Shown here piece after piece: positions 1 to 18,188 of a DNA stretch of 18,188 nt. Numbering within the stretch: the first letter of the stretch is position 1; each line of letters starts with the position of its first letter. The translations under genes and the position numbers were made by a program. Source of the DNA: a virus (taxonomy: Duplodnaviria; Heunggongvirae; Uroviricota; Caudoviricetes). The notes beneath the pieces are model-generated. The model was not told the origin of the DNA and did not search any database. It saw only the letters and a list, made by a program, of their open reading frames with translations. Location of the stretch: the IMG/VR virus record IMGVR_UViG_2671181094_000006; one strand, written 5' to 3'.

Positions 1-537
1 TTACTCGTCCAGCAGAATCACTTTGCCGATATACGGCAGATGACGGTAACGCTGTGCGTAATCAATGCCGTAACCCACCACAAACTCATCCGGGATCGAG
101 AAACCGATAAATTCTACCGGGACGTTCACTTCACGACGGGACGGTTTATCCAGCAGCGTACAAATCGCCAGCGACTTCGGTTCGCGCAGGCTTAAGATCT
201 CACGCACTTTCGACAGTGTATTCCCCGAGTCGATGATATCTTCAACAATCAGCACGTCCTTGCCACGGATATCTTCATCCAGATCTTTGAGGATTTTCAC
301 ATCACGGGTGGTGGACATGCCGCTACCGTAGCTGGAGGCGGTCATAAAGTCGACTTCATGAGATACCTGAACTTCACGGCACAGGTCCGCCATAAACATA
401 AATGAGCCACGCAGCAGACCAACCAGCACCATATCGCTGCCGCTGTCTTTGTAACGCTCAGTAATCTGACGACCCAGTTCGGCGATACGCGCTTTAATCT
501 CCGCTTCGGGGATCATTACTTCTACAATATGTTTCAT
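1..537 (-). CDS. hpt: hypoxanthine phosphoribosyltransferase
   Basis: 178-aa ORF with ATG at 537 and TAA at 3-1. The product ([24 protein letters not shown]...[14 protein letters not shown]...) carries the PRPP-binding motif of type I phosphoribosyltransferases and matches enterobacterial Hpt as I recall it. An in-frame GTG at about 552 could be an alternative start. Confidence 0.9.
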
Positions 538-717
538 AATCTATATATCTCACTGATTTTAATCAGTTAAATTCAATCTCACACTATGCAATTCAGTAAA
601 TATTGATACACCGATTGATATACGGATTATCGCACAGAGCCGAAATCACGCATAAGCATGAGCACATTCCAAAGAGCTGGGGATTATAGCAAGGAAATAT
701 TGTAGGGGTAATGAATA

Positions 718-745
718 CCATGCCTGCTTACGATTGCAGGCATGG
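718..745 (-). terminator. perfect 10-bp inverted repeat hairpin (CCATGCCTGC-N8-GCAGGCATGG), possible terminator of the 755-1294 gene or an island-boundary palindrome
   Basis: Read directly from the sequence. It lies 9 nt downstream of the TAA of the 755-1294 gene on the minus strand; the trailing U-tract is only moderate (UAUUCAUU). Confidence 0.35.
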
Positions 746-754
746 TGCAGACAT

Positions 755-1294
755 TTAATCCATGAGGCTGTTCAGTGCTTGCTCAACACTTTCATACTTC
801 TGCGTAGTTGGTTTACCTGTTGCGTTTTTAACCATTGAGAACAAAACCACCTCGCCGCTTAGGTCTGAAACACCAGTTGACTCTAAATACGGCAATAATT
901 CTTTCTCATAGAACTCAATTTCTTTTAGTAGCATTTCATCAGGCCTACCAGCCCAAGAATTACGCTCCGGGGACTTTCCACGTTTTATAGAGTAATTAAG
1001 CGAAAATTCTTTATTTTCATATTTGAACTCAACTGCACCATCACAACCAAAGAAGCTTCCTGTGAGTTTTGAGAAATCAATGAGAGTATCAAGGCCGCCG
1101 TTATAAGTGGCTTTCAACTTAGGAGTCTGGCCTGTAATTGTAAATCCTTTAGATTTAAAAAATTCCAAAACATCTTTCTGAATAGCGGTAGCAGCATCAT
1201 TTATTTGTTTATTCAACAACTCGCGCCGAGGAGCGCTGAATTCTTCAATTTTTGCTTTAAGATCTTGTAGTTTCATTTTGTTAGCTAATGACAT
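755..1294 (-). CDS. hypothetical protein, AT-rich orphan cargo gene (179 aa from ATG 1294; the ORF track extends to 1369)
   Basis: Preferred start MSLANKMKLQDLKAKIEEF is preceded by AAGGAA at about 7 nt spacing. Codon usage is visibly AT-rich compared with hpt and the island backbone. No motif recognised. Confidence 0.6.
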   Translation of the reverse strand: MSLANKMKLQDLKAKIEEFSAPRRELLNKQINDAATAIQKDVLEFFKSKGFTITGQTPKLKATYNGGLDTLIDFSKLTGSFFGCDGAVEFKYENKEFSLNYSIKRGKSPERNSWAGRPDEMLLKEIEFYEKELLPYLESTGVSDLSGEVVLFSMVKNATGKPTTQKYESVEQALNSLMD

Positions 1295-1502
1295 ATAAAT
1301 TCCTTGTATATCCAGAGTAATAGCTGTGCATAGTCTATGCGATTTCATCCTACTGCTATAAAACATCAAATTCCATAAACATAACCATCAATTAGTTATA
1401 AATGCCTCGATGTTGAATGCGTCCCCCATACTCAACCGGGAATGGGCTGAGCACATTTATCATGACTGTGACCACCAGCCATGACGGCGGATTGTCATGA
1501 AT

Positions 1503-1547
1503 TACTAATGTATGATAGCACTGTCATACAATAAGGAATCTCCCACT
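1503..1547 (+). promoter_or_regulatory. conserved promoter/operator of paralog A (TATGAT -10-like element inside the inverted repeat TGTATGA-N8-TCATACA, then AAGGAA RBS)
   Basis: About 45 bp upstream of the start is conserved with the equivalent region at 5885-5929 (tgtatgatag..ct.tc..acaataaggaa). Confidence 0.45.
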
Positions 1548-1907
1548 ATGAGACTAACCAGCCGCAAAAAGACGATACTCAGCTACTTCGAACCGGATAA
1601 CCGCGACTGGGTGACGGGTGAGATCGGCGCACCTCCCCTTGATGTATCCGGCGTGGCGTACCTGCTGTATGGGACAGGCCTCGAAGACAACCGGCACTGG
1701 CTCGAATCCACCAGACGAACGCTGGAAGCAATGGTGAAAGATGGGTTGCTGGAGAGGTACCGGAGCAGGGAGGCGCGGAGTATCGTTATGGGCGGCGAGA
1801 CGACCGCTACCGTTGTCCGTTACGGCCTGCCGGGTACCGTTTCAGTGGTACGCGATACGGGAGGTGCAGACGGCACGATAGAAGGCGAATATGTGCGGGT
1901 CGTTTAA
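1548..1907 (+). CDS. conserved hypothetical protein, paralog A1 (119 aa), possible winged-helix-like regulator
   Basis: MRLTSRKKTILSYFEPDNRDWVTGEIGAPPLDVSGVAYLLYG... aligns along its whole length with the 5930-6289 product (MRMTSRKKEILSYFEPDNRDWVTGEIGAPPFDVSGVAYLLHG...). Start and upstream region are conserved between the two copies. Confidence 0.7.
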   Translation: MRLTSRKKTILSYFEPDNRDWVTGEIGAPPLDVSGVAYLLYGTGLEDNRHWLESTRRTLEAMVKDGLLERYRSREARSIVMGGETTATVVRYGLPGTVSVVRDTGGADGTIEGEYVRVV

Positions 1908-2095
1908 CGACGTGGATTATCTGGCCTCTTCCACTGGTAGGCTGGTGCCGTCATCCTCCGGCGGTGCCGTTCTTTAGCAGCGAGCGTTCCCGCAACCCTG
2001 CAACGTAACTCCAGCATATCGGTGGCATTCAGCTCATTCCCCTGCAGGCGGGCCAGCTCTTCAATTACCGCCTCGATTTTCTTCTGTTTTAACAC
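1904..2095 (-). CDS. small hypothetical protein A2 (63 aa, GTG start) with C-terminal APAYQWKRP...RR motif
   Basis: Convergent with A1, with the stops overlapping by 4 nt. The C-terminal motif is shared with the 6945-7130 product (RAPAYQWKKPAPRR). AGGAA lies 8 nt upstream of the GTG. Confidence 0.5.
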   Translation of the reverse strand: MLKQKKIEAVIEELARLQGNELNATDMLELRCRVAGTLAAKERHRRRMTAPAYQWKRPDNPRR

Positions 2096-2201
2096 GCTAT
2101 ATCTTCCTGCTCTATAGGCTCACCGGCTACGCCCTGAGCATCGTTATAAAAAGCCAGCCCCGGAGGGCTGGAATAACAGGAGCCCGCTGGCACACTTTGC
2201 T

Positions 2202-2789
2202 TTAATCGGTATCGTCGGCCAGGGCATACAGCAACGAAGGGATCACTCTCCGCATGGCTGTTTCTTCGGTTTCATCGCTCATGAGAGTCAGGGTGTAATC
2301 CCGGCACTCGTAAATCACATCATATGCAGACAGGCCGAACGCGCCGCCCGCAATGATCTGCCCAATTTCAACATCTGGCGTTTCAACAATCGACAGCCGG
2401 TAGCCGCCGAACGTCACAGGAGGGTTATAAGGCCCTTCGCTTACAAACAGCTCTACGGCCTTTGCAGCAACCTGGGCTCGTTCGTCCGGGTCCACCCCGG
2501 ACACCTTACCGGCACCTGACACCATGATGCGCTTAATCTCCGCAACACTCATTTCCACCAGCGTATACCCCTGCACCTCACCAGCTGGAGCAGGCTTGGT
2601 TTTACCCCTGGCATTCTTCGTACGCGGGTCACTGGCGCTGCGGTATCGTGCCAGATAAGTATCACAGGCCTCCTGGTCAATCTTCCCGTCAACCCGCGCC
2701 GGAAATCCTTCATGACTCTCCCAGTTATACAGTGCCTGCCGGCTCATTCCGGCATGTTTTGCGTACTGGCTGACGCTCATTAGTGACAT
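2202..2789 (-). CDS. HTH DNA-binding protein, phage Nu1-like (small-terminase-like N-terminus) / packaging-associated candidate
   Basis: N-terminus VSQYAKHAGMSRQALYNWESHEGFP resembles the lambda gpNu1 winged-HTH pattern (KKQLADIFGASIRTIQNWQEQGMP). AGGAG lies 7 nt upstream of ATG 2789. The gene sits beside a dense TGTCAA repeat array. Confidence 0.6.
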   Translation of the reverse strand: MSLMSVSQYAKHAGMSRQALYNWESHEGFPARVDGKIDQEACDTYLARYRSASDPRTKNARGKTKPAPAGEVQGYTLVEMSVAEIKRIMVSGAGKVSGVDPDERAQVAAKAVELFVSEGPYNPPVTFGGYRLSIVETPDVEIGQIIAGGAFGLSAYDVIYECRDYTLTLMSDETEETAMRRVIPSLLYALADDTD

Positions 2790-2825
2790 AATTTTTCTCC
2801 TGCCTCATTGTCACCGGCTGGCCAG

Positions 2826-3040
2826 TGTGTCAACCCGCCGGCGGGAAACTGTCAATCAAACGTCAAGGGATCAACCGCTTGACACTTTTTTCTGTCAACT
2901 TGACACTTTTCGGGCTGAAAGTGTCAATCAAACTGTCAATCAAAACTTTCACGAATTCCCCTGCATCACGCGCCGCCTCTGGACCTTAACAACCTGACAA
3001 CAAAAAAGTGTCAAGTGTAAAGTGTCAATCAAATTGAAAA
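2826..3040. repeat. array of TGTCAA / TTGACA motifs (four copies of TGTCAATCAAA, several GTGTCAA/TTGACAC, palindrome TGTCAAnTTGACA, 12-bp palindrome CCCGCCGGCGGG); candidate protein-binding (cosB-like or operator) region
   Basis: Read directly from the sequence in the 350-bp non-coding gap between the tfa stop (3138) and the Nu1-like gene start (2789). Confidence 0.6.
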
Positions 3041-3137
3041 CCTGCAGCTACAAAAACACTGCGGCGCGCAATGCCCGTGCCTTACAAAAGTCTCAGGAAG
3101 GACCCATTTTTTCTGAGGGCCATTCCATAGTTATCAC

Positions 3138-3563
3138 TTAATGAACTTCCGGCATCACAGGCCATTCAATATCTGGGGCATCATCAGGGTTAACACGACT
3201 GAGCAGAACGGAGTATTTTTCCCAGTGTTCCAGTCGCGTTTTTTCATCCAAGGTAGCCATTCCGTATTTCACAGCACGCGCTAAAGGGACGATAACGTCC
3301 TCAGCCTTTGTACGTTGCCGCTCTTTTTCAGCCCCAGCCAGCCTGGATAACTGTGCTTTGGTCTGTGGAGGTACATCGACCCACGAGGGCAAGCCATCAG
3401 CCCCTACCCCCCTTTGCTTACCTTCTGGTGGAACCCTGGTGAACTCGTGAAAAACGTTATCACTGACTGCTATAAGGTCCGCTGGTAGAGAATTGTTGTC
3501 CCGATAAGCTGGTAATAATTCATCAGGGTAAAAACACGCCGTTGACGCACTAAAATGATACAT
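3138..3563 (-). CDS. tail fibre assembly protein (Tfa-like chaperone)
   Basis: Start MYHFSASTACFYPDE and C-terminus HWEKYSVLLSRVNPDDAPDIEWPVMPEV match the conserved ends of phage Tfa chaperones (...W.KYR.LL.RVD...APDIEWP..P). Its ATG at 3563 follows the upstream TAG at 3566-3568 closely. Confidence 0.7.
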   Translation of the reverse strand: MYHFSASTACFYPDELLPAYRDNNSLPADLIAVSDNVFHEFTRVPPEGKQRGVGADGLPSWVDVPPQTKAQLSRLAGAEKERQRTKAEDVIVPLARAVKYGMATLDEKTRLEHWEKYSVLLSRVNPDDAPDIEWPVMPEVH

Positions 3564-3565
3564 GA

Positions 3566-4099
3566 CTATTCCCCTATAGCTAACCATCCAAAATTATCTG
3601 CATTACCCGAACTGCCGCTGATCCAGCCATATGCACGGAAACCGGAATTGGAATCATTGGTTACGGACACGTAACGATTTCCATCTGCGTACTTCGTAGC
3701 AACAATAGCAATAGCCCGCTTAGGAAAAGGTATCGGATACTGAACATTACCTGATGGTGAATTAATAGTGGCAGTTCCCATTTGAACAATAATATTTTTC
3801 TTTTCACCTGATGGTGTTCGGGTAGGAATAATACAGTAACCCTGTGAAGTAAGGGCACCTACGATGGGTTCAGATAGAAGGGCGGTGATCCTCAACTCAT
3901 CAATAACTTCGTTTAACTGACCATCATTTTCAGGCTCAAGCTGGCGGCCAGAACCCTCTACCACGCCCACCATCTCACGCTGCCAGGTATTAAAAATATC
4001 GGCAACAAGAATTGTTGGTGATACCCCATTAGCAACATTACCTTGTGTAAATTCCCCATTACTATCAGCAGTATCAGTGACTGAACTTATCTTACGCAT
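3566..4099 (-). CDS. tail-fibre-tip-like protein (177 aa), too short for a full fibre
   Basis: Directly upstream of and coupled to tfa, which is the usual fibre-chaperone arrangement. The C-terminal half is Gly/Ser/Asn-rich and looks beta-rich (...GWISGSSGNADNFGWLAIGE). The call is mainly positional. Confidence 0.45.
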   Translation of the reverse strand: MRKISSVTDTADSNGEFTQGNVANGVSPTILVADIFNTWQREMVGVVEGSGRQLEPENDGQLNEVIDELRITALLSEPIVGALTSQGYCIIPTRTPSGEKKNIIVQMGTATINSPSGNVQYPIPFPKRAIAIVATKYADGNRYVSVTNDSNSGFRAYGWISGSSGNADNFGWLAIGE

Positions 4100-4127
4100 T
4101 ATGCATATCCTTTAATTGATATCTTCG

Positions 4128-4586
4128 CTATATAGAAAGCGTATCTGCCATACTCACCGGCTCGATATACTTCTCAAGCGCTAACAGAGCGGCGTTAAAA
4201 CCAGCACGATAGCCGTTTGTGTCACCGTTAATCATGCTGTGTTGAAATGCCGCCATGTTCTGGTCTTCGGCATCAAGGAACTCCCAGCCAGGATAAACTT
4301 TCTCCATAGCCCGCCGGGTAAAACGACTGAGCTGGCGAGCGCTGCCTTTTAGTCTGGCAATAGCCTTCTGATGTGGGATCCCTTCCGCGATAAGATGAAA
4401 TGCCTGTATCGGATTTTGTTTTGCCGCTTTGCTCACCGCTATCAGATGCGCATCAGAATGGGGGCATTCAGGGAGTTCCTCTTCTTCAAGCGATTGCTGA
4501 AGCTGGTGCATACGCTGCATACGGCGCCCGGAAAAGCCATATGCATGCGCATCAGGTTGCTGCTTGTTGAGGTGCTGAAAGTTCAT
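4128..4586 (-). CDS. hypothetical protein, paralog of the 4607-5290 product (start taken at MNFQHLNK)
   Basis: Shares N-terminus (MxFxHL) and the central block WEF.D.E...NGY.A...AL.AL.K..EP with the upstream gene. GGAG lies about 9 nt upstream of ATG 4586. Confidence 0.6.
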   Translation of the reverse strand: MNFQHLNKQQPDAHAYGFSGRRMQRMHQLQQSLEEEELPECPHSDAHLIAVSKAAKQNPIQAFHLIAEGIPHQKAIARLKGSARQLSRFTRRAMEKVYPGWEFLDAEDQNMAAFQHSMINGDTNGYRAGFNAALLALEKYIEPVSMADTLSI

Positions 4587-4606
4587 AACGCTCATCTCCG
4601 CAGCTC

Positions 4607-5290
4607 TCAGAGAGGAACCTGCGATTTTAGGAGTTCGGCTTCTCGTGCCGGCCCTTCAATCTTGCCATTCACCCGACGGGTATCCCCCGGCAGGCTCACA
4701 CCAGATGCCCGGATACGATCGTTACGGCGTGCAGCAGCCTGCGCGACCTCTTCCCGGTACTCTTCGTCAGCCTTACGGCGAGCATTCACATTCTGAGGTG
4801 ACATAGGGTCATAGTCGTTTTGCATCTTAGATGCCTTGCTGGCTAATGCCTTAATCTCGTCTTCTGTCAGAGGCTCTTCCATCTTCTTCAGCGCCTTCAG
4901 AGCGCTACTCTGGGCAGCAGAGTAACCATTTGCATCACGGTTCTGCGTTGAAAACGTTAGCGCCGAGCGAGCTTTCTCTTCGTCATCCTGAAATTCCCAG
5001 GTCGGGTCATTCTCTTCCATAAACTTTTGGGTAAACACAGAAAGCGCCATCGGCGACGATGCCAGTTGCAGCTTTATTTTCTTCGAAGAAAGTTCCGTTT
5101 CCTTCAGCAAACGAACCGCCAGAACCGGGTTATTTTTTGCCTCCGGGGAAACCGCGACATTGTGGCCGCGACTGTGCTGCTTAGGTCTGGCGATCCGGGC
5201 GTCGTCACTGTCCAGTTTCAGTGGCACATTCCCGTTATCAGACTCGCCTTTCGTTTTGGTTTTGCCTGACAGATGCGAGAAATCAAACAT
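4607..5290 (-). CDS. hypothetical protein, longer paralog with Lys/Glu-rich C-terminal extension (start taken at MFDFSHLSGK; the ORF track extends to 5383)
   Basis: Paralogy with 4128-4586 supports the internal start at 5290 (GAGGAA upstream). The alternative start at 5383 also has a GAGGAAA RBS. Confidence 0.55.
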   Translation of the reverse strand: MFDFSHLSGKTKTKGESDNGNVPLKLDSDDARIARPKQHSRGHNVAVSPEAKNNPVLAVRLLKETELSSKKIKLQLASSPMALSVFTQKFMEENDPTWEFQDDEEKARSALTFSTQNRDANGYSAAQSSALKALKKMEEPLTEDEIKALASKASKMQNDYDPMSPQNVNARRKADEEYREEVAQAAARRNDRIRASGVSLPGDTRRVNGKIEGPAREAELLKSQVPL

Positions 5291-5327
5291 GGATGGGTTT
5301 TCCTCAGATAGTTGGGGCTGTTTTTTC

Positions 5328-5528
5328 TTATCTTTCGTACCGAACGCTCTTAGCGCCCATGCGGGTAACGTCATTAACGGCATGGCATGCTTTCCTCTGG
5401 TTGGCGATTATCCGGCGGAGCCACATGAGTTTTTTCTTCTGCTTTCTGAACAGGCGCTCTCTCTTCGCCGCGGCAAACCATTCCGGTAACACCCAGCTTG
5501 TTTTGCTCCTGCACTCCTGGCACGGCAT
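5328..5528 (-). CDS. small basic hypothetical protein (66 aa)
   Basis: Its ATG overlaps the stop of the upstream 58-aa gene as TAATG, suggesting translational coupling. No motif recognised. Confidence 0.35.
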   Translation of the reverse strand: MPCQECRSKTSWVLPEWFAAAKRERLFRKQKKKLMWLRRIIANQRKACHAVNDVTRMGAKSVRYER

Positions 5529-5704
5529 TACTTTTTATTTGTTTCATGTCTACTAATCCCCTGACGTAAAAGGTGACGCGCCAGCTCCTGAATACTCGGG
5601 GCTGCGCCTACGGTAGAACGTCGGCATTCATCCTCACGGAGGCGCTGTAAACCTTCGAGAATCGGCTGATCAACAAGAATCGGCTTTTTGTTAGTGACTG
5701 CCAT
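5528..5704 (-). CDS. small putative DNA-binding protein (58 aa, ribbon-helix-helix/Arc-like pattern); not in the ORF track because it is under 60 aa
   Basis: Translated by hand: MAVTNKKPILVDQPILEGLQRLREDECRRSTVGAAPSIQELARHLLRQGISRHETNKK. A strong AGGAGG RBS lies 7 nt upstream of ATG 5704. It is the first gene of the leftward operon, divergent from 5930-6289. Confidence 0.45.
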   Translation of the reverse strand: MAVTNKKPILVDQPILEGLQRLREDECRRSTVGAAPSIQELARHLLRQGISRHETNKK

Positions 5705-5884
5705 TTCCTGACCTCCTGATACTGGTTAAACGTACATACTTCTTCTGTATGGGGTTAACTTATGATCAATAAAATAAATCGTCAAGATAAAATATTTTAA
5801 TTAAAAGGGTTGCGGACTACATGAGGGGGTACTGATTGCGTTACAAAATGGAGGGGAAAGTTAAGTAGCCATTCCTCACCGCTT

Positions 5885-5929
5885 CTTATTGTATGATAGT
5901 GCTATCCCACAATAAGGAACCTGCCAGCC
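5885..5929 (+). promoter_or_regulatory. conserved promoter/operator of paralog B (TATGAT -10-like element, inverted repeat GATAG-N2-CTATC, AAGGAA RBS)
   Basis: Conserved with 1503-1547. Confidence 0.45.
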
Positions 5930-6289
5930 ATGAGAATGACCAGCCGCAAAAAAGAGATACTCAGCTACTTTGAACCGGATAACCGCGATTGGGTAACAGG
6001 TGAGATTGGTGCGCCGCCGTTCGATGTGTCGGGTGTGGCCTACCTGCTTCATGGCATGGGATCATTCGGTAAACGCCACCAGCTCGAATCAACCCGGCGT
6101 ACGCTCGAAAGCATGGTTGCCGGTGGACTGCTTGAGCGAATGACAGTGTATGAATCCCGTCAGGTACGGCGCGGCGGTGAAACCAGCGCAACAGTCGTGC
6201 GCTACGGTTTACCGGGACAGTGTGCCGTTGTGCGAGATAGTGGCGGCGCTGATAACGCAATACCAGGTGAATACATGCGGGTCAGTTAA
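5930..6289 (+). CDS. conserved hypothetical protein, paralog B1 (119 aa)
   Basis: Full-length similarity to the 1548-1907 product; about 80% nucleotide identity over the first 130 nt by eye. Confidence 0.7.
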   Translation: MRMTSRKKEILSYFEPDNRDWVTGEIGAPPFDVSGVAYLLHGMGSFGKRHQLESTRRTLESMVAGGLLERMTVYESRQVRRGGETSATVVRYGLPGQCAVVRDSGGADNAIPGEYMRVS

Positions 6290-6824
6290 GAGCCTGCAAT
6301 CTGTCGTTGATGCGGCTCAGGTCGTAAACCCGGCGTTCAATATCCAGCATCAGGAAATTGTGGATCTCGGCCTGCTCAGGATTATCAGACTCTCTGGCCT
6401 GTAATAGCAATTCATTGTATCCATGCAAGCCGCCTGAGTTTTCCGCCGGGGTGGTGCCTTTCCCACGCAGGCAGCTAATGGGCTGATTACTCGTATCGTG
6501 TGTTTGCTTCTCCAGCACAATGACGCAATCCCACCAGTCGCCAAAGTCATACGTGTAAACCAGCTTGTCACCCTCATTCTGGAGCGCTGCCCATAGTGGT
6601 GTGATTGCCGCGTTACCCATGCTTTCACCCTCACCCCATACGCGATACTCGCTACCTAGATCACCTTTACGGCCTTTCTCGAACATATACAGATGTTCGT
6701 CATTCCAGCCAAAAGCCAACTGGATCACCGCGTGAAGTTCACTAAAGGGGATTTGCTCTGGAACCAGCACACGCCGCCATATTGGTGGTTTGCTGTCTCG
6801 GATGGTTATCTTTAGCTGGTACAT
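6282..6824 (-). CDS. pRiA4b ORF-3-like family protein (start taken at MYQLKITIRDSKPPIWRR)
   Basis: The N-terminal signature YQLKITIRDSKPPIWRRVLVP...LHAVIQLAFGWNDEHLYMF matches my recollection of the PRiA4b ORF-3-like domain. AGGA-containing RBS upstream of ATG 6824. Stop overlaps the B1 stop by 8 nt. Confidence 0.6.
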   Translation of the reverse strand: MYQLKITIRDSKPPIWRRVLVPEQIPFSELHAVIQLAFGWNDEHLYMFEKGRKGDLGSEYRVWGEGESMGNAAITPLWAALQNEGDKLVYTYDFGDWWDCVIVLEKQTHDTSNQPISCLRGKGTTPAENSGGLHGYNELLLQARESDNPEQAEIHNFLMLDIERRVYDLSRINDRLQALN

Positions 6825-6944
6825 GCAAATCCTGAATAAATGCGAATCGGAAGGATAACGATACTGACGCACTCACAATTCTGTAAAGGTGAATAAAGGT
6901 AATTTGCTTAATACGCATAAGTTACATGTGGAATAATCCCATAT

Positions 6945-7130
6945 CTACCTGCGCGGCGCTGGCTTCTTCCACTGGTAGGCAGGCGCTCGCATCATCTCCC
7001 CGAACCGTTTACGCCGGACTGTATCAGCTTCAATAATACGTTCCATCTCCCGAACCTCTACCGGGGTAAGCTGGTGGCCTTCATGCTCCATTTTGGCAGC
7101 GGTCAATAAAGCTATTTCGCGTGGTGTCAT
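6945..7130 (-). CDS. small hypothetical protein B2 (61 aa) with C-terminal RAPAYQWKKPAPRR motif
   Basis: Paralog of the 1904-2095 product by its C-terminal motif. ATG at 7130. Confidence 0.55.
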   Translation of the reverse strand: MTPREIALLTAAKMEHEGHQLTPVEVREMERIIEADTVRRKRFGEMMRAPAYQWKKPAPRR

Positions 7131-7266
7131 ACGCCATACCCTTTGGAAGGATGAAACACGCCCGGATTAAATTTTATTTTTCGCGGGTATAAACATTCGA
7201 TGAGGCGGGCAGTGCTTAAGGCTCAGGATTGCAGAGATTTGGCCTCCCCCTCCCGGTGATAGTTTA

Positions 7267-7363
7267 TTGCTTGATGTGGACGGCTTGCTATATTGGCGGA
7301 GAATGCAAATTGTCGCAGAAGTCTATCCCGCTCCCTGACGCCCCGTGCGGGCGTTTTGCTTTT
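7267..7363 (+). ncRNA. candidate small RNA (about 60 nt): sigma70-like promoter plus intrinsic terminator on the plus strand in a minus-strand gene context
   Basis: -35 TTGCTT (7267-7272), 16-nt spacer, -10 TATATT (7289-7294). GC-rich hairpin ACGCCC-CGTGC-GGGCGT (7338-7354) is followed by TTTTGCTTTT. No ORF of substance. Confidence 0.25.
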
Positions 7364-7973
7364 ACAAAGTCAGGCCAATGCCTCTGGCTGCTTTCCCCGT
7401 CTTACGCTCAATCACGCCCGTGATTCTATCTACTACCGGACTGAATGCCTGCCAGTAAGCCATCTCCATTGCTGACAACTCTGCCCGCTTCCTGTCAAAC
7501 GTAGCCCAGCGCATCCCCTTTGGTTTTGGGAACATGCGAATATCATTAAACAGGTTATTGGTAAGGTCATTGTTGCCCCATATCGCGCATCGCTGCTGGC
7601 GTATCTTCATTCGCATCCTGTCCAGTCTGTCGGCGCTCTGGCTTTTATAGTGGAGTTTCCAGCATCCCCGGCAGCCAATATCTTTTTTGCCGATATACAG
7701 CTTCGCTACCCGCTTTATGCAGTGGGGACAGACGTACCATTCCCGCACACCATACCCGGCTTGTGTGGTCGTGGTTCTGATTGCCCGTGTAACGCCGTTG
7801 ATTGTCATGGCGTAGCTGTCGGCTTGCCGGAAGGTATAAAACGTTCCGCTTTCGGTCTGGGTATAAAGCTGCGTCCCCGGTTCGGCGTCCGCCAGCCTGC
7901 TACGCATGTGCGCAAGGAATGGCAACCCTATGCGGGGCAGGTCGGTGGTATAGCTGCGTGTTCTGCCTCTCAC
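7362..7973 (-). CDS. conserved island protein with putative zinc ribbon (CPHC...CRGC); possibly YagK/YfjJ (inovirus Gp2-like) family
   Basis: 203-aa ORF with GTG start at 7973 preceded by AGGAGG at 7 nt spacing. Cys pairs lie in WYVCPHCIKRVAKLYIGKKDIGCRGCW. The family assignment is from memory and weak. Confidence 0.6.
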   Translation of the reverse strand: MRGRTRSYTTDLPRIGLPFLAHMRSRLADAEPGTQLYTQTESGTFYTFRQADSYAMTINGVTRAIRTTTTQAGYGVREWYVCPHCIKRVAKLYIGKKDIGCRGCWKLHYKSQSADRLDRMRMKIRQQRCAIWGNNDLTNNLFNDIRMFPKPKGMRWATFDRKRAELSAMEMAYWQAFSPVVDRITGVIERKTGKAARGIGLTL

Positions 7974-7989
7974 TGGCTGGCCTCCTGTG

Positions 7990-8260
7990 AATTACTGCGA
8001 ATCAAACTGCGAATGCGCAAAAATGAATACGAAATAATATGCGTATTTTACTGTAAATTGCGCACCAGTTTTGCAATTTCACATCAATAAAGCCAGTAAC
8101 CGCGCGGGTTGAGGATGGTTTGCGCATTGGTATCCGTTTCGTTTTGCGCAGATTTTTTGTGAACTGCGCAAATCGCATTGCCGCCGTTAGAATCCGTCAG
8201 ATGGTACGCACGCTGAATGCGCAGTTTTGCCGCGTACCTGACTGCGTACTGCGAACCAGT
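7990..8260. repeat. cluster of palindromic TGCGCA hexamers (at least 6 copies) and CTGCGAA motifs (at least 4 copies) in a 420-bp non-coding region
   Basis: Read directly: atgcgcaaaaa, attgcgcacc, tttgcgcatt, tttgcgcaga, ctgcgcaaat, atgcgcagtt; actgcgaa occurs four times. Lies between the PerC-like stop and the 7362-7973 gene start. Confidence 0.4.
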
Positions 8261-8395
8261 GGCGCGAACCAGAATATTATGGACAACCTAAATCACGTTC
8301 TGGCTTCCAGCCCGCGACTGGCGCGGTTCTCTCTTCATATCGGCTTTGAGTCTGTCCAGTACAGTCCAGAATTTACAGCCGTTTTAGTGCGAACA

Positions 8396-8707
8396 TTACT
8401 GCGAACAGTCGCCCCCGATGGTGGCCTGTCGTTGCTTCTTGCCGCCATTTAACCGGAAGGCGTTACCGTTCGGTTGCGCTATCCCCATGCGGTGTTGCGT
8501 TTCGGTAACAGCTTTATGCAGATCGCCAAAGTCCTCAACCTTCACGGGCGGGCGCTTCACGTTCTCCAGACACGTTTCACGGCGGCGCTTTATCCATTCC
8601 CGATCATCGTCCTCGGTGCATAACAGCATGACTTCCATCCATCGCGCGGCGGCGCGTCGGTACAGCCCTTTTGCTTCCAGATCCTCGGCTTTACTGTCGT
8701 TTACCAT
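8396..8707 (-). CDS. PerC-family transcriptional activator-like protein
   Basis: N-terminus KAEDLEAKGLYRRAAARWMEVMLLC...REWIKRRRETCL resembles the PerC pattern (AE.LE..GLWRRA..RW.EV). GAGGGGG RBS upstream of ATG 8707. Confidence 0.55.
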   Translation of the reverse strand: MVNDSKAEDLEAKGLYRRAAARWMEVMLLCTEDDDREWIKRRRETCLENVKRPPVKVEDFGDLHKAVTETQHRMGIAQPNGNAFRLNGGKKQRQATIGGDCSQ

Positions 8708-8718
8708 GTGTATCCCCC

Positions 8719-9180
8719 TCAGAATGGATCTTCATCATCAAACGGCGGGCGCTGGTCAAAATCATCAGGGGTGTTATATAGCTCCCATCCCGGCGCGGAT
8801 TGTGTTGCGTGGCCTCTGCTGGCTCCGCTTGCTTTGACTGATTCGGCCCGCTTCCCGCCAGGGCGTACCGTTCTGGCGCTGATTACACTGTCGGCTACTA
8901 CCTGATAACCTTGCTGTATACCGCCATCCTTGCCCGTCCACTGATTGACCTGCATCGCTCCGGCAACACTGACTAAATCGCCTTTAACGTGTCCTGCCAG
9001 TGCGTCGGCCTGTTTGCCGAATGCCACCACGCCCAGCCAGAAAGTAACCTCTCCGCCCTCTGCTGCATGGCATGGCAGTGCCACCGCTAAACGCCCCATT
9101 GCCATGCTTGTACCGTTTGCTGTGGTGCGGGTCTGCGGGTCTGCGACTAAACGCCCGTAGGCTGATATCTGTGCTGTCAT
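8719..9180 (-). CDS. ssb: single-stranded DNA-binding protein
   Basis: OB-fold pattern (GRLVADPQTRTT.NG...W..VVAFGKQAD...KGD.V.V.G....QW) and acidic C-terminal tail DDEDPF typical of SSB. Confidence 0.8.
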   Translation of the reverse strand: MTAQISAYGRLVADPQTRTTANGTSMAMGRLAVALPCHAAEGGEVTFWLGVVAFGKQADALAGHVKGDLVSVAGAMQVNQWTGKDGGIQQGYQVVADSVISARTVRPGGKRAESVKASGASRGHATQSAPGWELYNTPDDFDQRPPFDDEDPF

Positions 9181-9283
9181 TTTGCGAATACCTCGAATTA
9201 TTAGTTTTGCTAATGAAGATTACCCGGCTCCGTCTTATTGTGGGACACCTTCGCCAGATTTTTTTGTATATAAACAAAAAAGT

Positions 9284-9545
9284 TGGTGGTTCAGGTGGTT
9301 CAGTGGTTCAGTACCCCTCTAGGCCGCGCCATCTCTGGGTTTTGCTGAACCACCTTTTAAATTTATCTGGTGGTTCAGTCGCCCTTCTTGGTGGTTCACT
9401 GCCAGCCAGTGAAAATAATCCGTTTCTCTCTGGTGGTTCAAAATACCCGTTTGGTGGTTCAGTGGTGGTTCACTTTCTTACAAAAAAACATTATAAATCA
9501 ATAACAATTACTTACTGAACCACTGAACCACCTGAACCACCACAA
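9284..9545. repeat. iteron array, putative satellite origin of replication (about 12 copies of GGTGGTTCA(G/C) in both orientations, flanked by A/T-rich stretches)
   Basis: Read directly, for example tggtggttcaggtggttcagtggttcag and ctgaaccactgaaccacctgaaccacc. Lies immediately downstream of the primase-helicase gene, analogous to the P4 ori/crr iterons. Confidence 0.7.
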
Positions 9546-9567
9546 AAAACCTCGCACGTGAAAAAGA

Positions 9568-12345
9568 TTATTGCTCTGGCTGGCTTTCCTCCCCATCCGG
9601 CAGGAATTGCAAAACGTAAACGTTAATCTGCCTCCCCTGAATGCGCGGGCTTTTCCTCTGAAATTTTTTTCCGTCTGCCGAAGGGGTAAGCATCCCCGAT
9701 TCTTTCAGGACGCGGGCCACCTGCTGCCTGTTAAACCCCTTAGCAATATCCTTATCGAAAGTGTCGGGGAACGTGTAAAACGTTATCGGTGAATCGTCAT
9801 GATTTCCGCGCTGCCTGTATCCAGCCAGATTATGAATCGGCAGGCTGGCGGGGTCGTAAGGCAGCGGCGCGAATCGACTCAGGCCATAGGCATTTAAAAA
9901 TGCCTCCGCCTGCTCGATGATCTGCTGGTGCTCTTTGTTCCCCGTGCCGAACTCTTTTAGCCATGCGTTATAGGCGTGCTGTATCGCATCCCGGCACGTT
10001 TGAGCATCCCAGCCAGTAACCACGCCACCCATCAGTAAAGCGGCCTCCAGAATGGCAAATCTTGCCCCTACACGGTGAACCTGTTCCCCATAGTCGGCAG
10101 GAATTAGACTGCGCCAGCGGGCCTCACACTCACGAACGGCATCAATCGCCTGTTGCTGGTGGTCTGAAAGCCATCTGATCCACTCCCTCCCGGCAGCGCC
10201 ATGATGGTTCTGGTAAGCGTCTTTCAGCGCGTCGGCGTGGTCTCTCCCTGTCTGGTACTCATGAAAGCGCACCGCCTTACTCAGCGGGATATTCAGCAGT
10301 CGCACCAGTTGCCCCGCTTTTGTCTTGCGTCCTGCGGTGGAGATGAACGTTTCTAAATCCATTTCCCCGGTGCTGATTGCCACGGTGCGCCAGCGTTTCA
10401 GATCCCGGTTGCCTCCTTCCTTTGCTCCCTGCAATTTCCCCACGCCGTTAAACAGGGCATAGGCAGACTGAGCAACGCTTATCGGGTCTGCGCCCTGTCC
10501 GACTTCATCCAGTGGCATCAGCCCGTCATTGTGGGCGGCGGCCTCGTTTATCAGCCCCAGCGCCGTTCCGTACCACGTCAGGCGCAAGGCATCAGGGTTG
10601 CCATAAAGACTGCTCGCCACGTTCTGCGTGGTTGTTTTCCCGGCGCTCGATTGCTCGTAAAAATGAATCCCGAAGCCGTCACGCTCCGCCAGCCCGATTA
10701 ACGGTGCTGCAAGTGCGGCGGCAATGCCTGTCATCATCGCGTAGTTACCGTATGCCAGACGCGCAACACTCTTACGCCAGCTCTCTGAGGTTCCCGCCAC
10801 GGTGTACCCGGCAGCGGCAGAACTGCGGCCACTGAATAAAACGGGTTGTGCAGGTGCGCCGATAATCTCCCCGTCCGGCATGATGTATGCCCCGCACTGC
10901 CAGCCAGTAGCGTGAGCAACACGCCACAATTCACGTGAGCCGCTACGCTGTAACCAGTCAGCCAGAATCGCCCGCAAGCTGCTTTTGGTGGTGACGTTAA
11001 CCCCGCCCGCTTTCAGGGTGCGCCAGCCTTCGCGCTCCCCGATATCAGCCAGGGGGATAGCCGCTGTTGTCGGTATGCCTGCGCCAAAGGCCAGCCAGCG
11101 TAATATCAGATACTGATCCTTGTCGTCCCGCCCGGTGCCGATAACGTCCATCGGTGAGGCCAGCCAGCTTTCATTGTTGATAATCTCGCCGCTTTCCTTG
11201 TCCACTTTAGGCGTGATCCAGTAAACGCCATCTTTGCGGCTCTCAATGCGGGGTTTTAGCGGGTCTTTCTCTGGCTGGTCAGTTTTACCGCCCTCAATGG
11301 CCTGTAGTTGTGGTTTCACGCATTCCCCCTGCGGCTGGTACATCGAATCATTAAACGCAGCCGTAGCGACTTCCAGCCCGTGTTGCTGGTGGTAGTCGTT
11401 CCAGTCAGCTTTGCTGTCAGTCGGTGGCAGCGATACCCAGCCAGCCACGGATAAAGCCGCTTTCTCTGCGGCCTCCTTCCCGATGTTGGTGGCTCCGGTT
11501 TCGGAGGCTGCTGTAGGGTGGTCGTTATCTGCGGCGATAATAATTTGCGACTGCGGGTGTTTCCGGCGCATTACTCCGGCAACGTGGATCAGGTTCCCGG
11601 CGTCAATTGCCGCCACTGTGAGCGCGTCAGGCCGCATCTGGTGAACGGACAGGGCGGTAGCCAGCCCCTCGGCAATCACGACGCTTTGAGGCCGTTCCAG
11701 CGCGTTTACGGCGTAATATGCCCCGCGCTTTGCCGATCCCTTAATGAGTCGCTTTTCTCCCTGCGGGGTGATGGTCTGCGCGGCTGTGACTGCGCCGGAT
11801 TCATCCACCAGCTCCAGCAATAACGAACCATCGGGCATAAGCGGGTATTTAAACCCGGTCAGCCCTTTTGATTGCAGGTACTCAGATTCTCCCTGTATGG
11901 ATCTCAGGCGCATTCCGGTATACAGACGGGCAAACGTAGCCCTTCGCTGATCTGCGTCCTCTGCTGCCTGTTTCTGGCGCTCCTGCTCACGCTGCTGGCG
12001 GTCTGCGGCTAACTGCCTCTGTCTCTGGCTGGCAGCGTCTGGTGCTGATTCTGCGGCCCGGTAATCAATACCCAGCACATCAGCGGCAAGCTGTGCCGCC
12101 TCCGTGGTGTCGCAGTTGTTCACCTTCTTAATCAGGTCTAAGCCATCGCCCGCGCCGCACTGGTTGCAGATAAAGCTGCCGCGCCCGTTGTCGTCGAATC
12201 TGAAACGGTCTTTCCCACCACATGCAGGGCAGGGGGCATGGCGGCGCGATGAATCAGGAACGTCGATAGACAATCCGGCCAGCACATAAGGCCATCGCCC
12301 TGCTGCGGCGCTGGTCACTTCGCGGATAAGGTCGATATTACGCAT
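9568..12345 (-). CDS. primase-helicase (P4 alpha-like: N-terminal zinc ribbon, TOPRIM primase, C-terminal P-loop NTPase)
   Basis: 925 aa. Zinc ribbon CPACGGKDRFRF...CNQCG, TOPRIM acidic motifs (VVIAEGLATALS ... IIIAADND), Walker A-like SSAGKTT. GGGAGG RBS upstream of ATG 12345. Confidence 0.9.
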   Translation of the reverse strand: MRNIDLIREVTSAAAGRWPYVLAGLSIDVPDSSRRHAPCPACGGKDRFRFDDNGRGSFICNQCGAGDGLDLIKKVNNCDTTEAAQLAADVLGIDYRAAESAPDAASQRQRQLAADRQQREQERQKQAAEDADQRRATFARLYTGMRLRSIQGESEYLQSKGLTGFKYPLMPDGSLLLELVDESGAVTAAQTITPQGEKRLIKGSAKRGAYYAVNALERPQSVVIAEGLATALSVHQMRPDALTVAAIDAGNLIHVAGVMRRKHPQSQIIIAADNDHPTAASETGATNIGKEAAEKAALSVAGWVSLPPTDSKADWNDYHQQHGLEVATAAFNDSMYQPQGECVKPQLQAIEGGKTDQPEKDPLKPRIESRKDGVYWITPKVDKESGEIINNESWLASPMDVIGTGRDDKDQYLILRWLAFGAGIPTTAAIPLADIGEREGWRTLKAGGVNVTTKSSLRAILADWLQRSGSRELWRVAHATGWQCGAYIMPDGEIIGAPAQPVLFSGRSSAAAGYTVAGTSESWRKSVARLAYGNYAMMTGIAAALAAPLIGLAERDGFGIHFYEQSSAGKTTTQNVASSLYGNPDALRLTWYGTALGLINEAAAHNDGLMPLDEVGQGADPISVAQSAYALFNGVGKLQGAKEGGNRDLKRWRTVAISTGEMDLETFISTAGRKTKAGQLVRLLNIPLSKAVRFHEYQTGRDHADALKDAYQNHHGAAGREWIRWLSDHQQQAIDAVRECEARWRSLIPADYGEQVHRVGARFAILEAALLMGGVVTGWDAQTCRDAIQHAYNAWLKEFGTGNKEHQQIIEQAEAFLNAYGLSRFAPLPYDPASLPIHNLAGYRQRGNHDDSPITFYTFPDTFDKDIAKGFNRQQVARVLKESGMLTPSADGKKFQRKSPRIQGRQINVYVLQFLPDGEESQPEQ

Positions 12346-12359
12346 TCGTGTTACCTCCC

Positions 12360-12986
12360 TCAGTGCGCCGCTGGCATTTCAGGCAAGCCGTTTTCATTCA
12401 GATCGGCAATGAATCCATCGTGTAGCTCTGCCAGCGTTTCACGCCCGAACGGGGTCAATTCCCCGCGCTCCGTGTCGATCATGGCCTGATAAAAAACAAT
12501 GGCGTTCGCTGTTCCCTGCTCAATGCCGTAGCGCTCAATCATTGCGCCCTCCATGTTGTTAGCCATCGCCAGACGTTCCGCGAACGGGTAAACCACAATC
12601 CCCGCCGTGCCATTTGAATAAAACGTCACCAGCGACGATTTGCCGTCATCCTCCGTGATGGTGGTTGTGCCGTTTTCGCGCTTCATCTCAGAAATGAACG
12701 TCGCAGCAATCAGCCAGCGCCACATAGTGACGTTATGCTGCGCGGTAAAGTCGAACCAGCCACGCGCCCCGCCATCAGCAACGGCAAAATGTATGGCGTA
12801 TCCGATATCTGGCTTGTCGTCGTACTCTCCGGCGTCAAGGCCGTTCACGGCGCTCTCGTAGCTGATAAGAGCAACCAGCTCAAATCCCCCGGCATCATTG
12901 CGGGTCATGATATTGACGCCGTGCGGTGTGGCTTCGGCGCGTAATACGTCGTCATTTCCCGGTGTGAATTTCTCTACGTTGCTCAT
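12360..12986 (-). CDS. hypothetical protein (208 aa), last gene of the small-gene operon upstream of the primase
   Basis: ATG overlaps the upstream stop as ATGA. No motif recognised. Confidence 0.6.
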   Translation of the reverse strand: MSNVEKFTPGNDDVLRAEATPHGVNIMTRNDAGGFELVALISYESAVNGLDAGEYDDKPDIGYAIHFAVADGGARGWFDFTAQHNVTMWRWLIAATFISEMKRENGTTTITEDDGKSSLVTFYSNGTAGIVVYPFAERLAMANNMEGAMIERYGIEQGTANAIVFYQAMIDTERGELTPFGRETLAELHDGFIADLNENGLPEMPAAH

Positions 12987-13195
12987 GCTTTGCCGTCCAG
13001 ACTCAAATCCATATCAACTAACTCGCCTTCTACTGAATCCATCAGCTCGGGGATACCATCCAGAAGGGTAATGACTGCGCCAATAAGATGATCCGTGCCG
13101 CTATCTTTTTTAATCGGTGCTTCAAGCCAAAGAGAAAGAACTTGCTGCGCTTGCTTGATACGGCAGGCTGAATCAATCAGGGATAACTTGCTCAT
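12983..13195 (-). CDS. hypothetical protein (70 aa)
   Basis: Translationally coupled (ATGA overlaps at both ends). Confidence 0.55.
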   Translation of the reverse strand: MSKLSLIDSACRIKQAQQVLSLWLEAPIKKDSGTDHLIGAVITLLDGIPELMDSVEGELVDMDLSLDGKA

Positions 13196-13452
13196 GCGCT
13201 GCCCTCCCGATACTCGCGCATCTTCGTTAGTTCATCAGCCAGGCGATTAACTTTGCGCTCGGTTCTAATGGTTGCGCATCTCAATTCGGTGATTAATGTC
13301 GCAAGTCTGGCACCATAAAGCGGATTGGCGGCACGTAATGGCCCGTCCAGATAAAGATTCCATAACTCAAGCAATTCACTGGCATAGCGCACCGCTGCCG
13401 TTGCGTCACCTGTCGGGATTGTTTCTGGTTCAATTACGGCGACTGTATTCAT
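13192..13452 (-). CDS. hypothetical protein (86 aa)
   Basis: Translationally coupled (start/stop overlaps). Confidence 0.55.
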   Translation of the reverse strand: MNTVAVIEPETIPTGDATAAVRYASELLELWNLYLDGPLRAANPLYGARLATLITELRCATIRTERKVNRLADELTKMREYREGSA

Positions 13453-13712
13453 GCGCTGCCCTCCGCATCAATACGGGCTATATCGACAATCGCCAGGACT
13501 TTATCCAGCCAGCAATGCACGATGGCCGCCTGCTCATCGTCGAGGCGTGGTGCCAGCTCAGTCATAACGTAAGCCAGACCATTACGGGCGCGGGTCATGC
13601 GTTCCGCGGTACGCTCTGCCAGCGTAAAATCTTCCGGGTAGGGTTGTTCACGGGATAACATCGCCTCGGCCTGAAGCACTGCAGGATGGAGATAGATAGT
13701 GTGAATGTTCAC
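13449..13712 (-). CDS. hypothetical protein (87 aa, GTG start)
   Basis: GTG at 13712 overlaps the upstream stop as GTGA. AGGAGG lies 7 nt upstream. Confidence 0.55.
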   Translation of the reverse strand: MNIHTIYLHPAVLQAEAMLSREQPYPEDFTLAERTAERMTRARNGLAYVMTELAPRLDDEQAAIVHCWLDKVLAIVDIARIDAEGSA

Positions 13713-13888
13713 GCTGCCACCTCCTGAACACGGGTGATGCGAACGTGTTTATAACCGCCCTGCTGCGCCAATAACTGAGCGGTCGATTTGGCTGTATCCG
13801 GGCTGGCACCGGTCAGGGTGTAGTGAATGCCGACGGTGTTACCGCGCTTATTAACCGCGTATCCGTCAATCTGGAAGGTTTTACGCAT
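13709..13888 (-). CDS. hypothetical small protein (59 aa; start taken at MRKTFQIDGY, the ORF track extends further)
   Basis: GGAGGTG RBS lies 4-5 nt upstream of ATG 13888. The longer ORF-track start lacks an RBS. Confidence 0.55.
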   Translation of the reverse strand: MRKTFQIDGYAVNKRGNTVGIHYTLTGASPDTAKSTAQLLAQQGGYKHVRITRVQEVAA

Positions 13889-14084
13889 GACGCACCTCCG
13901 ACACCGGCAGGCGAGCAGCCAGAGAGAGGATAAAGTGCGGCGCCAAAATGCGGCGGGCGTCACGTTCGGTTGCGGCCTCGACGGACAGGCGGCAGGGAGT
14001 GGCCTTTTTGTCGTGACGGTTGAGCGCCAGAAAGCGCCAGATGTAGTTGTTCCGCCCTTGCGGGTGTGTGATATGATCGTTCAT
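13881..14084 (-). CDS. hypothetical small protein (67 aa, MNDHITHPQG...), first gene of the leftward operon
   Basis: This is the C-terminal 67 codons of the 391-aa track ORF 13881-15056. GAGG RBS upstream of ATG 14084. The rest of that long ORF crosses a promoter region, an opposite-strand gene and terminators. Confidence 0.5.
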   Translation of the reverse strand: MNDHITHPQGRNNYIWRFLALNRHDKKATPCRLSVEAATERDARRILAPHFILSLAARLPVSEVRHA

Positions 14085-14190
14085 AGCTGCCTCGTTATCT
14101 ACGCTAACGTTGGTGGTTAGAGGCCCGTTGGTGTTGTCGCACCTGCGGGCTTCGCTGTTTTTGTGCCTTACCTGTGCTTTAGCTGTGGAT

Positions 14191-14253
14191 AAGGTGTTTA
14201 AATACCTTATATCAAGGTGTTTAAATACGTCAAGCCAAAAGTATTTAAACACT
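14191..14253. promoter_or_regulatory. operator-like repeats: AAGGTGTTTAAATAC twice in direct orientation plus one inverted copy (GTATTTAAACAC), in a divergent promoter region
   Basis: Read directly. The repeat is centred on the palindrome TTTAAA. Lies between the leftward operon start (14084) and the rightward small gene (14317). Confidence 0.55.
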
Positions 14254-14316
14254 TCACAAATCTGTAGAGATGATTTATTTTCTCTAGTGTTAAAACACCA
14301 ACAGGAATCATCTTCA

Positions 14317-14520
14317 ATGGCTACAGGGCACAGAAACAACAAGTCTGCATACAAGGGAATCAGATTCCCATATGAATTGGTTGAGGAAATTGACGCCAGC
14401 GTAGAGCGAGAGAAAGCCGAAAACTCCGGGGCCAATTTCTCCGCATGGGTGCTGGATGCCTGCGGACGTAAGCTCAAATCAGAGCAGCGCAAAAAATCCA
14501 AAGCTGAGCCAGAGGCATGA
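14317..14520 (+). CDS. small putative DNA-binding regulator (67 aa, ribbon-helix-helix-like), candidate island repressor
   Basis: MATGHRNNKSAYKGIRFPYELVEEIDASVEREKAENSGANFSAWVLDACGRKL... The only plus-strand gene in this region, divergent from the replication operon across the operator repeats. The ORF-track N-terminal extension from 14110 looks non-coding. Confidence 0.5.
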   Translation: MATGHRNNKSAYKGIRFPYELVEEIDASVEREKAENSGANFSAWVLDACGRKLKSEQRKKSKAEPEA

Positions 14521-14662
14521 GTTATGCCTGACTCAACACGGTGTAAATGGCGAGACGCAATCGCTGTTGTTTTTTTAGTTGCAACTGCGTATTCCTCATA
14601 CTGGATAGTTAAGGCTATCGTGTCGCTAATCAGGTAACTGAGTTGGAAAAGCATAAAGCAGA

Positions 14663-14690
14663 GGGTAGGATTCGGAATCCTGCCCTTTTT
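14663..14690 (+). terminator. rho-independent terminator (8-bp stem GGGTAGGA/TCCTGCCC with one G-U pair, loop TTCGGAA, then TTTTT)
   Basis: Read directly, downstream of the 14317-14520 gene. Confidence 0.5.
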
Positions 14691-14807
14691 CCTCAAAGTG
14701 AGGACTGGTGGAATAATCAATGACTTAGGCACAAAGCGCCATTTTACGCTTTGCCATAAAAACAATGAGAAATCTACCAGAATGCAAATTTGCACTCTGT
14801 TCAGACT

Positions 14808-14894
14808 TTGACCATCAGCATTAACCCTGGTATGCTTAATCTGTTTCGGTTTTTCGTAGTGACATTGGCAGCTCTGCAAAGCTGCCTTTGTTTT
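14808..14894 (+). ncRNA. candidate short antisense RNA (about 50 nt) convergent on the 3' end of the Bro-N gene
   Basis: -35 TTGACC (14808-14813), 17-nt spacer, -10 TATGCT (14831-14836). Hairpin GGCAGC-N8-GCTGCC (14867-14886) followed by TTTGTTTT, which overlaps the Bro-N stop codon. Confidence 0.25.
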
Positions 14895-15510
14895 ATGCAT
14901 CATCTTCAACGCCCTCCAGCAATCCGGGTTGATACTTTCTCCATAATCCAATTTCTTCCATCTCAAGACGGGCTTTCTCTCCTTTGCACGCCTGTAGGTC
15001 GCTACCGCACTTACTGGCTTTCTTTGTGTACTGATCCTTGCGGCGACTGAAGTCATTTAGGAATGAGAACGGGACGCCGTATGAACCGGTTTTACGTATT
15101 GACGGGATTACTTCGCGGAACACCCAGTTTGTAAATCTGTGGGCAAACGAGCCTGTAGTAGAAGCTTTACGACTACGGGCAATCAGTTTATAAAAGCCTG
15201 ATTCTGCGGCCATATTCCAGCTACGTGCTCCACCACGTTTACCCGAATGACCCTCAGTTAAAGTTAGGGTCATTACCTCGTCGCCATCCAGAGAGGCAAC
15301 GGCACTGGTTGGATTGCTGATTTCCAGCGCCTGGCACACATCAGATACAACGAACCACGGCTCACCGAAAACATTCACGATCCTGACCGTGCGGCCTTCA
15401 AATTTAATTACTGAAATATCATTTTCACTTGCCGTGAAATTAGCCTTTTTGCTGGCTTCAGGGTGAGTCTTGCCGCTGCCAGTTAAGGCAGTAAATTTTT
15501 TCTGAGTCAT
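14893..15510 (-). CDS. Bro-N domain protein (phage antirepressor-like)
   Basis: N-terminal region FEGRTVRIVNVFGEPWFVVSDVCQALEISNPTSAVASLDGDE matches the Bro-N/antirepressor N-terminal signature. GGAG RBS upstream of ATG 15510. Confidence 0.75.
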   Translation of the reverse strand: MTQKKFTALTGSGKTHPEASKKANFTASENDISVIKFEGRTVRIVNVFGEPWFVVSDVCQALEISNPTSAVASLDGDEVMTLTLTEGHSGKRGGARSWNMAAESGFYKLIARSRKASTTGSFAHRFTNWVFREVIPSIRKTGSYGVPFSFLNDFSRRKDQYTKKASKCGSDLQACKGEKARLEMEEIGLWRKYQPGLLEGVEDDA

Positions 15511-15648
15511 TTCTATCGCTCCAAAAGTTGTTATTCAGAGCTGCCGCGACAGCGTTAGGTATGCTGCAATATTTCTAACGCAACACCACGCAACAAATTT
15601 TCTTTTCGCTGATCAGACGAAGTTGCGTGTGGTTGCATTGGCCTTGTG

Positions 15649-15933
15649 TTAGGCCGATTTACGGCTATATGGGTTATTGACGTTAGGTACAGCAGGGGGA
15701 TTACGAACCCACCAGAGCACATCGGACAAAAGCCAGGCGCAGCTATTGCGGCCAAAGTGGCAGCGCGGAGGAAAGCGGCCCTCTTGCTCCATCTTCCAAC
15801 GACTGGAGCGGGAAAGGCTTGTGATTTCGCCACATTCATCTTCACGAATCCGGCGATCAAACTTGAAGCCGTACTCCTCAAGAAGGTTACGGCGTTGTTC
15901 GGGGTTAGGTGGGGTAAAGATAATATTGTTCAT
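15649..15933 (-). CDS. alpA: AlpA-family phage transcriptional regulator (HTH)
   Basis: ...ITSLSRSSRWKMEQEGRFPPRCHFGRNSCAWLLSDVLWWVRN is typical of the AlpA HTH. Start taken at ATG 15933 with GGAGG 4 nt upstream; the ORF track extends to 15981. Confidence 0.75.
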   Translation of the reverse strand: MNNIIFTPPNPEQRRNLLEEYGFKFDRRIREDECGEITSLSRSSRWKMEQEGRFPPRCHFGRNSCAWLLSDVLWWVRNPPAVPNVNNPYSRKSA

Positions 15934-16029
15934 ACTGCCTCCACTGTTTCTAGGTTTGTGGAGGTTATTGTTATCAATCAAAAAGAACTTGTCTGAAATA
16001 TTCCGGAAAATTAACGGAATTTCCGCAGA

Positions 16030-16869
16030 TTACTCATCGACAGAGAAAGGGATATCAACATTATCAACCCATCCCTGAACAGCCCTTCCTGAGGGTGCCA
16101 CGATGTTAAGATTTTTAAAATCTTTGCTTATATCACTGTCATTTTTATCAAGAAATCGGCGCGGATTTTCTGCCACCTCGTTTCCATAATGAATGCGCAA
16201 AAGCGACTTTATAAACTGAGCACGTTTATTTATGGTTTTTGCTGAGTGAGCTTCATCGGGATTTTTTGACGGTTCTATCTTTTCTTTTTCACCATTAATA
16301 TAACTTGGAAATTCATCACCATCATTACATTTTTTAATTGAAACAAAATCAGATTTAGAAATATAGAGATCTTCAACCTCGAAATTAAGAAATTCATCCG
16401 TTTCAAAAGAAACAAACATCTTGCTTTCTGCCGAAAACCAAAAATCATCCAAGCTTGGTTGGAAACTGTAAAGTGCGGTCATTCCGTATGCATTTTGCGG
16501 TAAAGCCCATAATCCGCTAAATGAGCAGGGATAAAACCTTTCTTCGCGTGGGAGGTTATCTAAATCTATATCTTCATATCTCATTAATGAGACAACTCTG
16601 GAAAATTTATCGATGGTATATTTTTCTTTAAAAAGTTCATCTCTGAGACGTTGAGCAGATTCAAATTGTTCCTCTGTGAATCTCTTTAAATTCCTTTCTT
16701 CTTTTTCTACACCATCACCAATAAAACGGACATATCCGCGGCCTTCCTCAAAAGAAACATACAACTTGATTGCTCCAATCGAAGCCCAATGAAGCAAATC
16801 TTCAACTTTACATCCGAGCAACTCAGCAGCGCGAACTACTGAGTAATATTCCCGTAATGGCATTCCCAT
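16030..16869 (-). CDS. hypothetical protein (279 aa): N-terminal HTH-like segment fused to an acidic domain of unknown function; AT-rich orphan between int and alpA
   Basis: N-terminus YYSVVRAAELLGCKVEDLLHWASIGAIKLYV resembles MerR/excisionase-type HTH. GAGGGTG RBS 5 nt upstream of ATG 16869. The gene is visibly AT-rich compared with int and alpA. Palindromes TTCCGGAA and CGGAATTTCCG lie just downstream (15996-16028). Confidence 0.7.
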   Translation of the reverse strand: MGMPLREYYSVVRAAELLGCKVEDLLHWASIGAIKLYVSFEEGRGYVRFIGDGVEKEERNLKRFTEEQFESAQRLRDELFKEKYTIDKFSRVVSLMRYEDIDLDNLPREERFYPCSFSGLWALPQNAYGMTALYSFQPSLDDFWFSAESKMFVSFETDEFLNFEVEDLYISKSDFVSIKKCNDGDEFPSYINGEKEKIEPSKNPDEAHSAKTINKRAQFIKSLLRIHYGNEVAENPRRFLDKNDSDISKDFKNLNIVAPSGRAVQGWVDNVDIPFSVDE

Positions 16870-16961
16870 ATCGTCACCCTCAACGCCCCTAAATAACTTG
16901 CGGGCCAGGCGGGTAGGGTTTCCCGCTTTTCGGTTGGCCGACCTAGACCCGCAATATCAGT

Positions 16962-18188
16962 TTAATCTCTATTCGCTACAGGTAACAGAACCACATTTTT
17001 ATGATTACCCGCAAGAAGTTCTAAACGTTCATGCCATTTGTTCAGCGCATCCAGCTTCTCCGGCAAGTACAGGCTACGGTTATATATAGCCATGACGCCC
17101 GGTAGAGCATGACCCAGCAGCAACTCTACAATATGCGGTGCTATGCCCATATTGTTTAACCCCGTGGAGAACGTGCGCCGCAGATCGTGAAGTGTCCACG
17201 GCTCGTTATGATGGAAATCTTTAAAAAGCCGTCGCCCTTTCAAAGATACAGCTTGCCGGGTGCGCTCTTCTCCCAGCAGCAGGCCTGTTTTACCCGTCTC
17301 GCGTTTTAACTCTTCCAGCCACGGGCGTATAGCTTCAGGGATTGATCTCACGATTTTCTCGCGGGTTTTGCTGTGCTCTTTCGGGACTGTCCAAATCCAC
17401 GAGGTAAAATCCCACTCCGACCATCGAGAGAGGCGAACTTCCATCGTTCGAGCGCCAAACAGCACCAGCATTTTGAGAAGACGTGAATAATACGGCTGCT
17501 GATCATCGCTGTCTGTGCAGCGCCATACATCGGCCAGCTCGCTATCTGACAATACGCGGTCACGTTGACCGGATGGCTGGCCTACATCCTGAATGGTGAG
17601 AAAGGCTAGAGCATCACTGGCGGCATAGCGGCGAACCTTGCAGAAGCGTAACGCCTGTTTAGAAATCTGGAACATGCGGCCGGCGGTCATGGGTTTGGTC
17701 AGATTTATTTCATCAAAACAGGCCACCCAATGACGGGTTTCACATCTGGTGAGGGGATAACGACCAAGGCGCGGGTAAATATGCTTGCGTAGCTGTGCCC
17801 TTACCAGCTCCTCATCGCTGCGCTTTCTCCTGGCGTAGTTCACCAGCCAGTATTCGAGAGCATCCTGTACTGTCACAGGTTTAAGCGTTTCTTCGGTGCT
17901 CAGTTCAAGCTCTGTTTTTGGATCAAGACCACCAGCCAGCCACTGGCGACACTTTTCCCGCTTTTCTCTCGCCGCTTTTAGCGACAAATCCGGGTAACGG
18001 CCAAGCGTTAAACGTTCGAGTTTGCTACCCCTTCCGCCCAATCGGTAAGCGAACACCCAGCTAACGTTACCTTGCTTCGAAACCTTAATGCTCAGTCCTT
18101 CACCATCGGCAATCATGATCGGTGCTTCACGCTCAGAACCCTGCAGCGCTTTTAGCTTTTTGTCGCTCAGTTTGTTTGTACCAGCCAT
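16962..18188 (-). CDS. int: tyrosine recombinase, P4-type integrase (N-terminal arm-binding domain plus catalytic domain)
   Basis: 408 aa. N-terminal DGEGLSIKVSKQGNVSWVFAYR resembles the P4-family arm-binding motif. C-terminus has HDLRRTFST and LLGHA...AIYNRSLY (catalytic R, H-x-x-R, Y). The start codon sits exactly at the window edge, so the true N-terminus could lie beyond it. Confidence 0.9.
   Translation of the reverse strand: MAGTNKLSDKKLKALQGSEREAPIMIADGEGLSIKVSKQGNVSWVFAYRLGGRGSKLERLTLGRYPDLSLKAAREKREKCRQWLAGGLDPKTELELSTEETLKPVTVQDALEYWLVNYARRKRSDEELVRAQLRKHIYPRLGRYPLTRCETRHWVACFDEINLTKPMTAGRMFQISKQALRFCKVRRYAASDALAFLTIQDVGQPSGQRDRVLSDSELADVWRCTDSDDQQPYYSRLLKMLVLFGARTMEVRLSRWSEWDFTSWIWTVPKEHSKTREKIVRSIPEAIRPWLEELKRETGKTGLLLGEERTRQAVSLKGRRLFKDFHHNEPWTLHDLRRTFSTGLNNMGIAPHIVELLLGHALPGVMAIYNRSLYLPEKLDALNKWHERLELLAGNHKNVVLLPVANRD

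What the first reader, a model, noticed from the sequence alone, without database searches (positions are those of the whole stretch)
538..18188. Island is larger and more mosaic than a typical P4-like or PICI element and lacks recognisable psu/delta/sid
A P4-type integrase, AlpA and an alpha-like replicon indicate a satellite, yet the element is at least 17.6 kb. I did not recognise P4 capsid-remodelling genes. Instead there is a Nu1-like/fibre/Tfa module and duplicated regulator modules. It may be an undescribed satellite lineage or a composite of two elements in tandem. hpt appears intact, so the island does not disrupt it.
Basis: partly seen in the sequence, partly recalled or inferred. 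Interest (0 to 1): 0.5.

Follow-up and report, generated by a model that had tools for sequence, protein, structure and literature searches.

The report
hpt-site phage satellite with own fibre
The island is a phage-inducible chromosomal island (a phage satellite) of an already catalogued group that inserts at the start of the hpt gene; what is unusual is that it carries its own DNA-packaging signal, a small-terminase-like protein and a tail fibre that all match one class of helper phage.

Summary
It is a Gram-negative PICI of the 'hpt PICI' subfamily catalogued by the Williams laboratory (PMC10111431). It carries their att block TATGAAACATA and their four zones (integration, Bro, replication, late). 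Its primase is 78% identical to that of EcCIMP1, an experimentally mobilised 19,963-bp PICI. Int, AlpA, SSB and PerC are 44-61% identical and syntenic to the prototype EcCICFT073. No psu, delta, sid or epsilon homologue exists. There is no internal att site or second integrase, so it is not a tandem pair. It is a recombinational mosaic with a duplicated terminal module. Its size, about 17.85 kb, lies within the published 10-20 kb range.

New here is the late zone. It holds a cos site whose 60-nt cosQ-cosN block is 59/60 identical to that of an E. coli prophage with a lambda-like head and Mu-like tail, and includes the annotated cohesive end of phage BZS1. A private repeat array follows, and it co-varies with a Nu1/Rpp-like protein. 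A tail fibre plus chaperone share their N-terminal domain with that phage class. The packaging and fibre functions are inferred, not shown.

The parts
1..537 (-). hpt (hypoxanthine phosphoribosyltransferase), flanking chromosomal gene; its first codons are regenerated by the island
   Evidence: 100% aa identity to hpt of island-bearing E. coli EC09 and VG1046-3E9. K-12 has Thr at codon 4, the window has Ile.
528..538 (.). attL identity block TATGTTTCATA (reverse complement TATGAAACATA); contains the hpt start codon
   Evidence: Same block as published for hpt PICIs. The empty site in K-12 and attR in EC09 share it. It occurs only once in the window.
603..625 (.). arm-type repeat TTGATACACCGATTGATA (probable integrase arm-binding sites)
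   Evidence: The same repeat lies next to attR in EC09 (L001 22640-22670). There is no other copy in the window. The function is inferred.
755..1369 (-). g204, att-proximal accessory gene of unknown function in a low-GC stretch (39%); RefSeq relatives start at the ATG giving 179 aa
   Evidence: phrog_14564, 7.5e-22. 99% identical in EC09 and VG1046. GC.
1512..1907 (+). g131, paralogue of g119 (second copy of the terminal module)
   Evidence: 70-74% aa identity to g119 and to the terminal + strand gene of EcCIMP1.
1904..2095 (-). g63, small conserved PICI protein, paralogue of g61; last gene of the late operon
   Evidence: phrog_7271, 7e-25. 38% identical to the last ORF of EcCICFT073 and 40% to the EcCIMP1 counterpart.
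2202..2789 (-). g195, Nu1/Rpp-like packaging-specificity protein: N-terminal winged HTH of small-terminase type and a private C-terminal domain
2827..3028 (-). cosB-like array: 9 copies of (GA)TTGACA(C/G) in both orientations, between cosN and g195
   Evidence: 9 of the 10 TTGACAS sites of the 18-kb window lie here. Relatives with g195 variant B have GATTCACAC at the equivalent positions. Helper-type phages have GGTAACA repeats in the same place.
3053..3112 (-). cosQ-cosN block; the 12-nt cohesive-end sequence GCATTGCGCGCC is at 3063-3074
   Evidence: Exact match to the annotated cosL of Serratia phage BZS1. 0.01 matches expected by chance in the window. 59/60 identical to the cos region of an E. 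coli prophage. Present in every island that has g195 and in none that lacks it. Alignment with BZS1 and phiNP.
3138..3587 (-). tail fibre assembly chaperone (Tfa)
   Evidence: Pfam Caudo_TAP 1.3e-30; phrog_188 3.7e-39. 100% aa identity in Klebsiella-type locus L015.
3566..4099 (-). short tail fibre (177 aa): conserved N-terminal domain of about 68 residues and a Gp53-like_C tip
   Evidence: Pfam Gp53-like_C 1.7e-10. The N-terminus aligns with genuine fibres that follow the Mu gp48-like baseplate gene in BZS1, phiNP and prophages. A 99% identical protein cluster with 116 member sequences was found; the 8 places examined are all PICI-like islands.
4128..5383 (-). g155 (4128-4595) and g258 (4607-5383): paralogous helical proteins of unknown function, conserved core of the late operon
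5374..5704 (-). g57 (5374-5547) and g58 (5528-5704): two small ORFs that open the late operon. I read g58 as a possible ribbon-helix-helix regulator from its sequence only; this was not tested.
   Evidence: Both ORFs are conserved in position in the loci. g58 is 98% identical in L015 and 90-93% in L001, L005 and L010. No family match.
5930..7130 (.). first copy of the terminal module: g119 (5930-6289, +), PRiA4_ORF3 protein (6282-6872, -), g61 (6945-7130, -)
   Evidence: PRiA4_ORF3 2e-42. 75-97% identical to the att-proximal end of EcCIMP1 and of the 12-kb island L004. A sharp similarity break falls at 5868-5886 in all relatives.
7362..8707 (-). g203 (7362-7973), whose translation contains two CxxC pairs (my reading, not tested), and a PerC-family regulator (8396-8707)
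   Evidence: PerC 2e-29. 87% identical to EcCIMP1_025, which silenced LEE1 expression in C. rodentium. g203 translation.
8719..9180 (-). SSB
   Evidence: Pfam SSB 4.9e-14. 61% identical to the SSB of EcCICFT073.
9284..9542 (.). replication origin: at least 13 GGTGGTTCA iterons in both orientations, including a perfect 30-nt inverted repeat, with AT-rich flanks
   Evidence: It lies just downstream of the primase gene, where PICI origins are reported (PMC10111431). The function is inferred.
9568..13963 (-). replication zone: primase-helicase (9568-12345), g208, g70, g86, g87 and an Icd-like protein (13709-13963)
   Evidence: Zn_Ribbon_Prim, Toprim_3 and DUF927 domains. Primase 78%, g208 64% and g87 55% identical to EcCIMP1. 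The Icd-like name comes from RefSeq annotation of a 96-97% identical protein.
14110..14520 (+). DUF3950 / YlcI-YnfO family gene on the opposite strand (the real start is probably internal, about 59 aa)
   Evidence: Pfam DUF3950 6e-6; phrog_949 2e-21. Same position and orientation as in EcCICFT073 and EC09.
14893..15510 (-). Bro-N / anti-repressor family protein (Bro zone)
   Evidence: Bro-N 1.6e-15; phrog_2593 1.2e-52.
15649..15981 (-). AlpA family regulator/excisionase
   Evidence: Phage_AlpA 4.3e-10. 44% identical to AlpA of EcCICFT073.
16030..16869 (-). g279, variable gene between int and alpA in a low-GC stretch; I read a possible N-terminal HTH from the sequence only (not tested); function unknown
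   Evidence: Only 32-37% identical to the gene in the same position in EC09 and VG1046. No family match. GC 39-42%.
16886..16953 (-). int-alpA RNA motif (Rfam RF02996)
   Evidence: 62.6 bits against a gathering score of 35.8, E 3.6e-11, full-length match.
16962..18188 (-). tyrosine integrase (P4/arm-type); the window ends at its start codon
   Evidence: Pfam domains. 95-96% identical to the integrases of the E. coli hpt islands, 48% to EcCICFT073 Int, 24-26% to P4 and EcCIMP1 Int.

Best explanation
The island is a Gram-negative phage-inducible chromosomal island (PICI) of the hpt-integrating subfamily, about 17.85 kb long and built from exchangeable modules.

Shown by sequence:
- It has recombined at an 11-bp block that includes the hpt start codon, and it regenerates the gene.
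- It has the four PICI zones. Integration: int, int-alpA RNA, g279, AlpA. Bro: a Bro-N protein and a YlcI/YnfO gene on the opposite strand. Replication: Icd-like protein, small ORFs, primase-helicase, iteron origin, SSB. Late: PerC through g63.
- The late zone holds a cos site whose cosQ-cosN block is nearly identical to that of temperate phages with a lambda-like head and terminase and a Mu-like contractile tail (BZS1, phiNP, an E. coli prophage).
- A private array of TTGACAC repeats follows, then a gene (g195) whose N-terminal domain has the small-terminase/Rpp fold.
- The same zone encodes a short tail fibre and its chaperone. The N-terminal domain of the fibre is the one found on the fibres of that same phage class.

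Inferred mechanism:
1. A helper of that class induces AlpA. The island excises and replicates from its own origin.
2. g195 binds the private repeats and brings the helper terminase to the shared cosN, so that island concatemers are packaged in preference to helper DNA. This follows the Rpp/TerS logic of known E. coli PICIs.
3. The island fibre, folded with its Tfa, mounts on the helper baseplate through the shared N-terminal domain. It thereby sets or widens the host range of the transducing particles.
For: Classification:
- The att block TATGAAACATA and flanks match the published hpt PICIs.
- Primase 78%, g208 64%, PerC 87% and PRiA4 97% identical to EcCIMP1, which is helper-induced and transduced.
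- Int 48%, AlpA 44%, SSB 61% and PerC 48% identical to EcCICFT073, in the same gene order.
- int-alpA RNA at 62.6 bits.
- Iteron origin downstream of the primase gene.
- The four-zone layout and the 10-20 kb size range are as published.

cos:
- The 12-mer equal to BZS1 cosL occurs once, with 0.01 matches expected by chance.
- The 60-nt block is 59/60 identical to the cos region of an E. coli prophage and is conserved in BZS1 and phiNP.
- It is present in all 12 islands that carry g195 and absent from EcCIMP1, L004, EcCICFT073 and P4.
- The cosQ-N21-cosN pattern occurs in at least 120 IMG/VR contigs. Of 80 read, 66 have a Nu1-like TerS downstream, and most of those contigs are 38-51 kb. Five have a g195-like gene, on contigs of 15.7, 17.8 and 17.9 kb and two larger ones.

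g195:
- PHROG small terminase 7.9e-8; BLASTP to phiNP TerS E 7e-7.
- 9 of the 10 TTGACAS sites in the window lie between cosN and g195.
- Protein variant A always accompanies GATTGACAC repeats, and variant B always accompanies GATTCACAC repeats.

Fibre:
- The N-terminal 68 residues are conserved with genuine phage and prophage fibres that sit after the Mu gp48-like gene.
- Another hpt PICI (VG1046-3E9) has the same N-terminus with a glycine-rich tip, and prophages have both tip types.
- All 8 contexts examined for the 99% identical fibre are PICI-like islands.
- The late zone is about 97% identical to Klebsiella-type loci whose hpt is only 86.6% identical.
Against: - No experiment: induction, excision, packaging and fibre incorporation are all inferred.
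- The window lacks attR, so the far boundary is taken from related genomes.
- The C-terminal 120 residues of g195 have no match to TerS. It is therefore unknown whether it binds TerL directly or acts through the helper TerS as Rpp does.
- A single 17.85-kb unit is about 40% of a helper genome of about 45 kb, and a dimer about 80%. How it fits the capsid is unknown, and no capsid-size gene was recognised.
- Helper-type terminase genes are rare in E. coli (68 of 5426 complete genomes). None of the 30 listed records is one of the named PICI-bearing strains; the other 38 records were not shown.
- The fibre-Tfa DNA itself is absent from all 5426 complete E. coli genomes.
- The published PICI criterion 'no phage structural genes' is not strictly met.
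Confidence: 0.8

Rival explanations
1. The island is two satellites integrated in tandem, or a satellite fused to the remnant of a second one. The duplicated g61/63 and g119/131 modules would mark the two original ends.
For: - The terminal module is present twice (1506-2095 and 5887-7130).
- In the 12-kb relative L004 and in EcCIMP1 the element ends right after g119, which corresponds to window 5886.
- Every relative shows a sharp similarity break at 5868-5886.
- Tandem PICIs are documented at other sites.
Against: - There is only one integrase.
- There is no second copy of the att core, even with 3 mismatches allowed, and none of the arm repeat.
- The 538-5886 block has no replication or integration genes of its own.
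- The same joined architecture occurs in EC09 and 1368KP, and, with another integrase, at the yicC-dinD site.
- In Klebsiella-type islands this block is the only late zone.
- So it is a late module acquired by recombination, not a second element.
Confidence: 0.08
2. The island is a divergent P4-like satellite of a P2-type helper in which psu, delta and sid have been replaced.
For: - P4-type integrase.
- The AlpA protein is 31% identical to P4 ORF88, which the P4 record annotates as an excisionase and transcriptional regulator.
- The primase N-terminus is 34% identical to P4 alpha.
- SatelliteFinder's authors note that int, AlpA and a primase are shared by P4-like elements and 'Type C PICI'.
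Against: - No homologue of sid, delta, psu, epsilon or cI.
- No P2/P4 cos within 3 mismatches.
- No Rfam match to any P4-type immunity RNA family.
- The cos present is that of a different phage class.
- The integrase is 24% identical to P4 Int but 48% to EcCICFT073 Int.
- The C-terminal half of the primase is DUF927 and matches EcCIMP1 at 78%.
Confidence: 0.03
3. The island is a decayed prophage of the lambda-like-head / Mu-like-tail class, of which only cos, a TerS-like gene, a fibre and Tfa survive.
For: - cos, a Nu1-like N-terminal domain, a fibre and Tfa all derive from that phage class.
Against: - The int-alpA-Bro-primase-ori-SSB organisation, with int pointing inward, is the PICI signature and not the prophage one.
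- There are no capsid, portal, TerL, sheath, tube, baseplate or lysis genes.
- The gene set is conserved intact, at about 15-18 kb, in many genomes and genera.
- cosB and g195 have diverged coherently from the phage versions. That indicates selection, not decay.
Confidence: 0.04
4. The classification as a PICI stands, but the fibre and Tfa act against the helper or against competing phages rather than retargeting the satellite particles. For example, they could cap baseplates with a non-cognate or defective fibre, as a form of tail-assembly interference.
For: - PICIs commonly interfere with helper reproduction, and tail-assembly interference systems encoded on PICIs are known (PMC11364771).
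- The fibre is short (177 aa).
- The slot is variable: it is empty in EC09 and holds a different tip in VG1046-3E9.
Against: - Genuine phages of this class use fibres of the same short size, 162-165 aa (BZS1; prophage fibre P0022).
- The PICI fibres keep intact tips of the same two types as the prophage fibres, and one comes with a dedicated chaperone. This is the pattern of functional receptor-binding-tip exchange.
- No PADLOC match.
- The two roles are not mutually exclusive.
Confidence: 0.2

Closest known systems
hpt PICIs (Williams laboratory, NAR Genom Bioinform 2023, PMC10111431; for example Eco10586.16.hpt)
   Same: - Same integration site and the same 11-bp identity block TATGAAACATA at the 5' end of hpt.
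- Same flanking att sequences.
- Same four-zone organisation.
   Different: - That paper catalogues 49 such islands without describing their late-zone content. The words fiber and fibre do not occur in its main text.
- The two instances seen in the supplement are named as 15 and 16 kb. This one is about 17.85 kb because it carries both an EcCIMP1-type distal block and the Klebsiella-type late operon.
EcCIMP1 (E. coli MP1; helper phage Kapi1; ISME J 2025, PMC11773190)
   Same: - Primase 78%, g208 64%, g87 55%, PerC 87%, PRiA4_ORF3 97%, g119 90% and g61 75% identical.
- Also carries a Bro/Ant protein and an Icd-like gene.
- Also large (19,963 bp).
- Also carries homologues of helper virion proteins in its late zone.
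   Different: - The integrase is only 26% identical and targets tRNA-Thr.
- EcCIMP1 has no cos-g195 module and no fibre. In their place it has genes annotated as a DNA ejection protein and a lytic transglycosylase, which from my own knowledge I read as P22-type ejection proteins.
- Its helper is Kapi1, which by its name (vB_EcoP) is a podovirus, not a myovirus.
EcCICFT073 and its Rpp packaging-redirection system (ISME J 2018, PMC6092414; Mol Cell 2019, PMC6739421; Murialdo and Feiss 2022, PMC9026076)
   Same: - Same backbone synteny, with Int 48%, AlpA 44%, SSB 61% and PerC 48% identical.
- Same packaging logic: the PICI cos shares cosQ and cosN with the helper but has a different site where cosB lies.
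   Different: - g195 has no detectable sequence similarity to the EcCICFT073 late-zone proteins. It is longer (195 aa against 132 residues for the RppC chain in 6hn7).
- It faces a multi-copy repeat array rather than the single R3-like site proposed for those PICIs.
- Helpers there are lambda, phi80 and a CFT073 lambdoid prophage. Here the cos is that of phages with a Mu-like contractile tail.
- EcCICFT073 carries capsid and decoration genes, not a fibre.
P4 (satellite of P2)
   Same: - Arm-type integrase.
- AlpA-like protein (P4 ORF88).
- Zn-ribbon/Toprim primase N-terminus (34% identical).
- Iteron origin near the primase gene.
   Different: - No sid, delta, psu, epsilon or cI.
- No P2-type cos.
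- Different C-terminal half of the primase.
- Different att site.
cfPICI (capsid-forming PICIs)
   Same: - A PICI backbone that also carries phage-derived virion genes.
- Published cfPICI work concerns how the helper tail sets the host range of the particles.
   Different: - No capsid, portal, TerL or head-tail connector genes here.
- The division of labour is the reverse: cfPICIs make the capsid and steal the tail, whereas this island would use the helper's whole virion and add only a fibre.

Membership tests
P4-like satellites (SatelliteFinder core: int, psu, delta, sid, alpA, epsilon, alpha) | psu-delta-sid capsid and transcription hijack operon, and epsilon | tested here: not met
   No Pfam or PHROG match. 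tblastn of all 27 window proteins against the P4 genome hits only alpha (N-terminus), ORF88 and int.
P4-like satellites | P2/P4-type cos site | tested here: not met
   No match to GGCGAGGCGGGGAAAGCAC within 3 mismatches. I supplied this query sequence from memory; it was not checked against the P4 record.
P4-like satellites | integrase, AlpA-type regulator and alpha-type primase | tested here: met
   All three are present, but they are the components shared with PICIs. Identities to P4 are only 24%, 31% and 34% (N-terminal half only).
Gram-negative PICI (Fillol-Salom 2018 criteria; four-zone model of PMC10111431) | conserved order: inward-pointing int, AlpA, (Bro zone), primase/replication module with ori downstream of pri, then a late zone | tested here: met
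   Gene order. Synteny and 44-61% identity to EcCICFT073, and 55-97% to EcCIMP1. Iterons at 9284-9542.
Gram-negative PICI | dedicated att site not used by prophages | tested here: inconclusive
   Every occupied hpt site seen here holds a PICI-like island: three E. coli genomes (H1-H3, two read in full) and 6 of the 8 Klebsiella-type loci read. PMC10111431 lists 49 hpt PICIs. A systematic search for prophages at hpt was not made.
Gram-negative PICI | absence of phage structural and lysis genes | tested here: not met
   A fibre and Tfa are present. No lysis, capsid, portal, TerL or tail-shaft genes were found. Validated PICIs also break this rule: EcCICFT073 has capsid and decoration genes, and EcCIMP1 has a DNA ejection protein gene. 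I therefore treat the criterion as a tendency, not a bar to membership.
Gram-negative PICI | size about 12-15 kb (published range 10-20 kb) | tested here: met
   About 17.85 kb, with attR placed by analogy with EC09.
Gram-negative PICI | helper-dependent induction, replication and high-frequency packaging | not testable with these tools
   Sequence indications only: a cos shared with a phage class and a TerS/Rpp-like gene.
hpt PICI subfamily (PMC10111431) | attL/attR identity block TATGAAACATA at the start of hpt | tested here: met
   Window 528-538 for attL. attR lies outside the window and was seen only in the related island of EC09.
SatelliteFinder PICI model (int; alpA/stl/merR; pri-rep; capsid morphogenesis; terS; tail and holin profiles forbidden) | at least 4 of 5 core components and no forbidden tail or holin gene | not testable with these tools
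   The programme and its profiles are not available here. By analogy, int, alpA and pri-rep are present and g195 is TerS-like only in its first 65 residues. No capsid-morphogenesis gene was recognised, and the fibre or Tfa may hit a forbidden tail profile. My prediction is Type C, or rejection.
Rpp (redirecting phage packaging) proteins | PICI protein with a TerS-like winged-HTH domain that retargets the helper terminase to a PICI cos sharing cosN but not cosB | tested here: inconclusive
cfPICI | own capsid, portal, TerL and head-tail adaptor/connector genes | tested here: not met
   No such Pfam or PHROG match in any ORF.

The most novel reading that the evidence does not exclude
A widespread PICI lineage in Klebsiella, Escherichia, Serratia and other Enterobacterales carries a complete 'address kit' for one helper class. 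The kit comprises the helper's cosQ-cosN, a private cosB array read by its own TerS/Rpp-like protein, and its own receptor-binding tail fibre with chaperone. The fibre plugs into the helper baseplate through a shared N-terminal domain. On this reading the satellite, not the helper, decides which cells the transducing particles enter. That would explain why the late module is about 97% identical in E. coli and in Klebsiella-type genomes whose flanking hpt is only 86.6% identical. Satellite-encoded host-range determinants of this kind are not described in the papers I could search. Tail genes are used as exclusion criteria by the standard satellite finder, so such elements may be systematically missed.
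Probability: 0.35. Interest if true: 0.7.

Novelty: new variant of a known kind. Interest (0 to 1): 0.45.

Why it matters
As a classification problem the finding is resolved. The island belongs to a catalogued PICI subfamily, and its size and mosaicism are ordinary for that family.

The late zone is what deserves attention, for three reasons.

1. It names a probable helper class from sequence alone, through two independent links (cos and the fibre N-terminus). Helper identification is the usual bottleneck in satellite biology.
2. It offers a natural specificity-swap pair for testing how satellites redirect cos packaging: two g195 variants whose repeat arrays differ at one base.
3. It shows tail fibre genes as a recurrent, conserved part of a satellite. 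Current detection tools treat tail genes as grounds for rejection.

If the fibre is incorporated into particles, satellites could set their own host range. That bears on the spread between genera of the defence-type cargo (for example SEFIR-TIR) seen in the Klebsiella-type relatives.

Tried and rejected
- **Megablast of the whole window against 50,697 phage records:** only short, scattered matches.
- **tRNA scan:** none, so the att site is not a tRNA gene.
- **Lambda cosN and P2/P4 cos searches:** one lambda-like site with one mismatch inside the primase gene, at chance level, and no P2/P4 cos. Both query sequences were supplied from memory.
- **Internal att core and arm-repeat searches:** none. 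This led me to reject the tandem model.
- **PADLOC and NCBIfam scans of ten unassigned proteins each:** nothing usable. The single PADLOC hit, mad1 at E 0.0024, covers only the HTH of g195.
- **Pfam at E up to 5 for the unknowns:** only sub-threshold noise. The g258 match to ART-PolyVal (16 bits against a cut-off of 31) is not credible.
- **Profile searches of the g195 and g258 families against PDB sequences:** nothing significant.
- **tblastn of g195 against phage records:** no match at E 1e-3. The relation to TerS appeared only with the PHROG profile, a direct pairwise BLAST and the fold search.
- **Tai tail-assembly-interference systems:** considered. The paper describes proteins that target the central fibre or needle, and nothing in it links them to this fibre.
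- **Promoter scan upstream of hpt:** no minus-strand sigma-70-like site found. How hpt is transcribed after integration remains open.
- **Rfam:** no match to any family except int-alpA RNA and a sub-threshold symR-like match, so no P4-type immunity RNA was detected.

Full report
**Layout of the window**

The window begins with hpt (1-537, minus strand) and ends exactly at the start codon of a tyrosine integrase (16962-18188, minus strand). Almost all genes in between are on the minus strand. There is no tRNA gene. GC content swings between 39% and 59%.

hpt is at least 99% identical to that of most E. coli genomes. No complete E. coli genome among 5426 covers more than 44% of the window, and only scattered pieces match sequenced phages.

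**Checking the observation**

- an integrase with an arm-type DNA-binding domain;
- AlpA (15649-15981);
- a 925-aa Zn-ribbon/Toprim/DUF927 primase (9568-12345);
- SSB, PerC, a PRiA4_ORF3 protein and a Bro-N anti-repressor-like protein;
- a 177-aa tail fibre with a Gp53-like_C tip (3566-4099);
- a tail fibre assembly protein (3138-3587);
- a 195-aa protein whose first 65 residues match the small-terminase PHROG (2202-2789).

I then ran tblastn of all 27 window proteins against the P4 genome. Only three matches appeared: the N-terminal half of alpha (34%), P4 ORF88, an AlpA-like excisionase/regulator (31%), and Int (24%). Nothing matched sid, delta, psu, epsilon or cI.

The duplications are real. 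g131 matches g119, g63 matches g61, and g155 matches g258.

**Boundaries and the hpt gene**

I compared three sequences: the empty site in K-12, the island at the same site in E. coli EC09, and the window. All share the block TATGTTTCATA, at window 528-538, which contains the hpt start codon.

- The island has therefore recombined into the first codons of hpt and rebuilt them. Codon 4 is Ile here and Thr in K-12. The native promoter region is displaced to the far side of the island.
- In EC09 the second copy of the block lies about 190-200 bp beyond the integrase start. The element is thus about 17.85 kb, and its attR lies just outside the window.
- An arm-type repeat, TTGATACACCGATTGATA, sits next to both att sites.

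**What family it belongs to**

Three published reference points settle this.

1. The Williams laboratory reported 49 PICIs 'in the hpt gene'. Their supplementary alignments give the identity block TATGAAACATA with the same flanks as here (PMC10111431). The same paper defines four ordered zones for Gram-negative PICIs (integration, Bro, replication, late), gives 10-20 kb as the size range, and describes capture of helper late genes into the late zone. The window fits zone by zone.

2. EcCIMP1 is a 19,963-bp E. coli PICI shown experimentally to be induced and transduced by phage Kapi1 (PMC11773190). Its identities to the window are: primase 78%, g208 64%, g87 55%, PerC 87%, PRiA4_ORF3 97%, g119 90% and g61 75%.

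3. The prototype EcCICFT073 has the same order: int, alpA, (YlcI/YnfO on the opposite strand), Icd-like, small ORFs, primase, SSB, PerC. Int is 48%, AlpA 44%, SSB 61% and PerC 48% identical.

Two further features fit. The Rfam int-alpA RNA motif lies between int and the next gene, at 62.6 bits. At least 13 GGTGGTTCA iterons lie just downstream of the primase gene, where PICI origins are reported.

The island is therefore a PICI, not a P4-like element and not a new lineage. Its size is inside the family's range.

**Tandem pair or mosaic?**

The att core, even with three mismatches allowed, and the arm repeat each occur only once. There is only one integrase.

Relatives show what happened:
- A 12-kb island at the yicC-dinD site (L004) and EcCIMP1 both end immediately after g119, which corresponds to window position 5886.
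- Another island at the yicC-dinD site (L005), with a different integrase, continues with the same block as window 2100-5870.
- In the Klebsiella-type islands this block is the only late zone, and similarity to the window breaks sharply at 5868-5874.

The window thus joins an EcCIMP1-like body to a late operon of the Klebsiella type, and a g61/63 plus g119/131 module remains on each side. This is recombinational mosaicism inside one element, not two elements side by side.

**The late operon**

The 177-aa fibre belongs to a 99%-identical protein cluster with 116 member sequences. All 8 genomic places I read are PICI-like islands, 6 of them at hpt. All carry the same gene run: 58 aa, 57 aa, 258 aa, 152 aa, fibre, Tfa, 194/195 aa, then a small ORF of 62-73 aa. 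Three different primase types accompany this run. A variable slot after SSB holds, for example, SEFIR-TIR or HATPase proteins.

Window 2903-5874 is about 97% identical to these loci. Their hpt is only 86.6% identical to the window's, which indicates recent exchange between genera.

The 195-aa and 258-aa proteins have homologues of constant length in many Enterobacterales. None has a Pfam domain or a functional name.

**A cos site shared with one phage class**

The best phage match to the fibre is the fibre of Serratia phage BZS1 (39% over the full length). BZS1 has a lambda-like head and terminase module and a Mu-like contractile tail, and its record annotates a 12-nt cohesive end.

- That 12-mer, GCATTGCGCGCC, occurs once in the window, at 3063-3074 on the minus strand. 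It lies between Tfa and the 195-aa gene and in the same orientation relative to that gene as cos is to Nu1 in the phage. 0.01 matches are expected by chance.
- The similarity extends to a 60-nt cosQ-cosN block (3053-3112). This block is 59/60 identical to the region upstream of the small-terminase gene of an intact-looking E. coli prophage of the same class, in strain 20KM2222. It is also conserved in BZS1 and in Citrobacter phage phiNP.
- The 12-mer is present in all 12 islands that carry the 195-aa gene. It is absent from EcCIMP1, L004, EcCICFT073 and P4.
- A scan of IMG/VR for the cosQ-N21-cosN pattern found at least 120 contigs. Of 80 read, 66 have a Nu1-like gene downstream, and most of those contigs are 38-51 kb. 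Five have a g195-like gene, on contigs of 15.7, 17.8 and 17.9 kb and two larger ones.

**A private cosB and its reader**

Downstream of cosN the phages carry repeats of GGTAACA before Nu1. The island carries nine copies of TTGACA(C/G) instead, and these are 9 of the 10 such sites in the whole window.

Relatives fall into two classes:
- Islands whose protein begins MSLMSVSQYAKHAGMSRQALYNW have GATTGACAC repeats.
- Islands whose protein begins MLMSVSQYAEHSGMSRRSFYNW have GATTCACAC at the equivalent positions.

A one-base change repeated across the array, together with changes in the predicted helix-turn-helix, is the signature of a protein reading those sites.

This is the logic established for Rpp in EcCICFT073-type PICIs: same cosQ-cosN as the helper, a different site where cosB lies, and a PICI protein with a TerS-like domain (PMC9026076). 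The protein here is not related in sequence to the EcCICFT073 late-zone proteins. Its C-terminal 120 residues are unlike TerS. I therefore cannot say whether it contacts TerL directly or works through the helper's TerS.

**The fibre**

The first 68 or so residues of the island fibre align, with more than 20 invariant positions, to genuine fibres. These genuine fibres lie directly after the Mu gp48-like baseplate gene in BZS1, in phiNP, in two prophages and in the 20KM2222 prophage, where identity is 54% over 76 residues.

After that point the sequences diverge into different tips. A second hpt PICI (VG1046-3E9) has, in the same slot, an intact 276-aa fibre with the same N-terminus (70% identical) and a glycine-rich tip. 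EC09 has only a 59-aa ORF there. Prophages of this class carry both tip types, and fibres as short as 162-165 aa.

A conserved attachment domain with exchangeable tips, plus a chaperone, is the pattern of a working receptor-binding fibre. I infer that the fibre mounts on the helper baseplate. Whether its main effect is retargeting of the particles or interference with the helper cannot be decided from sequence.

**What stays unknown**

- g155, g258, g57, g58, g203, g279, g204, the PRiA4_ORF3 protein and g119/g131 have no assignable function. The g258 model has no fold match.
- No capsid-size gene was recognised. One unit is about 40% of a 45-kb helper genome and two units about 80%, so I could not work out how the DNA fits the head.
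- Helper-type terminase genes occur in only 68 of 5426 complete E. coli genomes, and the fibre-Tfa DNA in none.
- No promoter for hpt was predicted in the island DNA upstream of it.

**Verdict**

It is wrong on the two proposed novelties, since the lineage is described and there is no tandem pair.

The element is a member of the hpt PICI subfamily. Its late zone is a variant not described in the papers I could search. It combines a helper-matched cos, a co-varying private cosB and TerS/Rpp-like protein, and a satellite-encoded fibre with its chaperone. Cos and the fibre N-terminus independently point to a helper with a lambda-like head and a Mu-like tail.

Noticed in passing
window 16886-16953 (-): A full-length match to the Rfam int-alpA RNA motif (RF02996, 62.6 bits) lies in the 92-bp gap between the integrase stop and the next gene. 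The motif's function was not looked up. Here the gene downstream is the 279-aa variable gene rather than alpA itself.
   Followed up: partly
window 519-760: [quoted passage not shown] No sigma-70-like promoter was predicted on the hpt strand.
   Followed up: partly
L011-L018, between SSB and the 58-aa gene; equivalent to window 5874-8718: In the Klebsiella-type relatives this slot holds different cargo in each island: SEFIR-TIR (477 aa), HATPase_c_3 (673 aa), DUF4325 with two unknowns, HTH_3-Peptidase_M78, or an IS. It looks like a defence hotspot. In the window the slot is filled by PerC, g203, g61, PRiA4_ORF3 and g119.
   Followed up: no
L015 12800-20534: One island with the same late operon is not at hpt. 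It abuts head genes (S49 protease, decoration protein, major capsid) and the sheath gene of a prophage of the inferred helper class. It may be a helper-embedded PICI of the kind described in PMC10111431.
   Followed up: no
L004 6920-8910: At the yicC-dinD site the 12-kb relative is followed by two full-length dinD genes in tandem. This suggests that the island carries its own dinD copy, or regenerates the gene on integration, much as the window's island does for hpt.
   Followed up: no
L003 5132-11149 (EcCIMP1): In its late zone EcCIMP1 carries genes annotated as a phage DNA ejection protein, a lytic transglycosylase domain protein and a DUF2824 protein. From my own knowledge I read these as P22-type ejection proteins. 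They would parallel the fibre here: in both cases the satellite carries copies of virion proteins that act at cell entry.
   Followed up: partly
window 13881-15056 (-): A 391-aa ORF spans the region between the Icd-like gene and the Bro-N gene. It overlaps the conserved DUF3950 gene on the opposite strand, and no gene is annotated at the corresponding place in EC09 or VG1046-3E9. It is very probably not a gene. About 900 bp here is otherwise non-coding. It gave only a sub-threshold symR-like Rfam match (14085-14156, 32 bits against a gathering score of 61).
   Followed up: partly
window 16030-16869 and 755-1369: The two lowest-GC stretches of the island (39-42%) are the gene between int and alpA (g279) and the att-proximal gene g204. 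g279 is only 32-37% identical to the gene at the same position in the otherwise close E. coli relatives. That suggests a second variable cargo position.
   Followed up: no
L146 (E. coli 20KM2222, prophage next to kch): An intact-looking prophage of about 41 kb has lambdoid early genes, a lambda-like head module and a Mu-like tail. It carries the same cosQ-cosN block as the island, an array of GGTAACA repeats, and a fibre with the shared N-terminus and a glycine-rich tip. It is a concrete candidate helper in E. coli.
   Followed up: partly

What the first reader, a model, noticed from the sequence alone, without database searches (positions are those of the whole stretch)
1503..7130. Two diverged copies of a small regulator-like module with conserved promoter/operator
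Genes 1548-1907 and 5930-6289 are full-length paralogs of about 119 aa, roughly 80% identical at the DNA level near the start. Both have a conserved 45-bp upstream region containing a TATGAT -10-like element inside inverted repeats. Each is associated with a small convergent protein ending in APAYQWK(K/R)P...RR (1904-2095 and 6945-7130). In copy B a pRiA4b-ORF3-like gene is inserted between the two partners. The copies flank the Nu1-like/fibre/paralog cluster. This could reflect tandem or composite elements, or a repeated regulatory switch such as an immunity-like or toxin-antitoxin-like pair.
Basis: seen in the sequence. Interest (0 to 1): 0.55.

Follow-up and report, generated by a model that had tools for sequence, protein, structure and literature searches.

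The report
Paired flanks of satellite cargo slots
The two repeated gene pairs are real: each is a small self-regulating DNA-binding gene facing a tiny helical-protein gene, a pair that normally marks one swappable cargo (often anti-phage) slot at the far end of a phage-satellite island, and this island has two such slots.

Summary
ORFs 1548-1907 and 5930-6289 are 74% identical 119-aa paralogs. Both are preceded by a conserved ~46-bp block holding a palindrome (TTAWTGTA-N14-TACAWTAA) that contains a -10-like TATGAT. Each faces a 61-63-aa gene ending in APAYQWK(K/R)P..RR.

The window is one PICI-type phage satellite between hpt and gcd, with a single att core at 602-620. In about 20 species the same pair occurs once per island, at the end opposite the integrase. 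It brackets a variable slot that is empty or holds a pRiA4b-ORF3 gene, Panacea toxin-antitoxin pairs, SoFic, an IrrE-like peptidase or insertion sequences.

The 119-aa protein has a winged-helix fold and matches no sequence family. Its palindrome is found only directly upstream of its own gene, including in distant homologs. I infer an autoregulated DNA-binding protein that, with the small gene, forms the conserved flanks of a cargo hotspot.

The A and B copies are old, separately conserved alleles. The two-module state is a recombinational mosaic, not a local duplication or a simple tandem insertion. A toxin-antitoxin or immunity switch is not supported. Interest is moderate: the family is uncharacterised, but the kind of feature is known.

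The parts
602..620 (.). attR core of the island (ATTGATACACCGATTGATA)
   Evidence: This is the only copy in the window. In the E. coli EC09 island the same 19-mer is repeated just outside int and next to hpt.
755..1294 (-). Terminal low-GC cargo gene p179, between wHTH_A and attR
   Evidence: ORF list. It matches phrog_14564, of unknown function. GC is 0.39. It is replaced by a KilA-N gene in L049 and is absent in L029.
1503..1547 (+). Conserved promoter/operator block A. The palindrome is at 1505-1534, the -10-like TATGAT at 1511-1516 and the Shine-Dalgarno AAGGA at 1534-1538.
1548..1907 (+). wHTH_A: the 119-aa winged-helix protein, A-type allele
1904..2095 (-). sm63_A: the 63-aa helical-hairpin protein with the APAYQWKRP..RR tail. 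Its 3' end overlaps wHTH_A by 4 nt, so slot A is empty.
   Evidence: (phrog_7271, 7e-25)
2202..2789 (-). Nu1/TerS-N-terminal-like HTH protein of the extension module. A terminator-like hairpin on the minus strand at 2154-2171 follows it.
   Evidence: phrog_57 terminase small subunit, 7.9e-8, residues 1-65; terminator scan; no PDB or Rpp sequence match
2830..3036 (.). Cluster of TGTCAA/TTGACA repeats upstream of the Nu1-like gene. This is a candidate packaging (cosB-like) site.
   Evidence: (D2, I20)
3138..5704 (-). Remainder of the extension module: Tfa (3138-3587), tail-fibre-like gene (3566-4099), p155 (4128-4595), p258 (4607-5383), p58 (5528-5704)
   Evidence: The module is shared with hpt islands that lack module B, up to window position 5870.
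5885..5929 (+). Conserved promoter/operator block B. The palindrome is at 5886-5915 and TATGAT at 5892-5897. Its left edge is the left boundary of module B in every comparison.
5930..6289 (+). wHTH_B: the 119-aa winged-helix protein, B-type allele
6283..6944 (-). Cargo cassette in slot B: the pRiA4b-ORF3 family gene (6282-6824/6872) plus its own upstream region. Its 3' end overlaps wHTH_B by 8 nt.
   Evidence: Pfam PF07929, 2e-42. The empty B-type site in Shimwellia (L024) defines the cassette ends. A promoter-like site lies at 6887-6858.
6945..7130 (-). sm61_B: the 61-aa helical-hairpin protein with the APAYQWKKPAPRR tail
7337..7355 (+). Plus-strand intrinsic-terminator-like hairpin at the far side of module B
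7362..7973 (-). p203, a Cys-rich protein that usually precedes the small gene in related islands
   Evidence: It matches no family.

Best explanation
The window is one PICI-type phage satellite integrated between hpt and gcd. In this clade of enterobacterial PICIs a winged-helix gene on the opposite strand and a 61-63-aa gene that closes the late operon face each other. Together they bracket a slot into which unrelated cargo, often defence or TA genes with their own promoters, is exchanged by recombination.

What is shown:
- The pairing.
- The variability of the slot.
- The normal position of the pair at the end of the island.
- The winged-helix fold of the 119-aa protein.
- The strict coupling of the palindrome to the wHTH gene.

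What is inferred:
- The wHTH dimer binds the palindrome TTAWTGTA-N14-TACAWTAA, which covers its own -10 (TATGAT) and abuts its Shine-Dalgarno. It would therefore repress its own promoter and keep a low steady level in the integrated state.
- A and B share an invariant recognition-helix motif (ESTRRTLE) and near-identical operators, so they probably cross-regulate.
- Because the wHTH gene converges on, and overlaps the 3' end of, the cargo or small gene, its transcription may also damp or insulate cargo and late-operon read-through.

Origin of the two copies: this island has two modules because an extension (p58 to the Nu1-like gene to sm63_A and wHTH_A) and a B-type module (sm61_B, pRiA4b, wHTH_B) were combined by recombination between related islands. 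It was not an in-situ duplication.
For: Island identity:
- The island carries int, AlpA, Bro-N/Ant, primase, SSB and PerC and the int-alpA RNA motif.
- There is a single att core at 602-620, with its partner beyond int.

One module per island is the norm:
- This holds in about 20 species, with the module terminal.
- An island with a 97%-identical integrase at hpt has one module (L029).
- In 388 complete E. coli genomes carrying module B, only 3 have the p58-wHTH_B junction. All five listed single-module hits start at window position 5885.

The slot is variable:
- empty, 3-30 bp
- pRiA4b
- pRiA4b plus a Panacea TA pair
- Panacea TA pair alone
- M78/capP-like peptidase
- SoFic (1.6e-46)
- IS256 transposase
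- integrase
The module-B position in sibling hpt islands instead holds PDC-M18A/B (2.8e-133).

Fold and family:
- There is no Pfam, PHROG, NCBIfam or PADLOC hit.
- The family is tiny: 92 representatives among 1.84 billion proteins.

Operator:
- The 46-bp block is conserved in 27 distinct upstream sequences from at least 15 genera, and conservation starts abruptly at CTTATTG.
- Across 34 distinct sequences, 92% of palindrome cells are symmetric, and 8 cells show symmetric double changes (1 of 500 shuffles reaches this).
- A distant homolog has two tandem perfect palindromes of the same half-site, and another keeps TTATTGCA-N14-TACATTAA.
- In IMG/VR the motif occurs in enterobacterial-type contigs only 9-11 nt upstream of a wHTH homolog.
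- The window has only two operators.

Allele age and mosaicism:
- A- and B-type proteins are each conserved across genera.
- Module B is 99.1% identical to L004 against about 89% for the backbone, with breakpoints at 5870 and 5883.
- wHTH and small-protein divergences are correlated (r = 0.87, Mantel p = 0.0005).
Against: - No experiment supports DNA binding, repression or any effect on cargo.
- No good -35 element lies in the conserved block, and the consensus promoter scan did not call either wHTH promoter.
- Palindrome symmetry fits an RNA or DNA hairpin as well as a dimer site.
- The function of the small protein is unknown. Its fold is an uninformative helical hairpin.
- The pRiA4b family has no demonstrated defence role, so 'defence hotspot' rests on only some of the cargoes.
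- The survey covers about 50 loci, not all PICIs.
Confidence: 0.6

Rival explanations
1. The wHTH and the small protein form a toxin-antitoxin-like or immunity-like two-gene switch, present here in two copies.
For: - The two genes are nearly always linked.
- Their divergences are correlated (r = 0.87).
- The wHTH looks like an autoregulated DNA binder, as many antitoxins are.
Against: - The genes are convergent, not a co-directional bicistron.
- Cargo of 0.6-2.1 kb sits between them in most islands.
- The small gene occurs without the wHTH in a capsid-forming PICI (L017).
- The wHTH occurs without the small gene in phages and in some islands.
- Neither gene matches a TA or defence profile.
- Recombination has occurred inside the pair: L004 has wHTH 100% identical but the small protein only 66%.
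- The correlated divergence is what linkage alone would produce.
Confidence: 0.07
2. The two copies are the remains of two satellites integrated in tandem at hpt. The inner one then lost its integrase and replication half.
For: - The module normally marks an island terminus, so an internal copy looks like a former end.
- The segment from p58 to wHTH_A carries its own packaging-like gene and repeat cluster.
Against: - There is no internal att core, allowing up to 3 mismatches, and no integrase remnant.
- The same extension follows wHTH_B in an island with a different integrase and att site, and there it ends with a KilA-N gene instead of wHTH_A (L049).
- hpt islands without module B keep the extension and carry other cargo at that position.
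- These points favour module exchange by homologous recombination. A tandem-plus-deletion history cannot be excluded as the ultimate origin.
Confidence: 0.15
3. The conserved palindrome works as an RNA hairpin in the wHTH leader that sequesters the Shine-Dalgarno. This would be translational control or transcript stabilisation rather than a protein operator.
For: - The right arm overlaps the SD.
- Copy B folds to -13.2 kcal/mol and copy A to -11.4 kcal/mol.
- 92% of cells are paired, with some double changes.
Against: - The fold z-scores are not significant (-1.3 and -1.7).
- At the only frequently variable pair, 11 of 34 sequences are unpaired.
- Nothing upstream of the palindrome is conserved that could provide a promoter.
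- The -10-like TATGAT lies inside the left arm and spacer, so most of the left arm would not be transcribed.
- A distant homolog carries two tandem copies, which is typical of operators.
Confidence: 0.12
4. Each wHTH is a classical divergent regulator of the leftward unit on its other side: wHTH_B of the p58-to-Nu1-like operon and wHTH_A of p179. In the excised circle it would regulate int across attP.
For: - In the window both wHTH genes are divergent from a leftward gene.
- In the EC09 island int starts only about 30 bp from the att core, so after excision its upstream region is the wHTH/p179 end.
Against: - In most islands the wHTH is terminal and has no divergent island gene.
- Conservation stops at the operator edge, more than 180 bp from the p58 start.
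- hpt islands that lack wHTH_B keep the p58 upstream region unchanged up to 5870.
- In L002 about 200 bp separate int from the att core.
Confidence: 0.1

Closest known systems
Variable anti-phage hotspots of phage satellites and prophages: P4/P2 hotspots (Rousset et al. 2022, PMC9122126) and PICI accessory regions at the 5' end, 3' end and next to pri (He et al. 2024, PMC11364771)
   Same: A slot bounded by conserved genes holds unrelated cargo in sibling elements. That cargo includes recognised defence or TA genes (SoFic, Panacea TA, PDC-M18). The slot lies at the far end or middle of a PICI.
   Different: The flanks here are a specific convergent pair: an orphan winged-helix gene with its own palindromic operator, and a 61-63-aa gene. 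I found no description of them in the papers I read. One island carries two such slots bounded by paralogous flanks. The most common cargo, pRiA4b-ORF3, has no known defence role.
Autoregulated winged-helix repressors (BlaI/MecI, MarR, ArsR families)
   Different: There is no detectable sequence-family membership in Pfam or NCBIfam. No ligand-binding or signal-sensing domain is evident. The C-terminal 20 residues are disordered. The half-sites are about 22 bp apart centre to centre.
EcCIMP1 alpA_1 (Pick et al. 2025, PMC11773190)
   Same: It is a small DNA-binding gene at the end of an E. coli PICI opposite int, on the opposite strand from the rest of the island, and it is dispensable for excision and transfer.
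   Different: alpA_1 belongs to the AlpA/MerR-like family, whereas the protein here is an unrelated winged-helix family. No operator or cargo-slot association was reported for alpA_1.
Non-contiguous operons and convergent overlapping gene pairs, as described for tai/ati in phage phi80 (PMC11364771)
   Same: An opposite-strand gene (wHTH_B) is embedded between co-directional genes, and its 3' end overlaps its neighbour.
   Different: Overlapping transcripts and mutual regulation are not shown here. The idea rests only on gene layout and predicted terminators.
Rpp packaging-redirection proteins of E. coli PICIs (Fillol-Salom et al. 2019, PMC6739421)
   Same: A small winged-helix DNA-binding protein encoded late in a PICI. 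EcCICFT073 also carries duplicated packaging signals (cos1 and cos2).

Membership tests
PICI (phage-inducible chromosomal island), Gram-negative type | Integrase, AlpA regulator and primase/replication module in conserved order; size about 10-20 kb | tested here: met
   The island has int 16962-18188, AlpA 15649-15933 (phrog_2790, 3.5e-38), primase 9568-12345 (phrog_1139, 9e-180), SSB and PerC. The island is about 16 kb in the sibling EC09 (att cores at L001 12602 and 28644); the window holds about 17.6 kb of its own copy from the att core, with the second core beyond its end. The Rfam int-alpA RNA scores 62.6 bits.
PICI (phage-inducible chromosomal island), Gram-negative type | Flanking direct repeats (att) at a dedicated site | tested here: met
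   A 19-bp core lies at 602-620, and it is repeated outside int in the sibling island L001.
PICI (phage-inducible chromosomal island), Gram-negative type | No phage structural or lysis genes | tested here: inconclusive
   There are no capsid, portal, terminase-large or lysis genes. A tail-fibre-like gene and a tail-fibre-assembly gene are present.
PICI (phage-inducible chromosomal island), Gram-negative type | Induction, excision and packaging by a helper phage | not testable with these tools
   This needs an experiment.
Satellite/prophage cargo (defence) hotspot | Conserved flanking genes with unrelated content between them in sibling elements | tested here: met
   Across 26 distinct module instances the gaps range from 3 to 2137 bp, and at least 8 kinds of content were listed.
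Satellite/prophage cargo (defence) hotspot | Cargo includes recognised anti-phage or TA systems | tested here: met
   SoFic 1.6e-46; capP/M78 peptidase 6e-26; Panacea antitoxin 2.4e-23; PDC-M18A/B at the alternative position. The cargo in this window (pRiA4b) has no PADLOC match.
Satellite/prophage cargo (defence) hotspot | Cargo confers phage resistance | not testable with these tools
   This needs plaque assays.
Type II toxin-antitoxin pair | Two adjacent co-transcribed genes in one operon | tested here: not met
   The genes are convergent. They overlap at their 3' ends in module A and are separated by a 662-bp cassette in module B.
Type II toxin-antitoxin pair | A recognisable toxin or antitoxin domain | tested here: not met
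   Neither protein has a Pfam, NCBIfam or PADLOC hit.
Type II toxin-antitoxin pair | Obligate co-occurrence of the two partners | tested here: not met
   Each gene is found without the other.
Winged-helix transcription regulators (MarR, ArsR, BlaI/MecI, PadR) | Winged helix-turn-helix fold | tested here: met
Winged-helix transcription regulators (MarR, ArsR, BlaI/MecI, PadR) | Sequence-profile membership in one of these families | tested here: not met
   There is no Pfam or NCBIfam match. The best distant member has only a sub-threshold HVO_A0114 hit.
Winged-helix transcription regulators (MarR, ArsR, BlaI/MecI, PadR) | Binds a dyad-symmetric operator at its own or a target promoter | tested here: inconclusive
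   A conserved dyad is strictly coupled to the gene. Binding itself was not tested.
Rpp (redirecting phage packaging) proteins | Sequence or structural relation to RppA/B/C or to the TerS N-terminal domain | tested here: not met

The most novel reading that the evidence does not exclude
The wHTH/operator gene and the small gene would form a portable 'cargo dock' with a regulatory role. An autoregulated, opposite-strand winged-helix gene would use convergent, 3'-overlapping transcription, and possibly DNA binding, to gate cargo and late-operon read-through according to the satellite's state. That would add a regulatory layer to Gram-negative PICIs, which have no known master repressor. Two docks with cross-reacting operators would let one satellite carry and co-regulate two independent cargo sets, or two helper-exploitation modules.
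Probability: 0.15. Interest if true: 0.7.

Novelty: new variant of a known kind. Interest (0 to 1): 0.4.

Why it matters
- **Hotspot landmarks.** Phage satellites are major carriers of anti-phage genes. Knowing the conserved flanks of their cargo slots gives a simple way to find new cargo. Searching for the 46-bp block or the wHTH/small-gene pair would pull out the slot contents from thousands of enterobacterial genomes.
- **An untested candidate regulator.** The wHTH is an uncharacterised family confined to satellites and phages, and it has an unusually clear candidate operator. It is therefore an easy experimental target for asking how PICI cargo is regulated in the integrated state.
- **Modular evolution.** The two-slot island shows how satellites grow by joining modules at these flanks.

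Tried and rejected
- **Lambda-type cos.** I searched for cosN (GGGCGGCGACCT, up to 2 mismatches) to link the two modules to the cos1/cos2 duplication of EcCICFT073. The only match was a chance hit inside the primase gene.
- **Rpp identity.** Neither the 119-aa protein, the Nu1-like protein nor p203 has a PDB sequence match.
- **Foldseek searches.** The wHTH model and the small-protein model gave no significant hits. The small-protein hits are prion and carboxylase helices and mean nothing.
- **Internal att site or tandem insertion.** Rejected.
- **Extra operators.** There are none elsewhere in the island. The phage collection has none by BLAST. IMG/VR has 30 pattern hits: those in enterobacterial-type contigs sit directly upstream of wHTH genes, and the rest are low-GC chance matches.
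- **Sigma-70 promoter scan.** It called no promoter for either wHTH gene.
- **Literature.** Searches on pRiA4b/PF07929 and on PICI hotspots gave no description of these flanking genes. The 2022 Cell paper on PICI immune systems is not held in the library.
- **Deep HMM search.** It did not connect the family to any named family. One member is fused to a T5orf172/MUG113 domain.

Full report
**1. What the window is.**
The window begins with hpt (1-537, minus strand) and ends with a tyrosine integrase (16962-18188, minus strand). Between them, all on the minus strand, lie these genes:
- an AlpA-family gene
- a Bro-N/antirepressor gene
- a 925-aa primase (Zn-ribbon, Toprim and DUF927 domains)
- SSB
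- PerC

Rfam finds the int-alpA RNA motif at 16886-16953. A near-identical island sits between hpt and gcd in E. coli EC09. There, a 19-bp direct repeat, ATTGATACACCGATTGATA, lies just outside int and again next to hpt. In the window that core occurs once, at 602-620, and no second copy appears even with three mismatches. The whole region is therefore one PICI-type phage satellite, and both copies of the module lie inside it.

**2. The observation.**
- The ORFs 1548-1907 and 5930-6289 are 74% identical over 118 aa.
- The 40 nt upstream are 80% identical, and each is palindromic.
- The convergent small ORFs 1904-2095 and 6945-7130 share 35% identity and the APAYQWK(K/R)P..RR tail.
- ORF 6282-6872 is a PRiA4_ORF3 protein, E 2e-42.
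- The genes between the copies are a Nu1/TerS-N-terminal-like protein, a tail-fibre-assembly protein, a tail-fibre-like protein and the partly paralogous p155 and p258.

**3. What the 119-aa protein is.**
It matches nothing in Pfam, PHROGs, NCBIfam, PADLOC or the PDB sequence set.
- A word-indexed search found 535 relatives. All those that carry a source name are from Enterobacterales, and all are called hypothetical.
- A full HMM scan of 1.84 billion representatives found only 92, many of them fragments.
- An AlphaFold model built on 42 sequences has pLDDT 79. It shows four helices followed by a beta-hairpin, with residues 99-119 disordered.
- The motif E-S-T-R-R-T-L at the start of the predicted recognition helix is invariant.

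I therefore treat it as an orphan winged-helix DNA-binding protein, called wHTH below. Distant members lie in three kinds of context:
- phage early or recombination regions
- upstream of an antirepressor gene
- another satellite
One member is fused to a T5orf172/MUG113 domain.

**4. The upstream block.**
I compared 27 distinct upstream sequences from at least 15 genera. All share ~46 bp directly before the ATG:

C-TTATTGTATGATA-nnnn-TATCCCACAATAAGGAA-nnnn-CCAGCC-ATG

Conservation starts abruptly at the left edge, and everything further upstream is unrelated. The core is a dyad, TTAWTGTA-N14-TACAWTAA.
- Over 34 distinct sequences, 92% of dyad positions are symmetric. Eight cells carry symmetric double changes, a value reached by 1 of 500 shuffles. 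At the one frequently variable position, however, 11 of 34 sequences are asymmetric.
- A homolog only about 40% identical has two tandem perfect dyads of the same half-site (TTAATGTACAAA-N5-TTTGTACATTAA). The proximal one sits at the same distance from the ATG.
- Another distant homolog keeps TTATTGCA-N14-TACATTAA.
- In the window the dyad occurs only at 1505-1534 and 5886-5915.
- In IMG/VR, every hit in an enterobacterial-type contig lies 9-11 nt upstream of a wHTH homolog. The other hits are in unrelated low-GC contigs.
- No sequenced phage in the INPHARED set carries the block.

The -10-like TATGAT lies inside the dyad, and the right arm abuts the Shine-Dalgarno. The simplest reading is that the wHTH dimer binds its own promoter. 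This is an inference.
- No -35 element is conserved, and the consensus scan called no promoter.
- An RNA hairpin that sequesters the Shine-Dalgarno is a weaker alternative. Its fold z-scores are -1.3 and -1.7.

**5. The small protein.**
It has 99 relatives; all of those that carry a source name are in Enterobacterales, and none has an informative name. It matches phrog_7271 and phrog_1561, both of unknown function. The model is a helical hairpin followed by an extended basic tail (pLDDT 86). No structural match is meaningful. A homolog is the last gene before attP-int in a packaged capsid-forming PICI, vB_KppS-Ant, which has no wHTH gene.

**6. Context survey.**
I ran tblastn with the window's proteins against 43 related loci. 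The usual plan is:

primase, SSB, PerC, (p203), small gene (minus strand), variable stretch, wHTH (plus strand), end of island

This plan occurs once per island. An island with a 97%-identical integrase at the same hpt site has a single module next to attR (L029).

The stretch between the wHTH and small genes ranges from 3 to 2137 bp. Its contents include:
- nothing
- pRiA4b-ORF3
- pRiA4b plus a Panacea-antitoxin pair
- a Panacea pair alone
- an M78/capP-like peptidase with a membrane protein
- SoFic (1.6e-46)
- an IS256 transposase
- an integrase
- a recurrent RHH-like gene

An empty B-type site in Shimwellia defines the pRiA4b cassette in the window as 6283-6944, that is, the gene plus its own upstream region. 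The wHTH and small genes are therefore the conserved flanks of a cargo slot. This matches published accounts of accessory and immune regions at the 3' end and next to pri in PICIs (PMC11364771) and of hotspots in P4 and P2 (PMC9122126).

**7. Why there are two copies.**
- A-type and B-type wHTH proteins are each conserved across several genera, so the split is old.
- Window 5883-7026 is 99.1% identical to the terminal module of islands at a different site, while the replication backbone is about 89% identical.
- hpt islands without module B match the window up to 5870, then carry PDC-M18A/B plus an insertion sequence, or three unknown genes.
- An island at dinD/yicC has wHTH_B followed by the same extension (p58 to the Nu1-like gene to sm63) but ends with a KilA-N gene instead of wHTH_A.
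- Among 5426 complete E. coli genomes, 388 carry module B and only 3 have the p58-wHTH_B junction. Module A is in 4. The identical copy-A protein is nevertheless frequent in draft assemblies.

The two-module state is a mosaic assembled by recombination at these conserved flanks. It is not a local duplication or a simple tandem insertion.

**8. Toxin-antitoxin or immunity switch?**
The divergences of the wHTH and small proteins are correlated (r = 0.87, Mantel p = 0.0005). Linkage alone would give that result, and recombination inside the pair is visible: in L004 the wHTH is 100% identical but the small protein only 66%. The genes are convergent, separable by cargo, found singly, and match no TA profile. 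The A and B operators and recognition helices are nearly the same, so the two copies would not define different immunities. I rate this reading as unlikely.

**9. How it most likely works.**
Shown:
- The conserved pair brackets an exchangeable slot.
- The 119-aa protein has a winged-helix fold.
- The dyad is coupled to the gene.

Inferred:
- The wHTH represses its own promoter.
- A and B cross-bind.
- Because the wHTH gene overlaps the 3' end of the cargo or small gene (by 8 and 4 nt), and a plus-strand terminator sits at 7337-7355 beyond module B, wHTH transcription may run antisense across the slot. It could then damp or insulate the cargo and late-operon read-through.

None of this regulatory part has been tested.

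**10. Verdict.**
The toxin-antitoxin or immunity reading is not supported.

This is a new variant of a known kind, a satellite cargo hotspot. It has a previously undescribed pair of flanking genes and an unusually clear candidate operator. Interest is moderate.

Noticed in passing
window 3138-4099 (-): This satellite carries a tail-fibre-like gene (Gp53-like_C, 1.7e-10) and a tail-fibre-assembly gene (Caudo_TAP, 1.3e-30). Sibling hpt islands have two unrelated small genes at the same place. A PICI with its own fibre could retarget helper virions.
   Followed up: partly
window 2830-3036: At least ten TGTCAA/TTGACA repeats, including an 18-nt unit in four copies, lie upstream of the Nu1-like gene 2202-2789. 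They are candidate cosB-like or R sites for a packaging-redirection protein. No lambda-type cosN is present in the window.
   Followed up: partly
window 9284-9542: GGTGGTTCAG iterons and a perfect 30-nt inverted repeat (9284-9313 with 9513-9542) lie just downstream of the primase gene. This is probably the satellite's replication origin.
   Followed up: no
window 16886-16953 (-): The Rfam int-alpA RNA motif (RF02996) scores 62.6 bits in the gap just downstream of int (16962-18188), ahead of p279 (16030-16869) and alpA.
   Followed up: no
window 7337-7355 (+): A plus-strand intrinsic-terminator-like hairpin (GACGCCC..GGGCGTT followed by a T-run) sits at the 3' end of p203. No annotated plus-strand gene lies upstream except wHTH_B, 1 kb away. 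It would stop antisense transcription across slot B.
   Followed up: partly
window 4128-5383 (-): p258 contains a segment 41-42% identical to p155, so the two adjacent genes are partial paralogs of unknown function.
   Followed up: no
window 755-1294 (-): p179 is a low-GC (0.39) terminal gene between wHTH_A and the att core. It matches phrog_14564, of unknown function. It is replaced by a KilA-N gene in L049 and absent in L029, so it looks like a second, terminal cargo position.
   Followed up: partly
L009 15174-16723; L014: hpt islands that lack module B carry the PADLOC candidate defence pair PDC-M18A/B (2.8e-133 and 2.7e-73) next to an IS3-family insertion at the equivalent position.
   Followed up: yes
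L028, L031, L032, L035, L036, L037 (slot next to the wHTH gene): In Erwinia, Pantoea, Mixta, Pluralibacter and Symbiopectobacterium islands, a ~145-aa plus-strand gene recurs directly after the wHTH gene. It has an RHH-like N-terminus (SVTFRVPAEL) and a conserved C-terminal motif (IIAERLNEAGYQTKAGKAWDKDIYSAWKR). It has no Pfam or PADLOC match.
   Followed up: partly
L041 (record titled Chryseobacterium sp. 18061): A contig labelled Chryseobacterium carries an enterobacterial-type island with the same operator, p203, SSB and primase at 78-83% identity. This is probably contamination or mislabelling of the assembly.
   Followed up: no

Follow-up and report, generated by a model that had tools for sequence, protein, structure and literature searches.

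Rpp/cos-PICI islands of the EcCICFT073 type encode a TerS-like winged helix-turn-helix (HTH) protein immediately downstream of the satellite cos (PMC6739421, PMC9026076). In these islands, which carry int, alpA, pri-rep, and PerC, the satellite cosQ and cosN match those of the helper while cosB differs, and it is presumed that the helper terminase is thereby turned toward the DNA of the satellite. Repeated R sequences are missing from the published PICI cos sites, in which rpp begins at about bp 102, and a review describes the Rpp system as having no recognizable repeated sites (PMC9026076). Pac-type SaPIs and PICIs also encode a TerS-like specificity subunit, the SaPI TerS being a full TerS homologue that acts at a pac site; P4, which reuses the cos of P2, and SaPIbov5 carry the whole cos of the helper and no specificity protein (partly after PMC6092414). 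In phage lambda, cosQ, cosN, the repeated gpNu1 sites of cosB (R3-I1-R2-R1), and the gene follow one another in this order, with the first site about 50 bp from the nick, and gpNu1 has an N-terminal winged HTH DNA-binding domain. To our knowledge, Rpp acting with a lambda-type cos is the only characterized Gram-negative cos solution, and we know of no study in which the DNA site of Rpp has been mapped.

The locus described here lies at positions 2202–3105 of an 18,188-nucleotide stretch of viral DNA (the window). It shares with the Rpp islands the gene for a TerS-like winged HTH protein immediately downstream of a satellite cos, helper-type cosQ and cosN combined with a differing cosB, the island type, and the presumed outcome for the helper terminase; with lambda it shares the order of the elements, the distance of the first site from the nick, and the N-terminal winged HTH domain, and with the pac-type satellites it shares a TerS-like specificity subunit of its own. 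Compared with the published PICI cos sites, this satellite has ten repeated sites, and its gene starts about 285 bp away from the cohesive end; where lambda has three 16-bp R sites the satellite has ten sites of 7 bp. In further contrast to lambda, no TerL gene follows the specificity gene, an IHF site was not identified, and the 195-aa protein is without the central coiled-coil and the TerL-binding C terminus of gpNu1. The protein also differs from the SaPI TerS in not being a full TerS homologue, and unlike P4 and SaPIbov5 the satellite joins a helper-type cosN to a cosB and a chimeric protein that are private to it. We place at roughly 75% the probability that 2202–3105 is the packaging module of a PICI satellite, made up of a helper-type cosQ and cosN, a private cosB, and a specificity protein that would recruit the helper terminase. 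We regard it as very likely that the repeat array serves a phage satellite as its DNA-packaging (cos) site, and the module probably lets the island divert the packaging enzyme of the helper onto its own DNA.

The repeat array is positioned upstream of the gene for the 195-aa protein and contains ten TTGACAC-type 7-mers within 2827–3033. An earlier note on this DNA had described a 215-bp non-coding stretch; the array spans about 207 bp, and the non-coding gap upstream of the gene is 348 bp (2790–3137). On the gene strand the unit of the array is the 7-mer TT[G/T]ACA[C/G], often extended to TTTGATTGACAC; eight of the ten 7-mers are oriented as the gene and two are inverted, with TTGACAC on the plus strand at 2879 and 2900. 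The inverted copies behind the GTGTCAA/TTGACAC palindromes of the same note are thus present, with CTGTCAACTTGACAC at 2891–2905, and its count of four TGTCAATCAAA copies was correct, there being exactly four in the window (starts at 2850, 2922, 2934, and 3023), all of them included in the ten sites. Nine of the ten TGTCAA hexamers present on either strand of the whole 18.2-kb window fall inside 2828–3028, a density of 9 per 200 bp compared with a maximum of 4 in any 200 bp over 2000 shuffles. A search with the 12-mer TTTGATTGACAC, allowing up to two mismatches, gave six matches in the window, a number reached in none of 200 shuffles, and the top four matches all lie within the array.

The proximal part of the candidate cosB (3008–3028, minus strand) consists of three tandem 7-mers, TTGACAC-TTTACAC-TTGACAC, located 47–67 bp from the first base of the predicted cohesive end. 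This triple 7-mer occupies the position equivalent to R3, which is found at bp 50–65 in lambda and at bp 48–60 in N15 (PMC9026076). The distal part (2827–2939, minus strand) holds seven TTGACA[C/G] sites at bp 136–154, 169–196, 220–226, and 242–248 from the cohesive end, namely the two inverted copies and five sites in gene orientation (plus-strand starts at 2827, 2849, 2892, 2921, and 2933), and contains three of the four TGTCAATCAAA units. The proximal sites are separated from the distal ones by a spacer of 68 bp, in which no IHF consensus was seen by eye. The 12-bp GC palindrome CCCGCCGGCGGG that the earlier note had pointed out is present at 2834–2845, between the last two 7-mer sites; its palindromy is lost in relatives and it was rejected as a functional element, being probably incidental because it is conserved there only as a GC-rich stretch.

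A cosN/cosQ pair is located about 30 bp past the array, at 3062–3105. The cosQ-like GGGTCCT (3099–3105, minus strand) precedes the predicted nick by 24 nt and is conserved in all satellite and phage loci compared; we take this 7-mer to be the cosQ of lambda. The lambda junction (NC_001416) reads GGGTCCT, 23 nt, GGGCGGCGACCT, and then CGCGGGTTTTCGCTA, and the window on the gene strand reads AAAAATGGGTCCT, 24 nt, GCATTGCGCGCC, and then CGCAGTGTTTTTGTAGCT and, further on, TTTGATTGACAC. The 12-nt GCATTGCGCGCC at 3063–3074 (minus strand), a single occurrence in the window, is the predicted 5' cohesive end and the predicted site of cutting by terminase. It is contained in the 17-mer ACGGGCATTGCGCGCCG (3062–3078), which has one exact copy in the window, and is identical at 12 of 12 positions to the cosL of Serratia phage vB_SspM_BZS1, whose record gives cosL as GCATTGCGCGCC at positions 1–12 and a right end of ...ATGGGTCCTTCCCTGCACTTTTGTAAAGCACGG. 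This phage was reached through a TerS protein search, and its ends are known from PhageTerm analysis of virion reads with a PCR check across the prophage cos (PMC7556043). The elements of a lambda-type cos, that is cosN, cosQ at a fixed spacing, and cosB about 50 bp from the nick, are all present by sequence. The earlier note had suggested looking nearby for a cosN-like nick site, and 3063–3074, identical to the mapped BZS1 end and with cosQ at the lambda spacing, is such a site; the range of 2202–3040 that the note gave for the feature takes in the gene and the array but ends just short of cosN and cosQ. Positions 3030–3112 of the window matched about 54 E. coli genomes at about 90% identity, in intergenic positions upstream of an operon of TerS-like, TerL, gpW, and portal genes. 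A DNA search of 2790–3140 against 50,697 deposited phage genomes gave no match; linear phage records divide cos between their two ends, which bears on this empty result.

At least 120 IMG/VR contigs, most of them 40–47 kb long, contain the 17-mer ACGGGCATTGCGCGCCG upstream of TerS-TerL. Among the 60 of these contigs with enough downstream sequence, TerS is followed by a long TerL-like ORF in 58, and the tandem 7-mers are TGTCCCA in 40, GGTAACA in 15, and other sequences in 5. Both main classes have two tandem 7-mers about 47–62 bp from the cohesive end; TGTCCCA-class phages have, after the tandem pair, a distal 7-mer cluster of mixed orientation. Comparison of the satellite with BZS1-like, TGTCCCA, and GGTAACA phages showed cosN and cosQ to be identical or near-identical, and the BZS1-like phages also have tandem 7-mers at bp ~47–62 followed by a distal mixed-orientation cluster, as the satellite does. 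The sequence of the 7-mer differs between the satellite and the BZS1-like phages, and the TerS genes of these phages precede TerL, gpW, and portal whereas the satellite gene does not. The comparison indicates that the array is the positional equivalent of the phage TerS-site arrays. The TerL N-termini of the two helper classes (TGTCCCA and GGTAACA) were compared for hints at the target of the C-domain of the 195-aa protein and proved too divergent to provide any.

The register shared with the phages also bears on a different explanation, according to which the array is an operator cluster only and the 195-aa protein a MerR/AlpA-like transcription factor, the nearby cos being coincidental. The last site, TTGACAC at 2827–2833, is about 40 bp ahead of the ATG and has the sequence of the sigma-70 −35 consensus, and a JGI record calls one homologue of the protein a 'MerR regulator'. 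However, scanning the strand of the gene for sigma-70-like promoters gave none, ten sites over 200 bp would be atypical for a simple operator, the domain has its sequence homologues in the TerS of phages that share this cosN, and the register of the array to cosN is fixed in every locus, with the first sites at bp 47–67, as in the phages. We consider a purely regulatory array unlikely; the promoter-proximal sites could double as operators alongside a packaging role.

The gene for the putative packaging-specificity protein of 195 aa (2202–2789, minus strand) has an ATG start and a terminator-like hairpin with a T-run directly 3' of it (2154–2171, minus strand). The AF2 model of the protein (pLDDT 76) has a winged HTH over residues 1 to about 50 (1–47), a disordered basic linker at 52–74, and a mixed helix/strand (alpha/beta) domain at about 78–195. 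The winged HTH is structurally like the DNA-binding domain of TerS, and the closest structural matches of the N-terminal domain are the DNA-binding domains of TerS and Rpp. At the sequence level, phrog_57 'terminase small subunit' matches residues 1–65 (E 7.9e-8), and BLASTP against the TerS of same-cosN phages gave 35–45% identity over residues 1 to about 70, a region of homology that includes the DPRTxNAK motif and extends to the TerS of the BZS1-like phages; identity to the TerS of the L002 prophage is 31% over 49 aa. The TerS alignments end at about residue 70–94, in its C-terminal two thirds the protein has no relationship to the TerS of BZS1-like phages, and the regions for TerS oligomerization and TerL binding are absent from the 195-aa protein in the alignments and in the C-domain profile. 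Only the first ~70 residues are TerS-like and the protein as a whole does not have a TerS fold, and derivation from a helper-type TerS would be the best explanation for the HTH. The earlier note had compared the HTH with that of lambda gpNu1 and raised the prospect of a TerS-like fold. The homology to TerS stands, through phrog_57 and the TerS of same-cosN phages, but the resemblance to lambda Nu1 itself is weak (35 columns in hhalign, with a probability of 6%), and the fold extends over the first ~70 residues and not over the whole protein.

The C-domain has no match in the PDB or BFVD, where Foldseek found the HTH only. Among 1.84 billion representatives, the C-domain profile retrieved only 20 proteins, which are of the same two-domain type or fragments of it, bar one repetitive 1049-aa protein in which only a short stretch matches the profile. 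Searches of PDB sequences with the protein and with the family profile gave no meaningful match and no Rpp chain at E ≤ 10, neither the protein nor its neighbors had a match in NCBIfam or PADLOC, and Pfam gave only a sub-threshold match to a CI-repressor HTH. Rpp proteins have 135–153 aa and an all-helical dimerization domain (alpha3–alpha6), compared with 195 aa and an alpha/beta C-domain in the present protein, which in the AF2 model can be superposed on RppC in the DNA-binding domain only. RppA of EcCICFT073, which we located at L158:2660–3094 beside a lambda-type cos without repeats, could be aligned by hhalign over 26 HTH columns only (probability 39%), and the family profile search of the PDB did not find RppC. 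The cosN differs as well, being the lambda-type GGGCGGCGACCT in EcCICFT073 and GCATTGCGCGCC here. By sequence, the 195-aa protein is not an Rpp.

Excisionases of the Xis, RdfS, TorI, and AlpA families were also among the structural matches, and phrog_66 'excisionase and transcriptional regulator' was matched at E 0.0014. If the protein were an excisionase-like recombination directionality factor, the repeats would be architectural sites near the island end, and the gene is indeed found in the last 2–3 kb of the island, at the opposite end from int. The sites are, however, locked to cosN and not to att, and the gene is not at a constant distance from the island end, being the last one in locus L145 and followed by others in the window and in L001. 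A protein of 195 aa with a large extra domain is moreover unlike such factors, and an AlpA already adjoins int in the island, all of which makes this role highly improbable.

The protein family comprises 118 clusters, all unnamed and without a Pfam domain or NCBIfam model, from Klebsiella, Raoultella, Escherichia, Citrobacter, Yersinia, Serratia, Morganella, and others, including Pectobacterium, Providencia, Rahnella, Salmonella, Hafnia, and Brenneria. The order cosQ, cosN, array, and gene is kept in 27 related satellite loci, and these fall into two classes. In 18 of the 27 loci the recognition helix contains SRQALY (...MSRQALY...) and the array has 6–10 copies of TTGACA and zero of TTCACA (G class), and in the other nine the helix is SRR(A/S)FY with 5–8 copies of TTCACA and zero of TTGACA (C class). 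The recognition helix and the repeat covary perfectly in 27 of 27 loci, which are interrelated and represent fewer than 27 independent events. A phylogenetic footprint over 12 G-class loci from seven genera showed invariant 7-mers separated by drifting spacers. An element TTGTT-N6-8-TTGTTAA is conserved in most G-class loci.

The specificity classes are mosaic relative to the C-domain, which in the window is 93–94% identical to those of L004 and L005 (C class, Raoultella) and 69–71% identical to those of L007 and L009 (G class, Yersinia and Morganella); this mosaicism argues for at least two independent class-switch events. Comparison of L007 (G class) with L011 (C class), which are 90% identical overall, places the class-linked substitutions K11A/E, Q18R, and L20F all in HTH helices 1–2. 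One Yersinia pekkanenii genome holds both classes. A remote match to the C-domain profile, P0135 (E 9e-4), is encoded in locus L145, an island with AlpA and primase/DUF927 in which cosQ and cosN are followed by three TTTACA sites and then the ATG of the gene. Because of the covariation and the positional homology we infer that the HTH of the 195-aa protein binds the 7-mers. The proposal in the earlier note of a cosB-like array is borne out by the register to cosN, which is the same as in phage TerS-site arrays, and by the covariation of HTH and repeat over the 27 loci.

The same family data weigh on the possibility that a phage terminase region is decaying here, its remains being a cos and a chimeric or truncated TerS that the island captured and that have no current function. 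According to the ORF list, the 195-aa gene is not followed by a TerL-like ORF and the window as a whole lacks TerL; moreover, the protein is unrelated to TerS in its C-terminal part, and the neighboring tail-fiber genes resemble captured phage fragments, all of which speaks for a remnant. In contrast, full-length homologues of 186–215 aa with intact arrays and many invariant C-domain residues occur in at least 15 Enterobacterales genera, more distant two-domain relatives exist outside this group, and the coordinated switching of helix and repeat implies ongoing selection. Decay is, in our judgment, a very unlikely explanation.

The island around the module encodes an integrase, AlpA, Bro-N, a Zn-ribbon/Toprim/DUF927 primase-helicase, SSB, and PerC, contains an int-alpA RNA motif, and has virion-type genes of the tail-fiber type only; related IMG/VR contigs are 15.7–18.1 kb long. 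Immediately downstream of the primase-helicase gene, at 9284–9542, are its iterons, comprising 11 or more GGTGGTTCAG copies, some in one orientation and some in the other. We assign the island to the PICI-type satellites because of int, alpA, the primase-helicase, and these ori iterons of its own, an assignment by gene content that upholds the idea of a satellite in the earlier note. The array likewise consists of short direct repeats in an intergenic position of a replicating island, and it could in principle be a set of replication-origin iterons. The separate and typical field of GGTGGTTCAG beside the primase-helicase is, however, 6 kb from the TTGACAC array, which is tied to cos; the replication reading of the array was rejected in favor of 9284–9542 as the ori iterons and is the least probable of the explanations discussed here. 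At about 17.6 kb or more, the island is well below a lambda-like headful, a difference that multimers or small capsids might accommodate.

No helper phage is present in the window. The island was found in four complete E. coli genomes, and a prophage with the matching TerL type is present in three of these four compared with 59 of 5426 genomes overall. Strain 2022CK-00450 has a module 96% identical to that of the window, and its prophage, a candidate helper, has the same cosQ and cosN, TGTCCCA repeats, and TerS, TerL, gpW, and portal genes; it is the sole co-resident prophage that was checked, and the one for which the same cosN is confirmed.

In the packaging mechanism that we propose, the TerS-derived winged HTH of the 195-aa protein would bind the ten 7-mers of the satellite, its C-domain would recruit the helper terminase, and the helper TerL would then nick the satellite cosN and package the satellite DNA. 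The helper TerS would read other 7-mers (TGTCCCA or GGTAACA), and satellite DNA would therefore be recognized only via the satellite protein, which in turn would not recognize phage DNA. The link to the terminase is one that we infer, because the C-domain has no resemblance to the part of TerS that oligomerizes and binds TerL, or to the helical dimerization domain of Rpp. Recruitment through a complex with the helper TerS, by analogy with Rpp, is only slightly favored, at somewhat less than even odds; direct binding of TerL as a TerS surrogate would come close behind, and some other route would make up the rest.

More tentatively, the C-domain may be a new terminase-hijacking adaptor placed on a stolen TerS DNA-binding domain, with satellites split into private packaging-specificity groups, namely TTGACAC/Gln18-Leu20, TTCACAC/Arg18-Phe20, and TTTACAC; we doubt this wider reading more than we favor it. 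If it is true, the specificity groups can coexist in one genome, as both main classes do in Yersinia pekkanenii, and could draw on common helpers whose cosN is the same and whose cosB is unrelated. One or two residues of the recognition helix would then reprogram the DNA choice of the helper terminase. Cos packaging would thereby have a natural specificity switch open to engineering, and satellites would fall into 'packaging incompatibility groups'.

Satellites that redirect helper terminases are a driver of high-frequency island transfer among Enterobacterales. The present module would be a second and structurally different solution, in which a TerS-derived DNA-binding domain is joined to a domain without known relative, and it would work with a different and widespread cos family, the BZS1-like one, and an explicit multi-site cosB. 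The two-class covariation of helix and DNA predicts which residues read which base, and a function is hereby proposed for a family of 'hypothetical proteins' that ranges from Klebsiella to Yersinia and Pectobacterium. A literature search, with subscription-only papers outside its scope, found no description of the protein family or of a repeat-bearing satellite cosB, and our verdict is that the module is an undescribed variant of the Rpp/cos-PICI theme.

Downstream of the 195-aa gene, a 63-aa ORF (1904–2095, minus strand) matches phrog_7271 (E 7e-25). It is conserved in several relatives, with syntenic homologues in L003, L005, L018, and L019, and is possibly an accessory of the module.

The DNA-binding domain of the satellite family is also found in P0118, a protein encoded at positions 2418-3068 of the MAG contig L021. 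Its N-terminal domain is the same as that of the satellite proteins (56% identity), and its C-terminal region is that of a normal TerS. Upstream of the P0118 gene lie a variant of cosQ/cosN and a mixed set of TTTACAC, TTAACAC, and TTGACAG sites. P0118 looks like the type of bona fide TerS that supplied the satellite with both its DNA-binding domain and its cosB. Between the proximal and distal cosB sites, the spacer (window 2948-3007) contains the element TTGTT-N6-8-TTGTTAA, which is conserved in most G-class loci (those with TTGACA repeats and an SRQALY helix), with the remainder of the spacer drifting. By analogy with lambda I1, this element might be the site of a bending protein; judged by eye, its sequence departs from the IHF consensus. 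One G-class locus, L007, comes from a record titled Pseudomonas lundensis strain I31 and bears a Yersinia-like island copy (71% protein identity). Its specificity protein is identical to P0028, for which the NCBI records say Yersinia enterocolitica, suggesting that the L007 assembly is contaminated or mislabelled.

The other side of cos is occupied by a variable cargo slot of virion-type genes (window 3138-4099, minus strand), which is bounded by cos and a conserved 155-aa gene. In the window the slot encodes a 177-aa mini tail fibre, composed of a tail-fibre N-terminus and a gp53-like C-terminus, as well as a tail-fibre assembly protein of the lambda gpK family. When the window slot was compared with those of related loci (L019 4525-5388, L003 3825-5654, and L018 3193-5658), the cargo of the relatives was found to be a Gly-rich 287-aa fibre, or a protein of ~600 aa, which may or may not be accompanied by one of 216 aa. 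The fibre genes are absent from the E. coli relative L001. By carrying its own tail fibre, the satellite could change the host range of the hijacked particles. The 155-aa gene (4128-4595) and the adjacent 258-aa gene (4607-5383), both on the minus strand, are paralogous, and their products have in common the motif ...W(E/D)F(L/Q)D..(D/E)....A......N.D.NGY.A...A(L/I)..L.K..EP. Neither protein has an assignment in Pfam, PHROG, or PADLOC. Every related satellite examined has the pair in synteny, immediately upstream of the slot and cos, and the two genes may be part of the packaging or interference module.

Downstream of the specificity gene is a 63-aa ORF (phrog_7271; 1904-2095, minus strand) with a basic tail, AAKERHRRRM..P.YQWK.P.PRR. 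Several genera keep this ORF at that position, and its product could be a partner of the 195-aa protein. Two paralogous small proteins of 131 aa (1512-1907) and 119 aa (5930-6289) share RKK.ILSYFEPDNRDWVTGEIGAPP.DVSGVAYLL and gave no family match. Their genes run on the plus strand, opposite to the island operon, and one of them overlaps the 3' end of a PRiA4_ORF3 gene (6282-6872). In L007 and L019, homologues are encoded just past the end of the 195-aa gene.

A field of at least 11 iterons, GGTGGTTCAG in both orientations (9284-9542), directly follows the primase-helicase gene (9568-12345) and is probably the replication origin of the island. The gap between the integrase and the gene that follows holds the Rfam int-alpA RNA motif (RF02996, 62.6 bits; 16886-16953, minus strand).

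Follow-up and report, generated by a model that had tools for sequence, protein, structure and literature searches.

The usual assumption is that a phage satellite takes its host range from the helper that supplies its stolen tails. [quoted passage not shown] To our knowledge, no tail genes have been described in PICIs of the Rpp type. Among other satellites, PLE, the Vibrio cholerae satellite of phage ICP1, has its own tape measure protein (TMP), tail assembly chaperone (TAC) and baseplate hub, and experiments have established that its tails are chimeric (Nature 2026, PMC12987554); according to the same paper, no satellite family was known to build such tails before it, and PLE also hijacks the tail fibres of ICP1 (PMC12987554). 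The Streptomyces satellite MiniFlayer encodes a tail fibre protein (PMC10690885), but it forms a capsid of its own and places its fibres on the helper neck, which is not the same as a replacement fibre on a hijacked tail. Tai (tail assembly inhibition) systems are present in PICIs, P4-like satellites and prophages, and most of their homologs come from phages, phi80 among them. They target the central fibre J or the tail needle so that tailless particles result, and Tai proteins are not described as fibre homologs (PMC11364771). Full-text literature searches returned no report of a tail fibre encoded by a PICI or by P4, and the idea that P4-like satellites had been reported to carry fibres was not borne out by a literature check.

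The window analysed here is a stretch of DNA of 18,188 nucleotides, in which a module of a tail fibre and a tail fibre assembly protein (Tfa) is set in a PICI-type island of E. coli. The island is at least 17.6 kb long from hpt to the window end, in line with the PICI size criterion of ~10-20 kb, and has the gene order of Gram-negative PICIs (integrase, AlpA-type regulator, primase/replicase), an architecture shared with Rpp-type PICIs such as EcCICFT073 (Mol Cell 2019, PMC6739421). SSB and PerC genes are also present, and capsid and large-terminase genes are absent from the window, in which fibre and Tfa are the sole structural genes. The features discussed below are as follows.

1-537: hpt, which flanks the island
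1904-2095, minus strand: 63-aa gene, end of the conserved block (phrog_7271, E 7e-25)
2202-2789, minus strand: 195-aa TerS-like protein (phrog_57 terminase small subunit, E 7.9e-8, residues 1-65)
2846-3036, no strand: array of 7-8 copies of TTGACAC(TTT)/(AAA)GTGTCAA (repeat families D1, D2, D4 and I1-I7)
3041-3115, minus strand: cos site, matching the BZS1 cos junction, with the cosN cohesive-end sequence running from 3074 to 3063
3112-4155, minus strand: fibre and Tfa insert, 1,044 bp by comparison with the sister E. coli PICI L002, which is without the cassette
3138-3563, minus strand: predicted Tfa, 141 aa (PF02413, phrog_188), coupled to the fibre gene
3566-4099, minus strand: predicted 177-aa tail fibre, with matches at both ends (PF21882 and tail-fibre PHROGs)
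3569-3844, minus strand: predicted beta-sandwich receptor-binding tip of the fibre, residues 86-177 (AlphaFold2 and Foldseek)
3890-4099, minus strand: putative N-terminal baseplate-anchor domain of the fibre, residues 1-70, of a PICI-specific subtype (aligns with the BZS1, phiNP and prophage fibres)
4128-4595, minus strand: paralog 1, 152-155 aa, a PICI core gene with 41% identity to paralog 2
4607-5383, minus strand: paralog 2, 258 aa, a PICI core gene with an all-alpha product
5374-5704, minus strand: two small genes, 57 aa and 58 aa, head of the conserved block
9568-12345: Zn-ribbon/Toprim/DUF927 primase, a PICI hallmark
15649-15981: AlpA-type regulator, a PICI hallmark
16962-18188: integrase, a PICI hallmark

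The four genes singled out by the earlier note, namely the fibre, Tfa and the two paralogs, lie where it had placed them, all on the minus strand, with the start of paralog 2 now revised. The 177-aa gene is preceded by an AAGGA Shine-Dalgarno sequence, and its product matches the Pfam family Gp53-like_C (PF21882, E 1.7e-10) over residues 103-176 and the N-termini of several tail-fibre PHROGs (E 1e-8 to 9e-11) over residues 1-70. The earlier note had judged this gene far too short for a fibre. Its sequence instead identifies it as a complete short fibre and not a fragment, because the ortholog in a Serratia marcescens prophage (79% identity), also of 177 aa, makes up the entire fibre module of that prophage together with a Tfa of 140 aa that follows it, located directly 3' of Mu_Gp48 within the tail operon. 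Phage BZS1 encodes a 162-aa fibre homolog at the same post-gp48 position, and 17 of the 71 complete phage fibres of the family, which range from 76 to 394 aa with a median of 268, are no longer than 180 aa, so that a short fibre is nothing unusual for these phages. The cassette and the Serratia prophage fibre locus share 73.8% DNA identity over a contiguous 910 bp spanning both genes, and no match to the cassette DNA was found in sequenced phages at blastn sensitivity.

The downstream product, which begins MYHFSASTACFYPDE and ends DAPDIEWPVMPEVH, bears out its proposed identity as a Tfa chaperone, with matches to Pfam Caudo_TAP (PF02413, E 1.3e-30, 106.7 bits against a cutoff of 22.1) and phrog_188 (E 3.7e-39). 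The PF02413 match covers profile positions 4-131 of 131, and since this is the whole profile, Tfa does not qualify as a pseudogene fragment, which the earlier note had named as a possible refutation. The Tfa ATG at 3563, with a GGGGAA Shine-Dalgarno-like sequence, lies 2 nt past the fibre stop codon, an arrangement by which Tfa is judged to be translationally coupled to the fibre gene; an alternative ATG exists at 3587, and gene callers in other genomes choose the 141-aa form. This Tfa is 71% identical to the one located 3' of the Serratia prophage fibre, where the same fibre-then-Tfa arrangement is found, and it is predicted to chaperone the fibre tip. The gaps of 2 nt between fibre and Tfa and of 28 nt, together with the Shine-Dalgarno sequences, are consistent with an operon, as is the lack of terminator-like sites on the coding strand between 5045 and 2171; on the other side of the balance, a search of that strand for a sigma-70-like promoter was negative.

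The same two-gene unit of fibre and Tfa, with a homologous anchor, is present in BZS1, Citrobacter phage phiNP and related prophages. In phages with lambda-like heads and Mu-like tails, of the type of Serratia phage vB_SspM_BZS1, identity to the island reaches 85% for the Gp53-like tip and is 71% for Tfa, but the phage fibre directly follows a Mu gp48-like gene, whereas the island fibre lies between an orphan core gene and cos. The anchor is marked by the signature MxKxGxxTDTADxNGExTxGNVA...NTxQRE, with 23 invariant columns across 13 sequences, and that of the island is 57-74% identical to phage copies. This domain opens a gene that begins fewer than 200 nt past a Mu gp48 homolog in 80 of 80 IMG/VR loci and in all five loci returned by a strict pattern scan of species-representative genomes, and it also starts the post-gp48 gene in L013, L022-L024 and L027. 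These positions identify it, from gene context, as the anchor of fibres belonging to temperate myoviruses with lambda-like heads and Mu-like tails. The window itself contains no Mu gp48-like baseplate gene, and what precedes the island fibre is a PICI core gene. Within their first 42 aa, the copies carried by PICIs share 88-98% identity among themselves but 74-81% with the best phage copy, so that docking on any given helper is an assumption. The PICI-type anchor subtype is absent from all sampled phages, and the AlphaFold2 monomer model of the anchor is weak (pLDDT <50 for residues 1-50).

The tip is modelled by AlphaFold2 with pLDDT 77-91 over residues 86-177, and its top Foldseek matches in the PDB are the C-termini of R1/R2 pyocin fibres (6cl5, 6cl6, 6ct8 and 6cxb) and Acinetobacter phage AP22 gp53 (4mtm), all with E values of 5.5e-5 to 5.6e-4. 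These residues therefore model as a receptor-binding domain resembling those of R-type pyocin fibre tips (Prf15/PA0620) and AP22 gp53, the best structural matches, at a sequence identity of 14-20%. Pyocin fibres depend on a chaperone of the P2 G/Tfa type. They differ from the island fibre in their anchors and in their length of 690-700 residues (PDB entry titles), compared with 177 here. For residues 71-177 of the island fibre, identity to Serratia prophage fibres is 85%. PICI-borne fibres share one common anchor subtype and have tips that are either Gp53-like or glycine-rich, while a Serratia liquefaciens PICI has the same tip (70% identity) on a different anchor known from other temperate phages, and a Serratia fonticola PICI retains remnants of an older fibre and Tfa next to a newer fibre. 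Such apparent swapping of anchors and tips is typical of receptor-binding protein exchange, and the existence of an anchor subtype common to PICI fibres and distinct from that of phages points to long residence in PICIs with repeated replacement of the tip.

The cos site provides a link to a concrete helper family. The island matches the cos junction of BZS1 in 20 of 20 positions exactly and over a block in ~44 of 46, including the annotated 12-nt cohesive end of BZS1, GCATTGCGCGCC, and the same cos block was found in every one of the 34 loci compared from this PICI family. Similarity to BZS1 is lost on the cosB side, where BZS1 has GGTAACA repeats and the island has TTGACAC repeats instead, the latter probably forming a satellite-specific cosB-like array. 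A lambda-type cosN was considered and discarded, as the 11/12 match obtained is at chance level and lies inside the primase gene. In pairwise comparison, the 195-aa TerS-like protein is 34% identical over 93 aa (E 1e-12) to the TerS of a Mu-tail phage contig and 32% identical over 47 aa to that of BZS1; a tblastn search at database scale gave no match among phages. The next gene, of 63 aa, is kept 3' of the TerS-like gene in nearly all related PICIs.

This arrangement resembles that of Rpp-type PICIs, in which cosN/cosQ are common to satellite and helper, cosB differs and a small mimic of the TerS DNA-binding domain adjoins cos. With its TerS-like N-terminal domain beside a cos that has a satellite-specific cosB, the 195-aa protein is a candidate analogue of Rpp ('redirecting phage packaging'), though it is longer than Rpp, which has 144-153 aa (PMC6739421). 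Its identification as a bona fide Rpp was rejected, with no PDB chain, RppC included, matching at E<=0.01. The helpers inferred here are Mu-like-tail myoviruses, compared with lambda or phi80 for Rpp-type PICIs. BZS1 has a Nu1/A-type terminase and lambda-like head genes, and the cos match and TerS-like protein point to temperate cos myoviruses of this type, with lambda-like heads and Mu-like tails, as the likely helpers; by naming a concrete helper family, the cos match makes the idea of a satellite-encoded fibre directly testable.

The limits of the insert are given by L002, to which window positions 1921-3111 and 4156-5383 align and which has 198 bp with a 59-aa ORF in place of the 1,044 bp. 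GC content is 0.436 in the fibre gene and 0.491 in the Tfa gene, against 0.52-0.56 in flanking genes. The cassette was found in none of 5,426 complete E. coli genomes, and it recurs in PICIs of Klebsiella and Raoultella; the exact fibre protein is recorded from 82 contigs as 'MULTISPECIES [Enterobacteriaceae]'. A search for the cassette in other islands, as the earlier note had suggested, recovered the block in 18 Klebsiella-group loci, which have differing primases, two att sites and differing defence cargo and nearly all of which keep the gene order 58aa/57aa/258aa/152aa/fibre/Tfa/~195aa/~63aa. The sister PICIs L002 and L121-L126 have no fibre, and the many such PICIs indicate that the fibre is not essential for transfer.

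The two genes upstream of the fibre form the paralogous pair described in the earlier note, with 41% identity over 104 aa (E 4e-21) and with the F-x-H-L motif and WEF...NGY...AL block invariant or nearly so across 25 members of the family. For paralog 2, a start at 5383 (258 aa) is more probable than one at 5290, because the N-terminal extension is conserved at the protein level in other genera and gene callers give 258 aa; for paralog 1, they give 152 aa with a start at 4586. The proposal of a fibre and chaperone module within a satellite holds for the fibre and Tfa and fails for the paralogs, which occur in PICIs of the family with or without a fibre. No match to the paralogs was found in Pfam, PHROG or PADLOC, nor any fold match, and tblastn of paralog 2 against 50,697 phage records (E<=1) was also negative. 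They accordingly classify, by sequence comparison, as an orphan family of PICI core genes for which no connection to fibres was detected. An identity with Tai was considered because both Tai and paralog homologs are present in Pectobacterium PICIs, and was set aside as unsupported, as TaiPectA/B, of 189 and 212 aa and located 'after pri', differ from the paralogs in size and position and paralog 2 has no match in the phage records, the place where the bulk of Tai homologs should be found. The island would share with Tai a PICI-borne function directed at the tails of helpers or competitors, but neither its fibre nor its paralogs could be linked to that system.

In sister PICIs, the slot occupied here by the fibre and Tfa contains TMP (L120 and L122) or TAC and TMP (L127), L122 has a full gp44 baseplate hub gene elsewhere in the island, and L121-L126 have a lone 122-aa Caudo_TAP gene and no fibre. 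The TMP, TAC and gp44 hub of these PICIs correspond to the repertoire of PLE, which the island resembles in that homologs of helper tail parts are encoded on a satellite. Unlike PLE, it encodes the predicted receptor-binding fibre itself with its chaperone, and it is a classical cos PICI of Enterobacterales, an unrelated element. It can be proposed, tentatively and at somewhat less than even odds, that a lineage of Enterobacterales cos PICIs keeps a cos-side slot for helper tail parts (fibre and Tfa, alternative fibres, TMP and TAC), with a satellite-specific anchor and tips exchanged with phages, and so builds chimeric tails and sets its own recipient range. If true, this could explain the identical fibre protein in PICIs of E. 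coli, Klebsiella and Raoultella.

For the island itself, the comparative evidence is best fitted by retargeting of helper-derived particles, in which the cassette would be a working receptor-binding module (a short trimeric fibre and Tfa) captured from the helper family and incorporated into helper tails, a reading to which a probability of roughly 0.55 is assigned. After induction, the late block of the 58-aa and 57-aa genes, paralog 2, paralog 1, fibre, Tfa, cos and the TerS-like gene would be transcribed as one unit. Tfa would fold the C-terminal lectin-like tip, and the ~70-residue anchor would dock on the Mu-gp48-like baseplate protein of the helper, replacing the helper fibre or standing beside it. 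Tails from a PICI-bearing cell would then carry a satellite-specified receptor-binding domain and, on joining capsids filled via the island cos, would allow the satellite and not the helper to set adsorption targets, possibly with the side effect of fewer correctly fibred helper virions.

Retargeting has to be weighed against three other accounts, one of which is that the cassette is passenger DNA, gained by recombination with a helper at the cos-proximal end, not yet decayed and without a role in the life cycle. Its position directly beside cos, where recombination between PICI and helper is plausible, its GC content below that of neighbouring genes and its absence from sister PICIs would all agree with this, and decay does occasionally occur, with one copy broken by IS66, truncated forms and the S. 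fonticola fibre/Tfa remnants. This account is nevertheless very unlikely, since both ORFs are intact and full length, with identical or nearly identical lengths, in three diverged PICI lineages with saturated synonymous divergence. Between PICI-borne copies, dN/dS is 0.05-0.06 for the fibre (0.06 for residues 71-177) and, between diverged copies, 0.12-0.15 for Tfa, values that are rough because dS is near saturation but that place the cassette, as estimated from its sequences, under purifying selection (dN/dS about 0.05-0.15). The anchor subtype common to PICI fibres from E. coli, Klebsiella, Serratia and metagenomes likewise implies no single recent accident. The module is not the decayed prophage remnant that the earlier note had offered as an alternative, nor is it identical to a neighbouring prophage locus, the Serratia counterpart being homologous and from another genus; that homology explains the origin of the cassette without reducing it to debris.

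The remaining two accounts grant the cassette a function. Tails assemble independently of heads, which leaves the satellite no means of restricting its fibre to its own capsids, and retargeting cannot be told from interference by sequence. The satellite fibre could thus be a decoy that takes up helper baseplate sites so that helper virions adsorb poorly to their normal host, with less helper spread, and not a new host range for the satellite, as the main gain; helper particles would be affected through the common pool of tails, and the PICI-specific anchor subtype could reflect selection to out-compete the helper fibre. PICIs routinely interfere with helpers, as when Rpp blocks phage packaging (PMC6739421), and tail-assembly blockers are known from a PICI (Tai, PMC11364771) and from PLE (Rta, PMC12987554). 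A decoy would, however, need only the anchor, whereas the tip (dN/dS about 0.06 over residues 71-177) and Tfa (about 0.12-0.15) are under strong purifying selection, the tips are swapped between classes as in true receptor-binding proteins, and a purely poisoning fibre would harm satellite particles using the same tails, all of which makes this account unlikely. Defence of the host population, with resident fibre or Tfa mis-assembling or titrating baseplate or fibre components of superinfecting phages with Mu-like tails, would amount to interference with tail assembly by means of a tail part. It would be in keeping with the defence cargo that PICIs carry in several hotspots and with the action of Tai on tail assembly (PMC11364771), and the lone Caudo_TAP gene of L121-L126 suggests a possible independent role for the chaperone. 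Defence is very unlikely here, as neither fibre nor Tfa was matched by PADLOC, the genes lie within the late morphogenesis and packaging block beside cos and not in the post-primase variable defence regions, and the presence of a fibre next to its cognate Tfa, at 79% and 71% identity to a phage pair, points to normal fibre assembly.

Retargeting through the satellite's own fibre suggests that the satellite chooses the target bacteria of its particles instead of inheriting the choice of its helper. If this is true, satellites can directly programme whom they infect, and the island would become the first demonstrated case of a satellite supplying a hijacked tail with a receptor-binding protein of its own. 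The cassette would also provide a natural compact fibre module (177 aa and 141 aa) with an exchangeable tip for engineered transducing particles, and the finding would be relevant to the spread of resistance, virulence and defence cargo between species and between genera in Klebsiella, E. coli and Serratia.

Read from its gene order, the architecture of the window is that of a Gram-negative phage-inducible chromosomal island (PICI), with nearly all island genes on the minus strand and, in gene calls and profile searches of the window, no capsid genes. The principal features are:

1-537, minus strand, hpt, the island flank
2202-2789, 195-aa protein whose N-terminus matches small terminase subunits (TerS)
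2846-3036, TTGACAC(TTT)/(AAA)GTGTCAA repeats, 7-8 copies in both orientations, between cos and the TerS-like gene
3138-3563, tail fibre assembly protein (Tfa)
3566-4099, 177-aa fibre, forming with Tfa the cassette
4128-4595, paralog 1
4607-5383, paralog 2
9568-12345, Zn-ribbon/Toprim/DUF927 primase, 925 aa
15649-15981, AlpA regulator
16962-18188, tyrosine integrase

Further island genes encode a Bro-N protein, SSB, PerC and a PRiA4_ORF3 protein. Compared with E. coli, the hpt flank shows 98.5% identity, versus about 86% with the hpt flank of other cassette carriers, which are Klebsiella or Raoultella by their protein names, and the host is therefore E. coli. Besides paralogs 1 and 2, the island holds a second pair (1512-1907 and 5930-6289, plus strand, 131 and 119 aa, starting MR(L/M)TSRKK.ILSYFEPDNRDWVTGEIGAPP) and a third (1904-2095 and 6945-7130, minus strand, 63 and 61 aa, ending APAYQWK(R/K)P), the placement of both varying among sister PICIs.

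The assignment of the 3138-3563 product to Tfa, made earlier from its two ends, holds over its full length (PF02413, E 1.3e-30, whole profile; phrog_188, E 3.7e-39), as does its coupling to the 177-aa gene: the Tfa ATG lies 2 nt past the stop of that gene, and Shine-Dalgarno-like sequences precede both. The 177-aa product had been judged far too short to be a complete fibre, which proved wrong, as a Serratia marcescens prophage encodes, directly after gp48, an ortholog of equal length (177 aa, 79% identity) and then a 140-aa Tfa (71% identity), with DNA homology to the window cassette contiguous over 910 bp and covering both genes. By these alignments the 177-aa protein is a complete fibre in two parts. 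Residues 1-70, the anchor, match N-termini of tail-fibre families in a PHROG profile search, and residues 86-177, in the receptor-binding tip, are Gp53-like_C (PF21882), for which the predicted model is a confident beta-sandwich, matched best in the PDB by R1/R2 pyocin fibre C-termini and by the AP22 gp53 fibre. Residues 1-70 also align with the fibre of Serratia phage vB_SspM_BZS1 (BZS1; 162 aa, 39% identity for the full-length protein) and with that of Citrobacter phage phiNP, both encoded directly 3' of a Mu gp48-like baseplate gene. The same adjacency of anchor gene and gp48 was found in 80 of 80 IMG/VR contigs, in all five species-representative genome loci (Raoultella, Serratia, Pantoea, Tatumella) and in several loci reached via homologous proteins, that is, in every phage or prophage locus retrieved. 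Complete fibres of these phages measure 76-394 aa (median 268), with 17 of 71 at or below 180 aa. Databases name the cassette genes only 'gp53-like domain-containing protein' and 'tail fiber assembly protein'.

The cassette occupies an insert at window 3112-4155 (1,044 bp), where a sister E. coli PICI (strain 2022CK-00450) has 198 bp with a 59-aa ORF, the flanks being 96% and 86.5% identical. The same slot in the E. coli PICI of VG1046-3E9 (L001, NZ_CP128594.1, hpt site) holds an intact 276-aa ORF (4623-5453) with a PICI-type anchor and a glycine-rich tip, without Tfa; PGAP/RefSeq annotates only the C-terminal 615 bp of this ORF, as a pseudogene 'missing N-terminus'. Records of the identical 177-aa protein span 82 contigs, mostly from Klebsiella and Raoultella, under a multispecies Enterobacteriaceae entry. 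Recurrence of the cassette in other islands, a point raised in the earlier note, was found in all 18 Klebsiella-group loci read, in the block order 58 aa, 57 aa, 258 aa, 152 aa, fibre, Tfa, ~195 aa, ~63 aa, with end genes occasionally missing or substituted; these loci vary in primase type, in integration site (two sites) and in defence cargo. Two more PICI lineages carry diverged copies of identical length (84% and 74% identity), and dN/dS between PICI-borne copies is 0.05-0.06 for the fibre and 0.12-0.15 for Tfa, rough values with synonymous sites near saturation.

In one Klebsiella-group PICI (L030 6488-9523) an IS66 element splits the fibre gene, and GCA_019710705.1 contains two PICIs of the family at different att sites (L036 and L037), both with the cassette. 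Between otherwise similar PICIs, cargo varies in a hotspot from the primase to the 58-aa gene (L005-L012, L028-L037), which carries SEFIR/TIR, PP2C plus protein kinase, AAA_15/AAA_21, HATPase_c_3, M78 peptidase/HTH or GAPS4-like genes.

A link to a helper comes from the packaging region. BZS1 is a cos phage with a Nu1/A-type terminase, lambda-like portal, protease, decoration and capsid genes and a Mu-like contractile tail. Window 3115-3041 (minus strand) matches its cos junction almost base for base, taking in the annotated 12-nt cohesive end GCATTGCGCGCC (window 3074-3063), and the similarity ends past the junction. The repeats at 2846-3036 are probably a satellite-specific cosB-like array, the equivalent spot in BZS1 having GGTAACA repeats ahead of the TerS gene. 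Rpp-type E. coli PICIs have been described with the same logic, cosN/cosQ being common to satellite and helper while cosB differs (PMC6739421). Residues 1-93 of the 195-aa protein share 34% identity (E 1e-12) with the TerS encoded on a Mu-tail phage contig, and identity to BZS1 TerS is 32% over 47 aa; membership of the 195-aa protein in the Rpp family was rejected on sequence. The cos block is present in 34 of 34 PICI loci of the family compared and in each of them separates the tail-gene slot from the TerS-like gene. As two independent sequence features, the cos site and the TerS-like N-terminus point to the same phage group, and the putative helpers are thus phages whose baseplates bear fibres with this anchor. 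In one sister PICI the 195-aa protein is replaced by a full-length TerS homolog (L128 7459-7992), which shares 43% identity with BZS1 TerS.

Receptor-binding proteins evolve by repeated exchange of tips and anchors with function retained. Whatever their tip, PICI-borne fibres (E. coli, Klebsiella, Serratia, metagenomes) share 88-98% identity among themselves over the first 42 residues, whereas the best phage-borne anchor, among about 95 compared, reaches only 74-81% identity to them. From residue 71 to residue 177 the window fibre shares 85% identity with Serratia prophage fibres, the anchors of which are only 64% identical. The satellite-specific anchor may be suited to a helper outside the present sample, or competition for the baseplate may have selected it. 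A Serratia fonticola PICI (L014) keeps the first 31 codons of a fibre and half of a Tfa beside a newer 284-aa fibre:

L014 9150-9534 and 9708-9941, older fibre and Tfa remnants with an adjacent 77-aa ORF

Judged from these fragments, the locus is a fossil record of cassette replacement; the remnants also adjoin a 77-aa ORF with a GpP_4th (baseplate hub) domain. In a Serratia liquefaciens PICI (L016 10001-10600), which is without the paralog pair, a 199-aa fibre carries the same tip (70% identity) behind an unrelated anchor (MNKNEFLPFG...), one that occurs as well in temperate phages of Providencia, Hafnia, Klebsiella and Burkholderia, again in their fibres. The fibre of a Mu-tail prophage (L013) combines the window's anchor family with a glycine-rich tip; the contig of this prophage and the longest contig with the exact paralog 1 protein are both 5,557,481 bp in length, and the two may co-reside in one chromosome.

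The two genes upstream of the fibre are real paralogs, as proposed (41% identity over 104 aa, E 4e-21), and the motifs noted in them are invariant or nearly so across 25 homologs. The second gene stands, but its start moves from 5290 to probably 5383, the N-terminal extension being conserved as protein in other genera. No connection of the pair to fibres was found, against its proposed place in the fibre module; both belong to the core of this PICI family throughout Enterobacterales, whether the fibre is present or absent. The family comprises only 43 representative clusters among 1.84 billion proteins, with no match in Pfam, PHROG, PADLOC or 50,697 phage records. The predicted model of paralog 2 is confident and all-alpha; searches of PDB and BFVD gave no significant fold match. 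Nothing found links the paralogs to Tai, a candidate identity set aside as unsupported. From their late-block position and scaffold-like helical nature, a morphogenetic or helper-interference role is a low-confidence guess.

Sister PICIs located in IMG/VR with paralog 2 as search anchor carry other tail genes:

L120 7251-9104, tape measure protein (TMP)-like gene with SLT domain
L122 1334-2497 and 7205-9007, tail genes (SLT-domain TMP-like gene and Mu gpP/gp44 hub)
L127 7207-9420 and 9430-10080, tail genes (tail assembly chaperone, TAC, and full TMP)

The TMP homologs of L120 and L122 occupy the slot between paralog 1 and cos, and the L122 hub, full-length, follows immediately after the primase. 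In L127 the slot holds TAC, a full-length TMP (53% identity to that of BZS1) and a homolog of p72, a gene near the right end of the BZS1 genome. In many related PICIs (L121-L126, for instance L121 5597-5941, and L014 7380-7748) a 122-aa Caudo_TAP gene stands alone upstream of paralog 2, without a fibre; a Tfa-like chaperone in a fibre-less satellite may act on the helper's fibres. Three copies of the paralog pair (L129-L131) lie in a single genome beside phage capsid and tail gene fragments, possibly PICI-phage chimeras. TMP, TAC and hub are the set that PLE, the Vibrio cholerae satellite of phage ICP1, has been shown to substitute into ICP1 tails; according to the same paper, no satellite family before PLE was known to build chimeric tails, PLE hijacks the phage's fibres, and some cf-PICIs have tmp genes (PMC12987554). 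Full-text literature searches turned up no PICI- or P4-encoded fibre; MiniFlayer, the fibre of which binds the helper's neck, is the closest reported case.

The reading we favour, at a probability of roughly 0.55, is that the satellite fibre and its chaperone dock on the helper baseplate, giving particles with a satellite-specified receptor-binding tip. The comparisons show the homologies, the tie to a helper family, the limits of the insert, the conservation and the exchange of modules; we infer expression, tail incorporation and a host-range effect of the cassette as follows. The island would express the fibre and Tfa together with the late block, and the anchor would dock the fibre on the helper's gp48-like baseplate protein, so that particles from PICI-bearing cells would bear the satellite's tip. 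Helper virions would be altered too, because tails form a common pool, and retargeting and interference would therefore be two faces of one act, their firm ranking lying beyond sequence alone. A cassette serving purely as a decoy is an appreciably less probable alternative. The earlier note had also allowed for a prophage remnant; the conservation pattern, with intact diverged copies and low dN/dS, bears no signature of a decaying remnant, and functionless passenger DNA is improbable. Defence against other phages of this tail type is equally doubtful.

With docking on the helper baseplate as the favoured reading, the idea of a classical PICI supplying its own receptor-binding protein, in a lineage also carrying TMP, TAC and hub genes, appears to be undescribed, and the cos match names a concrete helper family for PICIs of this family.

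Follow-up and report, generated by a model that had tools for sequence, protein, structure and literature searches.

The pRiA4b-like gene at 6282-6824 of the DNA analysed here (18,188 nt of a Caudoviricetes virus, IMG/VR record IMGVR_UViG_2671181094_000006; hereafter the window) raises the question of how it came to lie between two genes that directly abut in a second, paralogous copy of the same module, and what it might do there. The initial annotation had answered the first part of this question with a cargo insertion into an otherwise conserved two-gene unit, and had noted that the family is often annotated as a passenger of insertion sequences (IS).

The coordinates and pairwise comparisons bear out the arrangement from which that reading started. 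In module B, the slot is anchored by B1 (5930-6289, plus strand), which encodes a 119-aa winged-helix protein. It is followed by the pRiA4b-like gene (6282-6824, minus strand; 180 aa plus stop), the B1-proximal resident of the slot, then by a 120-nt leader sequence between the B2 stop codon and the ATG of the pRiA4b-like gene (6825-6944, minus strand), and finally by B2 (ORF at 6945-7130, minus strand), which encodes a small protein of 61 aa and forms the other conserved border. In module A, A1 (1512-1907, plus strand), a paralogue of B1 with 74% identity, anchors an empty slot and overlaps A2 (1904-2095, minus strand), which is homologous to B2 with 35% identity, tail-to-tail by 4 nt; in module B it is B1 and the pRiA4b-like gene that overlap tail-to-tail, by 8 nt. 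The C-terminal motif APAYQWKxPxPRR is common to B2 and A2, and A2 matches phrog_7271 (E 7e-25), a family without assigned function.

The gene that precedes each module differs. Upstream of A2 lies a gene with a small-terminase-like N-terminal HTH (2202-2789, minus strand; 195 aa; phrog_57, E 8e-8 over residues 1-65), and upstream of B2 lies p203 (ORF at 7362-7973, minus strand), a conserved gene for a Cys-rich protein of 203 aa. B2 adjoins p203 in L001-L008, L029, L032 and L037, and p203 is 92-98% identical across syntenic loci; L026 has two p203 paralogues. The Pfam scan of p203 gave no match, and its four-Cys motif (CPHC...CRGC) suggests a zinc ribbon. More than 535 clusters, none of them named, make up the B1 family, and those with a source name come from Enterobacterales; a sequence search of the PDB with the B1 profile gave no match. 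In L009-L012, L017 and L026 a gene of about 145 aa starting with MSKSLSVTFRVPAEL lies directly 3' of the B1 homologue on the same strand. This gene has a ribbon-helix-helix-like N-terminus, is conserved in many relatives outside E. coli, has no Pfam match and is absent from the window.

The product of the gene at 6282-6824 belongs to the pRiA4b ORF-3-like family, as had been proposed from its sequence. The translation opens with MYQLKITIRDSKPPIWRRV, and an AGGA Shine-Dalgarno motif lies 5 nt 5' of the ATG; a longer GTG-started ORF (6282-6872) was rejected because homologues begin at MYQLK. The protein matches PF07929 (PRiA4_ORF3) over profile positions 3-167 of 173 with E 1.8e-42 and 145.4 bits (gathering cut-off 26.6 bits), and it matches MM3350 (PDB 2I1S), the only solved member of PF07929, with E 6e-22. 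MM3350 is a Methanosarcina mazei protein, and a solved structure for PF07929 dates from 2006. The product has the fold of MM3350, a single domain made up of a beta-grasp-type core and a C-terminal helical bundle, in which no catalytic domain was detectable and for which the Pfam scan returned neither a recombinase nor an HTH domain. Alignment of 52 sequences, some of them homologues with no more than 30-40% identity, showed that the family residues W16, R17, R18, H31, H44, YTYDFGD (90-96), W98, P126, G131 and G132 are invariant or at least 90% conserved. With dN/dS values of 0.05-0.23 against ten homologues, the pRiA4b-like gene is a real gene under purifying selection, and RefSeq annotation already gives it its family name.

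Within PF07929 the window protein falls into a separate enterobacterial clade, the members of which are 57-100% identical to each other and at most 41% identical to all others. The family is found in 712 plasmid records and also in transposons and is rare in phages, a few of which carry distant homologues; family members have been described as passengers of ISAzba1/ISKra4-type transposons, often beside serine recombinases (PMC3942029). Whereas other members thus reside on plasmids or transposons, the window gene resides on a phage satellite and has no adjoining transposase or recombinase. The contexts of the distant homologues in L034-L036 are heterogeneous, with no recurring partner nearby. 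PADLOC and PHROG scans of the pRiA4b-like gene, B1 and B2 matched no model, and a Foldseek search against viral structures returned nothing with E below 1e-3. In the searchable literature the family appears only in annotations and in the transposon-passenger note, and no report on its function was found.

The window is a phage-inducible chromosomal island (PICI) of the EcCIMP1 type that adjoins hpt (1-537, at the start of the window). A tyrosine-integrase ORF, named from homologous annotated islands, occupies the far end (16962-18188), and directly downstream of it, before the next gene, lies a full-length int-alpA RNA (RF02996; 16886-16953, minus strand; 62.6 bits, E 3.6e-11), the only Rfam match of the scan. 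The island further encodes a putative AlpA-region ORF, Bro-N, a Zn-ribbon/Toprim/DUF927 primase, SSB and PerC, and modules B and A lie in its int-distal part. Neither capsid nor lysis genes were matched among the scanned ORFs. An integrase at one end, a putative AlpA-type regulator, a primase/replicase, a length of about 10-20 kb and the lack of capsid and lysis genes together identify a PICI. Unusually for a PICI, the minus strand at 3138-4099 also has a pair of tail-fibre-related genes. One encodes a short tail-fibre protein of 177 aa (Gp53-like_C, E 1.7e-10) and the other a tail-fibre assembly chaperone of 149 aa (Caudo_TAP, E 1.3e-30). Megablast found no match to the pair in the phage collection, and L001 and L038 lack it at the corresponding position, which thus constitutes a second variable slot.

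EcCIMP1, an experimentally validated PICI of E. coli MP1 that depends on phage Kapi1, provides immunity against superinfection, yet none of the known defence systems was found in it (Pick et al. 2025, PMC11773190). Among these islands, helper-phage-dependent excision, replication and packaging have been shown experimentally only for EcCIMP1. EcCIMP1 ends in PerC, a 186-bp hypothetical gene, a gene of the pRiA4b ORF-3 family and an opposite-strand 360-bp hypothetical gene, and its terminal trio resembles that of the window closely (B2 75%, pRiA4b-like protein 98% and B1 90% identical; the pRiA4b-like gene of EcCIMP1 is at NZ_CP139039 3566271-3566813). The annotated gene classes also agree, comprising integrase, HTH/AlpA regulator, antA/AntB antirepressor, Toprim-DUF927 primase and PerC. 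The two islands differ in integration site (tRNA-Thr near proA in EcCIMP1, hpt in the window), in the second module (the window has A and B, EcCIMP1 lacks A) and in that EcCIMP1 carries ejection-protein genes where the window has the tail-fibre and chaperone genes. Searches within that report found no discussion of the trio (PMC11773190).

An island of the same family has been assembled as a circle (L039; NZ_CP033626.1, K. pneumoniae 'plasmid unnamed1', 22,859 bp). In this assembly several kilobases of genes are present twice, and across the junction the integrase adjoins B1 and the pRiA4b-like gene. Genes for a tape-measure protein and for superinfection immunity are also carried, and the circle may represent an island that has been excised or is replicating.

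Classifying the content 3' of B1 in 25 loci that encode B1 homologues, with one genome per species, revealed that the interval between the module borders is occupied by different genes in different relatives. It holds the pRiA4b-like gene in E. coli, Enterobacter, Kluyvera and Lonsdalea and is empty in Yersinia (L015) and in Shimwellia (L007), where 20 nt separate the B1 and B2 stop codons in an island that is otherwise syntenic with that in the window (p203-PerC-SSB). Two loci contain defence systems recognised by PADLOC HMMs: ShosT/ShosA in L022 (6388-7997; E 4e-49 and 2e-100), from a genome labelled Chryseobacterium sp. 18061 the contig of which looks enterobacterial, and SoFic in L021 of Cedecea davisae (6558-7700; E 1.6e-46); B1 is truncated in both. 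L009 has an M78/CapP-like peptidase with a membrane protein, L011 has a SocA/Panacea antitoxin-domain gene with a partner, and several further loci have other genes without assigned function. Cargo may also be stacked, as in E. coli F8 (L040), which has the order B2, Panacea pair, pRiA4b-like gene, B1, and in Klebsiella L027, which has the order B2, Dabb gene, pRiA4b-like gene, A1. Non-defence genes (Dabb, PAS-GGDEF) also occur in such slots. In total, at least eight contents, the empty state included, lie between borders of the B1 family and the B2/A2 family.

With its conserved flanks, its variable content and the established defence systems ShosTA and SoFic among that content, the slot qualifies as a true accessory hotspot like those reported for PICIs and P4-like satellites. 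The immune systems of PICIs are reported to lie at either the 5' or the 3' end of the island (He et al. 2024, PMC11364771), and the hotspots of P4-like satellites (Rousset et al. 2022, PMC9122126) and of Gram-negative PICIs likewise have conserved borders, element-specific content and defence systems; the slot described here is int-distal, as reported for PICI immune genes (PMC11364771). The accessible parts of these two reports do not name the B1 or B2/A2 families as hotspot anchors. In contrast to the reported hotspots, the slot is present in the window island as two paralogous copies, of which only that in module B is filled, and the resident gene matches no PADLOC defence system.

That the slot is swappable is also evident at nucleotide level. 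E. coli VG1046-3E9 (L038) has a related island at the same hpt site with module A filled by a pRiA4b-like gene. Window positions 1300-1907, the A1 region, are 96% identical to L038 8901-9508 and positions 1923-2791 are 84% identical to L038 10466-11326, and between these blocks 957 bp in L038, including the pRiA4b-like gene, replace 15 bp of the window. This junction comparison supports an exchangeable content. No transposase was found among the ORFs within module B, and the sequence around 6282-6944 has no direct or inverted repeats beyond chance 10-mers. A vestigial B1 3' end upstream of the pRiA4b-like gene, placed by MAFFT, was considered and discarded, since the match comprised only 12 nt and 36 of 2000 shuffles reached its score. 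No remnant of a pRiA4b-like gene was detectable in the empty module A of the window; since module A is occupied at the same hpt site in L038, its empty state in the window could equally be due to a loss. The variability of the slot across genera, with two empty loci and others filled differently, therefore upholds the part of the initial annotation that saw cargo in a conserved two-gene unit, and the direction of change and the IS-passenger context find no mark in the sequence, which has neither transposase, terminal repeats nor scar. Within E. coli the picture differs from that across genera, in that B-type modules are essentially always occupied. The module-B region is present in 386 of 5,426 complete E. 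coli genomes (about 7%), and about 319 of 381 flank-carrying genomes are occupied (span of 1,245 bp versus about 610 bp). A megablast search of the 5,426 genomes with the empty Shimwellia junction ranked no empty B-type site above an occupied one, from which we infer that, at the sensitivity of megablast, such sites are absent from these genomes.

The pRiA4b-like gene keeps a constant relation to its neighbours. We examined 17 loci of the enterobacterial clade, counting the window. In 14 of them the gene converges tail-to-tail on a near-full-length member of the B1/A1 family, and in a 15th (L033) the adjoining B1 matches are only fragments. The overlap is 8 nt in every case in which both genes have been annotated or called. 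The 124-nt spacing to the B2 coding sequence is the same in the other B-type loci of E. coli, Enterobacter, Kluyvera and Lonsdalea, and the 120-nt leader is nearly identical in the Enterobacter and Lonsdalea loci. The alleles of the gene co-vary with the A-type or B-type flank (Pearson r 0.70): B-type proteins are 91-100% identical to each other, the outliers L029 and L032 aside, and A-type proteins (L038, L027/28) are 90% identical to each other and 72-76% identical to B-type proteins. This divergence mirrors that of A1 and B1 and would fit an old association, or co-transfer, with B1. At synonymous sites the gene is less diverged than the adjacent B1 in most B-type loci (dS 0.07-0.29 versus 0.30-0.41), by two- to five-fold in several of them, which suggests that the allele spread more recently than its flank, and in L032 the two are about equal (0.53 versus 0.49). 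In L029, which has frameshifts elsewhere and is maybe error-prone, and in L032, B1 is 88-92% identical and the pRiA4b-like protein only 63-80%. Taken together, these conflicting identity and dS signals indicate recombinational shuffling.

The geometry of module B also bears on how the gene may be expressed. B1 is the sole gene on the plus strand within a long array of minus-strand genes, and no terminator was predicted at its overlap with the pRiA4b-like gene, so that convergent transcription from B1 into the latter, judging from this arrangement, seems unavoidable. The pRiA4b-like gene would be translated from its own ribosome-binding site, and its transcripts would arise from a promoter of its own or by read-through of the leftward PerC-p203-B2 array; antisense transcription from B1 may set its level. 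The leader holds a weak promoter-like site (TTTACA-18-TATCGT, 6887-6858), and the promoter scan was not above chance (4 sites versus 2.3 expected); the Rfam scan identified no RNA family in module B. A 15-nt inverted repeat, CTTATTGTATGATAG / CTATCCCACAATAAG (5885-5916; 87% complementary in the repeat search), lies 14 nt upstream of the B1 start, and a related palindrome, TGTATGATAG-CA-CTGTCATACA, precedes the A1 coding sequence in the alignment (about 1500-1550); the two are candidate operators for the winged-helix B1 and A1 proteins. A2 and the pRiA4b-like gene lie 400 nt apart in module A of L038, and the spacer holds a strong terminator-like hairpin, AATCCCGCCATCGTGCGGGATTTTTTT (10240-10310, minus strand), so that the gene is probably an independent transcription unit there, unlike in module B with its 120-nt spacer. 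In having an opposite-strand gene within a same-strand array, module B resembles the non-contiguous operons of phages and PICIs (Tai/Ati of phage phi80; He et al. 2024). It is like them also in that the 3' ends overlap with no terminator predicted at the overlap, and differs from them in that the coupling is deduced from geometry.

Combining these observations, we suggest that the pRiA4b-like gene is an accessory gene at the B1-proximal end of the slot bounded by B1 and B2 and that it is a reasonable candidate for a function in phage conflict. The product may restrict or exclude competing or superinfecting phages or, conversely, protect the island, and it might do so non-catalytically, through sequestration or alteration of a macromolecule of the phage or the host. 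Such a stand-alone binding protein in the conflict between phage, satellite and host, with the defensive and the island-protecting polarity counted together, is the reading that we tentatively put forward at somewhat less than an even chance. We arrive at it because (i) the gene occupies a hotspot that contains defence and toxin-antitoxin genes in relatives, (ii) the family prefers plasmids, transposons and satellites, is found in few phages and has a fold resembling a binding module, and (iii) the superinfection immunity of EcCIMP1 is without explanation. Counting against it, the hotspot position is circumstantial and the same slots hold non-defence genes, neither PADLOC nor PHROG models nor a functional report in the searchable literature lend support, and distant homologues sit alone in unrelated chromosomal contexts. 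Moreover, His31 and His44 are invariant and Cys118 is near-invariant in the 52-sequence alignment, and these residues could belong to a catalytic centre or bind a metal, either of which would weaken the case for a protein that only binds. A more specific version, which we estimate to be unlikely, is that PICIs of the EcCIMP1 type have in the MM3350-like protein a new, single-gene factor for phage exclusion. It would explain the superinfection immunity of EcCIMP1 against Kapi1, and its level would be set by convergent transcription from B1.

The near-fixation of the gene in E. coli B-type modules and its co-variation with B1 count against cargo, as they equally fit a core or B1-linked role. In this scheme the pRiA4b-like protein would be the functional partner of B1, as effector or cofactor of a regulator, and the true variable site would lie between this pair and B2. 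The tail-to-tail arrangement in 14 of 17 loci, the constant overlap and the co-variation of allele and flank type all argue for it, as do the stacking of extra cargo, in the Panacea pair of L040 and the Dabb gene of L027, on the B2 side and never between the gene and B1, and the similar cluster sizes of B-type B1 (about 1,451 members) and of the three top pRiA4b-like clusters (about 1,405). Most of the surveyed loci of the large B1 family, however, lack a pRiA4b-like gene, and in L030 and L031, as across the wider family, the gene has no B1 beside it; the well-conserved B1 beside the diverged pRiA4b-like proteins in L029 and L032 also speaks against an obligatory pair. We consider such a partnership improbable, without being negligible. 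Somewhat less probable again is that the protein acts as a counter-defence or establishment factor that helps the island or its helper phage to overcome the immunity of the host or of rival elements after transfer, a proposal with which the conflict reading overlaps. Plasmids, transposons and satellites, on which the family is enriched, are elements that need to establish themselves in new hosts, and the small binding-type fold without catalytic signature and the distant homologues in a few phages are in agreement with it, but the protein has no similarity to any known anti-defence protein and the identifiable slot contents in relatives are defence or toxin-antitoxin genes, not anti-defence genes.

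The Pfam family text describes the TnpR label as lacking supporting evidence. This historical label is the origin of another proposal, in which the protein would be a DNA-binding cofactor for recombination, transposition or packaging in the life cycle of the island. One truncated E. coli copy is annotated as 'IS1096 element passenger TnpR family protein' and a mycobacteriophage homologue as 'resolvase', and together with the association of family members with ISAzba1/ISKra4-type transposons and serine recombinases, a resemblance to SNAPC3 and the presence of the gene in nearly all E. coli B-type islands, these labels point in that direction. Yet the gene is dispensable in the syntenic Shimwellia island and absent from module A of the window, and its product has neither a recombinase nor an HTH domain, so that we regard this role as doubtful and the least likely of the three alternative functions. 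As to origin, that a transposon-borne passenger recently dropped into the B1/B2 unit of this genome is suggested by the other family members that ride IS elements. No transposase, inverted repeat or target duplication flanks the gene, however, and the same overlap and spacing recur in E. coli, Enterobacter, Kluyvera and Lonsdalea and in about 300 E. coli genomes, which leaves so recent an event with hardly any probability; it is effectively excluded.

The status of the pRiA4b-like gene as variable satellite cargo is thus supported, and the directional claim of an insertion and its IS-passenger flavour are unsupported. This assigns a clade of PF07929 to a defined slot with exchangeable content in a satellite family that is present in about 7% of complete E. 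coli genomes and has an experimentally tractable member in EcCIMP1. B1 and B2, previously unnamed border genes, could help to mine cargo, including defence systems, from the satellites of Enterobacterales. If true, the phage-exclusion reading would provide the first function for PF07929, a family spread over hundreds of plasmids and transposons.

Follow-up and report, generated by a model that had tools for sequence, protein, structure and literature searches.

Does the gap between two minus-strand genes at positions 7267 to 7363 encode a small RNA that is transcribed from the opposite strand? The window, by which we mean the whole stretch of 18,188 nucleotides that was analyzed (IMG/VR record IMGVR_UViG_2671181094_000006), had been annotated before from its letters alone, and that earlier note proposed a small regulatory RNA at this location by analogy with the immunity RNAs CI of P4 and C4 of P1. 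A short non-coding transcript from the plus strand indeed proves to be the best single reading of the interval 7256-7361. We hold only tentatively, with confidence a little below even, that 7267-7363 is a plus-strand unit yielding a new non-coding RNA of ~60 nucleotides that is no relative of C4 or CI; several competing explanations for the same nucleotides are weighed below.

Judged from its sequence, the window is a phage-inducible, satellite-type (PICI) island, an assignment that is qualified by two tail-fiber-related genes at 3138-4099. The traits typical of such islands include an integrase open reading frame (ORF) at 16962..18188, an int-alpA RNA motif at 16886-16953, a 925-amino-acid ORF at 9568..12345 and a copy of a phage cos site. 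The int-alpA motif is also the only match returned by a scan of the whole window against Rfam at gathering thresholds. In the region that corresponds to this island, the closest E. coli genome carries annotated genes for a toprim primase, SSB, PerC and an Icd-like protein, and PerC is supported by a Pfam match. Nearly all predicted genes of the window lie on the minus strand, including the two that border the gap, as had been reported previously:

6945..7130, minus strand: gene for a 61-amino-acid protein, occupying the position that terS has in the phages.
7362..7973, minus strand: gene for a 203-amino-acid protein with CxxC...CxxC motifs, the upstream neighbor of the intergenic cassette described below.

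Searches of Pfam, PHROG and the PDB gave no match for the 203-amino-acid protein and no sequence match for the 61-amino-acid protein. The latter belongs to a family that is present across Enterobacteriaceae and that has an invariant PAYQWKKP tail. Structure prediction gives two helices arranged as a hairpin (pLDDT 87), and no informative match to a PDB fold was found for this model. We considered that this protein might mimic TerS or Rpp, and rejected the idea given the absence of similarity to SfV TerS and of any match in the databases named above. Likewise, neither the 203-amino-acid protein as an HNH relative nor the flagged segment as the remnant of a phage HNH gene was retained, as neither shows similarity to the SfV HNH endonuclease.

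The proposal of a small RNA was built on a sigma-70-like promoter followed by an intrinsic terminator, and a direct reading of the sequence confirms each of these elements:

7267..7272, plus strand: -35-like hexamer TTGCTT, which agrees with TTGACA at 3 of 6 positions.
7286..7294, plus strand: extended -10 element TGCTATATT, composed of TGn and the hexamer TATATT (7289-7294), a 5/6 match.
7337..7355, plus strand: terminator hairpin GACGCCC/CGTGC/GGGCGTT, with a 7-bp stem (5 G-C pairs), a 5-nucleotide loop and a predicted stability of -10.8 kcal/mol.
7354..7363, plus strand: T tract TTTTGCTTTT, directly after the hairpin.

The two hexamers are separated by a spacer of 16 nucleotides (7273-7288), and the hairpin begins 42 nucleotides past the -10 box. 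The -10 box is of the extended type (TGCTATATT), owing to a TG at 7286-7287 that the earlier note does not mention. The combined promoter agrees with consensus at 8 of 12 positions in addition to the TG, and a standard promoter scan omits the site because only three positions of the -35 hexamer match. The minus strand was searched for promoters as well, and those results are given with the explanation on which they bear. On the plus strand, no conserved promoter was found further upstream. Candidates are present at 6908-6937 and 7008-7037, of which the latter was rejected as an alternative because it is peculiar to the window's own allele.

The hairpin ranks first among the four sites that a terminator scan returned for 6500-8200. 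The first two T nucleotides of the tract are paired within the stem, and its last two bases fall within the stop codon of the 203-amino-acid gene. Read along the minus strand, the hairpin leads into CAGGGAGCGG, in which no U tract is seen. Because a T tract is present on the plus strand alone, the hairpin is expected to work as a terminator only on that strand, and a terminator with this single direction would mean that plus-strand transcription ends at this hairpin. Another hairpin with a plus-strand T tract is located at 14867-14886, directly after a different minus-strand gene.

How often such an arrangement should appear by chance was estimated with dinucleotide-shuffled 18-kb windows, using criteria relaxed enough to admit this promoter. 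On average each shuffled window holds 0.37 promoter-plus-terminator units, and 26% of the shuffles contain at least one. Scaled to the 231-nucleotide gap, the expected number is about 0.005. The pattern by itself is thus not beyond chance at the scale of the window. No analogous unit was found in 18 related islands that carry other intergenic sequences, and the flagged segment has no second copy in the rest of the window or at related loci.

The main feature of the gap had been overlooked in the earlier note. Immediately to the left of the flagged unit lies a helper-phage cos site:

7166..7254, minus strand: copy of a cos packaging site of the SfV/SfI/SfII/SfIV/ST64B phage type, with ~80% identity.
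7202..7211, minus strand: predicted cohesive end (cosN) GAGGCGGGCA, the reverse complement of TGCCCGCCTC.

In phages, the DNA that separates terS from the HNH endonuclease gene is ~80% identical to positions 7157-7254, with matches in an O157:H7 prophage, vB_EcoM-720R4, SKA5, SfII, ST64B and SfV. Flanking by HNH and P27-family small terminase genes was confirmed in the O157:H7 prophage, vB_EcoM-720R4 and SfV, and the terS side of the phages corresponds to the side on which the island carries its 61-amino-acid gene. When the gap was used as a BLAST query, 1612 of the 5426 complete E. coli genomes proved to hold this stretch. In GenBank, SfV and SfIV are linear records that both start inside the cos match, and their ends fall 7 nucleotides from 7202-7211. 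For SfI, the cohesive end has been measured experimentally as the 10-nucleotide sequence TGCCCGCCCC (PMC3636060). Its reverse complement, GGGGCGGGCA, aligns to GAGGCGGGCA at 7202-7211 with 9 of 10 positions identical, and sister islands match the SfI cohesive end at all 10. From these alignments we conclude that about 7166-7254 duplicates the cos site found in SfV/HK97-like helpers, which use an HNH endonuclease together with terminase. This is the firmest result of the analysis, and such a copy would permit a helper phage to package the island.

A comparison with related islands delimits the unit to which both the cos site and the flagged segment belong:

7131..7361, no strand assigned: mobile intergenic cassette of 231 bp in which the cos site is joined to a conserved segment peculiar to islands and to the hairpin with its T tract.
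7256..7336, plus strand: island-specific segment defined by its conservation, which spans the promoter as well as the 5′ portion of the predicted transcript.

Islands of Enterobacter and Shimwellia (L015-L017) have the same 203-amino-acid gene (~92%) and the same 61-amino-acid gene (80-95%) on either side of an unrelated spacer of 71 nucleotides. Because homology between these islands and the window ends at 7129/7130 and restarts at 7363, the entire interval 7131-7361 acts as a single insertable unit.

The flagged part of this cassette is far more restricted in its distribution than the cos site beside it, with 7250-7380 present in 32 of the 5426 complete E. coli genomes. It is also carried by genomes of Atlantibacter, Enterobacter and Kluyvera and by 18 metagenome contigs; it was not found in phages, nor in the cos-bearing islands L004, L021 and L022. 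In total, 24 distinct copies were assembled from eight E. coli genomes, one IMG/VR contig, the Atlantibacter, Enterobacter and Kluyvera genomes and the 18 metagenome contigs. Among the E. coli carriers, 2022CK-00450 (NZ_CP104681) has a copy that is 99.8% identical. The pattern used for the metagenome search fixes 24 positions; conservation of the promoter was read from the 12 copies that were gathered without a search pattern. TTGCTT is unchanged in all 12, and the promoter as a whole is kept in 11. The extended -10 element varies only once, by a G7287A change that abolishes the TG in the copy from Atlantibacter (L018).

Nucleotide diversity (pi) was computed among the ten copies whose homology extends over the entire region. 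The value for 7256-7328 is 0.010, with 3 of 73 positions variable, compared with 0.03-0.047 for cos, 0.036-0.073 for the 203-amino-acid gene, 0.094 for the 61-amino-acid gene and 0.16 for the linker at 7329-7336. The conserved block extends from just upstream of the -35 box to ~28 nucleotides into the predicted transcript and is the least variable part of the region, with the qualification that its low diversity is not unique, as the 5′ part of the pRiA4b-ORF3 gene has a pi of 0.0145. The segment stays near-invariant across two cos variants and across different flanks, integration sites and right-hand genes.

Within the hairpin, 12 of 13 distinct copies share an unchanged stem, and six of the seven base pairs never vary. 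Of the four changes observed, three affect the loop: C7348T, the combination of C7344T with G7345T, and the loss of one base from the C run. The only stem change, G7351A in L045, breaks the pair on the plus strand and gives a G.U pair in RNA from the minus strand. Among the 13 distinct copies, which resemble each other too closely to probe the fold in this manner, no pair is altered on both sides, and the RNAalifold covariation term is about 0. A conserved promoter and 5′ body, a variable linker and hairpin changes biased toward the loop make up a pattern that is typical of small RNA genes and that is suggestive here, not strong.

In 11 of the 32 E. coli carriers, and also in L014 and L048, the promoter and the first 50 nucleotides are kept and the 3′ arm and T tract are deleted. 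Because these deletion derivatives have lost both parts, the terminator must be dispensable for persistence of the island. A weak plus-strand terminator seen in these L009-type copies, of which strain 33-6 is an example, was rejected as independent support, since it is the junction product of a double deletion (7350 to 7762; 7803 onward).

From the geometry of the promoter and the terminator, the product of this unit can be predicted:

7301..7363, plus strand: predicted non-coding transcript of ~55-65 nucleotides, with its start inferred 7 nucleotides past the -10 box and its end inferred within the T tract.
7303..7338, plus strand: 11-codon ORF encoding MQIVAEVYPAP, the sole ORF located wholly within the predicted transcript.

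Previous inspection had seen no meaningful ORF between promoter and terminator, and the 11-codon frame just listed is the only one that we find wholly inside the transcript. This ORF is probably non-coding. Two longer plus-strand ORFs (7229..7423 and 7293..7475) extend antisense into the 203-amino-acid gene and look spurious, and no ORF of at least 30 codons confined to the gap is present in the segment. When folded as a whole, the transcript is no more stable than shuffled sequence (z = -0.08).

The suggested analogy with P4 CI and P1 C4 found no support. An Rfam scan of the type that had been proposed as a check (cmscan of 7100-7500 on both strands against 4227 families, with E up to 10 and permissive filters) returned zero matches, including to C4 and CI. 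A search for complementary targets, proposed at the same time, was similarly negative, as no island or helper-phage gene rises above chance. With RNAduplex, 7301-7336 was compared with 53 translation-start regions of SfV, which may not be the true helper, and with 23 of the island. The best duplex has an energy of -25.7 kcal/mol, whereas shuffled RNAs reach -30.4 +/- 2.3 kcal/mol and 198 of 200 shuffles do at least equally well. The longest perfect complementarity is 11 nucleotides in SfV and 12 nucleotides in the island, the latter at 14779-14790 (p about 0.07). No repeated complementary target sites were found in the window. The small plus-strand RNA stands in part: the promoter, the one-way terminator, the want of a meaningful ORF and the conservation argue for it, and the loss of the terminator in about a third of the E. 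coli carriers, together with the lack of compensatory changes, of an Rfam match and of an above-chance target, argues against it.

The competitor that survives best holds that there is no RNA gene here. This is a possible though somewhat unlikely explanation, in which the hairpin would be a 3′ stabilizer or weak pause site of the 203-amino-acid mRNA, the hexamers would be products of chance, and the conservation would reflect spread linked to cos. The hairpin does begin 7 nucleotides past the stop codon, its minus-strand form has equal stability (-11.5 kcal/mol), the variant in L045 pairs on the minus strand only, and the hairpin at 14867-14886, which also follows a minus-strand gene, hints at a general feature of gene ends. 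However, because L015-L017 hold the 203-amino-acid gene at 92% identity without the hairpin, this structure is not the gene's own 3′ element. Furthermore, the A tract that precedes the hairpin on the minus strand would be useless to a stabilizer, yet is required by a plus-strand terminator. The possibility that the hairpin acts merely as a 3′ stabilizer of the minus-strand mRNA had been offered from the outset as grounds for abandoning the small RNA, and it is weakened by the fact that the hairpin and T tract go with the cassette and not with the gene.

Also in favor of this explanation, a promoter-terminator unit is within chance at the scale of the window, all copies are at least 93% identical and so must have diverged recently, and the terminator is gone in about a third of the E. 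coli carriers. The low diversity of the segment could stem from recent spread with cos rather than from selection. Against such hitch-hiking, the segment is less variable than the cos site with which it would have traveled.

An improbable alternative is that 7256-7336 functions as DNA, as an accessory to cos on the cosQ side that binds a terminase partner, IHF or an island protein, and that its likeness to a promoter is incidental. The segment abuts the cos homology and always accompanies cos, and it contains the repeats TTGCTTGATGTGG and TTGCTATATTGG, which are 18 nucleotides apart, as well as an IHF-like sequence, ATCAAGCAATAA, on the minus strand. There is also a precedent in EcCICFT073, where an Rpp-TerS complex recognizes a cosB peculiar to the island (PMC6739421). 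However, most islands with the same cos site and the same 61-amino-acid neighbor (those of the L004 type and the Lonsdalea loci L021 and L022) are devoid of 7256-7361, and therefore cos function does not need the flagged segment. The segment also lies opposite the phage terS side, which is where lambda has its cosB (PMC6739421), and a DNA site would leave the attached plus-strand terminator unexplained.

We consider it quite improbable that the segment is instead an activator-dependent promoter region of the minus strand, responsive for example to the PerC homologue or to a helper factor, that serves the 61-amino-acid and pRiA4b-ORF3 genes and is insulated by the hairpin. The gap does lie upstream of the 61-amino-acid gene, and activator-dependent promoters may depart from consensus. 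The minus strand of the segment offers only a poor promoter match (GCGACA, 18 nucleotides, TATAGC), which G7287A in L018 improves (GCGACA, 18 nucleotides, TATAGT; 9/12), but no sigma-70 match of at least 9/12 is present on this strand in the window or in most copies. In L015-L017 the genes are just 71 nucleotides apart and look co-transcribed, the minus-strand form of the hairpin lacks a U tract and so would not terminate transcription, and the minus-strand leader is ordinary in structure (z = +1.31 versus shuffled sequence). Finally, a nearly leaderless mRNA for MQIVAEVYPAP (7303-7338) is highly improbable: its ATG is 9 nucleotides past the -10 box, its end coincides with the base of the terminator and every copy keeps it intact, but GGAG is 1 nucleotide from the ATG and thus too near for a Shine-Dalgarno sequence, a start at 7301 leaves a leader of 2 nucleotides, two of the four substitutions alter residues (A to V and P to L, the other two being synonymous), and intactness merely follows from near-invariant DNA.

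If the short plus-strand transcript is made, its gene would consist of an extended -10 sigma-70 promoter, ~35 nucleotides that are strongly conserved and unstructured, a short linker that varies, and an intrinsic terminator of canonical form. The RNA would be transcribed toward the minus-strand operon of the island and would end exactly at the stop codon of the 203-amino-acid gene. Its action would most likely be in cis, through a convergent promoter and a perfectly complementary RNA that could interfere with, or trigger processing of, transcripts that read through from the 203-amino-acid gene across cos into the 61-amino-acid and pRiA4b-ORF3 genes. We regard cis action as the most economical option because no trans target emerged and because the RNA would be perfectly complementary to these read-through transcripts. 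By analogy with SviR, a trans role on helper transcripts can be envisaged but receives no support from this analysis. The fuller proposal, in which a previously undescribed small RNA of ~60 nucleotides at the cos-proximal end of the satellite controls read-through into cos-linked genes or targets helper transcripts, is rather unlikely to hold as a whole.

If packaging runs from cos to the terS side as in lambda, the end that bears the RNA gene would be packaged last. With lambda-like ejection, the end packaged last would be the first DNA to enter a new cell.

PICI-type satellites are major vehicles of gene transfer in Enterobacteriaceae, and to our knowledge the ways in which they exploit helper phages are all protein-based. 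We also know of no small RNA documented in satellite-helper conflict other than SviR. A genuine transcript at this locus would be the first small RNA regulator in E. coli PICI-type satellites and would found a new small RNA family without Rfam relatives. The conflict between satellites and helpers in E. coli would thereby gain an RNA layer whose gene is joined to the packaging site. Should no RNA be produced, what is left is ordinary non-coding DNA beside a cos site. The cos assignment has consequences of its own: it identifies the packaging signal of this island family as an SfV/HK97-type, HNH-dependent cos with a recognizable cohesive-end sequence, it predicts which prophages can mobilize these islands, and it reveals a cos site that moves between islands as a discrete intergenic cassette.

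Four known systems provide points of comparison. The CI RNA of P4 and the C4 RNAs of P1 and P7 resemble the candidate in being short non-coding RNAs of a satellite or prophage, and they exert control by base pairing. CI and C4 are processed from longer transcripts and pair with repeated target sites located upstream (seqA/seqC in P4). In contrast, the candidate has its own promoter and terminator, no Rfam match and no repeated complementary sites, and it is not a member of the C4/CI family.

StxS exemplifies the short terminated prophage transcripts that act as small RNAs; it arises from the late promoter and its terminator, in the sense orientation of the late operon. The likeness lies in the idea that a mobile element could yield a regulatory RNA when a short transcript from a constitutive promoter is halted by an intrinsic terminator close by. 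Unlike StxS, the unit in the window is antisense to the island operon.

The cos copy has its closest parallels in EcCICFT073, which carries a cos site of the lambda/phi80 type (PMC6092414, PMC6739421), and in SaPIbov5, which uses HNH-dependent cos phages (cited in PMC6092414). Like these islands, the one in the window, where no terminase genes were recognized, bears the cos of a helper and would thereby be open to cutting and packaging by the helper's terminase, and the likeness to SaPIbov5 extends to a helper type with an HNH endonuclease beside cos. The cos in the window differs from that of EcCICFT073 in belonging to the SfV/SfI/ST64B group rather than to lambda, and its use in packaging is predicted from sequence. 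Moreover, EcCICFT073 has a replaced cosB, whereas both flanks of cosN in the window are phage-like and no Rpp homologue was recognized.

For the RNA itself, the relevant example is SviR, a trans-acting small RNA of the Vibrio cholerae PLE satellite whose expression and targets were established by Northern blot and Hi-GRIL-seq (bioRxiv 10.1101/2022.04.08.487710). There is no sequence relationship between the two, and the predicted RNA, for which no helper or island target scored above chance, adjoins cos and is confined to a sub-lineage of islands. Nevertheless, both would be small RNAs encoded by a phage satellite and conserved across a satellite lineage, and SviR is thus the model for a trans-acting reading of the RNA proposed here.

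The pairing of a promoter with a terminator-like hairpin recurs in the window, which also holds one RNA element assigned to an Rfam family:
14808-14895, plus strand: a second promoter-plus-terminator unit
16886-16953, minus strand: the int-alpA RNA motif (RF02996), a full-length Rfam match of 62.6 bits (gathering score 35.8)

The second unit carries a promoter composed of TTGACC, a 17-nt spacer and TATGCT with TG, and its terminator consists of a hairpin at 14867-14886 (-11.2 kcal/mol) followed by TTTGTTTTAT. A Bro-N antirepressor gene on the minus strand (14893..15510) has this hairpin and tail directly after its stop codon. A short way upstream of the unit, the sequence at 14779-14790 (AGAATGCAAATT) is an exact repeat of 7300-7311 and belongs to a perfect palindrome, TGCAAATTTGCA, at 14783-14794. 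The region of the second unit, including 14779-14794, is matched in only 18 E. coli genomes.

Terminator-like sites, defined by a stem of at least 6 bp with at least four G-C pairs and a T-rich tail, number seven on the plus strand of the whole window, versus 2.7 +/- 1.7 in shuffled sequences (p about 0.02), and two on the minus (coding) strand. Most of these sites are located within genes. A scan of the window against Rfam returned int-alpA as the sole family, and the integrase ORF is situated directly upstream of this motif.

Two ORFs match proteins related to tail fibres:
3138-3587, minus strand: Caudo_TAP tail-fibre assembly protein (1.3e-30)
3566-4099, minus strand: gp53-like tail-fibre C-terminal domain (1.7e-10)

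Neither product is annotated in the corresponding region of NZ_CP104681, the closest E. coli relative, and the two ORFs (3138-4099) may be satellite cargo or a piece of a neighbouring element.

Two or more variants of the cosQ-side flank of cosN (7214-7245) occur among islands: one is that of the window (GTGCTTAAGGCTCAGGATTGC), and another, nearer to the helper-type phage SfV, is that of deletion-derivative E. coli islands such as L009 (GTCCCGGACAGTCAGGGCTGT). Position 7203 in the cohesive end is either A or G. The helper phage to which an island is matched may differ from one island to another. The same cos type is present at the end of an island next to clpS in E. coli C 237-04 (L005). That island has genes of its own for a small terminase, head decoration and a major capsid protein, and so looks like a capsid-forming PICI. 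Therefore, this cos type is common to at least two satellite architectures.

The minus-strand genes for the 203-aa protein (7362-7973; CxxC...CxxC) and the 61-aa protein (6945-7130) recur together as a conserved pair in the islands of many Enterobacteriaceae (loci L015-L017, L024, L026 and L031), with cos present between them in some islands and absent in others. In a human gut metagenome contig (UESL01000920, locus L050), a 91-nt insertion lies between the 61-aa homologue's start codon and the cos homology. Upstream of the 203-aa gene, ~420 nt (7974-8395) with no convincing ORF separate it from a PerC-family gene (8396..8707). Neither protein has a match in Pfam, PHROG or PDB; the 61-aa protein is predicted to fold as a two-helix hairpin, and its C-terminal PAYQWKKP motif is invariant.

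The window's 61-aa allele, also carried by NZ_CP104681, differs from nearly all other copies at dozens of central positions (6984-7103). Its ends are identical to the other copies, and this mosaic pattern suggests recombination. Where the islands hold the 61-aa gene, SfV/SfI/ST64B-type phages instead carry terS.

Follow-up and report, generated by a model that had tools for sequence, protein, structure and literature searches.

The question raised by this locus is what a 422-bp non-coding gap, crowded with copies of TGCGCA and CTGCGAA, does in a small mobile island. The 18,188 bp of viral DNA analysed here (the window) constitute an integrase island of the Gram-negative PICI kind, and the gap (7974-8395 on the ORF map) lies between the ORF of a zinc-ribbon protein and a PerC-like ORF. 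The first-pass annotation had predicted a multi-site binding region here and had offered several roles for it: a promoter under PerC-like or other control, a second replication element, a packaging cis element or a recombination site. The core genes and the int-alpA RNA, listed below, are all on the minus strand, and SSB and PerC-like genes, also on the minus strand, separate the gap from the primase gene.

7362-7973, minus strand: zinc-ribbon protein gene (203 aa, CPHC...CRGC), with a GTG start and AGGAGG 7 nt upstream of it
8396-8707, minus strand: PerC-like gene (Pfam PerC, E=2e-29), upstream of the gap; the array does not require it
9280-9545: iteron field, the island origin, directly after the primase gene; about eight copies of GGTGGTTCA and three inverted copies around an AT-rich segment
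9568-12345, minus strand: primase-helicase gene (Zn-ribbon/Toprim/DUF927)
16886-16953, minus strand: int-alpA RNA (62.6 bits), the sole Rfam match in the window
16962-18188, minus strand: P4-type integrase gene

TGCGCA starts at 8014, 8059, 8121, 8145, 8165 and 8218 in the gap, so that 210 bp contain six copies. Over the whole window this hexamer shows no enrichment (11 copies versus 8.8 expected); it is the clustering that is enriched. A density of six per 210 bp was reached in none of 2000 dinucleotide-preserving shuffles of the window, where the maximum was four, and shuffles of the gap alone contained a mean of 0.49 copies compared to the six observed (0/5000). No similar hexamer cluster was found anywhere else in the 18,188 bp. 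The shuffles confirm the annotation's view that the motifs are clustered far above chance, and its six TGCGCA copies are all present. Of the four CTGCGAA copies that it had counted in 7990-8260, three are located there (7995, 8007 and 8249), while the fourth, at 8399, falls within the final codons of the PerC-like ORF. Both motifs are special cases of a single oriented one (plus strand TGCG[A/C/T]A; minus strand, the strand of the genes, T[G/A/T]CGCA), which is present in 13 sense copies and 1 antisense copy across 7996-8405. Its extended form is GGT[T/A/G]CGCA(G). Full GGT[A/G/T]CGCA octamers number three in the window, all of them in the gap (8059-8257), a result reached in 1/1000 Markov simulations. 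TGCGCA had been described as a palindrome; because of the flanks and the non-palindromic variants, the site is instead directional. The spacing of the hexamers within 7996-8255 is irregular, at 6-62 bp. Two ORFs within the gap (8002-8178 on the minus strand and 8120-8452 on the plus strand) are not conserved, and E. coli S43 lacks approximately 8073-8243.

The gap can be divided into the following elements.

7995-8064, minus strand: proximal hexamer group (sense starts at 7996, 8008, 8014, 8040 and 8059), flanking the conserved core
8024-8040, minus strand: conserved core ATATTATTTCGTATTCA, containing TATTAT, a -10-like hexamer
8121-8170, minus strand: middle group of three TGCGCA copies (8121, 8145 and 8165) plus an ACGAAAC motif
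8200-8272, minus strand: distal pac-like block, GGTTCGC-N6-GGTTCGCAgTACGCAgtcaGGTACGCggcaaaacTGCGCA followed after 7 nt by the inverted copy TGCGTACC
8312-8326, plus strand: GC-rich hairpin CCGCGactggCGCGG, terminator-like, with a T-rich run after the hairpin on the plus strand only
8352-8369, minus strand: CTGGAC-N4-CTGGAC box (minus-strand CTGGACTGTACTGGACAG), part of a repeated intergenic unit
8387-8406, minus strand: pair of TTCGCA sites (starts at 8388 and 8400) straddling the stop codon of the PerC-like ORF and kept in the sister loci L003, L126 and L127

The related gaps with which these elements were compared were collected by DNA similarity (E. coli), through the zinc-ribbon protein (GTDB genomes and assemblies) and through a conserved 16-mer (viral contigs). 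Oriented hexamers were found upstream of zinc-ribbon homologues in E. coli, Kluyvera, Enterobacter, Buttiauxella, Yersinia and Serratia. The annotation had named conserved motif positions in related islands as a check; the motif recurs in at least six enterobacterial genera. Each locus has 8-16 sense hexamers, down to 56% identity of the zinc-ribbon protein, and their number and spacing vary. Over 19 loci the strand bias was pronounced, with 59 TTCGCA versus 14 TGCGAA and 73 CGCAGT versus 12 ACTGCG. TGCGCA makes up ~50% of the island sites, TTCGCA 33% and TACGCA 17%; ~20% carry the GG prefix and ~20% point the other way. A further oriented motif, which reads ACGAAAC on the minus strand and GTTTCGT at 8136-8142 on the plus strand, occurred 24 times in sense and never in antisense across the 19 loci. 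Large indels are also seen in the gap, with ~170 bp missing in S43 and ~300 bp extra in WWCOL-256. As read from these loci, the array is conserved as a motif and not as a sequence. The motif is kept while copy number, spacing and flanks change across genera, a pattern that agrees with the predicted multi-site binding region.

The most consistent companion of the array among these islands is the zinc-ribbon gene. Homologues of its product number 86, with named sources nearly all in the Enterobacterales, and a profile search returned 8702 clusters, indicating a very large unannotated family. The protein had no Pfam, PHROG or NCBIfam match. A fold search with its AF2 model (pLDDT 81.6) found no match, and no DNA-binding fold was recognisable in the model. 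The conserved core is restricted to the region upstream of this gene, 25-60 nt 5' of the start codon, and has hexamers on both sides. Its 8-mers TATTATTT, ATTATTTC and TTATTTCG are in 19/19 upstream regions and the next three 8-mers in 18/19; scanning viral contigs with the core 16-mer recovered array-bearing loci that each had a zinc-ribbon gene immediately downstream. The arrangement of the proximal group recurs in L008, L010, L014, L019, L060 and L120. In the window, 9 nt separate its last hexamer from the Shine-Dalgarno sequence; in most sister loci the two are fused (TTCGCAGGAGG). A sigma-70 scan (-35/-10, 16-18 nt spacing) gave 0 sites in 7300-9700 on both strands, and the lone TATTAT is that of the core. 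Any promoter in the gap would therefore need an activator.

The remaining elements recur as a unit. In sister islands, the CTGGAC-N4-CTGGAC box, the GC hairpin, GTCCAAAATATTCTGG and then GGTNCGCAgTNCGCA stand in this order before several different genes, among them the zinc-ribbon gene and the gene of a 125-aa protein (L126, L127, L001 and L046). The hairpin recurs in every unit of L004, L126, L127 and L232. Both deletions and insertions have endpoints in these units. By eye only, the ORF after the unit in L232 and L138 resembles HK97 gp10. The sister islands contain two or three arrays, each before a different cassette gene. [quoted passage not shown] In L046, an array of GGTACGCA sites that is visibly homologous to a phage terS array is followed by a 161-aa ORF and then by a homologue of the 125-aa protein.

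Could the gap serve in replication? The island already has an iteron field (9280-9545), and Gram-negative PICI origins consist of two iteron sets around an AT-rich region directly downstream of pri-rep (PMC6092414). Judged by its sequence, 9280-9545 fits this published architecture, and the gap does not. With the origin iterons located there, the hexamer cluster is a second, different cis element. The same separation is seen in L010, where a field of GTTGGTTCA iterons lies between the primase gene and the hexamers, so that the two elements adjoin. The array is unchanged alongside three unrelated primase types (DUF927, P4-family and DUF5906), and a PerC gene was neither annotated nor detectable near the array in L001, L002, L010 and L014. 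These observations argue against both a replication role and PerC control, the two roles proposed by the annotation that the data do not support; PerC as the regulator of the array was rejected on this co-occurrence pattern. The P4 crr repeats are identical to the P4 origin repeats, which is not the case in this island, where the primase-proximal iterons differ in sequence from the hexamers. A second origin, or a crr-like cis region bound by the island primase, would agree with the short repeats that flank an AT-rich core in the gap and would find a precedent in P4, which has both an origin and a crr (as touched on in the discussion of PMC6092414). On balance, we regard such a role as scarcely probable.

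A different relationship emerged from phage genomes. The gap itself had no BLAST match in the phage collection. Viral contigs were also scanned for the double site GGTDCGCAGTDCGCAG; the number of matches was about the estimated chance level, with true local arrays among them. Collection scans with 16-18 specified bases likewise returned about their own chance estimate (a few hundred). Since these totals were near chance, only local arrays were counted. Matches with a 15-bp period (L263, L254, L299 and L301) were set aside as probable tandem coding repeats, a judgement made by spacing alone. One group of arrays was located inside an annotated terminase small subunit gene, in the phages HK639, SEN34 and KO-TP1. 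In HK639 (49.6 kb), five of the nine GGT[A/G/T]CGCA octamers are within 170 bp of terS, all on the sense strand. The phage terS arrays consist of 3-6 direct copies of GGT[A/T/G]CGCA and one inverted copy, are positioned directly 3' of the HTH-coding part, and have a spacing of 8-19 bp and the tight consensus GGTACGCA. TerS homologues at 40-60% identity had 4-6 copies of GGTACGCA at the same place after the N-terminal HTH. The consensus of the HTH segment is ...LSLR.IA..YGISEGAIRKRAKK..W, and three different C-terminal domains are found downstream of this module.

The phage repeats are not simply a product of the protein that they encode. The octamer is translated as both V-R and G-T-Q within one gene, and more than one reading frame was used in 33/89 ORFs having at least three octamers. 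Selection on the repeat thus acts on the DNA. Among 75 terS genes, picked by N-terminal protein similarity alone and closely related to each other, each contained 2-5 octamers, compared to 4 octamers in 178 kb of flanks. An inverted copy was present within 45 nt in 89/99 phage arrays of the GGTACGCA class. Complete E. coli genomes seldom contain an HK639-type terS: of 5426, about 10 match most of a 400-nt query, and in 7 of them the match spans at least 80% of the query. In a limited search of the literature, in which an earlier description may have escaped us, no description of these octamer arrays was found.

The HTH module has at least 492 relatives. A motif-blind tblastn search with its 43 aa returned 47 phage records from about ten genera. 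Twelve inspected phages were combined with HK639, SEN34 and KO-TP1, giving a co-variation sample of 15 phages, in which the helix types and octamers paired as follows.

Helix (E/T)EGAIRKR or EGGIRKR, octamer GGTACGCA: HK639, SEN34, KO-TP1, Aeromonas pAEv1818, Klebsiella Chronis, Edwardsiella GF-2 and Erwinia EhrS_49
Helix DTAIRKK, site GGTTCGC: Pseudomonas PseuP_222 and FBPa19
Helix HNTILKR / HATILKR, octamer GGTGACCA / GGTAACCA (class form GGT(G/A)ACCA): Pseudomonas PS-1 and Enterobacter ENT1
Helix HGAINKR / HGAVNKR, octamer GGTATCCA: Pseudomonas USP_25 and 8P, and Acidovorax AP1
Helix HQAISKR, octamer GGTTGCCA: Providencia PSTCR7lys

The octamer changes with the recognition helix of the HTH, and the position in the gene and the layout are alike in most of the phages; most of the twelve inspected phages had three to five direct copies and then an inverted copy. 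Such co-variation is as expected if the HTH binds the array beside its own coding sequence. Binding of TerS to repeats in or near terS is an established way of marking the DNA of pac phages (SPP1, PMC4737164; P22, PMC11260489). The co-variation of helix and octamer suggests that the phage terS arrays are probably TerS-binding pac sites.

The gap segment most similar to these phage arrays, judged by sequence, is the distal block (8200-8272). On the minus strand, 8218-8272 reads GGTTCGC, GGTTCGCA, (G)TACGCA, GGTACGC and TGCGCA, that is, at least three direct copies within ~100 bp. The inverted copy TGCGTACC (plus-strand GGTACGCA at 8203-8210) is 7 nt past the last direct hexamer. Displayed side by side, the island block and the phage arrays have a common layout: direct copies in a run, then an inverted one. 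Four features had been taken as characteristic of a pac array: at least three direct copies within ~100 bp, an inverted copy downstream (10-25 nt), a location inside terS 3' of the HTH segment, and the tight GGTACGCA consensus with 8-19 bp spacing. The direct run and the downstream inverted copy are found in the island; its array is intergenic, and its sites do not show the tight consensus and spacing.

On the simplest reading, the island array may be a putative mimic of a phage pac site, probably with the promoter of the zinc-ribbon gene embedded in it, and we give this reading a probability of roughly 0.5. The T[G/T/A]CGCA sites of the island would match those that the N-terminal HTH of a widespread phage TerS module recognises; in the phage, the array within terS, directly after the HTH-coding part, would be the pac recognition site. 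We infer binding of the phage arrays by TerS. A helper TerS with an EGAIRKR or DTAIRKK helix could likewise bind the array on replicated island DNA, and headful packaging would then start from it. The island, which lacks an HTH TerS of its own and has the array before its last gene module, would thus present a pac-site mimic. The window encodes neither an HTH TerS nor an Rpp-like protein, and the sister islands likewise lack an HTH TerS. The promoter of the zinc-ribbon operon would probably lie within the array region, at the core with TATTAT, as may be compared with SPP1. Of the roles listed by the annotation, a packaging cis element is the one best supported, through the match to the phage terS arrays, and this support is drawn from sequence. 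That arrays in sister islands precede packaging-type cassettes, for example that of the 125-aa TerS-like protein, also favours packaging. Against it, the island sites are degenerate compared to the phage arrays, with few GG prefixes, three full octamers and irregular spacing, and the phage arrays contain nothing comparable to the core or the ACGAAAC motif. The rarity of HK639-type terS in E. coli also counts against packaging.

Several of these features would suit the main rival explanation, in which the gap is purely a promoter/operator array for the zinc-ribbon operon and the neighbouring cassettes and has no packaging role. The factor bound could be the zinc-ribbon protein, another island protein or a regulator of the helper phage, and it could activate or repress. 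The gene immediately downstream of the array has a strong Shine-Dalgarno sequence, the hexamers flank the TATTAT-containing core, and the last of them is next to or fused with the Shine-Dalgarno sequence; the lack of a sigma-70 consensus, with the activator that this would call for, also agrees with an operator. So does the finding of one array per cassette in sister islands, with the core tied to the zinc-ribbon gene at every recovered locus, and the arrangement resembles parC of plasmid R1. Indeed, the presence of several arrays per island and of the last hexamer beside the Shine-Dalgarno sequence fits promoter control at least as well as packaging. What an operator leaves unexplained is the matching octamer layout within phage terS and its co-variation with the TerS HTH. 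PerC is not consistently present, the zinc-ribbon protein has no recognisable DNA-binding fold, and L003 and L004 retain the core and the gene yet have lost the proximal hexamers. We consider a pure operator possible but doubtful. The motif could also act in RNA, by binding a protein or by forming a structured leader on the zinc-ribbon mRNA, since it is oriented on the sense strand and folding gave z-scores of about -2.2 and -2.1. However, neither strand folds better than the other, as expected for palindrome-rich DNA, about a fifth of the sites face the other way, and the indels leave no constant structure. Rfam had no match in 7900-8450 at E<=5, nor for the gap at gathering thresholds. An RNA-level element is thus very unlikely.

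The indels themselves raise the further alternative of a recombination or cassette-exchange module, in which the units would serve as homology or as site-specific targets. The gap differs by approximately -170 bp in S43 and +300 bp in WWCOL-256, the box-hairpin-hexamer unit is repeated before each cassette, and the deletions of L126 and L127 have their endpoints inside units. In L012, an AT-rich insert with a GmrSD_N-domain gene is located between the distal hexamers and the zinc-ribbon gene. No recombinase co-varies with the units, though, and the hexamers are conserved as short oriented sites rather than as long homology; exchange may be a mere by-product of repeated DNA. The annotation's recombination site holds in the loose sense that the gap is a hotspot of indels, and exchange as the function of the gap appears improbable. 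GGTGCGCA resembles the XerC arm of dif/cer, a lead that was discarded since no XerD arm accompanies it and the sites come in arrays instead of pairs. RgdR was discarded as a candidate when a literature check led to an unrelated 99-aa protein.

Within the packaging reading itself, the island array may have been shifted deliberately away from the phage sites, with an island protein retargeting the helper terminase from phage to island sites. The idea is based on site composition: phage sites are nearly all GGTACGCA or GGTTCGC, and the island mix is dominated by TGCGCA and TTCGCA. Candidates for the retargeting protein would be the orphan zinc-ribbon protein or the HTH-less, TerS-like 125-aa protein of the sister islands. 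We regard this extension as unlikely; it would be the headful-packaging counterpart of the Rpp system.

If the array is a pac-site mimic, it would matter beyond this island. Both a cos site and a terminase gene are missing from many Gram-negative PICI-like islands, for which the array is a candidate packaging signal; "type C" elements are abundant but not confidently annotated (PMC11773190). The reading also predicts the type of helper, namely phages whose TerS helix is EGAIRKR or DTAIRKK. For many headful phages, ES18 among them, the pac site is not known (PMC11260489), and confirmation of the terS-embedded, co-varying arrays would make pac sites readable from phage genomes. The helix-octamer pairs would then form a recognition code by which the sequence could be used to predict pac sites and to pair helpers with satellites, with possible uses in the prediction of transduction and in the design of packaging signals for phage-based delivery.

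Known systems offer partial parallels to such an element. In R1 parC, regular 11-bp iterons flank the parMR promoter and are bound by ParR, which is encoded downstream. The island is alike in having direct repeats on both sides of a core, here a putative promoter, directly upstream of an operon, and it differs in its irregular spacing and in a downstream protein without a known DNA-binding fold. The P1 pac site has seven hexanucleotide repeats on both sides of a central region, in the form of Dam-regulated TGATCA/G hexamers. Hexamer repeats around a central region are thus common to both, whereas the T[G/T/A]CGCA sites of the island contain no GATC; the P1 site is mentioned as a complex pac site in a passage of PMC11260489. 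In the Bacillus phages SPP1 and SF6, several sets of short direct repeats likewise make up the packaging signal, and those of SPP1 pac extend across the terS promoters (PMC4737164). The repeat sequences and the TerS family differ from those considered here, and SPP1 encodes its own TerS while the island has no terS.

Among satellites, PICIs of the EcCICFT073 type have a lambda-type cosN and the winged-HTH protein Rpp (PMC6092414, PMC9026076). They share with the present island a P4-like integrase, an int-alpA region, pri-rep with an iteron origin, SSB and PerC, as well as a packaging signal (putative here) just upstream of the gene of a small island protein. The short repeats around an AT-rich stretch that characterise the Gram-negative PICI origin resemble the gap, and the island has that arrangement separately at 9280-9545. 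The difference is that the window has no cosN, Rpp-like protein or HTH TerS: a search for lambda cosN (GGGCGGCGACCT) found only a chance-level match with one mismatch, inside the primase gene, and a search of the window for P2/P4 cos gave no match at up to 3 mismatches. A parallel in strategy is the Vibrio satellite PLE, which has no terminase of its own and mimics the pac site of its helper ICP1, a mimicry needed for transduction (10.1101/2024.04.22.590561). The PLE mimic is a single 14-bp match to ICP1 pac that acts with Gpi and GpsA/B, whereas the island has a degenerate multi-copy array known from its sequence. We put the chance that the island element is a satellite packaging signal of this pac-mimicking kind at about even.

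The hexamer array of the window has counterparts inside phage small terminase genes (terS; L241-L243 and L441-L452), where the module encoding the N-terminal helix-turn-helix (HTH) of TerS is accompanied by three to six octamers arrayed within the gene itself. In these genes the recognition helix and the octamer sequence co-vary, and the helix-octamer pairs may amount to a readable pac code across many phages.

Recognition helices of phage TerS and the octamers found with them
EGAIRKR, octamer GGTACGCA
DTAIRKK, octamer GGTTCGC
TILKR, octamer GGT(G/A)ACCA
HGA(I/V)NKR, octamer GGTATCCA
HQAISKR, octamer GGTTGCCA

GGT[T/G]CGCA arrays were also found in GC-rich phage contigs, where they are intergenic and lie upstream of a gene for a fusion of a ParB-N domain and a DNA methylase (L235, ~1600-1750; L162, 7917-8060; L128, ~1120-1260; L312, 6740-6945). 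In L312 the fusion gene is followed by genes for a lambda-type TerL and a portal protein.

The gap that holds the array in the window carries cargo in a Dickeya island (L012, 3437-6000). Here an AT-rich insert with a gene for a 344-aa protein and a GmrSD_N-domain gene splits the distal hexamers from the Zn-ribbon gene, which makes the gap an insertion point for cargo (a defence gene). Within the gap of the window, a hairpin at 8280-8335 has a T-rich tail on the plus strand only, antisense to the operon, and could terminate a short antisense transcript begun in the array. The T-rich tail is not kept in every repeated intergenic unit. The neighbouring Zn-ribbon protein (7362-7973, minus strand) belongs to a family of 8702 clusters at E<=0.001 and 1755 at E<=1e-10; this very large family has no Pfam or NCBIfam model. 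The AF2 model of the Zn-ribbon protein is confident, but no fold match was found for it. DUF6502 genes adjoin some remote members of the family (L124).

Further features of the window are as follows.

1-537, phosphoribosyltransferase gene
2850-3022, three intergenic GTGTCAATCA-like repeats, flanked by the ORFs 2202-2789 and 3138-3587
3138-4099, tail-fibre C-terminal domain gene and tail-fibre assembly protein gene
9280-9545, about eight direct GGTGGTTCA(G) and three inverted TGAACCAC repeats around an AT-rich stretch
16886-16953, minus strand, int-alpA RNA (Rfam RF02996, 62.6 bits)

The repeat field at 9280-9545 lies directly 3' of the DUF927 primase gene and is likely the replication origin of the island; its counterpart in L010 is a GTTGGTTCA version at 5595-5700. 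The phosphoribosyltransferase, tail-fibre and tail-fibre assembly genes (window 1-5400) fall outside the end point of the sister islands, which in E. coli adjoins dinD, after a 119-aa plus-strand gene (window 5930-6289). A different element may therefore make up the left portion of the window. On one side of the int-alpA RNA is the integrase gene, on the other an ORF of 279 aa for which no family match was found; none of the small ORFs tested in the window matched the AlpA family.

The sister islands L126 (5157-5534), L001 (6329-6706) and L046 (2190-2675) have in common a gene for a GNTNAVKHG-motif protein of 125-161 aa. In L019, six TTGCGTACC copies at 7400-7510 form an array of opposite orientation that precedes the 125-aa gene and lies upstream of the main array by ~800 bp. 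The GNTNAVKHG protein lacks the HTH and is similar to TerS in the region beyond the array. By analogy, it could be a terminase-interacting factor comparable to Rpp, the winged-HTH protein of EcCICFT073-type PICIs.

Follow-up and report, generated by a model that had tools for sequence, protein, structure and literature searches.

A TOPRIM-DUF927 primase-helicase and its iteron origin as the probable replication module of an enterobacterial phage-inducible chromosomal island

A primase-helicase gene, a repeat array and an ssb gene follow one another in this locus, and the question is to which replication system they belong. The sequence-only reading had taken them for a self-contained replicon in the classical alpha/ori arrangement of phage P4. 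In our study, the whole stretch of 18,188 nucleotides (the window) was analysed, and the module very probably serves replication in a Gram-negative phage-inducible chromosomal island (PICI) of enterobacteria; its likeness to phage P4 is confined to the primase part. It is plausible that such a module drives the replication of the excised island, and replication lets phage satellites amplify before they are packaged by a helper phage. The main ORFs of the window all lie on the minus strand with int at one end and alpA present, which is the Gram-negative PICI layout, and the other island genes on this strand include a Bro-N antirepressor, an Icd-like gene, PerC and a TerS-like ORF. The TerS-like N-terminus (ORF 2202-2789) is a weak match (phrog_57, E 8e-8) and no capsid or capsid-morphogenesis gene was recognised in the window, hence the satellite status is deduced from the layout. 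The features are collected in Table 1.

Table 1. Coordinates of the replication module and of its island context in the window.
Feature	Position	Strand	Description
perC-family regulator gene	8396..8707	-	PF06069, E 2e-29; after ssb, order as in EcCICFT073
ssb	8719..9180	-	153-aa SSB; PF00436, E 5e-14 over residues 4-99; phrog_44
Putative specificity cassette	9250..9880		Origin and CTD-coding segment; one contiguous divergent block of ~620 bp
Second A/T tract	9259..9283		Beyond the array, towards ssb
Origin, 12 iterons	9284..9542		Directly downstream of pri-rep
Iterons of the origin	9285-9310; 9346-9354; 9369-9472; 9516-9541	+; -; +; -	Three; one; five; three
Probable minimal origin	9432..9541		Three iterons, AT block, three inverted iterons
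AT-rich block, 43 bp	9473..9515		Between oppositely oriented iterons; putative DNA-unwinding element
pri-rep gene	9568..12345	-	925-aa fused primase, helicase and presumed origin-binding initiator
C-terminal domain (CTD), residues 831-925	9571..9855	-	Putative iteron-reading winged-helix domain
DUF927 P-loop helicase domain, residues 370-649	10399..11238	-	PF06048; SaPIbov1 Rep / SCCmec Cch type
N-terminal primase module, residues 1-345	11311..12345	-	P4 alpha homologue
alpA regulator gene	15649..15981	-	Phage_AlpA, E 4e-10; island activator (context)
int-alpA RNA motif	16886-16953	-	Rfam
Tyrosine integrase gene	16962..18188	-	Arm-DNA-bind_3 and Phage_integrase; island end (context)

The 925-aa zinc-ribbon/TOPRIM/P-loop protein that had been read from the letters was confirmed by its ORF, by Pfam and by its Walker motifs, and the coordinates given for it and for its neighbours were accurate. 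Pfam placed Zn_Ribbon_Prim at residues 34-69 (E 3e-15), Toprim_3 at 222-323 (E 4e-15) and DUF927 at 370-649 (E 1e-46) of the Pri-Rep protein. The zinc ribbon cysteines (C39/C42/C60/C63), Walker A (SSAGKTT, 566-572) and Walker B (LMPLDEV, 609-615) were read from the sequence, the TOPRIM glutamate lies in AEGLATA (224-231) and the DxD in AADNDH (271-276). The full-length protein matches phrog_1139 'DNA primase' (E 9e-180), and more than 1980 close homologues bear the name 'TOPRIM and DUF927 domain-containing protein'.

Residues ~370-925 are a DUF927 helicase-initiator of the SaPIbov1 Rep / SCCmec Cch type. A phmmer search of PDB with Pri-Rep gave 8tch (E 6e-9) and 5dgk (E 0.01), and Foldseek with a model of residues 350-925 found 8tch (E 2e-13) and 5dgk (E 2e-12) with nothing else below 1e-3. 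Both Foldseek matches have a probability of 1.0 and a TM of 0.45-0.57; the model itself is only moderate, with a pLDDT of 66.8. The structure models are in general mediocre (mean pLDDT ~66) and the ATPase core is poorly predicted (<50), so that the model was used for the family-level match only. Pri-Rep is no Cch orthologue, since NCBIfam Cch1 scores 32 bits (E 4e-8), far under its cut-off of 700. Pfam HTH_56 'Cch HTH' matches the CTD weakly, at 21 bits (cut-off 26; E 3e-4), and the CTD model has the order strand-strand-helix-helix-hairpin. The best fold match of the CTD alone was the TcpK wHTH 5vfx (Foldseek, E 0.02, TM 0.6); because this match is weak, the CTD is described here as winged-helix-like.

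About twelve iterons with A/T-rich DNA, followed by ssb, had also been noted, and this was borne out. The word GGTGGTTCA is present in 10 exact copies and two with one mismatch (AGTGGTTCA), all within 9285-9541, with A/T tracts and the PF00436 ORF beside them. In the whole window there were 16 matches with at most one mismatch to the word against 3.7 expected, a number reached in none of 200 shuffles, and a single iteron cluster was found. The two outer iteron triplets are perfect inverted copies of each other over 30 nt (9284-9313 / 9513-9542), and the AT-rich block between them falls to 17.5% GC in a 40-nt window. The second A/T tract is conserved in E. coli D5 (L001) and in loci L076-L078. 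Among 68 relatives from across Enterobacterales, 64 have the same origin design; in these 64 the cluster starts 8-63 nt past the stop codon (mostly 21-30 nt) and the lowest-GC 40-nt window of the array (7-33% GC) lies between oppositely oriented iterons. This AT block stands 36-90 nt past the stop in most relatives, as here, and at ~217-260 nt in a minority. The probable minimal origin equals the 'short form' carried by many relatives, including the circular record NZ_CP148430.1, with iterons at 26, 35 and 44 nt and, in the second set, at 96, 107 and 128 nt past the stop. A literature search for these iteron words returned no published description, only unrelated primer matches.

The origin was compared with that of locus L078, and differences were found in none of 106 iteron columns against 21 of 152 spacer columns (Fisher p 1e-5); judged by this alignment, the iterons are under purifying selection. 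It is thus unlikely that the module is a decayed remnant which looks complete in an island no longer able to replicate. Such decay would agree with the missing capsid gene and the weak TerS-like match, and also with a tail-fibre fragment and chaperone (3138-4099) inserted in the accessory region, tail genes being a 'forbidden' component in SatelliteFinder (PMC10085698). Against it, the replication ORFs are all intact with their catalytic motifs, int and alpA are intact, the iterons are perfectly kept while the spacers drift, and at least three more loci, from Enterobacter, Citrobacter and a metagenome contig, have near-identical origins. By sequence, the island carries an apparently complete and intact replication module.

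The likeness to P4 is real for the primase. P4 alpha aligns with Pri-Rep residues 7-338 at 34% identity (BLASTP, E 6e-44), with the same Pfam domains in the zinc-ribbon/TOPRIM part and an EGYATA-type motif (AEGLATA here). In both proteins primase, helicase and origin binding (presumed for Pri-Rep) are joined in one polypeptide, and in both systems iterons (crr in P4) come directly after the gene. The term 'alpha-type' is therefore right for the N-terminal primase third and wrong for the helicase-initiator, which is DUF927 without alpha similarity; beyond residue 338, BLASTP and Pfam found no alignment to the D5_N/DUF5906 (SF3) helicase and Pox_D5-type C-terminal domain of alpha. This same Pfam search, the domain check that the sequence-only reading had proposed, returned the zinc ribbon, TOPRIM and P-loop, with DUF927 in place of the D5-type helicase of P4. 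Pri-Rep is indeed longer than the 777 aa of alpha, as had been noted.

The classical P4 arrangement is not what this locus has. P4 uses two cis sites, crr after alpha and ori ~4.5 kb away, and an octamer repeat TGTTCACC; a terminator separates alpha from crr, and ssb is lacking. The window, by contrast, has one cluster of a different word. The P4 hallmark genes sid, psu, delta and epsilon, by which P4-like satellites are defined in SatelliteFinder (PMC10085698), were absent from the window in tblastn with all P4 proteins; only int, the alpha N-terminus, a cI-ORF/Icd-like segment and vis matched. A replicon of the P4 type, in which an alpha-like protein would act on the repeats through a P4-alpha-like CTD, could draw on the homologous primase, the position of crr and the distant P4 counterparts of int, AlpA/Vis and the Icd-like segment. 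The unrelated helicase and C-terminal parts, the single cluster, the different word, the missing hallmark genes and the absence of the P4 alpha origin-binding domain (1KA8) among the CTD fold matches make it very improbable. It is largely refuted, as the alpha similarity ends at the primase and the hallmark genes are missing.

In the published definition of a Gram-negative PICI (PMC6092414), pri-rep precedes an ori in which an AT-rich region is enclosed by two sets of iterons, and the window has such an array directly after pri-rep. In the prototype, EcCICFT073 of E. coli CFT073, experiments showed that pri-rep-ori functions as a replicon (Fillol-Salom et al. 2018, PMC6092414). It shares with the window the order pri-rep, ori, SSB, PerC, the iteron origin directly 3' of pri-rep with inverted iteron sets, and the one-directional int/alpA layout. 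Its Pri-Rep is different, having 584 aa of the D5_N/DUF5906/Pox_D5 type without TOPRIM and no detectable similarity to that of the window; its iteron word is CTGTCTACC-like, and it has its own capsid and decoration genes, which are absent in the window. The literature search brought up no experiments with this allele or with the origin of any DUF927-type Gram-negative PICI.

SaPI Reps bind iterons via a C-terminal winged helix and self-load, and they combine origin binding, ATP-independent melting and 3'-5' helicase activity (PMC9371898). SaPIbov1 Rep (PDB 8TCH) belongs to the same helicase-initiator family as Pri-Rep, and its origin also lies directly after the gene with oppositely oriented iterons around an AT-rich centre. 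It differs in being Gram-positive, ~580 aa long and 13-15% identical in structural alignment, and SaPI iterons measure 5-6 nt against 9 nt in the window. The SaPIbov1 primase is a separate protein and not a fused TOPRIM domain, and no ssb is known to accompany the SaPIbov1 Rep module. SCCmec Cch (PDB 5DGK, a cassette chromosome MCM-like helicase) shares the DUF927 core; its C-terminal HTH_56 domain is weakly matched by the Pri-Rep CTD, and both genes are carried by integrative elements. Cch, which is reportedly encoded beside an SSB-like gene, differs in having neither a fused primase nor an iteron origin defined beside its gene. The family assignment is thereby corrected to a P4-like primase with a helicase-initiator of the staphylococcal Rep/Cch type, and Gram-negative and Gram-positive island replication modules are linked by protein homology, not by origin design alone. 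The current understanding of island replication is unchanged by these findings.

The island SSB is of the bacterial type, with an OB-fold domain and the C-terminus ...PPFDDEDPF, whose acidic tip is DDEDPF. The term 'cognate' says too much for it: at 95-97% identity, this SSB also stands beside initiators whose iterons are different, it is 61% identical to the EcCICFT073 SSB, which adjoins an unrelated initiator, and only 24 of the 54 full-length relatives yielded an ssb. It is an optional, non-specific accessory. In the region 8650-9700, the scan gave no sigma-70 consensus promoter and no terminator, only a single hairpin at chance level, hence ssb is probably co-transcribed with pri-rep; neither a promoter of its own for ssb nor a terminator behind pri-rep is supported. 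Plasmid iteron-binding initiators often autoregulate, and the array lies directly upstream of ssb, followed by an A/T tract, as would suit a mainly transcriptional operator for ssb-perC bound by Pri-Rep or another regulator. This reading is highly doubtful in view of the missing sigma-70-like promoter and terminator, the presence of the array with the same geometry in relatives without ssb, and the inverted iterons around an AT block, which are the published PICI/SaPI origin design (PMC6092414, PMC9371898).

For the PICI replication module, we infer the following mechanism. AlpA-dependent induction would lead to transcription of the one-directional operon and to a single 925-aa Pri-Rep, whose last ~95 residues, winged-helix-like, would read the 9-bp iterons. 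Protomers on both sides of the 43-bp AT-rich block would melt it without ATP, as SaPI Reps do, and would next load themselves as ring helicases of the DUF927 (MCM-like) kind. The fused zinc-ribbon/TOPRIM domain would make the primers and host DNA polymerase III would carry out the synthesis, while the island SSB would coat the unwound strands and its acidic tip may be expected to dock host replisome proteins. The window encodes no DNA polymerase, which makes 'self-contained' too strong a term.

The recognition step can be approached through the relatives, in which at least eight iteron words were found and the word changes jointly with the last ~95 Pri-Rep residues. In pairs whose cores are at least 90% identical, the CTDs are 88% identical if the iteron word is the same and 65% if it is different, and three further loci with CTDs 95-100% identical to that of the window have the same 12 GGTGGTTCA sites. 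This word is a rarer allele, one base from the commonest word GTTGGTTCA; it was not seen in any of the ~70 loci from species representatives, and only close protein homologues led to it, in Enterobacter, Citrobacter and one metagenome contig. The covariation lends strong indirect support to the CTD reading the iterons, and it could partly reflect linkage, because the CTD and the origin are adjacent and would travel together without direct recognition. In the alignment there is a hint of a simple read-out code, in which helix residues (QQVARVLKE versus KQFAEVLKN) seem to track iteron positions 2-3 and wing residues (QRKSPRI versus QGRV-RE) positions 5-6.

Against E. coli D5, nucleotide identity is 50-74% within ~9250-9880 and 82-100%, mostly >90%, on both flanks. 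It is tentatively proposed, as a reading with a slightly less than even chance, that the TOPRIM-DUF927 Pri-Rep family forms orthogonal initiator-origin pairs, switched by the swap of a ~620-bp cassette between near-identical islands; the swapped cassette may consist of the last ~95 codons and the iteron array. Should the alleles prove truly non-cross-reacting, the coexistence of several such islands in one cell would be explained, and orthogonal pairs would offer a compact, programmable origin-initiator toolkit. The cassette of origin and CTD is a directly testable handle on initiator-origin specificity.

As to the island itself, only the int-alpA motif was over threshold in Rfam, no P4 CI-like (C4/isrK) RNA was found in the window even at E 0.1, and PADLOC gave no defence genes among the accessory ORFs. 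The window has no tRNA gene, so that it cannot contain a tRNA attachment site; the att site on the int side is beyond the window. In favour of the replication module, entire relatives are on record as closed circular 'plasmids' of 12-22 kb, with no plasmid replication gene annotated and no replicon type shown, though such records may also have arisen in assembly from excised circles that do not replicate. The exact window sequence was absent from the E. coli, species-representative and protein collections, and its best matches reach 92% at the protein level. The left end of the window carries hpt, as in the Enterobacter roggenkampii relative, in which the island sits between gcd and hpt; this flank is 97% identical in E. 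roggenkampii, and the host is probably an Enterobacter cloacae-complex genome.

The gene for the 925-aa primase-helicase (Pri-Rep), the array of about 12 iterons and the ssb gene were recovered by the ORF, Pfam and repeat analyses at the coordinates read from the sequence alone, and therefore the observation made in the sequence-only reading is confirmed, while its interpretation is supported in part. The module is a standard replication module of the phage-inducible chromosomal island (PICI) type with a TOPRIM-DUF927 allele of Pri-Rep, and not a P4 replicon. Only two points are mildly new, namely a link to SaPIbov1 Rep/Cch made explicit at the protein level and the putative specificity cassette made of the origin and the C-terminal domain (CTD, residues 831-925) of Pri-Rep.

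All the expected catalytic motifs have been found in Pri-Rep (Table). The domain search bore out the zinc ribbon, TOPRIM and P-loop named earlier, and the remainder was found to be DUF927 and not alpha-type. Residues 7-338 align with P4 alpha (34% identity, E 6e-44) and no alignment was obtained past residue 338; the description 'alpha-type' thus holds for the N-terminal third, the rest being of the SaPIbov1 Rep/Cch type. Searched against PDB sequences, Pri-Rep had only two real matches, one at E 6e-9 to 8TCH, the initiator-helicase for SaPIbov1 replication, and one at E 0.01 to 5DGK, the Cch helicase of SCCmec; the NCBIfam Cch1 model gave a weak match. The AlphaFold model of residues 350-925, which is of moderate quality (pLDDT 66.8, with a poorly predicted ATPase core), matched only two folds at E below 1e-3, those of 8TCH and 5DGK (E 1e-12 to 1e-13). 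As the sequence and fold searches agree, Pri-Rep is a fusion of a P4-alpha-type primase with a staphylococcal Rep/Cch-type initiator-helicase. The HTH_56 ('Cch helix-turn-helix') family matches the last 120 residues below threshold (E 3e-4), and in a separate model of the CTD the elements run strand-strand-helix-helix-hairpin, as in a winged helix. The best fold match of this model was a weak one to TcpK, an oriT-binding wHTH protein (E 0.02, TM 0.6), and the origin-binding domain of P4 alpha was not among its top 50 fold matches. The TOPRIM-DUF927 fusion is very common in homologue searches: phrog_1139 covers Pri-Rep end to end, over 1980 close homologues carry the name 'TOPRIM and DUF927 domain-containing protein', and an exhaustive search gave 2519 cluster representatives (50% identity) at E up to 1e-30, the best 150 of which include many of 860-960 aa aligned over both parts.

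The claim of a P4 alpha/ori-type replicon was rejected. When all the P4 proteins were searched, only int, the alpha N-terminus, the cI-ORF/Icd-like piece and Vis/AlpA had a match in the window, and Sid, Psu, Delta and epsilon, the defining components of P4-like satellites (PMC10085698), were absent. Past the primase, P4 alpha carries D5_N, DUF5906 and Pox_D5, whereas the window protein carries DUF927. The layout is instead that of a Gram-negative PICI, with int, alpA and one-directional transcription; the minus strand holds every main gene of the region, and the int-alpA RNA motif sits a little downstream of int, in the gap before the following ORF. In EcCICFT073, the pri-rep-ori segment has been shown by experiment to drive plasmid replication (PMC6092414). 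This island was located in the CFT073 genome, where the order is pri-rep, iteron region, a small ORF, SSB, PerC; its SSB is 61% identical to that of the window, whereas its Pri-Rep is a D5_N/DUF5906/Pox_D5 protein unrelated to the window Pri-Rep. Mageeney et al. likewise place the mapped origins of such islands in one group with 'Primase, SSB and DUF5906' genes (PMC10111431).

Features of the window and of the Pri-Rep protein
Feature	Position	Strand	Details
hpt	left end of window		
ORF with TerS-like N-terminus	2202-2789	-	195 aa; first 65 residues vs phrog_57, E 8e-8
Gp53-like_C tail-fibre C-terminal fragment (177 aa) and Caudo_TAP tail-fibre assembly chaperone	3138-4099	-	
SSB	8719-9180	-	153 aa; C-terminal end DDEDPF
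Origin, part 1 (from primase stop)			three iterons, one orientation
Origin, part 2	9473-9515		43-bp block, 17.5% GC
Origin, part 3			five iterons, opposite orientation; spacing 11, 21, 42, 21 nt (multiples of the helical turn)
Origin, part 4			one flipped iteron, then three more iterons
pri-rep ORF	9568-12345	-	925 aa
Primase-helicase zinc ribbon	Pri-Rep residues 34-69		Pfam; cysteines C39, C42, C60, C63
Toprim_3	Pri-Rep residues 222-323		Pfam; glutamate in AEGLATA (P4 counterpart 'EGYATA'); DxD in AADNDH
DUF927	Pri-Rep residues 370-649		Pfam
Walker A	Pri-Rep residues 566-572		SSAGKTT
Walker B	Pri-Rep residues 609-615		LMPLDEV
phrog_1515 protein	12360-12986	-	208 aa; directly upstream of pri-rep
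391-aa ORF	13881-15056	-	Icd-like match in last ~50 residues only
int-alpA RNA motif (Rfam RF02996)	16886-16953	-	62.6 bits, E 4e-11
Tyrosine integrase	right end of window		
AlpA; Bro-N antirepressor; Icd-like segment; PerC; PRiA4_ORF3 protein	in window		

The repeat array begins 26 nt past the pri-rep stop codon and contains ten exact copies of GGTGGTTCA and two sites reading AGTGGTTCA, all within 9285-9541; no exact copy of GGTGGTTCA occurs elsewhere in the window, and none of 200 dinucleotide-preserving shuffles reached the observed count. The triplets at the two ends of the array are perfect inverted copies of each other over 30 nt (9284-9313 and 9513-9542). In 64 of the 68 relatives taken from species-representative genomes, a repeat cluster starts 8-63 nt past the stop codon (21-30 nt in most), and its lowest-GC block (7-33% GC) is flanked by oppositely oriented repeats. 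The origins take two forms, a long one of about 12 repeats, as in the window, and a short one of 3 + 3. The repeat word varies between relatives, GTTGGTTCA (as in E. coli ET479) being the commonest and GTTGTCTCA (as in E. coli D5), GTCGGTTCA and ACGGGTTAY being among the others, and it tracks the last ~95 residues of Pri-Rep. Several relatives are 90-100% identical to the window protein over residues 346-650 and 88-96% over residues 651-830, with just 56-58% identity over residues 831-925. In pairs with a core identity of at least 90%, CTD identity is 88% when the word is the same and 65% when it is different. As a prediction test, three proteins with a CTD 95-100% identical to that of the window (from Enterobacter, Citrobacter and a metagenome) were looked up, and all three loci carry twelve GGTGGTTCA sites positioned as in the window; the most diverged of them has 0/106 differences in iteron columns and 21/152 in spacer columns (Fisher p 1e-5). 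Moreover, the window and E. coli D5 DNA are 82-100% (mostly >90%) identical on either side of ~9250-9880 and 50-74% identical within it, and this divergent block coincides exactly with the origin and CTD-coding segment taken together. The pattern fits an exchange of the reader domain and its sites as one cassette. Linkage alone could add to the covariation of CTD and iterons, since the CTD segment adjoins the origin; direct binding of the iterons by the CTD is thus an inference.

The support for autonomous replication of the module is circumstantial and comes along three lines: the experiments on EcCICFT073 and SaPI; the intact motifs, together with the selection on the iterons; and 'plasmid' records, closed, circular and 12-22 kb long, which represent whole islands of the same kind, with no plasmid replication gene annotated and no replicon type shown. 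E. coli NZ_CP148430.1, deposited as a circular plasmid of 12,152 bp, contains int, antirepressor, Icd-like, TOPRIM-DUF927 and PerC genes and an origin of the 3 + 3 form with the word GTTGGTTCA; the circular plasmid record CP031371.2 (21,845 bp) is a whole island with the same five genes. Both probably represent satellites that had excised and were caught by the assembly. To call the replicon 'self-contained' was an overstatement, because synthesis must rely on a host polymerase.

The window SSB is complete, with the OB fold and the acidic tip, through which interaction with host replisome proteins is expected. An SSB of 95-97% identity stands beside initiators with other iteron words and one of 61% beside the unrelated EcCICFT073 initiator, and of 54 full-length relatives, 24 had an SSB detected no more than 700 nt downstream. 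Judged from these neighbourhoods, the SSB is not specific to its adjoining initiator, and the term 'cognate' is not upheld. No promoter or terminator consensus was found between pri-rep and ssb, so that ssb probably shares with pri-rep a transcript that crosses the origin. The 78-nt leader between origin and ssb (9181-9258), in which no promoter consensus was found, is identical in the close relatives L076 (the Enterobacter roggenkampii island) and L077, differs at two positions in a third (L078), and is deleted in E. coli ET479, where origin and ssb are both kept.

By tblastn, 34 of 54 relatives have the phrog_1515 protein on the upstream side of pri-rep, and it may belong to the replication module as a so far unrecognised partner. 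The TerS-like ORF may, from its N-terminal match, encode a packaging-redirection protein of the island. The tail-fibre fragment and chaperone sit within the accessory region, and SatelliteFinder treats tail genes as 'forbidden' for PICIs; the block 3112-4158 is missing from the E. roggenkampii island, which is otherwise 87-98% identical. The 391-aa ORF is probably spurious; the stretch that matches the Icd-like family (13884-14069) also has 44% identity with the P4 'cI' ORF, towards the C-terminus of the latter, and no C4/isrK-type RNA was detected. At 14085-14156(+), the SymR antitoxin RNA family matches below threshold (32 bits where the gathering score is 61; E 0.002), probably by chance.

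A relative of the module is present in 389 of 5426 complete E. coli genomes, and the two examples looked at in detail are islands of ~13 kb between yicC and dinD. The closest island overall is that of E. roggenkampii, between gcd and hpt; on its hpt side, the flank that corresponds to window 1-3111 and takes in hpt shares 97% identity with the window. An enterobacterial-type island, with a Pri-Rep 84% identical, was also seen in two CACSKA01 contigs labelled Chryseobacterium sp. 18061 (L004 and L072), and its presence in this Bacteroidota-labelled assembly likely reflects contamination or mislabelling.

Follow-up and report, generated by a model that had tools for sequence, protein, structure and literature searches.

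A translationally coupled early operon with a P4-like layout and a predicted antisense RNA at its head in a Klebsiella satellite

Gram-negative PICIs and P4-like elements abound in the Enterobacteriaceae and influence both phage sensitivity and gene transfer. The part of PMC10111431 consulted describes an hpt PICI class with Integration, Bro, Replication and Late zones and gives AlpA the role of activator in PICIs. It classes as hypothetical the small genes located between these Bro and Replication zones, and the only immunity RNAs it names are relatives of C4 and isrK, a cis-antisense element going unmentioned in that part of the text. The logic of the left operon of P4 (PLL/PLE, CI RNA) is summarized in the same source. 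The genes of P4 run in the order vis, eta/kil, epsilon (entered through an 8-nt overlap), orf151, orf106 and alpha. A similar beginning is found in the immI region of phages P1 and P7 (c4 RNA, icd, ant), where the first cistron is of the Icd family and the downstream gene overlaps it. In the case of P1, Riedel et al. 1993 reportedly found that an RNA blocks the translation of icd and that icd translation is required for the expression of the downstream antirepressor. The C4 RNA of P1, once processed, acts on the same-strand transcript. Two further systems are relevant by design or description, namely SymE/SymR, a type I toxin-antitoxin of E. coli in which a short structured RNA of about 80 nt, driven by a promoter a little way into the target ORF, covers start codon and Shine-Dalgarno sequence (SD), and the Icd-like cell-death and superinfection-exclusion locus of ECOR61, which is triggered by phage orf24 (Silas et al. 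2023 preprint).

The window, by which we mean the complete stretch of 18,188 nucleotides that was analysed (IMG/VR record IMGVR_UViG_2671181094_000006), is, judged by its gene content, an hpt-integrated Gram-negative PICI of Klebsiella. It is flanked by hpt (TIGR01203, 244 bits, at 1-537); int, alpA and pri share one orientation, and pri is followed by origin-type iterons (11 copies of TGGTGGTTCA-type repeats, 9284-9542). The island content comprises int, an int-alpA RNA, alpA, Bro, primase, SSB and genes of late type (tail fibre), all in the same orientation. An alpha-type primase-helicase, a Vis/AlpA gene and a P4-type integrase are present as in P4-like elements. The sid-delta-psu module and epsilon of P4 have no recognizable counterpart: tblastn of Psu, delta, Sid, epsilon and orf151 against the window gave nothing at E <0.05, and no Pfam match to the module was found on the window ORFs examined. 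The coding features around the operon are the following.

9568-12345, minus strand: primase-helicase, 925 aa, last of the chain, with Zn_Ribbon_Prim, Toprim_3 and DUF927
12360-12986, minus strand: g6, 208 aa, very acidic (net charge -19), phrog_1515
12983-13195, minus strand: g5, 70 aa, acidic, probably a helical hairpin, family F6
13192-13452, minus strand: g4, 86 aa, probably helical, family F19
13449-13712, minus strand: g3, 87 aa, GTG start, acidic, probably helical, family F8
13709-13888, minus strand: g2, 59 aa, basic (pI 10.1), predicted single-domain beta-beta-alpha-beta fold, in the position of P4 epsilon
13881-14084, minus strand: g1, 67 aa, Icd-like, homolog of P4 Kil, short form with internal SD and ATG
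13881-14903, minus strand: eta-like long ORF, 340 aa, with g1 as its C-terminus and its start overlapping the Bro stop
14893-15510, minus strand: Bro-N gene, 205 aa (PF02498 at 1.6e-15), its stop overlapping the start of the long ORF
15649-15981, minus strand: gene of an AlpA-family regulator (PF05930 at 4.3e-10), 31% identical to P4 Vis/orf88

The primase (phrog_1139 at 8.8e-180) is 34% identical to P4 alpha, and tblastn of the P4 proteins relates the AlpA-family gene to Vis at E 1.2e-9. The block between Bro and the primase, otherwise annotated almost wholly as hypothetical, can be framed as an early operon of the P4 type. By a narrow balance of probability, we read it as a PICI early operon that follows the plan of the P4 left operon, is gated by an antisense RNA and carries exchangeable cargo in front of the primase. 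The kind of operon appears to be a known one, and the antisense RNA appears to be so far undescribed.

As the initial annotation had proposed for a satellite early operon, g1 to g6 and the primase all lie on the minus strand, and the translational coupling that it had postulated for the six genes is apparent at each of the five junctions between them. The stop of g1 overlaps the start of g2 by 8 nt (ATGCGTAA), g2 and g3 are joined by GTGA, and the three junctions from g3 to g6 each consist of ATGA. A spacer of 14 nt, containing GGGAGG, separates g6 from the primase. The SD is GGAGGTG at g2 and g3, GGAGGG at g4 and g5 and GAGG at g1, with a weak GGA motif only at g6. The same organization is found in 44 related islands, where, from the Icd-like gene to the primase, neighbouring genes overlap at 188 of 229 junctions (97 of them by 4 nt and 65 by 8 nt) and are more than 15 nt apart at two. 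Homologs across genera were found in 40 loci for g1, in 8 for g2 and in 35 for g6, a conservation that rules out chance ORFs as the source of the six genes.

The claim that none of the products could be recognised does not hold for g1. It scores 76.2 bits with the NCBIfam family phage_ICD_like (NF033153), whose cut-off is 25, at E 1.4e-21 and over profile positions 1-48 of 48, the domain lying at residues 287-334 of the long form, and is 43.5% identical to the last 62 codons of the eta/'cI' ORF of P4. On these comparisons g1 is an Icd-like gene and a homolog of P4 kil. By analogy with P1 Icd and P4 Kil, we infer that its product arrests the division of the host cell or is toxic to it, and its target would be the host and not the helper phage. 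The SD (GAGG) and ATG of g1 are kept in the relatives.

The edge of the operon had been placed at 14084, the start of g1, and has to be moved upstream. The frame of g1 contains no stop over 324 upstream codons, reaching 15056 (P ~ 8e-9 from base composition), against 23 stops in each of the other two sense frames. The long ORF begins with ATG at 14903/14900 (ATGATG) next to a GGAGGG motif and overlaps the stop codon of Bro. The gene g1 forms the tail of an ORF beginning on the Bro stop, upstream of the candidate internal promoter, just as P4 kil is nested in eta, the short peptide forming the C-terminal part and the long ORF being coupled to Bro. In 33 of 40 loci the corresponding frame is open over at least 120 codons, and in an E. 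coli relative PGAP annotated an Icd-like protein of 303 aa. No Pfam family matches the N-terminal 270 residues, and the first ~400 nt have no homolog among 72 loci, so that the extension may stay open without encoding a folded protein. Neither the nested long ORF nor the predicted control by RNA where the operon begins figured in the initial annotation.

The correspondence with P4 concerns both gene order and logic: an AlpA/Vis-type gene lies upstream, the Kil/Icd-like C-terminus belongs to a long ORF coupled to the gene before it, an 8-nt overlap leads into the next small gene, an orf106-like domain is weakly indicated before the primase, and control at the RNA level is predicted at the start of the kil homolog. 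The slot of g2 to g6 corresponds to epsilon, orf151 and orf106, with five accessory genes in the window versus three in P4. Unlike in P4, the N-terminal part of the eta-like ORF does not belong to Phage_ASH, the long ORF has a divergent YlcI-type gene within it on the opposite strand, and the window has an opposite-strand structured RNA instead of a C4/CI or isrK RNA. The features of the control region are as follows.

14083-14168, plus strand: cis-antisense sRNA (candidate), facing the leader, SD and start codon of g1
14069-14077, plus strand: extended -10 element TGaTATGAT, predicted promoter of the antisense RNA, inside g1 codons 3-6
14184-14192, minus strand: perfect consensus DnaA box TTATCCACA at the start of the leader, a candidate site
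14191-14205, 14214-14228 and 14238-14252, no strand assigned: operator-like near-palindromes GTRTTTAAAYAC
14287-14299: degenerate copy of the operator-like repeat, the repeat region covering 14191-14299
14233-14228 (TTGACG) and 14211-14206 (TATAAG): candidate short-transcript promoter, flanked by operator-like repeats
14317-14520, plus strand: YlcI/YnfO-family (DUF3950) gene, 67 aa, divergent, antisense inside the long ORF

Comparative sequence analysis showed that a conserved structured RNA is encoded antisense to the ribosome-binding site and start codon of g1. The antisense strand folds with a minimum free energy of -37.1 kcal/mol (z -4.46) compared to -22 (z -1.88) for the sense strand, and consensus folding gave -27.4 versus -10.4 kcal/mol. 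The alignment read in the antisense direction contains 68 G-U cells versus one A-C. Among 14 independent loci, 96.6% of the cells were paired, 14 of the 23 pairs were compensatory and G-U outnumbered A-C by 47 to 2, counts that are biased towards structure by the alignment of these sequences to the covariance model. The model, whose match in the window includes the promoter (14059-14173), recognizes 36 of 78 sources, invariably antisense to the operon. Structure, strand bias, the -10 element and a terminator hairpin with a T-run are the conserved features of the predicted RNA. The T, A and final T of the -10 hexamer and the G of the TG are invariant in 20 loci and the pattern TAnnnT is retained in 14 further loci; no clear -35 is recognizable, only the extended -10. 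Both the antisense RNA and its own promoter are predictions.

In design the predicted element resembles SymR, with its length, the position of its promoter and the target sequences that it covers, yet the target protein families are unrelated and the resemblance does not imply family membership. SymR (RF01809) was the sole Rfam match near the operon, a weak one over the full length of the model, at 32.4 bits versus a gathering threshold of 61; with E up to 0.1 allowed, four homologous loci that carry the element (L059, L064, L070 and L072) did not match it. In contrast to C4 of P1, the candidate RNA is cis-antisense, and the downstream genes are not Ant homologs.

Next to the element, the DnaA-box consensus occurs as a single copy in the window and at the homologous position in 8 loci. 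The leader also contains TGGTGGTT, which was rejected as an origin iteron: other loci keep the leader motif and do not share the iteron. The short-transcript promoter is read from the sequence as a possible weak one (TATAAG or TAAGGT), and a consensus promoter scan did not call it. The product of the divergent gene matches NF041551 at 7.5e-13 and PF13132 at 1.3e-6 and is a candidate repressor.

The RNA level is probably where expression of the operon is decided. While the island is at rest, the antisense RNA would pair with the SD and start codon of g1 and leave g1 untranslated, and the YlcI-type repressor may act as well, at the four operator-like repeats. As each downstream cistron starts inside the end of the preceding one, absence of g1 translation would mean absence of coupling and likely polarity, so that g2 to g6 and the primase would be off. 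Upon induction, transcripts would come from upstream, the AlpA-family protein being the presumed activator. Ribosomes would then enter through bro, continue along the long eta-like ORF and pass over the antisense target, making the ribosome-binding site of g1 dispensable. The whole chain would be translated in a fixed order that ends in the primase and island replication.

The accessory products gave no enzyme or defence family matches in profile searches, which covered g1 as well, and the predicted folds of the small proteins are small and single-domain. That of g2 belongs to a predicted fold class common to small phage inhibitor proteins. Homologs of g3 occur in 18-19 loci at 48-83% identity, and in three of the relatives (L018, L025 and L058) g3 is fused to a g4-like domain (hhalign 99.6%). 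Conversely, g4, which has no Pfam, NCBIfam or PHROGs match, aligns with F21, the fused family, over the C-terminal half of the latter (hhalign 99.1%); g4 homologs comprise 6 loci and the 3 fused forms. Because both occur fused elsewhere, g3 and g4 are likely partners. The family of g5, which matches phrog_20558 at 1.5e-8 (function unknown to PHROGs), has 24 members in 20 loci, with two copies in L019, L027, L050 and L064, and its members usually lie directly upstream of a g6 homolog.

The last accessory product, g6, matches phrog_1515 over residues 31-208 at 6.7e-45, a family without known function. Its C-terminal domain is weakly reminiscent of P4 orf106/DUF5375: residues 140-193 match phrog_5991 at E 0.0022, hhalign gave a probability of 52.6% with the orf106 family, and a precomputed PF17345 match exists on a protein 95% identical to g6, g6 itself having no Pfam match at E up to 0.1. 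The structure model is confident, and by this model no fold relative is known in PDB or BFVD. A PDB sequence search gave no match for g1, g2, g6 or the YlcI-like protein. Protein searches with g6 returned relatives of at least 76% identity among the 120 matches listed, and a search of representatives was then used for the alignment. In temperate phages the homologs are located in early-left operons, in the three records inspected near xis-int and adjoining no annotated replication gene, which makes g6, as far as sequence comparison goes, an acidic early protein common to the island and temperate phages.

Across the relatives, the slot between the Icd-like gene and the primase was shown by comparison of gene content to be a mosaic, with 32 small families in 34 gene orders over 44 loci. 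A g6 homolog is present in 29 of these, almost always as the last gene or followed by F7 only before the primase. An inferred common denominator of g2 to g6 is a role as small binding proteins without enzymatic activity that form exchangeable cargo directed against helper-phage or host proteins. The slot is a source for finding such proteins, with its 32 families, one apparent pair (g3-g4) and one protein without known fold relatives.

Which of these targets is addressed bears on the suggestion of the initial annotation that the small genes manipulate the helper by derepression, capsid redirection or packaging interference. We consider this somewhat unlikely for g2 to g6. The location fits, since the slot is that of epsilon, the helper derepression gene of P4, entered by the same 8-nt overlap after Kil, and an anti-repressor family (F18) occupies it in 5-6 relatives. 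A mosaic of this kind is typical of conflict genes, the predicted fold class of g2 is one that small phage inhibitor proteins share, and g2 to g5 have no counterpart among 50,697 phage genomes. The proposed functions themselves fare less well: the window shows no similarity to Sid, delta or Psu, and neither tblastn nor hhalign detected homology of g2 to g5 with epsilon or orf151; capsid and packaging genes of Gram-negative PICIs are assigned to the Late zone, downstream of the primase, in the part of PMC10111431 consulted; g1 would be directed at the host, and g6 is shared with temperate phages rather than being satellite-specific. A role as accessories of the primase-helicase (loader, origin-binding factor or regulator) is very improbable. 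The predicted co-transcription and the translational coupling with the primase would fit such a role, as would the near-terminal position of g6, which is also that of orf106 in P4. However, the 34 gene orders contrast with a primase that is kept at 52-86% identity, profile searches revealed no loader- or initiator-type domain, and the phage homologs of g6, in the three records inspected, do not adjoin annotated replication genes. In addition, int, alpA and pri are the only essential genes reported for Gram-negative PICIs in that part of PMC10111431, and none of the six products is a housekeeping replication accessory, the outcome that the initial annotation had set against its own suggestion.

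A link can also be drawn to the Icd-like cell-death system reported for ECOR61, a likeness by description and not by sequence. The operon may be read as an abortive-infection or superinfection-exclusion locus, in which a toxic Icd-like effector is freed when an accessory protein of an incoming phage perturbs the control of the operon, the linked small genes and the primase being needed for sensing or full toxicity as in ECOR61. An architecture of this type, as described, is present in the window and in an E. coli relative (L080), and the Silas et al. 2023 preprint puts P4 kil forward as the killing output of a response by a P4 prophage. Nevertheless, neither the six proteins nor four of their neighbours match a PADLOC-DB 2.0 family at E up to 0.1, and the layout is kept in islands whose replication depends on it. 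We regard this reading as distinctly unlikely, although it is compatible with a gated early operon.

For the preferred reading, the gated P4-type early operon, the distribution of the two kinds of RNA is informative. The window contains no covariance match to C4 (RF01695) or isrK (RF01394) at E up to 1, whereas these RNAs are present in P4 and in three related loci (L008, L020 and L030). Among primase-related loci, nhmmer found 27 with C4/isrK, 35 with the antisense element (35 of 72 species-level loci) and none with both. The predicted RNA belongs to no Rfam family. If real, it would constitute a second and mutually exclusive way of doing what C4/CI RNA does in P4 and P1. As a tentative proposal that falls a little short of an even chance, the element would be an undescribed, widespread cis-antisense sRNA acting on the Kil/Icd-like cistron as a type I antitoxin-like gate for the entire early operon, in place of a C4-type RNA and overridden upon induction by translation of the long ORF, with g2 to g6 as new families of small inhibitors of helper or host targets and a new fold in g6. 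Of 5426 complete E. coli genomes, 1205, about one fifth, contain sequence similar to the antisense element, and there it lies under a protein annotation.

The six small genes upstream of the primase-helicase are real genes. All six open reading frames proposed in the initial annotation were confirmed on the minus strand as given there, and homologs in other genera were found for each of them. The accompanying statement that their products are unrecognised fails for g1, which matches the NCBIfam Icd-like model with 76 bits (cut-off 25). In the order of transcription towards the primase the chain reads:

13881-14084, minus strand: g1, 67 aa
13709-13888, minus strand: g2, 59 aa
13449-13712, minus strand: g3, 87 aa, GTG start
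13192-13452, minus strand: g4, 86 aa
12983-13195, minus strand: g5, 70 aa
12360-12986, minus strand: g6, 208 aa
9568-12345: primase-helicase, 925 aa, next after g6

The g1/g2 junction is ATGCGTAA, an overlap of 8 nt; g2 and g3 are joined by GTGA, and g3/g4, g4/g5 and g5/g6 by ATGA each. The 14-nt spacer between g6 and the primase contains GGGAGG. Shine-Dalgarno motifs are located within the final codons of each upstream neighbour, and the repeated C-terminal endings '(E/G)G(S/K)A' are the footprint of such a motif plus GC-ATG-A. We fetched 72 loci from different species that are related through the primase (L001, L002 and so on), and in 44 could follow the gene chain from the Icd-like gene as far as the primase. 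In this stretch of 44 related islands, neighbouring genes overlap at 188 of the 229 junctions, by 4 nt in 97 cases and by 8 nt in 65, and just 2 junctions have a gap of more than 15 nt. One and the same 16-mer (minus strand, GGAGGGCAGCGCATGA) builds the g3/g4 (13449-13464) and g4/g5 (13192-13207) junctions, which could thereby act as recombination joints for cassette shuffling.

The protein encoded by g1 shares 43.5% identity with the final 62 codons of a P4 ORF annotated as 'cI/transcriptional repressor', an ORF that accounts for the misleading PHROG label 'transcriptional repressor' on g1. The matched segment of P4 is kil. As summarised in PMC10111431, kil is a lethal gene of 65 codons at the end of the longer eta ORF, and when eta is translated from the upstream late promoter, the termination that the CI RNA directs is overridden. 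The same nesting is found in the window, where g1 forms the end of a longer frame:

13881-15056, minus strand: open frame of 391 codons ending in g1
14317-14520, plus strand: YlcI/YnfO-family (DUF3950) gene, divergent, antisense within the long frame

Upstream of g1 the frame has no stop in 324 codons, versus 23 stops in each of the other two sense frames; from base composition, the probability of such an open stretch is ~8e-9. It crosses the 'intergenic' control region. The stop codon of the upstream Bro-N gene is overlapped by ATGATG, preceded by GGAGGG, in a ATGCNTAA geometry as at the g1/g2 junction. Of 40 loci with an Icd-like match, 33 keep the frame open over at least 120 codons (the other frames, 5 and 2), and for an E. 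coli relative PGAP calls a 303-aa 'Icd-like protein'. The extension upstream of the Icd-like part is a Phage_ASH domain in P4 and L008; Pfam gave no match for that of the window and L017, and the first ~400 nt of the window's extension have no homolog among the fetched loci. The extension may have been selected for staying open and not for encoding a fold.

The Rfam models of the P4-type immunity RNAs C4 and isrK match just upstream of the Icd-like start in P4, L008, L020 and L030; neither was found in the window. Here, a stretch of some 75 nt preceding the g1 ATG shows conservation across about 20 loci, in a pattern consistent with an RNA encoded on the other strand:

14059-14173, plus strand: predicted antisense RNA with extended -10 element, terminator and conserved structure (RNA itself 14083-14168)
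14069-14077, plus strand: extended -10 element TGnTAnnnT

Folding of the alignment yielded -27.4 kcal/mol and 23 pairs for the plus strand versus -10.4 kcal/mol and 12 pairs for the sense strand, with 96.7% and 82.1% of the cells paired, respectively. The cell counts are 68 G-U versus 1 A-C, and the covariation is above that of all 500 shuffles. The RNA of the window itself folds at -37.1 kcal/mol (z -4.46, versus -1.88 for the sense strand). The key positions of the extended -10 element are invariant in 20 of 20 loci despite the overlap with codons 3-6 of g1, and a T-run follows the 3' hairpin on the plus strand only.

A covariance model trained on 20 sequences and run on 78 sources returned 36 elements, one per locus and all antisense to the operon. 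The 14 loci outside the training set gave 96.6% pairing, compensatory changes in 14 of 23 pairs and 47 G-U versus 2 A-C cells, pair counts that are biased by the alignment of these loci to the model. Among the 72 related loci the antisense element is present in 35, C4/isrK in 27 and neither in 10, and the two never co-occur. Of 5426 complete E. coli genomes, 1205 contain similar sequence by distant-mode blastn, and in 573 of these the similarity covers 80% or more of the element; among the matches listed it is located beneath 'Icd-like protein' CDS annotations. The element has no Rfam entry, and in the literature searched Icd-like genes are linked to no sRNA other than C4/isrK. SymR has the same geometry; its Rfam match is weak and family membership was rejected.

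Further upstream lie two kinds of site:

14184-14192, minus strand: DnaA box, perfect consensus TTATCCACA, where the leader begins; unique within the window
14191-14299: three operator-like near-palindromes GTRTTTAAAYAC, spaced 23-24 nt, plus a fourth, degenerate copy

A DnaA box occupies the homologous position in eight loci (L034, L036, L040, L041, L042, L059, L067 and L072). The four near-palindromes surround a weak candidate promoter and lie between the leader and the divergent YlcI/YnfO gene, which together look like a protein repressor-operator switch atop the RNA control.

When the island is at rest, the antisense RNA would block the Shine-Dalgarno sequence and start codon of g1, and the YlcI-type protein would perhaps also act at the operators. 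With g1 untranslated, the overlapping cistrons would not be initiated and the message would be open to polarity, leaving the chain to the primase silent. Upon induction, AlpA-dependent upstream transcripts would bring ribosomes through bro and the long frame, past the antisense target, after which the entire chain could be translated. Ribosome read-through across an RNA-control site is the solution of P4 eta, proposed here for the window too. The original work on this override by P4 eta/kil is reportedly that of Forti et al. 1999. The Icd-like product would stop division or kill the cell; for a related E. coli locus phage-triggered cell death via an Icd-like protein has been reported (10.1101/2023.04.06.535777). 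Operon layout and g1 identity are well supported; for the RNA gate the support is comparative only, and least secure are the functions proposed for g2 to g6.

The slot between the Icd-like gene and the primase is mosaic: it contains between 1 and 8 genes per locus (median 4), with 32 families in 34 orders over the 44 loci, and includes an anti-repressor-family gene in five to six loci. None of the six proteins had a match among Pfam enzymes, PADLOC or PDB sequences. Judged by sequence, g3 and g4 look helical; their families are fused into one protein of 161-171 aa in three loci (L018 5316-5819, L025 5705-6190, L058 5670-6185; hhalign 99.6% and 99.1%), and therefore the two most likely work as an interacting pair, g3 being found without g4 too. 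The acidic g5, which reads like a helical hairpin, is often directly upstream of g6 and has two copies in four loci; the window itself stems from the Klebsiella pneumoniae complex, in which proteins 100% identical to g6 occur. We propose that g2 to g6 would be exchangeable small binders of helper or host proteins. Helper manipulation, suggested in the initial annotation, is compatible with the main model, as is an abortive-infection module. A role as replication accessories is disfavoured by the variable slot content and by the location of g6 in phages.

Operons of this type are already familiar, from the left operon of P4 and from the Bro/Replication zones of PICIs. In the literature searched, we found no description of the g2 to g6 families or of the variant in which a cis-antisense element replaces C4/isrK and a YlcI-type gene lies inside the eta-like ORF. 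The co-oriented island genes comprise a P4-type integrase, int-alpA RNA, a 279-aa gene, AlpA and Bro-N, followed by the six genes and the primase; beyond the iterons lie SSB, PerC, a pRiA4b-ORF3 protein and tail-fibre and tail-fibre-assembly genes:

1-537: hpt
16886-16953, minus strand: int-alpA RNA (Rfam RF02996, 62.6 bits), flanked by the integrase and 279-aa genes
9284-9542: eleven TGGTGGTTCA-type iterons (seven direct, four inverted), between primase and SSB

The Integration / Bro / Replication / Late layout is that of the Gram-negative PICIs, of which an hpt-integrated subfamily is on record (PMC10111431). Since the window lacks counterparts of P4 Sid, delta, Psu, epsilon and orf151, the island is, strictly speaking, no P4-like satellite. 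The iteron array is probably its replication origin; in other fetched loci the exact 10-mer occurs only in L048 and L055, as one copy each and without an array.

In E. coli ABWA45 (L001, NZ_CP022154.1) a related island lies between prophage head genes, a helper-embedded PICI configuration; in it an additional gene, for a tyrosine recombinase, separates the Icd-like gene from the 59-aa gene. Two nearly identical K. pneumoniae elements from one strain, recorded as 'plasmids' of 19 and 22 kb (L002, CP031370.2; L003, CP031371.2), represent closely related islands in circular form, with g4 to g6 at 96-100% identity. They carry a C4/isrK module where the window has the antisense element, and are probably satellites, excised or episomal, that were submitted as plasmids.

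The Gp53-like_C tail-fibre C-terminal domain protein and the tail-fibre assembly protein (3138-4099, minus strand) may retarget the host range of island-carrying particles. Just upstream of them two paralogs lie side by side (155 aa, 4128-4595, and 258 aa, 4607-5383, both minus strand; 41% identity over 104 residues), for which Pfam gave no match. A two-gene cassette, assigned to no family, is present twice in the island, at 1512-1907 (plus) with 1904-2095 (minus) and at 5930-6289 (plus) with 6945-7130 (minus); the plus-strand proteins are 74% identical, and on each plus-strand gene converges a small ORF whose product ends in ...APAYQWK(R/K)P.
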